Origin: an uncultured Victivallales bacterium
GTDB lineage: Bacteria > Verrucomicrobiota > Lentisphaeria > Victivallales > UBA1829
Length of the DNA: 36,832 nucleotides
Direction: 5' to 3'
Assembly: GCA_964534535.1 (NCBI GenBank)
Contig: CAZHPP010000001.1
Span: 1 to 36,832, forward strand
The notes beneath the pieces were generated by a model that did no database searches, was not told the origin of the DNA, and saw nothing but the letters and a program-made list of their open reading frames with translations. A program made the position numbers and the translations under genes. Below are positions 1 to 36,832 of this stretch, piece after piece; the stretch's first letter is position 1, and the number at the start of each line of letters is the position of its first letter.

Positions 1-1
1 G

Positions 2-73
2 AAGAGAACTTTCGAGGCTTTGCGAGAAAGCGGCGAGAAAAAATTCGAGCCGTCGCCCCCCGACGAGCAGTAA
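2..73 (+). CDS. Possible 3' end of an upstream gene (partial; ...KRTFEALRESGEKKFEPSPPDEQ*)
   Basis: Frame 2 is open from the window edge to TAA at 71-73, and a GC-rich hairpin follows immediately. No family is recognisable. Frame 1 is also open here, so the call is weak. Confidence 0.25.
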   Translation, partial: KRTFEALRESGEKKFEPSPPDEQ

Positions 74-94
74 GGCCGCATCCTTTTTGCGGCC
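74..94 (+). terminator. Stem-loop directly after the upstream stop codon (GGCCGCA-tcctttt-TGCGGCC)
   Basis: Perfect 7-bp inverted repeat with a 7-nt loop, starting 1 nt after TAA. No clear T-tract follows, so intrinsic-terminator status is tentative. Confidence 0.35.
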
Positions 95-240
95 GCCGGA
101 TCCGGGAAGGCCGCGGACATGGAACGAAACACGGATGGCATGCAGAGATTTTTCCCTTTGTATTTATCTTGGAAGATTTGTTTTCCGGAGCCGTACCTGC
201 CGCGTTTCAAAAAAACAGTAATGCTTTTTCGCCGGGAAAC

Positions 241-268
241 TTGATTTTTCCATGGAAAGCTGTATTTT
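241..268 (+). promoter_or_regulatory. Candidate sigma70-type promoter for the 304-2711 operon (TTGATT-16-TATTTT)
   Basis: TTGATT at 241-246, 16-nt spacer, TATTTT at 263-268, about 35 nt upstream of the ATG at 304. The spacer contains the perfect 10-bp palindrome TTCCATGGAA (248-257). Hexamers are only partial matches to consensus. Confidence 0.3.
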
Positions 269-303
269 ACTTATCATAAGAAAACAATTCGGAGAACCAA
301 ATT

Positions 304-864
304 ATGCCGGAAGCATCGAATCGGACGGCCGGAACGGCCGGGCAGGTCATCGCCATTTTCACGAAGATTTCACGCACGGCGCTGATCGTGAGGGGCATCC
401 TCTTTATCGTATTCGGACTCCTTGTCCTTGCAAATCCAAACGGATTCTTCAAGATTCTCACAATAGCGGCCGGAATCGTCATCCTGCTGGAAGGCGCGGT
501 CCTTCTGACAGCCGCGCTGAACGGACCGGCCGGGTCGGGAAGAATTCTGCGGATCGTGCTTGCAGTTCTGGTCCTGCTGTTCGGAATCGCGGCGCTGACC
601 GTTCCTCTGCAGGTCGACAAACTGTTCGCCGTGGTCCTGGGAATCTGGCTCGCGGCGGGGGGAATTGAAGGACTTGCCGCGCTTTCCGCGGCAGGCCGGG
701 CCAGGACCATGGCAGTCGTTTCCTCCCTGATTGCGCTCGCGGCCGGAATCGTTCTGATCGTCCTGCCGTTTGCGGGGATTACCGCGATCGGATGGATCAT
801 CGGACTTCTTCTGATTTTCGCCGGGGCCTTCCAGTCCGCGGCCGGAATGGCAATGAAAGCTTAA
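304..864 (+). CDS. HdeD/DUF308-like small polytopic membrane protein (186 aa)
   Basis: ATG with GGAGA 8 nt upstream. About six hydrophobic helices carry the repeated Gly/Leu/Ile pattern (RGILFIVFGLLVLANP, GIVILLEGAVLL, GWIIGLLLIFAG) typical of HdeD-like proteins. Overlapping ORFs 252-668(+), 267-800(-) and 370-993(-) are Arg/Pro/Gly-rich shadows. Confidence 0.8.
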   Translation: MPEASNRTAGTAGQVIAIFTKISRTALIVRGILFIVFGLLVLANPNGFFKILTIAAGIVILLEGAVLLTAALNGPAGSGRILRIVLAVLVLLFGIAALTVPLQVDKLFAVVLGIWLAAGGIEGLAALSAAGRARTMAVVSSLIALAAGIVLIVLPFAGITAIGWIIGLLLIFAGAFQSAAGMAMKA

Positions 865-883
865 CCCACCGGAGAATTTCTCC

Positions 884-1363
884 ATGCCCGATTCTGAAGA
901 CAAGATCAAACTCAGCGACCTGATCGGGGACCGCTTCGCCGTCATCGGTGGAAAACCTTCCAAACTCGAAGTGATCTCCGAGCTCGTCGGCATGATGTTG
1001 GACGTGGAGGGAATGGCCTCCCGCGACGATCTGGAATGGGGCGTGCTTCACAGGGAAAGCATCCTGAGCACCGGAATCGGCAACGGGATCGCCGTGCCGC
1101 ACGCCCGTCTTGACACGCTTGACGGCGCATGGTGTTCCGGGGCGCTCATTCCCGGGGGAATCCCGGACTACCAGACTCCGGATTCCCAGCCCGTCCGTCT
1201 GGTCTTCCTGATCGTCTGCGGCGGAGAGCAGAGGGCGCTCCATCTGAAGATTCTCAGCGTGGTGGGTTCCCTGTTCTTCGACGGCCGGCTCAAGGCCGCC
1301 TTCCTCGCCTCGCCGGAAAAGAACAGCTGTCTGCAGATCCTTCACCGCGCAGAAAACATCTGA
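884..1363 (+). CDS. ptsN: PTS EIIA type-2 domain protein, nitrogen-regulatory PtsN-like (159 aa)
   Basis: Contains STGIGNGIAVPHARL, the phospho-histidine loop of the EIIA(Ntr)/EIIA(Fru) family. Length and the downstream VRLVFLIV...HLKILS pattern match PtsN. GGAGA lies 8 nt upstream of the ATG, and the gene starts 19 nt after the previous gene. Confidence 0.85.
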   Translation: MPDSEDKIKLSDLIGDRFAVIGGKPSKLEVISELVGMMLDVEGMASRDDLEWGVLHRESILSTGIGNGIAVPHARLDTLDGAWCSGALIPGGIPDYQTPDSQPVRLVFLIVCGGEQRALHLKILSVVGSLFFDGRLKAAFLASPEKNSCLQILHRAENI

Positions 1364-1371
1364 GGTTTTTT

Positions 1372-2151
1372 ATGAACTTTCGCGAATGCACTGACAAACT
1401 GAGAAAATATCCGACCGCCGCGGCCGTGCTCGTGTTCGCGGCTCTTTTTTCCATCCTGCTGGTTCCGTCCCTGTCCCTGCGCCTGCCCGCATTTTACATG
1501 CTGTGGGCGCTCGGAATCCTGCTGGCCGCCCAGATCTGGTTCTGTTTCCGGGAGGATGTCTCCTACAAGGTTTCCGGGATCGTCCCGGCCTGGATCGAAC
1601 TCGGAATCGGCTTCCTGTTTCTGGTTTACGGACAGTCGCGTGACATCAGCCTTTTCTTCGTGATTCTGGCCGTGAGCTCCTATGCGGGCGGCATAATCTA
1701 CGGACTCAAGATGATCGCTCCGCTCGGTCTGCTTCTGGTCGCCGCTCCGTACCTGCAGCAGTGCGACCAGCTCCTGAATCAGGCGTTGGGAAGTCTGTTT
1801 TCCCTTTTCCCCGCCCACGGTTCCGGGGGGGCCGTAGTCCTGACGATCGCGAAATCCTATGAGCCGAGCGCTTTCCTGTATGCGCTTCTCGGAATGCTCC
1901 TGGCCGCGTTCGCCGTCACCACGTTCTGCTACCGGACGGTCTGGTCGAGGATCTTCGCGTATCTTCCGGTGTTTCCGCTCTATGTCGCCGCGATGTTCGT
2001 TTCCTGGCTGATCCTCCGGGGCGGATCGACCGCGGGCGGCCGGGCGTGGGTGGTTACGGGAATGTGCGTCCTTGCGATTCTTCCCATGCTTTTGTTCGGG
2101 CTCCGGAACCTCAGAATGGAACGTGCAAAACAACAGAAAGCCGCAATATGA
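1372..2151 (+). CDS. Polytopic membrane protein, function unknown (259 aa)
   Basis: ATG at 1372 with GAGG 6 nt upstream, 8 nt after the ptsN stop. About 7-8 hydrophobic segments. The longer ORF from 1129 overlaps ptsN in another frame and encodes Arg/Pro-rich sequence, so the internal start is preferred. Confidence 0.7.
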   Translation: MNFRECTDKLRKYPTAAAVLVFAALFSILLVPSLSLRLPAFYMLWALGILLAAQIWFCFREDVSYKVSGIVPAWIELGIGFLFLVYGQSRDISLFFVILAVSSYAGGIIYGLKMIAPLGLLLVAAPYLQQCDQLLNQALGSLFSLFPAHGSGGAVVLTIAKSYEPSAFLYALLGMLLAAFAVTTFCYRTVWSRIFAYLPVFPLYVAAMFVSWLILRGGSTAGGRAWVVTGMCVLAILPMLLFGLRNLRMERAKQQKAAI

Positions 2152-2711
2152 AAAATAAACTTGTCTGGAAATTTGTTCTGCTGTTCGTTTCCTGCATTCC
2201 GTTCCTGCTTCTGCTGCCGGAATGGCTGCCGGGGCTGCCGTGGTTTGATTCCGCATTCATGGTCCTTTCCGCGCTCCTGCTGGGATTCCTGGTCTGGCGG
2301 CGGCACAAGGAGGCGCTCTCCCACGACTGGTACGGCCTTCTGCTGGCGGTTCCCGCGGCGGCCGCCGCGCTGGTTTCCTTCCTGATGATGCGGGGCGGGC
2401 ATGTGCACACGGAGCTGTTCCTTGCGGGCGGCACGGTGCTGTTCGGATTCGGGATGCTGTGGGTGCTGTTCGGATGGCGGCTGTTCTATCGGCTGTTTCC
2501 CGTGCCGCTGCTTCTGATGCTCAGTTTCCCGACCGACATGGCAAAAGATTATTTTCCGGGGATCACTCCGCAGTGGAAGTTCGCAATCGCCGCCGCGCTC
2601 TGCATTTACGCATTGTTCGCGCTGCTGACCGATTTCAATCCGATCCGCAGGCGCACGGCGTTCTTTGCCGGCGGAGTCATTCTTTACGCACTGCTGTTTG
2701 CGGCTGTCTGA
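2148..2711 (+). CDS. Polytopic membrane protein, function unknown (187 aa)
   Basis: ATGA start/stop overlap with the previous gene (ATG 2148-2150, TGA 2149-2151). About 6 hydrophobic segments follow MKNKLVWKFVLLFVSCIPFLLLL. Confidence 0.7.
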   Translation: MKNKLVWKFVLLFVSCIPFLLLLPEWLPGLPWFDSAFMVLSALLLGFLVWRRHKEALSHDWYGLLLAVPAAAAALVSFLMMRGGHVHTELFLAGGTVLFGFGMLWVLFGWRLFYRLFPVPLLLMLSFPTDMAKDYFPGITPQWKFAIAAALCIYALFALLTDFNPIRRRTAFFAGGVILYALLFAAV

Positions 2712-2846
2712 ACAGCCGCTGGGGGGAAAAACAATGAGAAAAAGCACATCTGTTTCGCAGAACATTCCGCGGTCCCGCATCGACGGACTCACGCAAAACG
2801 GCCCATTTTACATTTTGTTTCATCGAAAAACAGGAGCTGAAATTTC

Positions 2847-3254
2847 ATGAAAGTCAGGGAAACTGCGGAAGAACGAAAATTCGCCGTCTTGTTCAAGAAC
2901 ATTACGGCCAGATACGGCGTCAGGAACGTCGCAATGGCAAAAAAACTCGGAGTGACCAGCCAGTATATTTCCAAGCTTTTCCGGGGAACCACGCTCCCCA
3001 GCCGCGAACAGATGGACAGCATTCTCGAACTGCTTGGTCCGGCCGGGGTCTCCAGCGAGGAAATGCGTTCCCTCATCAGCTGTTTCATCGAGGACAAGAC
3101 CGGGTATTTCTACGAACTGCCCGATCTTCAGTTTTCCGCCCGGACCCAGCTGGAGCGGAAACTCCTTTCCGACTTCCGGATGCTTTCTTCCGCGAACAAG
3201 AAGAGCATGCTGGCCGAAATCAACCGTCTGCTGATTGATTCCCTCAAGGTCTGA
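2847..3254 (+). CDS. XRE/Cro-type helix-turn-helix transcriptional regulator (135 aa)
   Basis: AGGAG lies 10 nt upstream of the ATG. VAMAKKLGVTSQYISKLFRGTTLPSREQMDSILELLG fits the HTH_3 pattern (helix-turn-helix followed by the 'P-s-x-x-x-l-x-x-i' helix). Confidence 0.75.
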   Translation: MKVRETAEERKFAVLFKNITARYGVRNVAMAKKLGVTSQYISKLFRGTTLPSREQMDSILELLGPAGVSSEEMRSLISCFIEDKTGYFYELPDLQFSARTQLERKLLSDFRMLSSANKKSMLAEINRLLIDSLKV

Positions 3255-4290
3255 CCAGTCCGTATTTCCTGAAAAAGTCCGTCTTTTCCGGGAGGATGAA
3301 TGCAATGATCCGTCCTGTCCGGAAGACTCGCCTTCCCCCTGAGAATGTGAAATCCGGAAGCCCGCTGCAGAGGTCCAGTTCGATCGTCTGATCTCCGGAA
3401 ACATCGCCCGGCGATTCGCAGAACACGCAGCATTCGCCCGGTCTGATGCCCAGCCCGAAATCGCTGTAATCCGTGCACCAGTCCGGCTGCATGACTGCAA
3501 AATAGCGGTAGGGCCCCGGGAACTGCGGCTTCAGCGTGAACTTCACTACGCATCCCTCCTTTCCGCCCTCCCAGGCCGCGGCTCCGTACTCCATATCCCA
3601 GTTATACGGGACCTGTTCCGTTTCGACGCTGGAAAGAATGCCGTCGGCGTCCCAGGAATACCCTGTGTATTCGATCTCCACTTCAAATCCGGCGGAACGG
3701 AATCCCCTGCAGGCCGGCGCGAACGTTCCTTCCGGCGCATTCACGGTTCCGGCTCCGTTTTCCGCCAGCATCAGCGGATGCCACGAATCCAGTTCCATCA
3801 GCCGGAAGATATTCTGAAAATACCGCATGTCAAGGAAGGAGGCCGACCACGGAAACAGATGGTCGATCGTCTGCGTCTGTTCGTATTTTCCCAGACGGTC
3901 CTTCCCGAACCAGGGAAACCAGCCGAACGATTCCGCCGCATGCTGTTCCCAAAGCGTCTGAGAGGCGGAACGGGTCCTGTGAATCTGCGGATACCGTGCC
4001 GGCGCGGTCGAATTCATGTTCCGGAGCGTGACGGCGGAACGGCCGTCCTCCGGAGTCTGGAGCCACGGAAAGGACATGTCTTCCATGGCAAGAAGTCCGA
4101 AGGCAAGGTAAATGGTCCCGAACCATGTCGACTTGAGCTGTTCGAACGGAACCGGGTCAGCCTCCAGCGTGGAGGCAAACCACTGCGGAAGGGCTCCGTG
4201 ACTGCGGACGGACCGGAATTCCAGCAGTTCCACCGCTGCATCGCGCAGGGCCAGCCATCCCGGCTGCGCGGGAATGAAATTCAGGTCCAT
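3244..4290 (-). CDS. Hypothetical protein, no recognisable family (348 aa; third gene of the orphan operon)
   Basis: Long ORF on the minus strand. The ATG at 4290 is preceded by AGGTGG 5 nt upstream and overlaps the upstream gene's stop (4281-4283); an in-frame GTG at 4299 is an alternative start. Balanced, Trp/Phe-rich composition, unlike the Arg/Gly-rich opposite-strand ORFs. Its 3' end overlaps the convergent HTH gene by 11 nt. Confidence 0.65.
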   Translation of the reverse strand: MDLNFIPAQPGWLALRDAAVELLEFRSVRSHGALPQWFASTLEADPVPFEQLKSTWFGTIYLAFGLLAMEDMSFPWLQTPEDGRSAVTLRNMNSTAPARYPQIHRTRSASQTLWEQHAAESFGWFPWFGKDRLGKYEQTQTIDHLFPWSASFLDMRYFQNIFRLMELDSWHPLMLAENGAGTVNAPEGTFAPACRGFRSAGFEVEIEYTGYSWDADGILSSVETEQVPYNWDMEYGAAAWEGGKEGCVVKFTLKPQFPGPYRYFAVMQPDWCTDYSDFGLGIRPGECCVFCESPGDVSGDQTIELDLCSGLPDFTFSGGRRVFRTGRIIAFILPEKTDFFRKYGLVRP

Positions 4291-4832
4291 CGGATCCACC
4301 TGTCGCTGATCCGGACCGGTCCGTACTGGATCTGGTCGATCCGCACGACTCCGATCAGGGCGAGCGGGATCACGGTCATCTGCGGATCGCCGTACGGCTG
4401 AGTTTCCGTGGCCGGATTCAATTCCCCGGGACGGTCGGCAAATCCGGTGGAATACCGGAAGGCGGATTCCCAGTAGCGGATGATCAGACAGAGATACGTC
4501 TCATAGTCTGTTCCCGCGTGAAATGCGTTCACCCATGCCTCCGGCAGCGCAATATCCCCGAACCGGGAAACGGTCTGGACGTTTTCCATTTCCTCGGACC
4601 CGAAAAAGACCGGATTGAAGTTCTGACCGGTGTTGTTGTGAAAACGGCTGTTGCCGACCCGCACCGTTGTTTCGGAACTGAACCAGACGGAGAACGGTCC
4701 CGTGCCGCTGTCTTCGCCCTCGCGGGGAAGAGCCGGATACGTCTTCCTTCCGGCGGAAAGATTCCGCTTCCATTCCGCAGCGGAGCGGACTGCGGCCACC
4801 GCCGCAGGAGTCGCTTCCAGAAAACGCGCCAT
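4281..4832 (-). CDS. Hypothetical protein, no recognisable family (183 aa; second gene of the orphan operon)
   Basis: ATG at 4832 lies 3 nt after the upstream stop (4836-4838), with AAGGGGAG upstream. No signal peptide, TM segment or known motif was seen. Confidence 0.65.
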   Translation of the reverse strand: MARFLEATPAAVAAVRSAAEWKRNLSAGRKTYPALPREGEDSGTGPFSVWFSSETTVRVGNSRFHNNTGQNFNPVFFGSEEMENVQTVSRFGDIALPEAWVNAFHAGTDYETYLCLIIRYWESAFRYSTGFADRPGELNPATETQPYGDPQMTVIPLALIGVVRIDQIQYGPVRISDRWIRWT

Positions 4833-4835
4833 GGG

Positions 4836-5786
4836 TCACACTCCCCTTTCCGGGAATTTCAGAACTCCCCAGGAACATCTGCGTTTTTCCCGGAAGGACA
4901 GAATCTCCGGGCTGAGTTTCGATCCGTACTGATCTGTCTTGAGCGCCCCTTGGCCGTTGAGCCACATCTCATAATCGACGGGCGCGCTCCAGCGCACGTC
5001 CGGCTCACTGGAAAACCATGCGCCGCCGAAGGAATATCTCCCATTGCTGGTCGAATTCCTCACGGCATACTGAATCCGCTGCTGCTGGCCTTCCTGAATA
5101 AAACAGACGCTTTTATCCGGAAACCGCCGCAGAAATCCGTGCGGATTCAGCTCAAGGCGGGCCTCGATCAGGACATCGTCGGAATTTTCCAGAGACTTTG
5201 CGGAAAGCGAACGGATCAGCCCCTTTTCCGTCCCGACCGCCATGCCGCAGACCCGAAGCGGTCCCGCATTCACCGTGTCCGCATATTCCTGAATCCAGTC
5301 CGGATTGAAATACCGGAGATAGTAGGAAAACCCCAGAATTACGCTCATCTGAACGGTATTTGCCTGAATTTCCGTGCCTGCGGAGGACACTACCGGGCGG
5401 GTCGGATTCCCCTCGGAATCCGTTTCGTCGTAAGAAAACTGAAACGGCACGACCGTCTCCGCAGAGGACACGGAAACGTGAAACGCCTTTCCAATCGGAA
5501 GATCCTTCGAATCGGCGCTTCCGCCGTAATCGGGTTCTGTATATTCGCACCGGACGGTGGAAAGTGTCTGGTTTCCGCTGCGCTTCGGCGAAATTTCGAT
5601 CTTCGAACATTTCAGTTCGGGGAGTTCCGGAAAGGAATCGCCCTCCTTCGGGAAGTTGTTGTGACGGAACAGGTCCGCCGGGCTTTCGCCTTCCGAACTC
5701 AGGAAGAGAAAGCTCCGGACGGCGCTTTTCCTGCCCGACTCCACGGTAATTCTTCCGCAGACGCTGCCTTTGCATGTGACCGCCAT
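4836..5786 (-). CDS. Hypothetical protein, no recognisable family (316 aa; first gene of the orphan operon)
   Basis: ATG at 5786 (MAVTCKGSV...) is preceded by AGGAG (complement of 5794-5798) with a 7-nt spacer. The ORF-track start at 5828 lacks an RBS. No signal peptide or known motif was seen. Confidence 0.65.
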   Translation of the reverse strand: MAVTCKGSVCGRITVESGRKSAVRSFLFLSSEGESPADLFRHNNFPKEGDSFPELPELKCSKIEISPKRSGNQTLSTVRCEYTEPDYGGSADSKDLPIGKAFHVSVSSAETVVPFQFSYDETDSEGNPTRPVVSSAGTEIQANTVQMSVILGFSYYLRYFNPDWIQEYADTVNAGPLRVCGMAVGTEKGLIRSLSAKSLENSDDVLIEARLELNPHGFLRRFPDKSVCFIQEGQQQRIQYAVRNSTSNGRYSFGGAWFSSEPDVRWSAPVDYEMWLNGQGALKTDQYGSKLSPEILSFREKRRCSWGVLKFPERGV

Positions 5787-5921
5787 ATAAAATCTCCTGT
5801 GTTGACTGCCGACGGCGCCCCGTGTCAACCGGAACCGGCCCCGCCCCCCTGCATTTTCGCGTTTTTTTCATGCGGCGCATGCGGAAAACCGTAAATTCTG
5901 CGGGGCAGATTTCCAACAAAA

Positions 5922-5938
5922 TTCAAGTTCAACTTGAA
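5922..5938. promoter_or_regulatory. 17-nt palindrome TTCAAGTT-C-AACTTGAA overlapping a candidate promoter of the ATPase gene
   Basis: Perfect 8-bp arms around one central base. It overlaps a TTGAAA -35-like hexamer (5934-5939), followed by a 17-nt spacer, a TG and TACTTT (5957-5962), about 35 nt before the ATG at 5998. Confidence 0.35.
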
Positions 5939-5997
5939 ATCTGTATAACATTGTGATACTTTATGAGCGGAGTTCTGCAATCAGGGGAGGCTCGACA

Positions 5998-7164
5998 ATG
6001 ATTCACAGAGAAATTCAGGCACAACTGAAGAAACTGACCGGAATGTATCCGGTCGTCACCATTACCGGCCCGAGACAATCCGGAAAGACTACGCTGGCAA
6101 AGATGACATTTCCGGATTACCGATACGTCAGTCTGGAGAATCCCGATGTGCGGCAAATGGCCGAGACCGATCCAAGAGGTCTTTTGAAAAGCTATGCGCC
6201 TCCGGTGATCTTTGACGAAATCCAGCGGGTGCCGACTCTTCTGGGGTATCTCCAGACAATTGTCGATGAGAAGAAAGACTGCGGACAATACATTCTGACC
6301 GGCAGTCATCAGCCGATGCTGAGCGAAGGGATTTCACAGTCGCTGGCCGGACGAACCGGAATTCTGCGGCTGCTTCCGCTTTCCATCACCGAGCTTTCCG
6401 CAGCCGGGATCGCCATGGAGCACGATCAATACATCAGCAAAGGGTTCATGCCGAGACTTTATGACTCTCCGCTGGATGCAAAGAATCTTTATCGCGACTA
6501 CTTTTCCACCTATGTGGAGAAGGATGTGCGCATGATGCTGAATGTCAAGAATCTCGGGGCTTTTGAAACTTTTGTAAAACTGCTGGCCGGACGGATCGGG
6601 CAACTGGTTAATCTGTCATCGCTGTCGGGAGAGATCGGAGTCTCCACGACAACGCTCAGGGAATGGCTCTCCGTGCTGGAGGCAAGTTTCATCGTCTGTC
6701 AGCTTCCCTGCTACTATGAAAATTTCGGGAAACGGCTGGTCAAAAGTAAAAAACTCTATTTTTCCGAAGTCGGGCTTGCCGCGTGGCTTTTGGGAATCGA
6801 GACGCCGGAGCAGGCGATGCGTGATCCTCTGTTTGGCGGACTTTTTGAAAACATGGTCGTCATGGAAGCCATGAAGACCAGATTCAATGCAGGGGAGTTG
6901 CCGAACCTCTATTTTCTGCGGGATTCGCAGGGACTTGAGGCCGATCTTGTCTATCAGAAAGATCACAGCACGCTGATCCCGGTCGAAATTAAAAGCAGTA
7001 TGACCTGGAATCGGGATTTTTGCAGAAATCTTCTGAAGCTGCGAAAACTTTCCGATAAATTCACCCCCGGTTATGTAGTTTATGCAGGCAGTCTGACGCC
7101 GGAAATTGAAGGAATTCGATTCCTGAATTTTAGAAACACGGCCTCTTTTGTGAAAGAGTCATAA
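5998..7164 (+). CDS. AAA-family ATPase with C-terminal DUF4143 / PD-(D/E)xK-like domain (COG1373-type, 388 aa)
   Basis: AGGGGAGG lies 7 nt upstream of the ATG. Walker A is ITGPRQSGKTTL and Walker B is PVIFDEIQ. The C-terminal GLEADLVY...LIPVEIKSS matches the E-x-D ... E-x-K signature of the DUF4143 nuclease-like fold. Sampled 60-nt stretches are about 47% GC, against about 60% in the next gene. Confidence 0.85.
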   Translation: MIHREIQAQLKKLTGMYPVVTITGPRQSGKTTLAKMTFPDYRYVSLENPDVRQMAETDPRGLLKSYAPPVIFDEIQRVPTLLGYLQTIVDEKKDCGQYILTGSHQPMLSEGISQSLAGRTGILRLLPLSITELSAAGIAMEHDQYISKGFMPRLYDSPLDAKNLYRDYFSTYVEKDVRMMLNVKNLGAFETFVKLLAGRIGQLVNLSSLSGEIGVSTTTLREWLSVLEASFIVCQLPCYYENFGKRLVKSKKLYFSEVGLAAWLLGIETPEQAMRDPLFGGLFENMVVMEAMKTRFNAGELPNLYFLRDSQGLEADLVYQKDHSTLIPVEIKSSMTWNRDFCRNLLKLRKLSDKFTPGYVVYAGSLTPEIEGIRFLNFRNTASFVKES

Positions 7165-7182
7165 CCGACTGCCGGCATTCCG

Positions 7183-7200
7183 CCGTTTTCCGGAAAACGG
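7183..7200 (+). terminator. Intrinsic-terminator-like hairpin after the ATPase gene (CCGTTTTCC/GGAAAACGG)
   Basis: 18-nt perfect palindrome starting 19 nt after the stop at 7164. It is followed by the T-rich GCTTTCATTTTCGG. Confidence 0.55.
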
Positions 7201-7250
7201 GCTTTCATTTTCGGAATTCTGCTGTATAGTTCGTACCGGAGGCTGGAACC

Positions 7251-8363
7251 ATGAAGATCCTGCAGATACTGACCGAACTCGAACCGGGAGGCGCCGAACG
7301 CGTGGTGCTGAATCTTTCCCGGGGGCTCGTTGCGCACGGGCACACCGTGGCGCTCGCCGTGCTCAAGAATCCGCCCGTCTGCAAGGCGGTCGAGTCCGAA
7401 TTTCTCAAGCTGGGAATCCATCCGTTCTGCGCCGGACTCTGCGGGCCGGCCGATCTTTTCCGGATTTTCGAGCTGCGGAAAAGGCTCCGCGCCTTTGCGC
7501 CTGACGTGGTCCACGCCCATCTGATGCACCCGAACCTGATTTCCCGGCTCGTCGTGCCGGGGTCGGGCGCACGCCTTATCAACACGGTCCACATCTCCGA
7601 ACGCCGCCCCGGAAAACAGGTCTATTTTCTGCTGGACGGGCTCACCTCCGGACTCTGCGGCGCGATCACGGCCGTTTCCAAAGCCTCCGCCGCGTTCCAC
7701 GAGTCGAAAATCCACCTTGCGCACGGCTCGATCCTCGTGGTTCCCAACGGCTGCGACCCCGTCCCGAGAAAATCTCCTGCTGAACTTGCCGAGGCGAAAA
7801 ACCGCTGGCAGGTCAACATGTGCGACAAGCTGATCGGCTGCGTCGGAAGGCTTGTCCCGCAGAAGGGGTTCGACCTCATGATCCGCACCTTCCGCCAGCT
7901 TTCCACGCTGATCCCGAAGGGCCGCACGTGGGGAGTCGTGATCCTGGGCGACGGTCCAGAGCGTGAAACGCTGCGGAATCTCGCCTCCTACAACACCTTC
8001 GGGAACATCATCTTCAAGCTGCCGGGATTCGAGCCGGAAGCCGCTTCGCTCGCCGATGCGTTCGACGCGTTCGCGATGCCCTCCCGCTACGAAGGCTACG
8101 GGCTCACCATGGCCGAGGCGCTCAATCTTGGCCTGCCCGTCGTCTACAATCCCGTCGATTCGCTCCCCGAACTCTGCGAAGGCTATCCCTTCGCCTTCAG
8201 GGCCAATTTCTTCCGGCGGGAAAACGATTCCGCCACGGCGGCCGCGCTCGTCAAGGCCGTCAACCTCGGACGCACCGCCCCGAAAACACTCTTCACCAAC
8301 GAGCAGATGGTGGAGGAATACCTTAAAATCTATGGAAACCCACATGACGGAACCCAGCATTGA
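7251..8363 (+). CDS. Glycosyltransferase family 4 (GT-B fold, 370 aa)
   Basis: GGAGG lies 8 nt upstream. The N-terminal MKILQILTELEPGGAERVVLNL is typical of GT4. The E-x7-E motif is EGYGLTMAE, followed by LNLGLPVV. Confidence 0.85.
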   Translation: MKILQILTELEPGGAERVVLNLSRGLVAHGHTVALAVLKNPPVCKAVESEFLKLGIHPFCAGLCGPADLFRIFELRKRLRAFAPDVVHAHLMHPNLISRLVVPGSGARLINTVHISERRPGKQVYFLLDGLTSGLCGAITAVSKASAAFHESKIHLAHGSILVVPNGCDPVPRKSPAELAEAKNRWQVNMCDKLIGCVGRLVPQKGFDLMIRTFRQLSTLIPKGRTWGVVILGDGPERETLRNLASYNTFGNIIFKLPGFEPEAASLADAFDAFAMPSRYEGYGLTMAEALNLGLPVVYNPVDSLPELCEGYPFAFRANFFRRENDSATAAALVKAVNLGRTAPKTLFTNEQMVEEYLKIYGNPHDGTQH

Positions 8364-9756
8364 CTCCCTTCATTTCGTCGGCGTCGGCGGAATCGGCATG
8401 AGCGCCCTCGCACAGATGAGCGCCTCCCTCGGAATTCCCACGACCGGAAGCGACCGCGCCGCGGACGCCCCCGAAAACGCCAGAATCTTCAACGCGCTCC
8501 ATGCCAAAGGGGTGCGCGTCTTCCCGCAGGACGGCTCCCGCTTCGCAATCCGGCCGTTTCCCTCCGCGCTTGTCTATTCGACCGCGATCGAGGAGAGCAA
8601 TCCCGATTTTGCCGCGGCGAAAGGCATTCCGCGCCTTCACCGCTCCCTGGCCATGAAAATGCTCGTGGAACGTTCCGGAGCCGACATCTTCGCCGTCACC
8701 GGAAGCTGCGGCAAGACCACCGTCTCCGCCTGGCTCGCCGAAGCGCTCGACAGGATCGGCGCAAAACCTTCCATGATCTCCGGCGGACTCGCCGAGCATT
8801 TCGCCCGGAACGGCTTTGCCGGAAACTATCACCAAGGCGAAGGAAAACTCTGCGTGCTGGAAGCCGACGAAAGCGACAAAAGTCTGCTCAACTACACTCC
8901 GGTCCACACGATTGTGCTCAACATCGGGACCGACCACTATTCGAGGGAGGAGCTCGCACGCGTCTTCCGCGAATTCATCCGCCGCACAAAGCGCACCGCC
9001 GTGCTGGAGCCTTCCGTGCTCGAAGCCGTCGGCGGGGACGCCGTCAGCGGGATTGAAACTTCGCTCTTCTCCGCCGATCCGGCCGCGCCGGAAACCGTCG
9101 GAAAGTTCCATGTGTTCCGGGCGACGGACTATGAGGCGGGAAGCGGCGGAGTCTTTGCGTCCGTCGACGGTTTCCGGCTCCGGCTCGCCGCGCCCGGGCT
9201 TCACAACGCCGCGAACGCGGCCGCCGTTTATGCCGCGCTCCGCAATCTGGGATATGCCGCCGCGGAAAGCGCGGAAGCCGTCTCCGGATTTTCCGGGGTC
9301 TGGCGCCGCTTCAATTTCGCCGGAAAGACCGCTTCCGGCGCACAGATTTACGACGACTATGCGCACAACGTGGAAAAGATCCGCTCGTGCATCGACTCCG
9401 TCCACGCGGTTGCGCACGGAAAGGCCGTCTTCGTCTTCCAGCCGCACGGATTCAAACCGTTCGCCTTCATGCGGGAGGAACTGTTCCCGGAACTTGAAAA
9501 GGTCCTGCGCCCCGGCGACGTCTTTGCGTTCCTTCCGGTCTACTACGCGGGCGGAACCGCCGCGTTCTCGCCGACATCGGACGAAGTCGCCGCTGAATAT
9601 TCCGCCAGGCACCCCGGACGCTATCTCCTGTTCCGGGACCGCGCCGAAGCCGCGAAATACATCGCGGAAAACACGGAATCCGGCGGCGCTGCGGCGATCA
9701 TGGGCGCACGAGACAATTCCCTTTCCGCCTGGGCGAAATCCCTGGCGGGGAAATAA
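8332..9756 (+). CDS. murC: UDP-N-acetylmuramate--L-alanine ligase-like Mur ligase (MurC-like, ~474 aa)
   Basis: LHFVGVGGIGMSALAQ is the MurC N-terminal Rossmann motif. The P-loop is GSCGKTTVSAWL, followed by EADESD, NIGTDHY and DDYAHNVEKI, which correspond to conserved MurC blocks. The start is ATG 8332 or ATG 8344; both overlap the GT4 3' end. The ORF-track extension from 7963 is out of frame with GT4 and is Pro/Ser/Arg-rich. Confidence 0.8.
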   Translation: METHMTEPSIDSLHFVGVGGIGMSALAQMSASLGIPTTGSDRAADAPENARIFNALHAKGVRVFPQDGSRFAIRPFPSALVYSTAIEESNPDFAAAKGIPRLHRSLAMKMLVERSGADIFAVTGSCGKTTVSAWLAEALDRIGAKPSMISGGLAEHFARNGFAGNYHQGEGKLCVLEADESDKSLLNYTPVHTIVLNIGTDHYSREELARVFREFIRRTKRTAVLEPSVLEAVGGDAVSGIETSLFSADPAAPETVGKFHVFRATDYEAGSGGVFASVDGFRLRLAAPGLHNAANAAAVYAALRNLGYAAAESAEAVSGFSGVWRRFNFAGKTASGAQIYDDYAHNVEKIRSCIDSVHAVAHGKAVFVFQPHGFKPFAFMREELFPELEKVLRPGDVFAFLPVYYAGGTAAFSPTSDEVAAEYSARHPGRYLLFRDRAEAAKYIAENTESGGAAAIMGARDNSLSAWAKSLAGK

Positions 9757-9771
9757 CCGGCGAGGCCCCCC

Positions 9772-10860
9772 GTGAGCGACACCGCACTCGTCCATTACTG
9801 GCTGACCAACATGCGCGGCGGCGAAAACGTGCTTGCAGAACTCTGCGGGCTCTTTCCGGACGCCGATATTTTCACCCATGCCTGCGCCCGTTCAAAGATG
9901 CCGGGAAAGATTCTTTCCCACAAGATCACGGAAACATTCATCGGCAGACTTCCCGGAGCGCATTCGGGCTGTCAGAAATATCTGCCGCTCATGCCGCTCG
10001 CGCTGAAGCGGCTCGACCTTTCCGGATACCGTCTGATCATTTCCAGCGAATCGGGCCCGGCCAAGGGCTTCCGCAAGCCGGCAGGCGCCTTCCACGTCTG
10101 CTACTGCCACACGCCCATGCGCTATCTCTGGGACATGTATGACGACTATTACCGCGCTGCCGGATTCGCCGGGAAGCTCGCCATGCGGATTTTCCGGGAT
10201 CCGCTCCGCAGGTACGATCTCGCCTCCGCGGACTCCGTCGACCGCTTCATTGCCAACAGCGAGTTCGTGGCGGAACGCATCCGGCGGATTTACGGCCGGG
10301 ATTCAACCGTGATTCATCCGCCTGTCGACACCTCGTTCTTCCAGGCCGCCCGCGAGCCGAAGGAAGATTATTATCTGTTTGCCGGACAGCTGATCGGGTA
10401 CAAGCGTCCCGACCTGGCCGCCGCCGCATGCCGCCGCATGAACCGGAAACTTGTATTCGTGGGCGACGGTCCCATGCGCCGCATGCTGGAACGCCCCGGC
10501 GATCCGCTGATCCGGTTCACGGGCAGGGTTGAGCACGAGGGACTGCGGAAACTTTACGCGGGAGCAAAGGCGCTGATCTTCCCCGGAATTGAGGACTTCG
10601 GAATCGTTCCGCTGGAAGCCCAGGCCGCCGGAACGCCGGTTATTGCACTCGGGAAGGGCGGCGCGCTGGAAACCGTCGTGCCGGAGAAAACCGGAATTTT
10701 CTTCCCGGAACCGGCCGTCGAATCCCTTTGCGGCGCAATCGAACAGTTCGAATCGATGAAATTCGAGGATTCCGTCCTGCGGAAGAATCCGGAACGTTTT
10801 TCCTGCGCCGTATTCGACCATAAATTCATGGACTTCATCCGGGAGGTTTGCCCAATATGA
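9772..10860 (+). CDS. Glycosyltransferase family 4 (362 aa)
   Basis: GTG start with GAGG 6 nt upstream, 15 nt after the murC stop. The N-terminal [15 protein letters not shown] block is present. The E-x7-E motif is EDFGIVPLE, followed by [10 protein letters not shown]. Confidence 0.85.
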
Positions 10861-11312
10861 GATTTTTATCCGTCTGTGTGCTGGCGCTGGCCGTGAGCGT
10901 TTCCGCCGCGGCGCAGAGTTCCGCCCCCGATCCGGCGCTCGGCGCCAAGCTGACTTCGCTCGGACTCTATCCGAAGACGAACGCCCGCGGCGACTGGGAA
11001 ATCGTGCTGCGGACCGCTCCGAACCGGACTCTTCTGATCACGGTCGAATCGAAAAAACTTTTCTCCATGCACACGGAATGGCGGATGGTTTACGGCGGAT
11101 TCAGGATCAAGCCCTCGGAACAGACGTACCTCTCCCTGCTGGACGCAAACCGTTCCTCCAAGCTGGGAGCCTGGGAAATCGCGCCCGACCGCAAGTTTGC
11201 GGTCTTTACCTGCCGCGTGCCCGCGGATGCCCCGCCCGCCGTGCTGGCCGCGTGCATTGACGCCGTCGCGTCGGCCGTGGATTCCAAGTCTGCCGCACTC
11301 GGCGGCAAATGA
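10857..11312 (+). CDS. Small secreted protein, function unknown (151 aa; faint YbjN-like pattern, unverified)
   Basis: ATGA overlap with the GT4 stop (ATG 10857-10859, TGA 10858-10860). Sec-type signal peptide [21 protein letters not shown]. Confidence 0.7.
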
Positions 11313-11352
11313 TTGCTTCAGCGCTGCCGGCGAAGTGAACGCAAATCCGAAC

Positions 11353-11367
11353 CTGCACCGCGTGCAG
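11353..11367. terminator. Short hairpin between convergent genes (CTGCAC-cgc-GTGCAG)
   Basis: 6-bp perfect stem with a 3-nt loop in the 72-nt gap between the stops at 11312(+) and 11385(-). No U-tract, so this is weak. Confidence 0.2.
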
Positions 11368-11375
11368 CGGGAGTG

Positions 11376-11658
11376 TTCCGGAACTCAGTTCAGCTTCCAG
11401 CTTTTTGCGGGGACGCCGTCGAATTCGGAATCCGTGGTGTTCACGCGGATTCTGACTCCGTTTTCATAGGCTGTGTCGTAGAATCCGGGCACCGGCTCAT
11501 GGAACGAGTCGAACGGCACCGTCTGGAGCTTCAGCCTGTTGAAGCAGAGGTCGTAGGCGGGCTTCACCAGTTCGATGGATTTCCTGTAGTCGCCGCCGTT
11601 TCCGCCGTTGTTCCGGTATGAGACTTCCATGCACGGCCTCGCCCCGAACGCCAGCTCG
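11376..11658 (-). repeat. Copy A of a ~283-bp high-identity segment shared by the 3' ends of the two DUF5696-like paralogs
   Basis: Ungapped alignment to 19700-19982 at a constant offset of 8324. I count 21 mismatches in the 274 nt from the stop codon (about 92%), including a 62-nt identical run (11575-11636 = 19899-19960). Identity drops sharply upstream of 11658. Confidence 0.9.
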
Positions 11659-13226
11659 CGGAGCTGTTCCAGATGGACATCCTTGTAATGATGCACCCAA
11701 ATGTTCTGATAGAGGATCAGTCCATGAATGGCGGCATGGAAGAAAGGCACAGAATACGGATCAAGTCTGCGGAAGTTTTCAGGCGCCAGATTGTACCGAT
11801 CCGAATTTTTCTCCGGACAGAAGAGGTGTCCGCACTCGTCAATGAAGGGTAGAACGTAGGATGTAAGGTTTTCAATGGAGACCGCGCCGTAGAGGGCGCG
11901 CGGAATCTCCGTGATTGACGCCAGAGCCAGGGCAAACTGCTTTTCATCGGCGGGGTGGTTCGGTGAATCGCAGCGGAAAAGCGGGGTGGACTGGGAGTCA
12001 AGATAATAATGCCCGTTGAATCCGAGTTCGCGAATGCGCTGGAATTCATATCCGGAACGGCGGATGTAGGCGGTCGGACAGGATCTGTAAGTGAATCCGC
12101 CGCAGAGCAGAGAGCCGCCAACGGGACCTCCGCCTGGAACCCTTGCGGCCAGGGATTCGAATTCCGGGGTATTGGCGCGGATGTCTGTGGCGTTGTCGTG
12201 CGGGACGATTTGATATCCCAGCGCCGCTGCGTGCTGAATCAGGTGTTTCAGGGCCTCTTCGCCGCCGATGGAGGGTTCCACAGGGAAGTGAACGGGATAT
12301 GCACCGTCGTGTCCGCCGAGGTTCCAGCCGACCAGGGTGACGACGGACCGTTCGATGCCGGATTTTTTCATGGTGTCGAGAATCTCCTCCGCTTCCCGGC
12401 AGGAGGTATGCACAACAACGGGGGAAGCACCGTCAAAAGAGGGCTTCTTGTCCGCCATGAAAATCTTGATCCGCAGCGCGTCCGCCGAATAGTTCAAGAC
12501 GGGATTGTTCTCCGCGCGTTCTGCAAGACGGCCGACGCCGCGGTCCTGAAGATGTTTTCGGTAGAGGACGGCGAAGGCTCCATAGTCGGCCCGCCCGGGA
12601 ATTCTGTGATACGAAATGCACCGGTCCTCGGTCGAAACGGAATCGTACGGATTCCTGCGGAAAACAAACTCTCCATAAAGTGAATTGATGCCGTTTCGGT
12701 TGAATTCCGAACGGACATAGCAGTTAAAGTCGCCCGATTCGACAATCGCCAGAGTATTCCGTCCGTCCTGCAGAAGGCCATAACAGTTGAATATGGACGG
12801 CTTCTCCCAATCCCGCTGCTCCGTATAAATCCGTTCGGAATCCGCGGAATGTTCCCTCGGTCTGAAATCAACGAGGACTCCGCTCCAGACGGGAAGAAGA
12901 TAAGCCCCGTCCGCGCCGACTTTTGTGTTCATGTATCCCGGCAGGACGCCGATCCGCATGACCCTCCAAAGTGGAGTTTCCTCCGCAATGGTTCCGCCGC
13001 GGAGGAGAATGCGGAATCCCGTTTCGAACTCTTGAATTTCCACCGGTATTGTGAGTCCGTGAAGGTCGGAACGAAGTAAAATTTTACATACGGTTCCCGA
13101 GCGGTAATCCAGCACCTTCCTGAAATCGGTTAGAAGGATTGTCCGCTCGCAAAGAGTATTGTAAAGTTCAACGGACAGAAATTTGCTGAAAGGCATATCG
13201 TCGGGAAGCAGATCGTTTTGGAACAT
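11385..13226 (-). CDS. DUF5696-like protein, putative TIM-barrel glycoside-hydrolase-like, no signal peptide (613 aa; cassette 1, gene 5)
   Basis: ATG at 13226 (MFQNDLL...) with GAGGAAAA upstream. It is a paralog of 19709-21565. Conserved blocks are VTLVGWNLGGHDGAYP, YQIVPHDN and GHYYLDSQS. The family name is from memory and needs an HMM check. The ORF-track start at 13346 adds 40 poorly coding residues. Confidence 0.75.
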   Translation of the reverse strand: MFQNDLLPDDMPFSKFLSVELYNTLCERTILLTDFRKVLDYRSGTVCKILLRSDLHGLTIPVEIQEFETGFRILLRGGTIAEETPLWRVMRIGVLPGYMNTKVGADGAYLLPVWSGVLVDFRPREHSADSERIYTEQRDWEKPSIFNCYGLLQDGRNTLAIVESGDFNCYVRSEFNRNGINSLYGEFVFRRNPYDSVSTEDRCISYHRIPGRADYGAFAVLYRKHLQDRGVGRLAERAENNPVLNYSADALRIKIFMADKKPSFDGASPVVVHTSCREAEEILDTMKKSGIERSVVTLVGWNLGGHDGAYPVHFPVEPSIGGEEALKHLIQHAAALGYQIVPHDNATDIRANTPEFESLAARVPGGGPVGGSLLCGGFTYRSCPTAYIRRSGYEFQRIRELGFNGHYYLDSQSTPLFRCDSPNHPADEKQFALALASITEIPRALYGAVSIENLTSYVLPFIDECGHLFCPEKNSDRYNLAPENFRRLDPYSVPFFHAAIHGLILYQNIWVHHYKDVHLEQLRELAFGARPCMEVSYRNNGGNGGDYRKSIELVKPAYDLCFNRLKLQTVPFDSFHEPVPGFYDTAYENGVRIRVNTTDSEFDGVPAKSWKLN

Positions 13227-13318
13227 GTTTTTTCCTCTATTTATACGCTTTCCGGACTGAAAAGCCGCAACCGCAAACATGCGGGACTTGCACTTTCTCA
13301 TCATAGAAAGCGTACTGT

Positions 13319-13350
13319 GCCCGTGAAAGACGCCGAATGCGCGCACGGGC
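13319..13350 (-). other. Hairpin in the LamG/DUF5696 spacer of cassette 1 (GCCCGTG-18 nt-CACGGGC)
   Basis: 7-bp perfect stem, 8 nt downstream (minus sense) of the LamG stop at 13359. It lies in a 132-nt gap that is absent from cassette 2, where the equivalent genes overlap. Confidence 0.3.
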
Positions 13351-13358
13351 GGATAAAA

Positions 13359-14141
13359 TTATTTCAGATGGGCCGTCTGAACGGTCGCATCATACAGTTT
13401 TTTGATTTCGCCGTCGGAGAGAGCGCGGTTTAGAATGGTGACTTCATCCACCATGACCCGATAATTCTTCTCCTCTACACCGATCTGAAGCACGGTCATT
13501 TCCCCGCGAAAAATTTTATCCTGGGCGGCGGAGGTGCTTTTCGAACCGTTGACGGATGCGGCAAAATTACCGGAATTCCAAGTTACTGCGATCATTTTCC
13601 ATTCTCCGTTTTTCCAAAGGGAGGCGCGTGCCCTGCCGTAGATCAGGCATTCCATCGGCTTATTCTTTTCCACGTAGTATTGAATGTAGGTGTTGAAGTG
13701 TCCCTGACCCCACTGTTGTCCGCGTATTTTTGAGATGACGAGCGAATAGTCGTAATCCGGTGTACGGGCGCTGCAGAGCATCGCATAGAATCCGGGTTCG
13801 ATGCCGTCCGCCGGCTTTTTCTCCGGCCAGTTCAGGGGACACAGCCAGAGAATGATGGTGCCGGGGCGCAAGAGGTCGGCGTTCTTTTTCGCGTCGAATT
13901 TGATTGTTCCGCGAGCGAGCCCCTTTCCAAAGAGCCCGTTTTCCGCGATGACAGCCCTGGAGACGTCGTTCAGCGGAGCGGATTTTCCGGACGCCAGATC
14001 GGCTTCACACGTTCCGTTGTCGAAGTTCAATGCGAATGTGATGTCCTTTGAGAACATCTTATAAACCGGATTTTCCGGAGCCGCGTCCAGAATCACGCCG
14101 GCGAGAAACGCCGCGAGAAATAGAATCGTCTTTTGCATCAT
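13359..14141 (-). CDS. Secreted LamG/concanavalin-A-like lectin-fold protein (260 aa; cassette 1, gene 4)
   Basis: Signal peptide MMQKTILFLAAFLAGVILDAAP. The tail ...EWKMIAVTWNSG...VNG...VDEVTILNRALSDGEIKKLY is the typical Laminin_G_3 ending. Its start abuts the upstream stop (14142-14144). It is a paralog of 21562-22305. Confidence 0.8.
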   Translation of the reverse strand: MMQKTILFLAAFLAGVILDAAPENPVYKMFSKDITFALNFDNGTCEADLASGKSAPLNDVSRAVIAENGLFGKGLARGTIKFDAKKNADLLRPGTIILWLCPLNWPEKKPADGIEPGFYAMLCSARTPDYDYSLVISKIRGQQWGQGHFNTYIQYYVEKNKPMECLIYGRARASLWKNGEWKMIAVTWNSGNFAASVNGSKSTSAAQDKIFRGEMTVLQIGVEEKNYRVMVDEVTILNRALSDGEIKKLYDATVQTAHLK

Positions 14142-17100
14142 TCAGTTGCCTTTCAGTTTAATGAAGATAAAGTCGTATTTTTTCAGAGGGAAGGAGATGG
14201 CACCGCCGCGCACGGCGAGCGAGGAACCATTTTCCCCGTTGACGGCTGAAAGAATTTTCATGCCGTCAATCCGTACCGACGGTTCCGCATCGTTTCCGTA
14301 ATTGCAGACGACCAGCAGGGCATTCCGTCCCTTTCGAAGGAGAATTGAACTCGTATCGCCGCCGGAAACATGGACGGGATAGTCCTTGTCCCAATAATTG
14401 CGGACTTCGACTCCGTCGGTTCCGTAGCCGAAACGATAGAATTCGAGCAGAATGGAATTGTATACTTTCGAAAACTGGGATCCCTTGCACCACTGCGTCT
14501 CGTGCGTCAGAGCGACTCCAGTCCCGGTTCTCATGCAGAACGCGACCGCATCCCTGGCGTCGTCCATCTTGACGAGGCCGATGACGACCGGAAGATTGCC
14601 GAACTGACGTCCCAGCGACACGGCACGGATGTATTCCCGCGTATAACGTTTCTGAAACGGAGAGGTTCCGAGGTGATCCTCCCAGTCAAGATTCTGCTGG
14701 GCGAAGGCGAGGAGCGGCGCGGCCGCGACATTGGTCATGTGGGCTGTGTTGTTGGGGAGGCGGTTCATCTCCAGCTGCATGACCGCCCCGCGGCGGATCA
14801 TTTCGCGCATGTTGAAGAATCCTGTGGATGGCTGGATTTCACCATTGGAAAGAAGGTAGGTGTCTCCTGTGCCGCTGCGGTCATAATTCGGACTGGGAAA
14901 AACATTGTCCCAGTACAGATTATCGCAGGCTCCGGATTCGAGCATCTTTTTATTCCAGTATATCGCGTAATCCCGGTAGCTCTTCACCGGATCGACACTG
15001 TAGGGGAGACTGGCACTGTATTCCGGTTCCCGGTCGCGCGAAGGCTGGAACTCTTCCTTAAACCAGTCGTCCAGAAAGGTTTTCGATTCCGCGATATCCA
15101 GCCTCTGTCCGCGGAGATTGGTATAGAATGTCACACTGCCGGGGACCGATTTTTTCGCAGTGTTGAACCCGTAGTTCAGTTCATTCCGGAACATGGTCTC
15201 CCAATTCGGACTCGGAAAACGGCTGTAGCCCTTGAGCCATTCTTTCAGGAATTTTTCCGGAATGACCTTTGTTTTCCGGGTTTCCGCGAGTTCCCGCCAG
15301 ATGGAAAGGTCGTAATCCCGGGGATGCAGACTGCTGCCTATTCCGCCCTCGCAGTAGCTGCTTCCGTACCACGAAATCCAGTAGTCCAGATACGGTTTAA
15401 GCGCCTCGGCGGCATCCCAGGCCGCGAAGCGCCTGCGCCAGTGCGGAGGCATAGGTTTCACCGGAGTCGCCTGGAATCCGAGTGTGATCACGCGCGGCGC
15501 GTTCAATACCACGGGTTCCGCAAAAAGATTCAGCGTCAGGACGACTTTCCCTTTTTCACGGACGAGGGACTGCGCCGGGACGTCTTTCGATACGCTCCAG
15601 TTCCTGTCATTTTCTCCGAAAACCGAAAGCCCGCGTCCTTCCGTCCCCAACCAGAGATAGGGACACCAGCTGGTGCGTAAACTGAACTTGGGCGCTTCAA
15701 TCGAGTTCCAACGCGCAGGTGTTCTTCCGCCATAGTTCTGGCGCAGTCCGTCAGCACACGCATGAAACAGATACGCGTTTTTTTCGTCCATGGGGATCCT
15801 GAGTTCCAGGGCGTCCGCACGGACGCCGTTCCCCTCGAATTCGAGTTCGCACTTCATCATGCCGTCATAGTCGTACCGGAAGCGGGTACGGCCCTTCAGC
15901 GGTCCGCAGGACCAGTCCGCGCGCCCTTCGACCGCGGTTTCAGTGCATCTTGTAAAACGGACTCCTTCGCCGCGGACGCGGAAGGTTTCACCTCCGATTT
16001 TCGCAGCGAGCGTTATGCCGCCGTCAAGCAGAAGGGGTTCTCCTTCGGCTGTCACCTGCCTCCAGAGTCCGGCGGGGCTCATTTCGTGTTCCCTGAGTAT
16101 CGTTGAGACGCGGAAGCCGTCGACCTTGATCGCGGTGAACGGAGGGATCAGAATATCACTCATTCCGATCCGGTTGTCCTCCCATGCAAAGAGTTTCCGT
16201 TCAAATTTTTTGATGATTTTTTCCCCGCCGGCCATCACTTCCAGACGATATTCTCCGGAAGGATTGCGTTTCCGGGTATACTCCCTCAGATCCGGGAGCC
16301 GGAGAAGAAGTTCGGATTGTCCGTTTCGCAAGGCGGGAAAAACGCCGGAAACAAGTTTTTCCCCGTTTTTTCCGAAGACTTCCGCTGCGGGCAGCGGCTC
16401 CTTTTCCGGATGTTCGAGAGCAGAGAGATCCAGCCTGCAGAAAAGTCGGTTCGAAGATGGATAGAATGCGAATTTCAAAGAAATTTTTTCAACCGTCGAT
16501 CCTGTTTTTTCGAAGACCTTCCGGCGGGTTGTGTCCCATGTGAAGACGCGTCGCCAGAAGATGTCCTTTTCGTCTTCCGATGCGACCTCGAAAAAAAGTC
16601 GCGCGGTTTCCCCCGGAGTCAGTTGCGGAACCGGGAGATTCATCTTTTTCTCTTCTCCCGTTCCCAGTTCCAGCACGGTCTTCGAGTCCACGGATTGAGA
16701 CGCGCTGGGATTCAGGGCGTACCGCACCCGCAGACGCACCGGAGCCCCCGGATTGAAAATGGAAGCCGCGGGTGCCGGTTTCCCGTCACGGGTCAGTTCC
16801 GTGAACCGAATTGAGGGGGCACCGGTACGGAAACGAATTCGCGGGATCGAATCGCATCCTTCGAACGAAACGGACCGGTGCGACCAGCAGCTTTGAGCCA
16901 GTCCGCTTTTGTCGTAATGTCTTGCGATCCGCTGCCAGTTTCTGCAGAATCTAAGACCGATCTCGCGTCCTTCAAGCGGTGGTGTCACTCCGAACTGTTC
17001 CAGAGGAAGCATGGTTTCCATGGTCCAGATCCCTTTTTCAACAGTTCCCTTGGACAGGAAGACCGGATTCCATACGACTCCTGTGCCGTTCTTCCGCGCG

Positions 17101-17543
17101 GTGCTGAAATACGCCCCCTTGTTATTCAGCATCAGATGGTAAAAATCGCCGGAGGCCGGATCAGGAGAGATTACGAATTCGAATGTATCATCCATCGTGA
17201 AGACGCGCGGCCCCCTCATCCCGGCGCCGAGACGCTCCAGAATTCCATCCGGACCGGTTTCGCATTCTGCCGCGAGATAGAGGTTCTTTCCGTCGCAGGC
17301 GATATAGAAGCGTGCTTCCGCCGGGAACAGCGGAGCCGTTTCCGGATTTGTTTCCGTCCAGCGGCAGAATCCGTACATTCCGGCGGCGTGCTTTCTCTCG
17401 TTCTCCGATATCCTGCCGTCGACCGTGAATTTTCCCGAGGTCCCGATTGTAACGAGGGGCGAGTCATAATGAGTCGCTTCGGAAGCTCCGTTCCCGGACC
17501 ATGCGCACAGTGCGATAAGAGCCATGAGTGAGTTTTTCCACAT
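14142..17543 (-). CDS. Large secreted protein with a CBM9-like N-terminal module and an uncharacterised C-terminal region (1,133 aa; cassette 1, gene 3)
   Basis: ATG at 17543 (MWKNSLMALIALCAWSGNGAS = signal peptide) with AGGAAAG upstream; 17597 is an alternative start. The block DDTFEFVISPDP...FYHLMLNNKG...VWNPVF...GIWTMETMLPLEQFG fits the CBM9/DOMON-like pattern. It is a paralog of 22309-25713 over its whole length. The ORF-track start at 17825 would overlap the pseudopilin gene. Confidence 0.8.
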   Translation of the reverse strand: MWKNSLMALIALCAWSGNGASEATHYDSPLVTIGTSGKFTVDGRISENERKHAAGMYGFCRWTETNPETAPLFPAEARFYIACDGKNLYLAAECETGPDGILERLGAGMRGPRVFTMDDTFEFVISPDPASGDFYHLMLNNKGAYFSTARKNGTGVVWNPVFLSKGTVEKGIWTMETMLPLEQFGVTPPLEGREIGLRFCRNWQRIARHYDKSGLAQSCWSHRSVSFEGCDSIPRIRFRTGAPSIRFTELTRDGKPAPAASIFNPGAPVRLRVRYALNPSASQSVDSKTVLELGTGEEKKMNLPVPQLTPGETARLFFEVASEDEKDIFWRRVFTWDTTRRKVFEKTGSTVEKISLKFAFYPSSNRLFCRLDLSALEHPEKEPLPAAEVFGKNGEKLVSGVFPALRNGQSELLLRLPDLREYTRKRNPSGEYRLEVMAGGEKIIKKFERKLFAWEDNRIGMSDILIPPFTAIKVDGFRVSTILREHEMSPAGLWRQVTAEGEPLLLDGGITLAAKIGGETFRVRGEGVRFTRCTETAVEGRADWSCGPLKGRTRFRYDYDGMMKCELEFEGNGVRADALELRIPMDEKNAYLFHACADGLRQNYGGRTPARWNSIEAPKFSLRTSWCPYLWLGTEGRGLSVFGENDRNWSVSKDVPAQSLVREKGKVVLTLNLFAEPVVLNAPRVITLGFQATPVKPMPPHWRRRFAAWDAAEALKPYLDYWISWYGSSYCEGGIGSSLHPRDYDLSIWRELAETRKTKVIPEKFLKEWLKGYSRFPSPNWETMFRNELNYGFNTAKKSVPGSVTFYTNLRGQRLDIAESKTFLDDWFKEEFQPSRDREPEYSASLPYSVDPVKSYRDYAIYWNKKMLESGACDNLYWDNVFPSPNYDRSGTGDTYLLSNGEIQPSTGFFNMREMIRRGAVMQLEMNRLPNNTAHMTNVAAAPLLAFAQQNLDWEDHLGTSPFQKRYTREYIRAVSLGRQFGNLPVVIGLVKMDDARDAVAFCMRTGTGVALTHETQWCKGSQFSKVYNSILLEFYRFGYGTDGVEVRNYWDKDYPVHVSGGDTSSILLRKGRNALLVVCNYGNDAEPSVRIDGMKILSAVNGENGSSLAVRGGAISFPLKKYDFIFIKLKGN

Positions 17544-17649
17544 GCTGTCTTTGTCTTTCCTGTTGGTTATGAGGCGTTTCTTTGAATGAGAAGTCATTTG
17601 GGTTTTGGCGGTTCCGCCGCATAATACGCTCTTCGGAATGAAAAACGTA

Positions 17650-18420
17650 TTAATACACGGCGAACCACATCGGGCGTTTCCATGCGTCCGAATCGTTCCA
17701 GATGTTCTGAAAGGAGTTTCGAACTTGCGCGTCGCTTTCCGAGAGGGTGTGACCGTCCAGAAACAGGAAATTGATTTTCCCTGAATGCCTGGGAGCCCAC
17801 GCCGACGAATTTCCTCCATTTTCATAATATATTTTCAGTTCCGTGTATCCCCACGCATTCCCGTTCGCCGGATGGTAGAGGGCGGAATTCGTTCCTACAC
17901 CGTCTCCGCTGTAATGCAGAGAGGATGCTTTTTTGACACGACTCGTCTTTACGCTCGCTTTTACGTTCCATGCCTTGTGAAACGCGTAAATGGAAGCGCC
18001 GTTGGTTGCCGCATTGATTCCGATGTTGCAGTACCTTGTAAAAAGCGACAGATCCTTGTAATTTCCGCCGATTTTCCATGCGGGCGAGTCCGGACACATC
18101 CAGCACGTTGTGCTGCCGTTCAGGTAGTCGGCCAGCTTTCCAACCCAGTATTTCCGAGGCTCCTCCTTACCCCACTCGAAATCCACCCACATCGGCACAT
18201 GATCCCCGTTGTCTCCGCTGTAGAACATCACGGCTTTCCCGACCTGGACGAGATTGCCGGAACACTGAACGCTCTTGGCCGCTTTCCGCGCCTTGTTCAA
18301 CGCGGGCAGCAGCATTCCCGCCAGGATCGCGATGATTGCTATTACAACCAGAAGTTCTATCAGTGTGAAAAATAAACACTGATGTTCCGCGGCAAACCTT
18401 GTTTTTTCTTTCATCTTCAT
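17650..18420 (-). CDS. Prepilin-type N-terminal domain protein, DUF1559 / H-X9-DG family pseudopilin-like (256 aa; cassette 1, gene 2)
   Basis: ATG at 18420 with AAAGGA upstream. It contains [32 protein letters not shown] (class-III signal-like with Glu+5). The C-terminal [12 protein letters not shown] equals H-X9-DG. Confidence 0.85.
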
Positions 18421-18497
18421 TCCTTTATGTTTGGGAACCTGACCGATTCCATGTTTTAAGTCCTTCCGGTGAATCTGCCGATGGAAACACATCTATT

Positions 18498-19481
18498 TCA
18501 GTCTGCCTGTCTGCGAATGAACTCCGGACGGTAATACTCCACGCCGGACTGGTGAGCAAACGCCATTTTCCAGAATCTGTTCCAGTCCCAATGCCAGGTC
18601 GAATATTCATGTCCGGACTGTTTCGAGTAGGACATGTCATACATTCCGACTTTGTCCATTGCGCCGGCAGCGGGGAAGAAGACCGAAACCTTCGCAAGCG
18701 TTTCCGAAAGCAGCATGTCAGACCTTGCAAAAATTGCACTCGGCGGATCTTTTCCGAAAATCCGGGCAACCCGCTCCGGATTCAGTTCCAGGTCCTGACG
18801 GCCGAACCATTGGAATTCCGGCGTGTCGAATTCCAGTCCGACCCGCCGCGCCGCTTCTTCCATCTGAAGACGCTTGAACTCCTTGATCTGATGTTCGTGG
18901 CTCAGAAACACTATTTTTTTGTGTCCGCGGTCCAGAAAATACCGGAGTGTCTGCTCCGTAATATAAATCCAATCCGAAAGCACAGCTGAATCCGGCTTTG
19001 CTTCCGGCCATTCGAACCGATGGAAAAACACCGTGTTCATCCCCATGGTCAGTTTCTGCAGAATCGGATACGGCATTTCAAATCCGTTCAGATCGGCAAA
19101 TACCAGAAGCGGTGCTTTTTCGAGCATGCTTTCAACAGAGCGCCGTGACGGCAGGGAAATCATTGTCACACAGTTCGCTTCCGCCGATTCCATCATCAGC
19201 GATTCATAATAATTGTTCATTGTACCATACACCGTCGAGGTGATCAGCCCGCAAAGCGTTCCCTGCCGCAGAGCCTCCGGAATGAACAGACCTGACCGCG
19301 TACTCCGCTCAATCAGTCCCTGCTTTGCCAGAAGTCCGGATGCATCATAAAGAACCTTGGTGCTCACATTGAAACGCGCACTCAGCGCGCGCATCGACGG
19401 CAAACGTTCCCCTGACTTGAACTTTCCGGAACGAATTTCCCGCGCCAGGACTTCCGCAACCTGACTTGTTTTTGTCACCAT
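18498..19481 (-). CDS. AraR-architecture regulator: GntR-type winged HTH fused to a LacI/PBP1-like sugar-binding domain (327 aa; cassette 1, gene 1)
   Basis: The N-terminus VAEVLAREIRSGKFKSGERLPSMRALSARFNVSTKVLYDASGLLAKQGLIERSTRSGLFI is a GntR wHTH. About 250 further residues show an alternating beta-alpha pattern typical of periplasmic-binding-protein-like effector domains. Confidence 0.8.
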   Translation of the reverse strand: MVTKTSQVAEVLAREIRSGKFKSGERLPSMRALSARFNVSTKVLYDASGLLAKQGLIERSTRSGLFIPEALRQGTLCGLITSTVYGTMNNYYESLMMESAEANCVTMISLPSRRSVESMLEKAPLLVFADLNGFEMPYPILQKLTMGMNTVFFHRFEWPEAKPDSAVLSDWIYITEQTLRYFLDRGHKKIVFLSHEHQIKEFKRLQMEEAARRVGLEFDTPEFQWFGRQDLELNPERVARIFGKDPPSAIFARSDMLLSETLAKVSVFFPAAGAMDKVGMYDMSYSKQSGHEYSTWHWDWNRFWKMAFAHQSGVEYYRPEFIRRQAD

Positions 19482-19497
19482 GGTGTCCCAATCGATC

Positions 19498-19528
19498 TTT
19501 CTTCTGTTTCCAATCTGTTTCTTCTGTT
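19498..19528 (-). promoter_or_regulatory. Two 11-nt direct repeats (AACAGAAGAAA on the coding strand) spaced 20 bp apart in the leader of the cassette-1 regulator; candidate operator
   Basis: TTTCTTCTGTT occurs at 19498-19508 and 19518-19528 (plus strand). The promoter-proximal copy starts at the predicted transcription start of the promoter at 19535-19563. Confidence 0.4.
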
Positions 19529-19534
19529 ACCTTT

Positions 19535-19563
19535 ATTATACTGCATTCCCCGCGTTTTGTCAA
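19535..19563 (-). promoter_or_regulatory. Perfect consensus sigma70 promoter for cassette 1 (TTGACA-17 nt-TATAAT)
   Basis: On the minus strand the -35 TTGACA is the complement of 19558-19563 and the -10 TATAAT is the complement of 19535-19540, with a spacer of exactly 17 nt. An A/T-rich UP-like tract (AATATTTATTTTATTT) lies upstream, and the regulator ATG is about 48 nt downstream. Confidence 0.7.
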
Positions 19564-19699
19564 GACCGGAAATAAAATAAATATTGATCTGCAGCAAAAA
19601 TTGCAGGCAACCCAACCGGGGTCATTCACTGTATTCCGCTCATCCGTTCAGCGCGGAGGACACGCATCGTCATGCATGCAGCGGAACCGGGCATCGATT

Positions 19700-19982
19700 T
19701 TCCGGGACTCAGTTCAGCTTCCAGTCTTTTGCGGGAACGCCGTCGAATTCGGAATCCGTGGTGTTCACGCGGATCCGCACTCCGTTTTCATAGGCCGTGT
19801 CATAGAATCCGGGTACCGGTTCATGAAACGAGTCGAACGGCACTGTCTGGAGTTTCAATTTGTTGAAGCAGAGGTCGTAGGCGGGCTTTACCAGTTTAAT
19901 GGATTTCCTGTAGTCGCCGCCGTTTCCGCCGTTGTTCCGGTATGAGACTTCCATGCACGGGCGCGCCCCGAACGCCAGCTCG
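19700..19982 (-). repeat. Copy B of the ~283-bp high-identity 3' segment of the DUF5696-like paralogs
   Basis: See copy A (11376-11658): same offset, 21 mismatches in 274 nt counted by hand. Confidence 0.9.
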
Positions 19983-21565
19983 GTCAATTGACTGTGGCGG
20001 ACATCCCGGCAGCAGTTCACCCAGATCTGCTGATAGAGAATCAGTCCGTGAAGCGCAATGTGGAAGAACGGAACCGGGTGCAGCGAAAGCGGCTTCAGCA
20101 CGGCCGGCATGACATCCCGAAGGTACGGTTCTCCCGCGGGCGAATGGACCGCCGCCGCCTCGTCAATGTACGAAATGGAATATGCGCTCGGGCATTCGAT
20201 CGAAACGGCGCCGTACATCGACCGGGGCACTTCCGTGATCGCGGCCAGCGCCAGGGCAAATTCGCGTTCGTCCGCGGGATGCGCGGGACTGTCGCATCGC
20301 CAAAGCACGGTGGACTGGGCGTCCATGTAATAATGGCCTTTGAAGCCCAGCTTCCGGATGCGTTCGAATTCGGAGCCCCAGCGGCGGAGGAAGACCTGCG
20401 GGCACGCCTTGTACGACTGGCCGCCGCCCCAGACTCCTGCGGCAATCGGCTCGCCGGATTTCATCCGGGCGACATACTCGGGATCGAAATCGGGCGAGCC
20501 GCGGTAGATATCGGTGACGTTGTCGTGCGGGACGATCTGGTATCCGAGCCTGTCCGCGTGCGCGATCAGTCTGCGGAGTCCCGCTTCCCCGCCGAGGGCG
20601 GGTTCCACCGGGAAATGCGAAGGATACGCGCCGTCGTGTCCGCCGAGATTCCAGCCGACGAGCGTGATCACGGCGCGTCCGATTCCGGATTTCTTCATGG
20701 AATCGAGAATCTTTTCGGCCTCGGCGAAGGAGGTGTGGACCGTGACGGGAGACGACCCGTCCGGCACGAACGGCTCCTTGCCGGCCAGGAAAATCTTCGT
20801 GCGCATGGCATTGGCGGAATACCGGAGGACGGGATTCGCCTGCATCCTGTCCGTGAGGAAGCTTGCGCCGTGCTCCAGCAGGAAGGTGCGGTAGATTTTT
20901 GCGAAATCGCCGTAGCATGCCTTTCCCTGGAGACGGTGGAACGCGACCGTGCGGTCCTCCGCGGAAACCATGTCCGAAGGATCGTTCCGGAAGATGAAGT
21001 TTGCGCAGAGCGAATTGATTCCATCCCGGTTGAATTCGGATTCGACCCGGCAGTTGAAATCGCCGGATTCGACCACGGCGAAAAAGTTATTGTCCTTCTG
21101 CAGGAGTCCGAAGCAGTTCAGCATGGAGAACTTTTCCCATTCGCGCTGCTCCATGTAGATGCGGTCCGAGTTCCGGCAGTGTTCGCGTTTCCGGAAGTCC
21201 GCGAGCGCGCCGGACCACACGGGCAGAAAATATGCGCCTTCGGAGCCGACCTTCGTATTCAGGAGGTCGGGCAGCACGCGGAGGCTCATCAGGCGCCACC
21301 GGATGGAATTTTCCTCGGCGAGCGTGCCGCCGCAGATGCGGAACCGGAAGCCGTCCGGCAGGTCGAGCCATTCGGCCGTGAGGACGATTCCGAAGCGGTC
21401 CGAACGCAGGAGCATGCGTTTCCCGGCCGGGGTTCTGAATTCGAGCGCGGTGCGGAAATCATCCGCAAAGACCGGTCTCTGTTCCGCAATATCGTAAAGT
21501 CCTGCGGAAACAAGCGTCTTGAGGTTCATGGAATAATCTTTCTCTGCGGCGGTTCTGCGGTTCAT
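19709..21565 (-). CDS. DUF5696-like protein, putative TIM-barrel glycoside-hydrolase-like, no signal peptide (618 aa; cassette 2, gene 5)
   Basis: ATG at 21565 overlaps the LamG stop (21562-21564) by 4 nt. It shares the blocks ITLVGWNLGGHDGAYP, YQIVPHDN and GHYYMDAQS with 11385-13226. Confidence 0.8.
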   Translation of the reverse strand: MNRRTAAEKDYSMNLKTLVSAGLYDIAEQRPVFADDFRTALEFRTPAGKRMLLRSDRFGIVLTAEWLDLPDGFRFRICGGTLAEENSIRWRLMSLRVLPDLLNTKVGSEGAYFLPVWSGALADFRKREHCRNSDRIYMEQREWEKFSMLNCFGLLQKDNNFFAVVESGDFNCRVESEFNRDGINSLCANFIFRNDPSDMVSAEDRTVAFHRLQGKACYGDFAKIYRTFLLEHGASFLTDRMQANPVLRYSANAMRTKIFLAGKEPFVPDGSSPVTVHTSFAEAEKILDSMKKSGIGRAVITLVGWNLGGHDGAYPSHFPVEPALGGEAGLRRLIAHADRLGYQIVPHDNVTDIYRGSPDFDPEYVARMKSGEPIAAGVWGGGQSYKACPQVFLRRWGSEFERIRKLGFKGHYYMDAQSTVLWRCDSPAHPADEREFALALAAITEVPRSMYGAVSIECPSAYSISYIDEAAAVHSPAGEPYLRDVMPAVLKPLSLHPVPFFHIALHGLILYQQIWVNCCRDVRHSQLTELAFGARPCMEVSYRNNGGNGGDYRKSIKLVKPAYDLCFNKLKLQTVPFDSFHEPVPGFYDTAYENGVRIRVNTTDSEFDGVPAKDWKLN

Positions 21566-22305
21566 TTTTTCGGAAGCGCTTTCATGGTTTCAGCATAAAC
21601 TTTTGCAATTTCATCGTCGGAAAGACGGCGCCTGAGGACGATAACCTCGTCGACGAGCATGTCGCCTTCCGTATTGACAAAGAACATCTTCACAGGGAGC
21701 TTGAGCGGGGACTTCAGTTCAGCCTGTTCGGATTTTTTCCCGTTGATGGAATTCGTGATGGAACCTGCGCCCCAGGTCACGGCAAGCATCCGCCATTCGC
21801 CGTTCGGCCACTTTGCGGCATTGGCGGCGCCGTAAATGACGCAGCTCTTTGCGCCGCCGCGTCCGGCATCGTACTGGATATAGGTGTTGAGGTGGCCCTG
21901 GCCCCACGGCTGGCCGCCCATCTTTCCCACGATCATTTCATAGCCGTCCGCCATGGTGTGGAACACCGTGAACCCGGGATCGGTCTTGGCGGGAGCGGTG
22001 GTCCCTTTCCGCGGGGCGGTCCAGCGCAGCAGCGTGCCGGGAACGGTCATGTCGATGTTCTTTTCTCCCTTGTAGAGGGGATTCCCGTTCGCAAGGGCTT
22101 TCCCGAAGAGTCCGGCAGGGAATTCGGCCTTGCCGCCGATCCGGAGCGGTTCGGCTTCGCCGGACGCCATGTCCGCATTGCAGGTGCCGTCATCGAAGTT
22201 TGCCGAAAAGAGAATGTCCTTTGCGAACATTTTATAGGCCGGGTTTTCCTGTGCCGGGAGCAGTGCGGCGGCGCAGAGGGCGGCGAGAGCGAGAGTTTTC
22301 TTCAT
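21562..22305 (-). CDS. Secreted LamG/concanavalin-A-like lectin-fold protein (247 aa; cassette 2, gene 4)
   Basis: Signal peptide MKKTLALAALCAAALLPAQ. ENPAYKMFAKDILFSANFDDGTCNADMASGE parallels cassette 1. The C-terminal EWRMLAVTW...VDEVIVLRRRLSDDEIAKVY is present. The gene starts 3 nt after the upstream stop. Confidence 0.8.
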   Translation of the reverse strand: MKKTLALAALCAAALLPAQENPAYKMFAKDILFSANFDDGTCNADMASGEAEPLRIGGKAEFPAGLFGKALANGNPLYKGEKNIDMTVPGTLLRWTAPRKGTTAPAKTDPGFTVFHTMADGYEMIVGKMGGQPWGQGHLNTYIQYDAGRGGAKSCVIYGAANAAKWPNGEWRMLAVTWGAGSITNSINGKKSEQAELKSPLKLPVKMFFVNTEGDMLVDEVIVLRRRLSDDEIAKVYAETMKALPKK

Positions 22306-22308
22306 GAT

Positions 22309-25300
22309 TCAGTTTCCTTTCACTTTGATGAAGATGAAGTCATATTTTTTTAGCTGAAAATTGACCTTGTTCCCGGAAATTTCGAGCGGCATTCCGGTTT
22401 CGCCGTTCACGGCCGAAACGAGGTTCATTCCACGGATTCCGGCGGTGAAGGAGGAATCATCGCAATAGCTGCAGACGACCAGATACGCTTCCTTTCCCTT
22501 TTCGAGAAGAATGGAAGAGGTGTCGCCGCCCGTCACAGTCACGGGGTAATCCTTCTCCCAGTAGTCGCGGACTTTCACGCGGCTGTCGTCGCCGTAGCCG
22601 AACTGATAGAACTTGAGCAGGACATTGCAGTAGCCTTTGGACTGGCCGCCGCGGATCCACTGGATTTCATGGGTGAGCGCGACTCCGGCGCCCGTGCGGA
22701 AGCACCATTCGACGGCAGCCTTTCCGCCGTTGCCGTTGACGAGTCCGAGCGCCGCCGGAAGATTCCCGAACTGGCGTCCGATCGAGACCGCGCGGATATA
22801 CTCTTTCGTGTAGCGCTGCTGGAAGGGATTCGTGCCCAGATTGTCTTCCCAGTCGAGGTTCTGCTGCGCGAAGGCGCAGATGGGGGGCATGGCGGCATTG
22901 GTGATATGGACCATGTTGTTCGGTTTGCGGCCGAGTTCGAGCTGGAGCACGGCCGTGCGCCGGATCAGTTCCCTCAGGTTGAAGAGTCCCAGGGAGGGCT
23001 GGAGCTTTCCGTCTTCGGAATAATAGACCGGTTCGGAGCCGCTGCGGTCATAGTTGGAGGCAAGGAAGACGTCGTCCCAGTAGATGTTGTCGCACGCGCC
23101 GGTTTCGAGCATTTTCTTGTAGCAGGTCATGGCGAAGTCGCGGTAGCTGGAAGTCGGGTCGACGCTGTAGGCCTTGCTTGCGCCGAAGGCCGGAGCGCGG
23201 CCGCGGGACCCCTGGAATTCCTCCCGGAACCAGTTGTCGAGGAAGGTCCGGGCTTCCGGAATGTCGATCCGCTGGCCGCGCGCATTCGTGTAGAACGTGA
23301 CCGAATCCGGCTTCGCATTCATGGCCGTATAGAGCCCGTAATTGATTTCAGCACGGTAGGTTTCCAGTTTGTTCGGGGAATCCTTGGGATAACCGGCAAG
23401 CCACTGATCCAGGAAGCCTTCCGGGATCTTGTGCGTCTTCCGGATCTGGCTGTACATTTTCCACAGCGAAAGGTCGTTCCCGCGCGGCAGAAGGTCGTCG
23501 GAGGCCGAGATTCCGCCTTCGCAGAGAGAACTGCCGTAGAACGTGATCGCATAATCCGTATAGGGATGAATTCTGCCGTCAAGTCCCCACGACGCCTGAT
23601 GCTTCCGCCAGTTTTTGATCATCGGCTTGACGGGAGTCGCCTGGAACGCGAGCGTAATCGTGCGCAGCTGTTCAAGCTTCACTGGCTTTGCAAAGAGGTT
23701 GAAGACCAGTTCGACTTTCCCGTTTCCGCGCCTGATCGTCTGGGCGGGAACTTTCTCCGCGACTGTCCAGCCGCGGTCGTTTTCGCCGTAGACGCTGAAG
23801 CCGCGGCCCTCGGTTCCAAGCCAGAGATACGGCACGAAGGAGGTCTGGAGGTCGGTGCGCGCCGCCTGGCTCGAGTCCCATTTCACGGGAGTCGCACCAC
23901 CGTAGTTGAAGCGGAGCCCGTCCGCGCTTTCATGGAACAGATACGCATTCTTCTCGTCAAGCGGGACCACGAGCCGGAAGGAGTCGGCCTTCGAGCCGGC
24001 GTTCACCGTGAGATTGAACTTCATCATGCCGTCGTATTCGAACCGGAAATCGGTTTTCCCGGAAATCACGCCGGGAACGGACCACGAAGCGGAACCTTCC
24101 GCCGCGGTCCCGCTCTTCTTTGTGAATTTCACTCCGGAACCCTTGACGGTGTACGTTTTTCCGCCCGCTTCCGCGACGAGCTTCATGCCGCCGTCGACGA
24201 ACAGAGTTTCGCCGTCGGCCTTCACCTGCTTCCAGAGCCCGGTGTCCGCCAGCTCATGCGTGCGGAGAATCATGGAAACTTCATTGCCATTGACCGCGAC
24301 CGGCGTGAACGGCGGGATCAGCCGGTCGCTCATGCCGAGGGAATTGCCTTCCCAGCCGAAGACTTTGCGCTCGAACGTCCGGGTAAGTTTGTCGCTGCCG
24401 ACCGTCACTGTGAGCGTATATTCGCCGGAAGGATTCTTTTCTTCCGTGAATTTCTTCAGGGAGGGCAGCTGCCAGAGCGTTTCCGAAACGCTGCTGCGGA
24501 ATGGTTTGAGGACGGTTTCCGCAACTTTTCCGCCGGTTTTTCCCGCGACTTCGGCCTTCAGGACTTTGATGGAATCCGCATTGGGAACCGCGCTCGCGTC
24601 CAGCTGAAGGAACAGGCGGCCGGTTTCCGCATAGAAGGCATACTTGAGGGAAAGTTTTTCCGCTTCGGAAGCCTCTTTTTCGAACACGTCGGCCTTTTCC
24701 TTTTTCCAGCGGAAGGCCCTGTGATAGAGAACGGCGCCGTCCGGATTCAGGACCCTGAACGCGGCAGAAGCTGTTTCGTTTTCAGAGAGCTGGGCCACGG
24801 GCAGGGTCAGAATCTTTGTTTCGCCCGGAGCAAGCGCAGCTTCGGATTCGTCGCTGACCGACTGGGAACGGTCCGGCTTCAGGAACCAGACCGTCTTCAC
24901 CTTCACCGGGGCGGCGGAAGGATTGTAAACGCTGACCTTCACGTCGGGTTTTCCTTCCGACACGAGACTCAGGAAGCGCACGACAGGGCCGTTCTCCCGG
25001 AGCGTGGCGCGCGGAATGTTGTCGCTTTCGAAGAAGGCGCCGCGGATCTGGCTCCAGCAGCTTTGGACTCCCCACTCGCCGAACTCCTTTGCCAGACTGT
25101 GCCAGTTGCGGCAGATCCTCAGTCCGAGCGTCCCGCCGTCCTTCCAGTCCGCAATCCCGAACTGGGAAAGCGGAAACGCGATTTCATACGTCCATCTGCC
25201 GTCCTTCACCACGCCCTTTGATTCGAAGACGGGGTCCCATGCGGCATTGGCGCCGCGGATGCGGGCCTCAGACATGTACGAACCTTTGTTGTTCACAATG

Positions 25301-25713
25301 ACGTGATAGATGTCCGGCATTTTTGAATCGGGATGCGGCACGATCACGAATTCGAAGGAATCGTCCATGAAGGCTTTCATGCCGCCGCGGCCCTTCCGGG
25401 CGCGTTCGAGGATTCCGCCTTTTCCGGTTTCGCACTGGATTCCGAGATAGAGACTTTTGCCGTCGGTGCCGATCTGGAAGCGGGATTCCGGATCGAAGAA
25501 CTGCATCATGTCGAGGTTGGGCATGAGTCGGCAGAAGCCGAACATCCCGGCGGAGTTCTTCATTTCCTCTTCCGAGAATTCCCCGTCAATGCGGAATTCC
25601 TTCATCTTTGCGAGCGACGCCGAGGGCGGCTCCGTAAAAAGTTTCTCTCCCGCTGCGAATGCGGAAATTCCGGCAAGACAGAGCCCCGCCGCAGCTGCGA
25701 TCGTTCGATTCAT
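22309..25713 (-). CDS. Large secreted protein with a CBM9-like N-terminal module and an uncharacterised C-terminal region (1,134 aa; cassette 2, gene 3)
   Basis: GGAAGGA lies 6 nt upstream of the ATG. Signal peptide MNRTIAAAAGLCLAGISAFAAG. The CBM9-like block is DDSFEFVIVPHPDS...IYHVIVNNKG...AWDPVF...GRWTYEIAFPLSQFG. The conserved C-terminal blocks PYLWLGTEGRGFSV, CDNIYWDDVF, QQNLDWEDNLGT and YDFIFIKVKGN are shared with 14142-17543. Confidence 0.85.
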   Translation of the reverse strand: MNRTIAAAAGLCLAGISAFAAGEKLFTEPPSASLAKMKEFRIDGEFSEEEMKNSAGMFGFCRLMPNLDMMQFFDPESRFQIGTDGKSLYLGIQCETGKGGILERARKGRGGMKAFMDDSFEFVIVPHPDSKMPDIYHVIVNNKGSYMSEARIRGANAAWDPVFESKGVVKDGRWTYEIAFPLSQFGIADWKDGGTLGLRICRNWHSLAKEFGEWGVQSCWSQIRGAFFESDNIPRATLRENGPVVRFLSLVSEGKPDVKVSVYNPSAAPVKVKTVWFLKPDRSQSVSDESEAALAPGETKILTLPVAQLSENETASAAFRVLNPDGAVLYHRAFRWKKEKADVFEKEASEAEKLSLKYAFYAETGRLFLQLDASAVPNADSIKVLKAEVAGKTGGKVAETVLKPFRSSVSETLWQLPSLKKFTEEKNPSGEYTLTVTVGSDKLTRTFERKVFGWEGNSLGMSDRLIPPFTPVAVNGNEVSMILRTHELADTGLWKQVKADGETLFVDGGMKLVAEAGGKTYTVKGSGVKFTKKSGTAAEGSASWSVPGVISGKTDFRFEYDGMMKFNLTVNAGSKADSFRLVVPLDEKNAYLFHESADGLRFNYGGATPVKWDSSQAARTDLQTSFVPYLWLGTEGRGFSVYGENDRGWTVAEKVPAQTIRRGNGKVELVFNLFAKPVKLEQLRTITLAFQATPVKPMIKNWRKHQASWGLDGRIHPYTDYAITFYGSSLCEGGISASDDLLPRGNDLSLWKMYSQIRKTHKIPEGFLDQWLAGYPKDSPNKLETYRAEINYGLYTAMNAKPDSVTFYTNARGQRIDIPEARTFLDNWFREEFQGSRGRAPAFGASKAYSVDPTSSYRDFAMTCYKKMLETGACDNIYWDDVFLASNYDRSGSEPVYYSEDGKLQPSLGLFNLRELIRRTAVLQLELGRKPNNMVHITNAAMPPICAFAQQNLDWEDNLGTNPFQQRYTKEYIRAVSIGRQFGNLPAALGLVNGNGGKAAVEWCFRTGAGVALTHEIQWIRGGQSKGYCNVLLKFYQFGYGDDSRVKVRDYWEKDYPVTVTGGDTSSILLEKGKEAYLVVCSYCDDSSFTAGIRGMNLVSAVNGETGMPLEISGNKVNFQLKKYDFIFIKVKGN

Positions 25714-25744
25714 TTTCTATCCTTCCGTAAGTTAGTGCAGAAAT

Positions 25745-26395
25745 TCAAATTCCGGTGTCACTGTCAAGCCAGGGCGCATCCGAATCCTTGAGCATGCGCA
25801 AAGCGCTTTCCTTCGGGCTTTGGACGTGTCCGTCAATGTAAAGGACGACCCCGGTGAAGCCGTTGTGCCGCCCCTTGAACGTGGCATTGGTGCTGTCCCG
25901 CAGACAGAAATACGGGCTGACCTCGCCAGGCGTAGTGGAACCGCATTCAAAAATGTAGCCCTTGGACGAGGGATTCTTGAACTTTCCGAGTCTGGCCTTG
26001 GGAACCGGAGATGCGTCATAACATCCGGCGATCCCGTAGGCAAAGATGCCGCAGGTGACTCCGCCGCCATAATAACTGAAGGTTTCATCGGCGGTCATGG
26101 CGGGACATTTCAGAAGCTCGATCCAGAGATTTTCCGTGATGGAAAGTTTCGGTCCGTACCATTGCGCCCAGGTTTCATATCCGACCCGGTGCGGGGCGAT
26201 CAGGTCGTCATAATTTCCCGCATAGAACATGATCTGCTGGCCGACCTGCTTTTTGTTCCCGGCACATTTGATTCCCTTGGCGGCCTGTCTTGCGCTGTTC
26301 AGCGCGGGGAGCAGCATTCCGGCGAGAATCGCGATGATTGCAATTACCACCAGAAGCTCGATCAGTGTGAAAAATCTTCTCCGGAAACTCAGCAT
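25745..26395 (-). CDS. Prepilin-type N-terminal domain protein, DUF1559-like pseudopilin-like (216 aa; cassette 2, gene 2)
   Basis: The N-terminus is [40 protein letters not shown]. The C-terminal [13 protein letters not shown] is H-X10-DG, one residue longer than the canonical spacing. The gene starts 25 nt after the regulator stop. Confidence 0.85.
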
Positions 26396-26420
26396 TTTCG
26401 TACTCCTTTATTTTATATCC

Positions 26421-27503
26421 TTATGAACGGGAAATCCGGCTGTCGTCAAAACAGCGCAGAAAACGTTCTTCAAGTTTCACGAACACCTGCCGCAGCGGCA
26501 CGGAAGGATTCTGCATGGCTTCCTTCAGAAGCAGGACCGCCGCATGCGCAATCTCCTCAATGCTCATTTCCAGAATGTCGGCCGGGACCGGAAGATACAG
26601 CGGATATTCCTTGGCCGAAAGCACGACCGGATGCGGCAGATACCCGAGACCGTTCCTTTGCACCAGCGTGCTGTAAATCCCGCGTGCGACCATGTCGTCC
26701 GGAATCAGCAGAGAGTCCGGACGCTGTTTCTCCGGAATCTTCAGGAGTTTCTCCGCCGTCTGCTCTGCAACAAGAAAACTCGGCGAAGAGATCACGGAAC
26801 CATTGCCGGCCAGGTCAAGGAACAGTTTCGCGGCGGAATCCGTTTCGAAGCCTCCCGGACACAAAAACGCGGGGTGCCGGAACCCCAGCTCCGCAAGCCG
26901 CTTTGTTCCGAGCCGGGCCAGAGACTCCATCGAAACGGTCACGGAATTCATGCCCCGCTCCTGCAGAAAACCGCCGACAAGACAAAATGGAATGCCGCGG
27001 CGGTTCAGCTCGTTCATGTTCTCCGGGGAAAGCGCCATCTGAACGATAAGGCCATCGAATTCCCCGCGTTCCAGACACTGCTTCACGCCGGCATGGGCCT
27101 TGAACCCGTCCTCCAGATATGTGTTTGTGCCGACCCTGTAACGACCGGGAAACATCCGGCAGACGCACCCGTTTGCGGCAAACTCCGTCTGGATATAGAC
27201 GGAAAGGAACGAGTTGAAAGGGCTGGTTTCGCGGCGGCCGATCAGCAGCGCGGTGCGGTATCCGGCATGGCCGGGAGTCTTCGGGTCGTTCACGAAAATG
27301 CCGACCTTGTCCTTTGCGGCGAGCACGCCTTCGGACTGCAGCTGCTTCACGGCGTTGAACACCGTGGCCGCCCCGAGATTCAATGCCTTGGAAATGGCGG
27401 AACACGACGGCAGACGGTCCCCCGGCTTCAGCCGGTGATCCCAGATGTAGCGGACGATCATCCGCTGTGCAAGAATTGTCTTTTTCCCGATGCCGTCTGT
27501 CAT
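26421..27503 (-). CDS. AraR-architecture regulator: GntR-type winged HTH fused to a LacI/PBP1-like sugar-binding domain (360 aa; cassette 2, gene 1)
   Basis: The N-terminus RMIVRYIWDHRLKPGDRLPSCSAISKALNLGAATVFNAVKQLQSEGVLAAKDKVGIFV is a GntR wHTH. The C-terminal ~280 aa contain LacI-type blocks (FDGLIVQ, IPFCLVG, DSLLIPDDMVARGIY). Confidence 0.8.
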   Translation of the reverse strand: MTDGIGKKTILAQRMIVRYIWDHRLKPGDRLPSCSAISKALNLGAATVFNAVKQLQSEGVLAAKDKVGIFVNDPKTPGHAGYRTALLIGRRETSPFNSFLSVYIQTEFAANGCVCRMFPGRYRVGTNTYLEDGFKAHAGVKQCLERGEFDGLIVQMALSPENMNELNRRGIPFCLVGGFLQERGMNSVTVSMESLARLGTKRLAELGFRHPAFLCPGGFETDSAAKLFLDLAGNGSVISSPSFLVAEQTAEKLLKIPEKQRPDSLLIPDDMVARGIYSTLVQRNGLGYLPHPVVLSAKEYPLYLPVPADILEMSIEEIAHAAVLLLKEAMQNPSVPLRQVFVKLEERFLRCFDDSRISRS

Positions 27504-27518
27504 TTTTGAAAAATTCCC

Positions 27519-27542
27519 ATGTATTCAGAATTCCGAATACAT
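27519..27542. promoter_or_regulatory. 24-nt near-perfect palindrome ATGTATTCaGAATTCcGAATACAT; candidate operator of the cassette-2 regulator
   Basis: It is self-complementary except for one symmetric mismatch pair. It begins 2 nt downstream of the -10 hexamer, so it covers the predicted transcription start, and ends 16 nt before the regulator ATG (27503). Confidence 0.55.
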
Positions 27543-27544
27543 AT

Positions 27545-27573
27545 ATTATAGCACAGAAGGGAAAATTTGTCAA
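27545..27573 (-). promoter_or_regulatory. Perfect consensus sigma70 promoter for cassette 2 (TTGACA-17 nt-TATAAT)
   Basis: On the minus strand the -35 TTGACA is the complement of 27568-27573 and the -10 TATAAT is the complement of 27545-27550, with a spacer of exactly 17 nt. An A/T-rich tract (AAAAAAGATTTTT) lies upstream of the -35. Confidence 0.7.
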
Positions 27574-27672
27574 GAGGGGAAAAATCTTTTTTCCGGCCGG
27601 GGCCATTCAGGAAAGATGGACCATGCTCAGTCTGGACAGGACTGCCCAAACTCCGGTTCCGTTCGTCAGACA

Positions 27673-27699
27673 TGTCGGACAAGCCGGACTCGTCCGACA
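27673..27699 (-). terminator. Hairpin downstream of the clp operon (TGTCGGAC-11 nt-GTCCGACA)
   Basis: 8-bp perfect stem about 35 nt past the stop at 27732 (minus sense). No U-tract, so this is tentative. Confidence 0.25.
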
Positions 27700-27731
27700 A
27701 ATGACATGAGGAACGCGCCCGCAGCCGGAAA

Positions 27732-28439
27732 TCATTTTGCGGGACGCATGTAAAGCGAACCAGTCGTAACGCCGGAATCCCGGGAAAACCCGATCACCAT
27801 CATCATGGCGGGATTCTTCTTCAGGAAGATTTCTCCGGTTCCGGAAAACGAATCGCCGTGCTCGGCCGTGACCGGAGTCCAGCCGGAATCGCGCAGGGAA
27901 GCGGCCACGCTCGAAAGGCATACGGAAGCCGATTCGTTCGAACGGAACATGCCGAAGGAGGCATTGCGGGAGGGAAAATGCATCACGGTGACGGGCTGCG
28001 CCCCCGGCGGCAGCGGAAACTCGGAAGGCCAGTCGGCGCGCCCTGTCCGCCCCTCGGGCAGAATCATGGAAAACTGGATCACGGGATAGACGCCCGAAAC
28101 CTTCACGAGAAGCGTGCGGAGACGGTGTCCGTCCGGAAGTTTGCGTTCCATCACCAGAGTATCGGAATTTGCGGCGAAGCGCGCATTCCGGTAAGTCTTG
28201 AAAAGGAGTTCGGCGCATTTTTCGAACGTCATGCTGACGAGGGAAATATTCATTTCCACAGGGACGGAGTTGACGGTGATTTTTTCCGTCCAGAGCTTCG
28301 CGGGGGAAAGCAGCATGTCCTCGGAATCGGACATCCAGGCATCGCCGCCGCGGAACGGCCAGAGCGAAAACACTTCCGCGCGGACGGGAAGCAGCACGAA
28401 AAGTGCCGAAGCGATCAGAAGGGTCCGCAGAAAATTCAT
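27732..28439 (-). CDS. Secreted protein of unknown function (235 aa), translationally coupled to clpA
   Basis: ATGA overlap with the clpA stop (start 28439, stop 28436-28438). Signal peptide MNFLRTLLIASALFVLLPVRAEV. No known motif was recognised. Confidence 0.7.
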   Translation of the reverse strand: MNFLRTLLIASALFVLLPVRAEVFSLWPFRGGDAWMSDSEDMLLSPAKLWTEKITVNSVPVEMNISLVSMTFEKCAELLFKTYRNARFAANSDTLVMERKLPDGHRLRTLLVKVSGVYPVIQFSMILPEGRTGRADWPSEFPLPPGAQPVTVMHFPSRNASFGMFRSNESASVCLSSVAASLRDSGWTPVTAEHGDSFSGTGEIFLKKNPAMMMVIGFSRDSGVTTGSLYMRPAK

Positions 28440-30715
28440 TTGGCTTTTTCCTTTGAGGGAGTGATGTCGAAGGCGAGTTTCCCTTCGCGGACGGTAACGG
28501 AGGCGGTTCCTCCCTTTTTGAGCTTCCCGAAGAGGATTTCGTCGACGAGGGCGGACGTGATGGACTCGCGGACGAGCCGTTCCAGCGGGCGGGCGCCGAG
28601 CTTGGAATCGAATCCGTGGTCCGCGAGCCAGGTCTTGGCCGCGGAGTCGCAGACAAGCGTGATGTTCTTCGCCGCGAGCGCGCCGGAGGAACGCTCCAGG
28701 AACTTGTCCACGATTCCGGGAATGGCCGTCTTCGGCAGGGGATTGAACGTGACGATGCCGTCGAGCCGGTTGCGGAATTCCGGACGGAACTGTTTCCTGA
28801 GGGCGGAATCGACGCGGGAGACCGTGTCGTCGGCCGGGACGAGCCCGATGGCGTGTTCGGAAAGGGACTGCGCGCCGACGTTGGACGTCATGATGATGTA
28901 GACGTTGCGGAAATCGGCCTTGCGCCCCGAGTTGTCCGTGAGGGCGCCGTAGTCCATGATCTGCAGAAGGAGGTCGTAGATTTTCGGATGGGCCTTTTCG
29001 ATCTCGTCGAGCAGGAGCACGCAGTGCGGCTTGCGGAGGACCTGCTCCGTGAGAAGTCCGCCCTGTTCGAACCCGACGTAGCCGGGTGCGGAGCCGATGA
29101 ACTTGGAAACGGAATATTCCTCCGCATATTCGCTCATGTCGAAGCGGACGAGGTCGATTCCGAGGGCGGAGGCGAGCTGGCGGGCGAGTTCGGTCTTGCC
29201 GACTCCCGTAGGCCCGGCGAAGAGGAAGGAGGCGCAGGGCTTTTCCTGATTGGCGAGTCCCGCGCGGGAAAGCTTCACGGCTTTCACGACCGCGTCGACG
29301 GCGGAATCCTGGCTCAGAATGTTTTTGCGGAGCACGGATTCGAGCGCCTTCAGACGGGTGGAATCGTCGCCGGAAATCTGGACGTCCGGAATTCCGAAGA
29401 TTTCGGAGGCCAGGCGTTCGACGGCCCTGGAATCGATGGCTTTTGCGGGCGATCTTGCAAGGGAGTTCGCGGCGCCGGCCTCGTCGATGAGGTCGATCGC
29501 CTTGTCCGGAAGATAACGGTCGAAGATATGCTTGTCGGCGAGTTCCACGGCGCGGACGAGGGCGGAATCATCGAACTTCACGCCGAAATGGGTTTCATAG
29601 AGCGGACGGATTCCGCGGAGGATTTCCACGGTGTCCTCCGGCGTGGCGGCGGGGACGTCGATCTTCTGGAAGCGGCGGGAGAACGCTCGGTCGCGGAGAA
29701 TGTTGTTCTTGTATTCCTCGTAAGTGGTGGCGCCGATGCAGCGGATTCTGCCGGAATTCAGTGCGGGCTTGAGGATGTTGGAGGCGTCGAGCGAACCGGT
29801 TCCGGTGGAACCCGCGCCGACGACGGTGTGAAGTTCGTCGATGAAGAGCACGGCTCCCGGTTTGGCCTCGAGTTCGGAAATGACCTGCTTAAGGCGCTCC
29901 TCGAACTGGCCGCGGAACTTGGTGCCCGCGGTGAGGGCGCCCATGTCGAGGGCGAAGATTTCCATGTTCTTGAACTGCGGCGGCAGCTCTCCGGCGGCGG
30001 CGAGGCAGGCAAGGCCCTCCACGATGGCGGTTTTGCCGACTCCCGGTTCGCCGACGAGCACGGGATTGTTCTTTTTCCTGCGGGAAAGGGTCCGGAGCAT
30101 GGAATTGAGCTCGTGCTTCCGTCCGATCAGACGGTCGAGCTTTCCGGCCCGGGCGAGTTCCGTAAGACAGGAAGCGTAAAGTTCGAGTGCGGCCTTTTTC
30201 TTCGCGGGCTTTTCTCCGGAAGGAGCGGAGCCTTCGTCATCGTCGGAATCGACTCCGCCGGGATCGTCGGATGGGTGTTCCATGTCCGTGACGATTTCGC
30301 GGGCGGTTTCCAGGCTGATTCCGGCGGCTTCGAGGAGCTTTACGGCATAGGCCTGGCGCTCGGAAAAGAGGGCGATGAAAATGTCGGAGAGGGAAAGCCG
30401 GTCGCGTCCGGAAGTGGCGACCTTGATTGTGGCTCCGGTGAAGATGCGGTTGACGGCAAGGGAGAAGGAAGGAGTCCCGACCTTGACCTTTTCGACTTTT
30501 CTGCTGAAGAAGGATTTGAGTTTATCCTGGAGTTCTGCGGGATCGGCGCCGGCGGCCTCGACGATGGCCCGGAACCCGGAATAGTTCAGTCCGTAGTCGA
30601 GCAGATGTTCGGGCAGAATGTATTCGTGTTGGAGTTCGAGCACATATTTGGGAAGGCCGGTGAGATACTCGGCGCATTCGGGATCAAGCTGGATTTTCTT
30701 TTCCGGGTCGGCCAT
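28436..30715 (-). CDS. clpA: ATP-dependent Clp protease ATP-binding subunit ClpA (759 aa)
   Basis: Two AAA+ modules: Walker A1 is VGEPGVGKTAIVEGLA and Walker A2 is FAGPTGVGKTELARQLA. It has a Clp N-domain and no ClpB-type long middle domain. It lies immediately downstream of clpS. Confidence 0.92.
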   Translation of the reverse strand: MADPEKKIQLDPECAEYLTGLPKYVLELQHEYILPEHLLDYGLNYSGFRAIVEAAGADPAELQDKLKSFFSRKVEKVKVGTPSFSLAVNRIFTGATIKVATSGRDRLSLSDIFIALFSERQAYAVKLLEAAGISLETAREIVTDMEHPSDDPGGVDSDDDEGSAPSGEKPAKKKAALELYASCLTELARAGKLDRLIGRKHELNSMLRTLSRRKKNNPVLVGEPGVGKTAIVEGLACLAAAGELPPQFKNMEIFALDMGALTAGTKFRGQFEERLKQVISELEAKPGAVLFIDELHTVVGAGSTGTGSLDASNILKPALNSGRIRCIGATTYEEYKNNILRDRAFSRRFQKIDVPAATPEDTVEILRGIRPLYETHFGVKFDDSALVRAVELADKHIFDRYLPDKAIDLIDEAGAANSLARSPAKAIDSRAVERLASEIFGIPDVQISGDDSTRLKALESVLRKNILSQDSAVDAVVKAVKLSRAGLANQEKPCASFLFAGPTGVGKTELARQLASALGIDLVRFDMSEYAEEYSVSKFIGSAPGYVGFEQGGLLTEQVLRKPHCVLLLDEIEKAHPKIYDLLLQIMDYGALTDNSGRKADFRNVYIIMTSNVGAQSLSEHAIGLVPADDTVSRVDSALRKQFRPEFRNRLDGIVTFNPLPKTAIPGIVDKFLERSSGALAAKNITLVCDSAAKTWLADHGFDSKLGARPLERLVRESITSALVDEILFGKLKKGGTASVTVREGKLAFDITPSKEKAK

Positions 30716-30718
30716 GGG

Positions 30719-31027
30719 TCATGCCTCCTCAAGTTTGCAGCGGAGCGGGTATTTGGAAGCCTTGGCGAGAGTCCGCACGCTGTCGACCTTGGTTTCGGCG
30801 GTCTCCTTTGTATAGACGCCGCAGACGGCCTGTCCCTGATGATGGACGGCCAGCATCAGTTCCGTGGCTTCGGACTTTTCCTTGTGGAACACGAGGATGA
30901 GGATGTTCACGACGAATTCCATGGGGGTATAGTCGTCGTTGAGGAGAATCACCTTGTACATCGGCGGCTCCTCGACTTCGAGTTCGGAGCATGTTTCCGA
31001 ATCTTCCCTGCTGCGTTCCTGAGGCAT
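30719..31027 (-). CDS. clpS: ATP-dependent Clp protease adaptor ClpS (102 aa)
   Basis: YKVILLNDDYTPMEFVVNILILVFHK...ATELMLAVHHQGQAVCGVYTKETAETK is the canonical ClpS core. AGGAG (complement of 31037-31041) is 9 nt from the ATG at 31027 but only 3 nt from the upstream ATG at 31033, so 31027 is preferred. Confidence 0.9.
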   Translation of the reverse strand: MPQERSREDSETCSELEVEEPPMYKVILLNDDYTPMEFVVNILILVFHKEKSEATELMLAVHHQGQAVCGVYTKETAETKVDSVRTLAKASKYPLRCKLEEA

Positions 31028-31176
31028 GGCCATTCACTCCTGTTGTTCCGGATCAATACAGTAGCGCGGAAATGCGAAAAATCAAGTTTTCGGAGAGGGG
31101 GTTGCTTTTTGTCGTTTGCCGGGATATATTGACCGGAACCGGAGGAGCCCCCGCAAAGCCGGGAGCGGATCAACTT

Positions 31177-31752
31177 ATGGACCTGCTTGAGATTTCCCAG
31201 AAAATACGATCGGTGCGTCAGGCGCAGAACATGACGCTGGAACAGCTGGCCGCGAAGAGCGGATTCAGCAAGGGATTCATCTCCCAGGTGGAGAATTTCC
31301 GCCTGACTCCATCGCTGAAGGCGCTGGACCGGATCAGTGCGGCGCTCGGAACCGACCTTTCGGGACTCTTCGCCCACGGCGGCCCGGAACCGGAGTTTTC
31401 CTTCGGGACGCTCGATTCCGGGGAAGAGCTTCTGCGGGACGACAATCTCCGGTACGGCATGCGGTATCTGGCTCTGGCCTATCCGCAGATCGGCCGGATC
31501 ATGGATCCGTTTCTGGTGGAATACACGCCTTCAAAGGAAGAGCGCGAATTCAAGCTTCACGATTCGGAGGAGTTCTTCGTGCTTCTGGAAGGCAAAATCG
31601 AATATCTCATTCTGAACGATGCGGGAAAGCATTCCATGAAGGCCGGCGACACCGTGTACCTGAAGGCGAACCTTCCGCACCGGGTGCGTCTGCAGGCCGG
31701 ATGCACGCATGCAAAGGCGCTGATCGTTTATTCTTCCGCGCGGAACGGCTGA
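31177..31752 (+). CDS. XRE-family HTH regulator with a C-terminal cupin domain (191 aa)
   Basis: The HTH is MTLEQLAAKSGFSKGFISQVENFRLTPSLKALDRISAALG. The cupin is HDSEEFFVLLEGKIEYL...GDTVYLKANLPHRV. ATG at 31177; the ORF-track start at 30991 overlaps clpS and has non-coding-like composition. Confidence 0.8.
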   Translation: MDLLEISQKIRSVRQAQNMTLEQLAAKSGFSKGFISQVENFRLTPSLKALDRISAALGTDLSGLFAHGGPEPEFSFGTLDSGEELLRDDNLRYGMRYLALAYPQIGRIMDPFLVEYTPSKEEREFKLHDSEEFFVLLEGKIEYLILNDAGKHSMKAGDTVYLKANLPHRVRLQAGCTHAKALIVYSSARNG

Positions 31753-31760
31753 ACGCAGCT

Positions 31761-34700
31761 TCAGCTCCGCGGCGGAGTCAGCAGGAAGTTCCGCATCTTC
31801 TCAACCGTGACCGGCTTGGTGAGAATGGAGTCGAACATGGACATGTTGAAGCTGTCGCCGCTTTCGGCATCGGCCGTGACGGCGGCGATCCGGAGCTTTG
31901 CGAACCGGGGATCGTGCCGCAGAAGATTTGCGAGTTCGGCGCCGTTCTTTCCCGGCATCCAGAGGTCGGTCAGCAGAAAATCGACCGGATGCTTTTCCAG
32001 AATTTCCTCGGCCTCCTTCGCATTGGCGGCCGTGAGCGGAGAAATGCCAAGGCTTTTCAGCATGGCGGACATGACCTTGAGGTTCATGGGAACGTCGTCC
32101 ACCAGCAGGACCGAGCACGGCGGAACCTTTCCGCTTTTCGGCTGCTGCCCGGGATCCGCGGAGGAAGAAGATGATTCGGCAGGGGAACAGCAGGGAGTCC
32201 CCGGCAGGGTCACGATGAAGTCAGAACCTTTTCCCGGAACACTTTCAAGTTCGATTTTCCCATTCATCTTTTCGATCATGCGCCGGCAGATGGCGAGCCC
32301 CAGACCGGTGCCGTTCTTTGCGGCCTGCGTGCCGCGGATCGCCTCTGCCTGGACGAACATCTGGAAAATCTTTTTCTGGTCGTCCGGAGAAATGCCGATT
32401 CCCGTGTCCTTCACATGGAAGGAGAACGTTCCGGATTTTCCGTCTTCCGGAACGAAGGATGCGCTGACCGTGATGGAGCCGCGGTCGGTGAACTTGACGG
32501 CGTTGCCGACGAGATTGAAGAGAAGCTGGCGGAGGCGGAGACGGTCGGCAAGGATGTGCGGCATGGTTTCCGGGATTTCCTGGCGGAATTCGAGCTTTTT
32601 CTCGCGGCATTTGGCGCGGAAGATTGCACCGACCTCGGAAACGAGGGCGCGGAAATCGACTTCGGCGGGCGTAAAGACCATCTGCCCGGCTTCGAGCTTG
32701 GAAAGGTCAAGCACGTCGTTGATCAGGGCGAGCAGGGTGTTCCCCGCGCTGGAGATGCAGGAGACGTAATCCTTCTGCTCGTCGGGCGGAAGCGTGCCGT
32801 CGCGCAGGAGTTCGGCGAATCCGATGACGGCGTTGAGCGGGGTCCGGATTTCATGGCTCATGGAGGCGAGGAATGCGCTCTTGGCCTTTTCAGCCGCGCG
32901 GGCCTGTTCCAGTGCGGTCACCATGCGCTGCTGGTTGTCAAGGCTGATGAGCATGAGCTCAATGCAACGGGCGGCGGAATCGAGGAAGTTGAGATTTTCC
33001 TCCGTCAGGACATGCGGCTCGTGCTGATAGATGACTCCGAGGTAGCCCCAGAATTTTCCTTTCAGAAGCAGACGCCGGGCGTAGACGGAACGGGCCTCGA
33101 ATTCGCGGATGTACGGCTTCCAGCCGGAAAGGCCTTCCGCCTCGCAGTCCTTCGCGAGATCGGGAATGGAGATCAGCGGGTGTTCCGCAAAGCGCTGTTC
33201 CCAGTCGGGGGTCGCGGAATAGGGATGGCGGTCGAAGCGGCCGAGGACCGAAGTCATTCCCGACGGATCGTATTCCGAAAAGCAGGAAATTGTCTTTGCC
33301 GCCGTGTCGAAGGAGAAAATATAGCAGCGGCTGGCGCCGAGACGGTCGCAGATGCCTTTCAGCGAAAGGCCCATGGCTTTGCGCATGTCCGTTTCCCGGA
33401 GGATGTTCCCGAGGCTGTCGTTGAGGACACGCAGGTTCGCGATCAGGTGGTTGAGCTGGGTGACTTCGAGAGCGCACTTGACGACATTGACAATCTTCCC
33501 GGAGGCGTCGAAGGCGGGACGCGCCTCGATGATGTAGTCGTGTCCGTTGACGGAGTCGGTGTACGGTTCCCGGTGGGGCGTGCCGTCCCGGAGTGCGAGC
33601 TGGATAGGACACTGGTTGCGGAAATAGGCGCAGCCGCCGTGGGTGAGACGGCAGGCGAAGGGCTGCTGTCCGAGCCGGTTGTTTCCGGCCAGACCGGCAA
33701 CGGCCTTGTTTGTCTGGAGGATGACGCCGGAAGAGTCGTAAAGCCAGATCGGCACGTTGACCGTGTCCAGGATCAGGGTATTCCGGAGTTCGGCCTGCTG
33801 GATGGCGCGGTTCTGGCGGTCGCGGATCACGGCGAGCGAAATCACGCTGGCCATGGCGCGGAGGATGCGTTCATCGGCGGGAGTGAGGTTCCGGGGCGTC
33901 ATGAAGGAGGTGATCAGGATTCCCGCAAGTTCACCGCCGATGAAGAATGGAACCGCGGCAAGCGATTTCGTGGGGTAGTCCGGATGGGTCTCGTGGAACT
34001 CCCGGAATTCCGGAACGGTCGTCAGGTCGTTGTACAGCACGGAGAGATTCTTCCGGAAGCGGGCGAAATGCGTTCCCCAGAGTTTTTCGTGGACGGGGAG
34101 TCCGGTTGCGGCAAGCGGGACATTGTGTTCCGAGAAGGCTTCCCGGAAGAACCGGAACGAGCTGTCCGGCGCGGCGTATGCCATGATTGCGCGGTCGTAA
34201 TGGAGGGTCCGCATCAGGGTGGCGAAGATGCGGTCGACGGCCCTGGCGAGATCCGGTTCCGGAACCACGGAGGAAAGGACTTCCGACGTGATTTTTTCAT
34301 GGCGGAGCAGTTCATGGAGTTCGGTGACGTCGTGGCATGCGCCGAGCAGAAGGTGGTGTCCGCTCTGACTGACGAACGGAATCTTCGTTACCTGGATGTT
34401 GTGCGTGGTGCCGTGCCCGTCCACATAATTTTCCTCGAAGGAGGAACCGCCCGGAACCTTCATGATCTCGCGGTCTTTTTCAAGATAGTCCGATATCCTG
34501 TTCAGGGGATGAACCAGTTCGGGGTCGGTCCTGCCGATGATCGACTGGACGGGAAGGCCGAGGAAATCCGCAAACGCGTGGTTGCAGATCGCATAGCGGA
34601 ACTCGTTGTCGGCGTCCTTTGCGAAGAACATGGAGGGGATCGCGTTGATGACGGTTTCCCAGAGTTCCTGGGATTCCTTGAGCTTCGCGGCGGTGTCGAC

Positions 34701-36413
34701 GATCTCGGTCACGTTCTGGAGCGCGCCGGAATAGTTTCCTTCCGGACTGCGGACGAGGAGCATCCGGTAATACCTTCTTCCGCCGAAATATTCGGAATGG
34801 AAATCGAAGGTTTCGAAGGGAGACAAGCCGTCCCGGAGGTTCTTGATCTTCTGCAGGCAGATCGGCCAGTCGGAAGCGGAGACCCAGTCCTTCATGGAAA
34901 GCACGGTGCCGTTCCGGCATGGCAGCAGTTTCTCCATGCCCTGCGTTCCCTCGACGTGCCGCGTTTCAGGGTCGAACCGGAAGAAGGCGCTCTGGGTAAG
35001 CTGCGCTCCGGACTCCATCATGGCGACGGAGTCCCGGAGACGTTCGAGCGATGCGGTGATCCGGCTGCGGTCGAGCATGCGCCCCGCCATCAGCCCGGAA
35101 AGACGGGCGCAGGAGGAGAAGAAATCCTTTTCGCATTCCGTCAGCACATGAATCCGCCCGTTGTATGTGACCTCGAGGGATCCCCAGAGTTTTCCGTTCA
35201 CGATGACAGGCAGGACATAAAGGCTGGAGATGCCGAGGGCGATGTTTTCCTCCCGCCAGAGGCCGAATTTCCGGATCGTCCCGGCATCGGAAACATCCGG
35301 GGCGGAAATCATTTCGCCTTTCAGAAAGAGGCGGTACCAGAGTTCGTCTTCCGAGAACGGATGTCCGCGGTAGGAACGGCCTTCCGGACTTCTGTCCGGA
35401 TGCATGGAGTTCATTTCCATCATGTGGCGGACGTGGTCGAACCGGAGCAGACAGCAGCGGAAGGCGTTCAGCCGCCGGCAGATCGCCCGGACCACGGGAA
35501 GCCCCGGATCGCCGTTTTCGTTTGCGAGGATGTCGGCGAAGCATTCGTTCAGGACCTTCTGGTTTTCCATGAGCTCCGTCTGTTCCGTGATGTCCGTGCC
35601 GAGCCCGAACAGGAGATGCCGGCCGTCGGGGAGATCCAGCCGCTTCCGGAAGAACCGGCCGATGCGCGTGGTGCCGTTCCCGAGAATGTACGGAAGGATC
35701 TCTTCCTGGAGTCCGCCGTGCTTTGCGACCTCCGTATTCGAGCGCAGATATTCCGCTGCGCGCTCCCGACTGAAGAGTTCGAAATCGTTTTTCCCGATGA
35801 TGTCTTTTTCCTGCAGGCCGTGAATCCGGAGGAAGGCCTTGTTGCAGCTCACATAGCGGAAATCGCGGTCGATGTCCATCGTATAGACGAACGAAGGCAT
35901 GTTGTCCAGAAGCACGGTGTAGTTTGCGCGGAGGTTCTGCAGCTCCGAATTGTCATGGGAAATCCAGAGGACGGCATCCTCGCCGAACAGATGTTTCGGG
36001 ACGGGCATGATCCGGAGGACCCGCTTGACCGACCGGAAATCGTATTCCACCATCTTGAATTTTCCGGTCCGGAACACCTCCTGCATGGCGCCGAAAACCA
36101 CGGGATAATCGAATCCGGAAATATCGGAAAACATGCGCGGCACTTTGATGTTCTGGAGATCGCCGTTCTCCATTTTCAGGAAAAGGAGCCGCCCTTCGCG
36201 GTTGATCACGCCGATTCTTCCGGGAAGAATCCGGTAAAGCTCCGCCGTCCTCCGGTCCGAACGCCGCCGCATGAAAAAGTAAACGGTGAACCCGACCAGC
36301 GACAGGAGCAGCAGAATATGGGCATAGAACAGGTTGTATCCGCGCACATCGCAGAAAATGACTCCTCCGCCGCAGAGAATGCAGAGCAGAACCAGAAGAA
36401 TTTGTATTTTCAT
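31761..36413 (-). CDS. Hybrid sensor histidine kinase with multiple PAS/GAF-like modules and a C-terminal receiver (1,550 aa)
   Basis: Two N-terminal TM helices are separated by about 6 residues. About 1,100 aa of repeated PAS/GAF-like sequence follow. The H-box is SHEIRTPLNAV (His codon 32853-32855), the N-box is LFNLVGNAVKFT, and the G-boxes are VKDTGIGI and GTGLGLAICRRMIE. The receiver contains VLLVDDVPMNLKV...LLTDLWMPGKNG (Asp codon 31965-31967). Confidence 0.9.
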   Translation of the reverse strand: MKIQILLVLLCILCGGGVIFCDVRGYNLFYAHILLLLSLVGFTVYFFMRRRSDRRTAELYRILPGRIGVINREGRLLFLKMENGDLQNIKVPRMFSDISGFDYPVVFGAMQEVFRTGKFKMVEYDFRSVKRVLRIMPVPKHLFGEDAVLWISHDNSELQNLRANYTVLLDNMPSFVYTMDIDRDFRYVSCNKAFLRIHGLQEKDIIGKNDFELFSRERAAEYLRSNTEVAKHGGLQEEILPYILGNGTTRIGRFFRKRLDLPDGRHLLFGLGTDITEQTELMENQKVLNECFADILANENGDPGLPVVRAICRRLNAFRCCLLRFDHVRHMMEMNSMHPDRSPEGRSYRGHPFSEDELWYRLFLKGEMISAPDVSDAGTIRKFGLWREENIALGISSLYVLPVIVNGKLWGSLEVTYNGRIHVLTECEKDFFSSCARLSGLMAGRMLDRSRITASLERLRDSVAMMESGAQLTQSAFFRFDPETRHVEGTQGMEKLLPCRNGTVLSMKDWVSASDWPICLQKIKNLRDGLSPFETFDFHSEYFGGRRYYRMLLVRSPEGNYSGALQNVTEIVDTAAKLKESQELWETVINAIPSMFFAKDADNEFRYAICNHAFADFLGLPVQSIIGRTDPELVHPLNRISDYLEKDREIMKVPGGSSFEENYVDGHGTTHNIQVTKIPFVSQSGHHLLLGACHDVTELHELLRHEKITSEVLSSVVPEPDLARAVDRIFATLMRTLHYDRAIMAYAAPDSSFRFFREAFSEHNVPLAATGLPVHEKLWGTHFARFRKNLSVLYNDLTTVPEFREFHETHPDYPTKSLAAVPFFIGGELAGILITSFMTPRNLTPADERILRAMASVISLAVIRDRQNRAIQQAELRNTLILDTVNVPIWLYDSSGVILQTNKAVAGLAGNNRLGQQPFACRLTHGGCAYFRNQCPIQLALRDGTPHREPYTDSVNGHDYIIEARPAFDASGKIVNVVKCALEVTQLNHLIANLRVLNDSLGNILRETDMRKAMGLSLKGICDRLGASRCYIFSFDTAAKTISCFSEYDPSGMTSVLGRFDRHPYSATPDWEQRFAEHPLISIPDLAKDCEAEGLSGWKPYIREFEARSVYARRLLLKGKFWGYLGVIYQHEPHVLTEENLNFLDSAARCIELMLISLDNQQRMVTALEQARAAEKAKSAFLASMSHEIRTPLNAVIGFAELLRDGTLPPDEQKDYVSCISSAGNTLLALINDVLDLSKLEAGQMVFTPAEVDFRALVSEVGAIFRAKCREKKLEFRQEIPETMPHILADRLRLRQLLFNLVGNAVKFTDRGSITVSASFVPEDGKSGTFSFHVKDTGIGISPDDQKKIFQMFVQAEAIRGTQAAKNGTGLGLAICRRMIEKMNGKIELESVPGKGSDFIVTLPGTPCCSPAESSSSSADPGQQPKSGKVPPCSVLLVDDVPMNLKVMSAMLKSLGISPLTAANAKEAEEILEKHPVDFLLTDLWMPGKNGAELANLLRHDPRFAKLRIAAVTADAESGDSFNMSMFDSILTKPVTVEKMRNFLLTPPRS

Positions 36414-36746
36414 GGATTGCCGTTCTATTCTGTTTTATTGATGGACATTGAACTGATATAAGGTAACATAAATCCGCGGGAATTCAAATTTTTTCCACAA
36501 AAATAATAAAAGATATGATCTTGGCGTCGTGGAGAAGATTTCGATTCTTCGATGATATTTGACAGGAATGAGTTAAGACTCGGATCAATCCGGAGACGGG
36601 ATGGAAGACGCCCTGCATTGCACCTGACTGGTTTCATCATGACCGCAGCGAACGGCAGAAGAGATTGTGTTTTTCAAGTTCTGCGCTCTAAAAAGTCATG
36701 ATATTTTTTTGCAGCGTACTGAAAGTTGACTTTTTTTCAGGGATTC

Positions 36747-36755
36747 GGGGGGGGG
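36747..36755 (+). repeat. Homopolymeric G9 tract in the terminal intergenic region
   Basis: Nine consecutive G at 36747-36755, followed directly by the CAGGGGG arm of a hairpin. Confidence 0.9.
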
Positions 36756-36784
36756 CAGGGGGAAAAACGGAGGTTTGCCCCCTG
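36756..36784. other. Hairpin CAGGGGG-15 nt-CCCCCTG
   Basis: 7-bp perfect GC-rich stem in a non-coding region. Function unknown. Confidence 0.4.
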
Positions 36785-36809
36785 GTCGACAGGCGTCGAC
36801 AAAAAACAA

Positions 36810-36832
36810 GCGCAAAAATTGAATTTTTGCGC
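36810..36832. other. Palindrome GCGCAAAAAT-tga-ATTTTTGCGC at the window edge
   Basis: 10-bp perfect arms with a 3-nt centre. It is preceded by the tandem GTCGAC-aggc-GTCGAC (36785-36800). It is truncated by the window end, so its context is unknown. Confidence 0.4.

Follow-up and report, generated by a model that had tools for sequence, protein, structure and literature searches.

The window analysed here, a stretch of 36,832 nucleotides from an uncultured Victivallales bacterium, probably carries two adjacent copies of a glycan-utilisation operon, each with its own promoter and repressor, of a kind conserved in Lentisphaeria-type bacteria (probability about 0.7). In each copy, the repressor would be bound at the operator-like repeats and freed by a sugar product. 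The exported gene 3 enzyme, aided by the LamG protein, would trim an extracytoplasmic alpha-linked glycan, a transporter encoded elsewhere would import the product, and the cytoplasmic DUF5696 enzyme would complete cleavage and yield the inducer.

Gene order and relationship of the two cassettes

When the ORF coordinates were checked, both minus-strand sets (cassette 2, 27503-19709; cassette 1, 19481-11385) showed the same order of five genes, and all ten ORFs were found where the initial annotation had placed them (Table 1). The junctions described there were also recovered: lam1 and big1 abut at 14141/14142, 3 nt separate the genes at 22305/22309, an ATGA overlap lies at 21562-21565, and the longer gaps of cassette 1 were ~77, 106, and 132 nt. 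Scanning of 11000-28600 for sigma-70 sites matching the consensus at 12/12 positions revealed two only, both just 5' of a regulator gene, which bears out the statement that strong promoters lie solely upstream of the regulators. The junctions and the two promoters support the proposal of one operon per set, and each five-gene set looks like a single operon that is autoregulated through a sugar repressor of the AraR type. As had also been stated, genes for a transporter, a prepilin peptidase, or pilus/T2SS assembly were not found in the cassettes or the annotatable part of the window; ~5.9 kb at the start of the window matched no family. In 10 of the 12 related loci surveyed, no protein with at least five predicted TM segments was encoded within 10 kb; an exception was the window's own ORF of this kind, which is separated from the cassettes by over 9 kb.

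The paralogues were 53% (big), 43% (lam), and 61% (duf) identical, and chance resemblance of the two sets is excluded because the big and duf pairs aligned at E = 0. Contrary to the estimate that members two to five are all roughly half identical, pil1 and pil2 were alignable over the N-terminal 67 residues only (67% identity), the globular parts being unalignable. The regulators were much more divergent, as described, and resembled each other in the HTH part alone (28% over 64 aa). DNA identity between duf1 and duf2 was 87-97% in a 3' tract versus 48-81% elsewhere in the gene. Considering that the GC3 of cassette 1 is atypical and that reg1 and reg2 are each closer to regulators of other genomes than to each other, a simple old tandem duplication, as first suggested, is a doubtful origin of the two cassettes.

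Table 1. Features of the two cassettes in the window
Feature	Position	Strand	Description	Remarks
Cassette 2 promoter	27545-27573	-	TTGACA-17-TATAAT with TG extension	12/12 consensus
Cassette 2 operator-like site	27519-27542	-	24-bp palindrome ATGTATTCgGAAT/ATTCtGAATACAT	immediately 3' of -10 element
reg2	26421-27503	-	GntR wHTH and LacI/PBP1-type effector domain (AraR architecture)	
pil2	25745-26395	-	type-IV-pilin-like N-terminal helix, two conserved Cys, divergent globular part, H-X10-DG-H C-terminus	
big2	22309-25713	-	Sec signal, CBM9-like module, Ig-like domains, then glycosidase-like core	
lam2	21562-22305	-	Sec-exported stand-alone LamG/ConA-like predicted carbohydrate-binding protein	Laminin_G_3, below Pfam cut-off
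duf2	19709-21565	-	DUF5696, no signal peptide; GH129/GH101-like TIM-barrel predicted glycosidase	
Cassette 1 promoter	19535-19563	-	TTGACA-17-TATAAT	12/12 consensus
Cassette 1 operator-like site	19498-19529	-	direct repeats, AACAGA x3, spacing 9 and 11 nt	immediately 3' of -10 element
reg1	18498-19481	-	GntR wHTH and PBP1-type effector domain	GntR E 1.7e-13
pil1	17650 to ~18420	-	pilin-like DUF1559/H-X9-DG protein	
big1	14142 to ~17540	-	big2 paralogue, 53% identity	start probably ATG at 17540, giving MWKNSLMALIALCAWSG
lam1	13359-14141	-	exported LamG protein	Laminin_G_3 E 6e-9, above Pfam cut-off
duf1	11385 to ~13226	-	DUF5696/GH129-like predicted glycosidase	DUF5696 E 4e-33; start probably MFQNDLL at 13226
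Gene-conversion tract, duf1 3' end	11385-11660	-		matches duf2 19709-19985

Regulators and operator-like repeats

The reg2 protein matched GntR (E 7e-11) and, under the Pfam cut-off, Peripla_BP_3 (E 1e-3). Against a family profile built without reg1 and reg2, the C-terminal domains of reg2 and reg1 gave E values of 4e-14 and 9e-54, respectively. A regulator family profile that had both proteins among its members matched PurR/CcpA/LacI (1e-48) and the effector domain of AraR (3tb6, 7e-32). Judged from these profile matches, reg1 and reg2 are of the AraR type. Direct repeats of the same TAACAGA type as in cassette 1, some of them degenerate, followed a strong promoter-like site upstream of the reg1-type regulators of related loci L001, L005, L008, L013, L019, and L031, and a perfect palindrome other than that of cassette 2, TGTTCCAA-TT-TTGGAACA, was found in the equivalent position upstream of the reg2-type regulator of L009.

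The pilin-like protein

N_methyl was matched by both pil1 and pil2. Profile searches also yielded TIGR02532 for pil2, whose H-X10-DG was seen by eye only, while DUF1559/SBP_bac_10 (28.9 bits) and TIGR04294 (H-X9-DG; 20.8 bits, cut-off 19) were above their cut-offs in pil1 alone. In the PDB profile search, similarity to pilins was limited to the alpha-1 helix, which matched GspG (5wda, 2e-6) and PilA, and no relative of known structure was detected for the globular part. The family alignment revealed a conserved N-terminal helix versus a fast-evolving globular part. Orthologues of pil1 in the L005 and L031 cassettes were 38% and 32% identical to it over ~190-200 aa of the globular part, and such orthologues co-occurred with reg1-type regulators across genomes. 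The Gly at -1 that canonical prepilin cleavage sites carry was missing in pil1 and pil2 and found in only 6/42 relatives, so that processing and fibre assembly of the protein are uncertain.

As a role for the pilin-like protein, we tentatively prefer extracytoplasmic glycan capture or hand-over, a guess that is less likely than not when taken on its own; the protein would then be comparable to a binding protein anchored in the membrane or to a pseudopilus subunit that binds substrate. It is unlikely, more so than capture, that the protein acts as a pseudopilin or adaptor for particular cargo, coupling the exported big and LamG proteins to a shared T2SS or holding them at the surface. Such a function would agree with the GspG and PilA matches of the helix, the public annotation of relatives as T2SS or GspH-family proteins, the signal-peptide-like N-termini encoded by ~21 of the 29 genes directly 3' of pilin-like genes, the reg-duf-pil-lam-GH71 variants in which the pilin-like gene lies just ahead of exported genes, and the two secretin genes upstream of the L005/L006 cassette. 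However, the enzymes following the pilin-like gene in L071 (GH78) and L073 (GH38) have no signal peptide; the pilin-like protein is therefore the sole exported product there, leaving it no cargo. Nor does the globular part co-vary with the enzyme, since big2 and the L005 enzyme share 57% identity whereas pil2 and the L005 pilin-like protein are alignable over 63 residues only. The poor conservation of Gly at -1 also speaks against an adaptor, as does the fact that T2SSs are not known to use cargo-specific pseudopilins. The adaptor reading is close to the display idea of the initial annotation.

Predicted enzymes and the LamG protein

The CBM9-like module and Sec signal reported for gene 3 were found in big2, and structure prediction with Foldseek, as proposed for gene 3, retrieved a three-domain glycosidase-like fold. 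The AF2 model of big2 residues 350-1134 (pLDDT 95.3, pTM 0.94) contained a beta-sandwich/(beta/alpha)8/beta-sandwich core at residues ~450-1134. The best Foldseek matches of this core were a GH36 galactosaminidase and alpha-galactosidases, GH97, and GH31 (E 1e-13 to 1e-9), with TM-scores of just 0.35-0.46 across the whole core and ~11% identity to GH36. In Pfam, the sole match of gene 3 was that of big2 to PF19543 (GH123_N, E 1e-10), covering the beta-sandwich; no catalytic-domain model matched, and profile searches gave no sequence-level match to solved structures. The gene 3 family had 6109 representatives, and an invariant set of Asp, Glu, His, and Arg was present within the barrel in 42 members with identities down to 25%. 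Invariant D880 comes right after strand 876-879, and invariant E956, 76 residues on, after strand 951-954. In GH27/31/36 enzymes, barrel strands 4 and 6 end in the nucleophile and the acid/base, respectively. D880 and E956 are thus candidate catalytic residues, assigned from strand positions in the model rather than by residue-level superposition because of the low TM-scores and identity. With this predicted fold and the invariant Asp and Glu, gene 3 probably encodes an enzyme rather than a lectin, a predicted GH36/GH31/GH97-like glycosidase, contrary to the view that it could not be placed among characterised glycosidases.

The suspected DUF5696 resemblance of gene 5 was confirmed by profile matches of both copies (duf2, E 1.5e-42), and duf2 also matched GH101 (E 2e-4). 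NagBb (5wzn) matched duf2 with an E value of 3.6e-13 as a single sequence and 5e-21 with a profile, the aligned stretch being residues 208-432 only. Asp435, named as a catalytic residue of NagBb (PMC5698469), was aligned to the invariant D415 of duf2. D415 is a candidate nucleophile, and E457, which falls outside the aligned stretch, a candidate acid/base; DUF5696 has further invariant acidic residues. Gene 5 is homologous to the GH129/GH101 alpha-N-acetylgalactosaminidases and probably encodes an enzyme rather than a lectin, and the conserved catalytic Asp contradicts the claim that it has no placeable motif.

For gene 4, the LamG profile matched the C-terminal domain of arabinanase 5hon (4.7e-15), and other matches were a neuraminidase/sialidase A chain (4c1w), trans-sialidase chains, and clostridial toxin binding domains. 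In L019, LamG and a big-family protein form a natural fusion. By these matches, the LamG gene product is a ConA-like carbohydrate-binding module.

It is highly improbable that genes 3-5 are a non-catalytic, lectin-like module capturing glycans without hydrolysis. Although LamG and the CBM9-like module both have folds used for binding and gene 3 has no catalytic Pfam match, the invariant barrel residues, the resemblance of the gene 3 fold to active glycosidases, and the NagBb catalytic Asp and other acidic residues retained in DUF5696 all argue for hydrolysis.

Recurrence in other genomes

The survey showed that the five families are co-localised elsewhere in a shared gene order. At least three further genomes, all derived from metagenomes, had the full cassette, with the complete order in L005/6, L009, L019, and L031 and variants in L001, L008, L010, L038, and L068. 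Six pilin-like homologues were sampled independently of DUF5696; all six lay directly upstream of assorted CAZyme genes, and four of them directly 3' of a GntR/LacI-PBP1 regulator. Neighbours of pilin-like genes included GH42, GH5, GH35, GH71, GH39, BNR, and CBM9 proteins. In this group, the pilin-like gene generally accompanies CAZyme operons. From genome to genome, the head of regulator and pilin-like gene is combined with different enzyme bodies, and with so many CAZyme types beside the pilin-like gene, its supposed fixed linkage to these secreted proteins is not supported.

The least credible reading is that this adjacency is incidental, the family being hugely expanded, scattered, and functionally unrelated to the neighbouring enzymes: the homologue search was saturated (7953/8000 candidates significant, so at least 7953 relatives), related loci held 48 copies in 0.93 Mb, and planctomycete genomes have 68-74 paralogues each (PMC10632474, PMC2754498), but the gene keeps a fixed second place, 14-50 nt after the regulator, before the enzymes, and behind a single strong promoter, the six independent homologues all had a matching context, and pil1 orthologues travel with reg1-type regulators.

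Comparison with known systems

Like the arabinan/arabinose operons of AraR in Bacillus subtilis, the cassettes combine a GntR wHTH with a LacI/PBP1 domain, an operator overlapping the promoter, and a single sugar-responsive repressor controlling both exported and cytoplasmic glycosidases. They differ in that the operon opens with its regulator gene, that no ABC/MFS transporter or solute-binding protein is encoded within it or nearby, that a pilin-like gene is always included, and that the reg1-type operator consists of direct repeats instead of a palindrome. The AraR operons are Gram-positive-type, non-Sus glycan loci. With the SusC/SusD loci of Bacteroidota, the cassettes share co-regulated CAZymes and binding proteins for one glycan and a hallmark non-enzymatic envelope gene, here the pilin-like one, whereas a TonB-dependent transporter, SusD, and a hybrid two-component or ECF/anti-sigma regulator are lacking.

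The archaeal bindosome, in which Sulfolobus sugar-binding proteins with class III signal peptides are assembled by the Bas system (PMC3047682), is a precedent, by analogy only, for a pilin-type N-terminus on envelope components of sugar uptake. The archaeal proteins are genuine ABC solute-binding proteins of 400-600 aa encoded with permeases, whereas the globular part of the window proteins has ~170-220 aa, no detectable similarity to solute-binding proteins, and no adjacent permease. T2SS pseudopilins (GspG/GspH) and the competence pseudopilin ComGC have the N-terminal FTLIE...hydrophobic helix in common with the pilin-like proteins. The latter family also has two conserved Cys and, at the C-terminus, a DG motif reminiscent of the Ca-binding end of GspG. 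Unlike them, the window-type proteins have no conserved Gly at -1 and a hypervariable globular domain unrelated in sequence, and their gene occurs once per CAZyme operon and not in a gsp/com assembly cluster.

Gene 5 shares sequence homology and a conserved candidate nucleophile with GH129 NagBb, GH101 EngBF, and GH129-like DagB, but belongs to a separate Pfam family and aligns over residues 208-432 alone. Gene 3 resembles GH36 FpGalNase, alpha-galactosidases, GH31, and GH97 in its modelled N-sandwich/TIM/C-sandwich and in acidic residues predicted where two barrel strands end; the relationship is one of predicted fold, with PF19543 as the only Pfam match.

No description of the arrangement "regulator, pilin-like protein, enzymes" was found in the searchable literature. 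The pair in the window are members of a general, apparently undescribed Lentisphaeria glycan-utilisation locus type, and all relatives sampled from this little-studied group showed the same layout around them.

Gene layout and family assignments of the two cassettes

Ten minus-strand open reading frames of the window, which is an entire 36.8-kb contig, form two consecutive sets with an identical gene order, in which an AraR-type regulator gene (reg) is followed by genes for a pilin-like DUF1559/H-X9-DG protein (pil), a large exported protein (big, gene 3), a LamG protein (lam) and a DUF5696 protein (duf, gene 5). Pfam and NCBIfam searches confirmed the GntR, N_methyl with DUF1559 and H-X9-DG, Laminin_G_3 and DUF5696 assignments. 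The junctions of cassette 2 overlap or measure at most 31 nt, and three of those in cassette 1 are longer, with gaps of ~77, 106, and 132 nt. The initial annotation had described a tandem pair of five-gene operons whose members 2 to 5 are about half identical between copies. The order, junctions, and families agreed with this description, and the identities between the cassettes were 53% for big, 43% for lam, and 61% for duf, but the statement did not hold for member 2, since pil1 and pil2 were alignable over the N-terminal 67 residues only. The two regulators were alignable over the HTH only. The longest big1 reading frame (14142-17825, 1227 aa) shares 176 nt with the 3' end of pil1; because a signal peptide begins at residue 96 of this frame, translation probably initiates from the ATG at 17540.

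Coordinates of the cassettes, their genes and other features
Feature	Sequence	Coordinates	Strand	Content
Cassette 2	window	27503 down to 19709	minus	reg2, pil2, big2, lam2, duf2
reg2	window	26421-27503	minus	AraR-type regulator
pil2	window	25745-26395	minus	pilin-like protein
big2	window	22309-25713	minus	gene 3
lam2	window	21562-22305	minus	LamG protein
duf2	window	19709-21565	minus	gene 5 (DUF5696)
Cassette 1	window	19481 down to 11385	minus	reg1, pil1, big1, lam1, duf1
reg1	window	18498-19481	minus	AraR-type regulator
pil1	window	17650-18420	minus	pilin-like protein
big1	window	14142-17540	minus	gene 3
lam1	window	13359-14141	minus	LamG protein
duf1	window	11385-13226	minus	gene 5 (DUF5696)
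Near-identical 3' tract, duf1	window	11385-11660	minus	last ~270 nt of duf1
Near-identical 3' tract, duf2	window	19709-19985	minus	last ~270 nt of duf2
T-rich region	window	1-5900		unassigned reading frames
Membrane-type reading frames	window	1129-2151 and 2046-2711		5-7 predicted TM segments
ATPase gene	window	5953-7164		AAA_14 + DUF4143
Region upstream of cassette 2	window	27732-36413		exported protein, ClpA-type ATPase, XRE-cupin regulator, histidine kinase
Variant tandem pair	L001/L002 (Hadza-gut contig)	10001-21380		two gene sets
Secretin-domain genes	L005 (also L006)	3165-7348		two adjacent genes and small ORFs

Elsewhere in the window, Rfam and tRNA scans were empty. Within the T-rich region, where the AT skew of the plus strand falls to -0.19, no reading frame matched Pfam, NCBIfam, or PHROGs, and the two membrane-type frames may be unannotated membrane proteins adjoining GT4 and Mur-ligase genes. 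The ATPase gene, of low GC (0.50; GC3 0.57), lies between the unassigned frames and the GT4 genes. Upstream of cassette 2, the start of an exported 235-aa protein of no assigned family overlaps the stop of the ClpA-type ATPase (ATGA), and the same region encodes the XRE-cupin regulator and a 1550-aa PAS/GAF hybrid histidine kinase; these genes showed no sign of a link to the cassettes.

Regulators, promoters and operator-like repeats

Both regulators scored above the GntR cut-off. A profile of the regulator family matched LacI/PurR/CcpA (1e-48) and the AraR effector domain (3tb6; 7e-32), and the C-terminal domains of reg1 and reg2 matched a profile built without them (9e-54 and 4e-14, respectively); reg2 alone matched Peripla_BP_3 weakly (19.6 bits, cut-off 26.5). 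The GntR, PBP1-profile and C-domain matches together indicate an AraR-like architecture, in which both regulators combine a GntR wHTH with a LacI/GalR-type C-terminal fold.

The perfect sequence TTGACA-17-TATAAT was found at only two sites in the 17.6 kb scanned, one ahead of each regulator. Directly after the -10 element lies a near-perfect 24-bp palindrome in cassette 2 (27519-27542) and three AACAGA direct repeats in cassette 1 (19498-19529). Among the related loci fetched from other, mostly metagenome-derived genomes, six with reg1-type regulators likewise had an upstream strong promoter-like site followed by members of the cassette 1 repeat family (TAACAGA, spaced ~10 bp), some of them degenerate, and the reg2-type regulator of locus L009 was preceded by a different perfect palindrome. 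Each cassette is most naturally read as autoregulated. Between duf2 and the promoter of cassette 1 there was no terminator-like site, so it is possible that transcription runs on from cassette 2 into cassette 1.

Recurrence of the locus type in other genomes

A scan with a DUF5696 profile, using one genome per species, yielded 61 loci, mostly from Lentisphaeria/Victivallales MAGs with some from Planctomycetota and Kiritimatiellia. The best matches of the window were likewise to Lentisphaeria and Victivallales MAGs, which points to the probable taxon. The full reg-pil-big-lam-duf order was present in L005/L006, L009, L019, and L031, bearing out the co-localization of the five families beyond the window, and variants of this order were present in L001, L008, L010, L038, and L068. 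More distant DUF5696 genes (39-45% identity) occurred in two forms, either reg, pil, another large exported protein and duf, or reg, duf, pil, lam and GH71 genes. The Kiritimatiellia DUF5696 genes (~30% identity) had no such cassette association. L001/L002 carries a variant tandem pair, whose first set comprises big, a PHP-domain protein and LamG with neither regulator nor pilin-like gene, and whose second set comprises reg, pil, big, LamG, and a >677-aa protein of no assigned family replacing DUF5696.

Neighbors of the pilin-like genes in the DUF5696-centered loci included GH42, GH5, GH35, GH71, GH39, BNR, and CBM9 proteins. Six pil1 homologues were also sampled from long contigs, selected independently of DUF5696. 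All six were directly upstream of CAZyme genes, encoding a big-family protein and LamG; AXE1 and GH106; two DUF4838+LamG proteins; GH78; a beta-helix protein and a true GH123; and GH38, respectively. Four of them stood directly after a GntR- or LacI-type PBP1 regulator. This recurrence, together with the contexts of the sampled pil1 homologues, indicates that the window cassettes are members of a general locus type.

In 10 of 12 related loci surveyed, there was no protein with at least five predicted TM segments within 10 kb; the exceptions were L026, with one such reading frame just upstream of the cassette, and the window, where they lie only >9 kb from the cassettes. A SusC/SusD-type PUL has a TonB-dependent transporter and SusD side by side, whereas the window cassettes have neither, and no TonB-dependent transporter or SusD-like lipoprotein was found wherever the window could be annotated. 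The cassettes likewise differ from an ABC sugar locus or bindosome, which consists of a solute-binding protein, permease, and ATPase: no permease or ATPase genes of this kind were found in the window or the 12-locus survey.

Gene 3 has a predicted glycosidase architecture

A word-indexed homologue search had made gene 3 appear rare (11 hits), which was overturned by an exhaustive profile search: the family comprises 6109 cluster representatives (E <= 1e-3), which share a core at positions 350-1140. Sequence and profile searches against the PDB matched no solved structure, and the sole Pfam match was PF19543 (GH123_N) at residues 450-639. A full-length AlphaFold2 model of big2 based on 12 sequences was poor (pLDDT 70.9, barrel <50), with uninformative Foldseek matches to LacZ (TM 0.14), and a model of residues 350-1134 based on 42 family sequences was used instead (pLDDT 95.3, pTM 0.94). 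In this model, beta-sandwich domains are followed by a (beta/alpha)8 barrel and a C-terminal beta-sandwich, a predicted architecture shared with GH27/31/36 and GH97. Foldseek matched the core to 9ayu, 4fnq, 2xn0, 5e1q, and 5oht (E 9e-14 to 4e-9, TM 0.35-0.46), the top enzymes being the Flavonifractor plautii GH36 A-antigen galactosaminidase, GH36 alpha-galactosidases, a GH97 alpha-galactosidase and a GH31 sulfoquinovosidase. In clan GH-D, the nucleophile lies at the end of barrel strand 4 and the acid/base at the end of strand 6, with comparable spacing. In gene 3, the invariant D880 comes right after strand 876-879, and the invariant E956, 76 residues on, follows strand 951-954; by strand position in the modeled architecture, they are candidate catalytic residues.

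Assignment of gene 3 to GH123 was rejected, as the catalytic domain PF13320 (formerly DUF4091) gave no match in either copy or in 42 relatives; the genuine GH123 in L072 carries all three GH123 models. Neither big1 nor big2 matched CBM9 (PF06452). Over the homologous N-terminal module, an L019 paralogue reached 25.0 bits (CBM9 cut-off 23.4), and weak matches occurred in 2 of 42 relatives; the CBM9-like label of this module is supported only via one paralogue above the Pfam cut-off.

The LamG profile matched the C-terminal domain of a Geobacillus arabinanase (E 4.7e-15) as well as sialidase, trans-sialidase, and clostridial toxin binding-domain chains, matches that we read as probable ConA-like carbohydrate-binding modules. 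Considering that an iterated LamG HMM absorbed long multidomain proteins, LamG-enzyme fusion was re-tested with Pfam, by which one L019 polypeptide bears Laminin_G_3, CBM9_1, and GH123_N. This fusion argues that LamG may act together with the large enzyme.

Gene 5 is related to GH129 and GH101 enzymes

Gene 5 matched NagBb (5wzn) both as a single sequence (E 3.6e-13) and as a 26-sequence profile (E 5e-21), with the GH129-like 3,6-anhydro-D-galactosidase DagB (5opq) and GH101 endo-alpha-GalNAc-ases as more distant kin. The catalytic residue Asp435 of NagBb (PMC5698469) aligns to D415 of gene 5, which lies in the motif GHYYxDAQ and is invariant in 26 sequences. Gene 5 therefore has the homologous barrel and the conserved nucleophile Asp of GH129/GH101. 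The alignment stops at NagBb residue 450, with gene-5 E457 beyond it. This glutamate is invariant and stands 42 residues after D415, a spacing presumably similar to that of the NagBb acid/base, which makes it a candidate acid/base of gene 5. Since a signal peptide is absent from every DUF5696 family member, gene 5 is a predicted cytoplasmic enzyme.

The pilin-like protein

Both pil1 and pil2 begin with a short basic leader and FTLIE, with Glu at +5 and a hydrophobic helix of ~20 residues, and both matched PF07963 and TIGR02532. The pil profile matched PilA (6xxd, 5.5e-14) and GspG (5wda, 2e-6) over the alpha-1 helix only. Family members share the invariant helix [22 protein letters not shown], a pair of invariant Cys, and the C-terminus RH..N.F.DGH, with a hypervariable middle. 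Pil1 exceeded the cut-offs of DUF1559 (PF07596; 28.9 vs. 23.3 bits) and H-X9-DG (TIGR04294; 20.8 vs. 19), and pil2 was below both, its H-X10-DG-H motif being recognized by eye only. At position -1 of the prepilin peptidase cleavage site, where Gly is canonical, pil1 and pil2 have Phe; of 42 relatives from the fetched loci (L001-L067), 6 have Gly and the other 36 another residue. Some leaders consist of no more than MK or MKR. Processing by a prepilin peptidase may be atypical or absent. No prepilin peptidase, assembly ATPase, or platform protein was found in the annotatable part of the 36.8-kb contig, the first 5.9 kb of which matched no family. In the L005/L006 lineage only, two adjacent secretin-domain genes, with small reading frames of no assigned family on either side, immediately precede the five-gene cassette and may connect it to the outer-membrane channel of a T2SS or pilus.

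We favor, tentatively and with a probability of about 0.3, a role of the pilin-like protein in glycan capture or hand-over. Two precedents exist by analogy only: sugar-binding proteins of Sulfolobus carry class III signal peptides (PMC3047682), and dextran binds to pili-like fibres in Planctomycetes (PMC5394234). The searched literature on DUF1559 offers only paralogue counts and the database label "solute binding protein family" (PMC2754498, PMC10632474), and this label of PF07596 is a database name only (PMC2754498); the globular domain had no relative among solved solute-binding proteins. The main rival, that the protein is a T2SS adaptor or retention factor, seems to us rather improbable. 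It would account for the signal peptides on most genes downstream of pilin-like genes. However, none of the enzymes encoded after the pilin-like gene in L071 and L073 has a signal peptide, which leaves the pilin-like protein as the only exported product there and speaks against a role solely as a cargo-specific secretion adaptor.

History of the pair

The enzymes of cassette 2 were closest to those of L005 and L019 (big 57% and 54%, duf 58% and 63%, respectively). Its regulator belongs to the L009 type (46% identity along the entire length), and the globular part of pil2 had no full-length relative among the cassettes compared. The head of cassette 1, reg1 with pil1, resembles those of L031 and L005. 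GC3 is 0.60-0.66 in cassette 1, 0.67-0.77 in cassette 2 and 0.71-0.78 in most flanking genes, and the GC content is 0.54 in cassette 1 and 0.58 in cassette 2, which suggests a different origin of cassette 1. At the DNA level, the 3' tracts of the two duf genes share 87-97% identity and the remainder of these genes 48-81%, indicating probable gene conversion or recombination between the paralogues.

Head swapping or lateral gain of one cassette would fit these comparisons better than the simple old tandem duplication first envisaged. A recent in-situ tandem duplication as the sole history was rejected, given the differing GC3 and the different regulator types.

Discussion

On the basis of which genes are present and how they are ordered and joined, together with the promoters and their conserved repeats, the homologies and fold, and the recurrence elsewhere, we propose that the regulator would repress the cassette and a sugar would induce it. 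The large enzyme with LamG would then trim a glycan outside the cytoplasm, the product would be imported via a transporter encoded elsewhere, and the DUF5696 enzyme would cleave it in the cytoplasm. From the nearest characterized relatives of both enzymes, alpha-linked Gal, GalN, or GalNAc in the substrate is at best a weak guess.

Sugar-repressed glycosidase operons are a known kind; new here are the constant pilin-like member, the lack of a linked transporter and the two uncharacterized enzyme families. The searched literature, with many subscription journals outside its scope, contained nothing on DUF5696 and no description of a DUF5696/H-X9-DG/pseudopilin linkage to PVC CAZymes, so an earlier account is possible. 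A 2025 Planctomycetota review does not mention the DUF1559 family.

Among the abundant glycan degraders of guts, rumens, digesters, and sediments are the Lentisphaeria and their relatives within the PVC group, and to our knowledge the organization of their glycan use is poorly described. The cassettes offer a repeatable rule for it, in which a sugar-sensing repressor is followed by a pilin-like protein and then by enzymes, without a transporter. DUF5696 and the PF19543-related family (~6100 cluster representatives) are flagged as probable glycosidases with candidate catalytic residues. For the very large DUF1559/H-X9-DG family, the cassettes provide a concrete setting that can be tested, since every copy comes with its own defined combination of regulator, operator, and enzymes. 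On a broader and distinctly speculative view, DUF1559/H-X9-DG proteins would be substrate-specific glycan-capture subunits, anchored or pseudopilus-like, and would form the molecular basis on which PVC bacteria bind and take up polysaccharides. If so, each capture subunit would be co-induced with its own enzyme set, the tens to hundreds of paralogues per genome would be accounted for, and "regulator, pilin-like protein, CAZymes" would stand as a third paradigm beside SusC/D and ABC solute-binding-protein loci.
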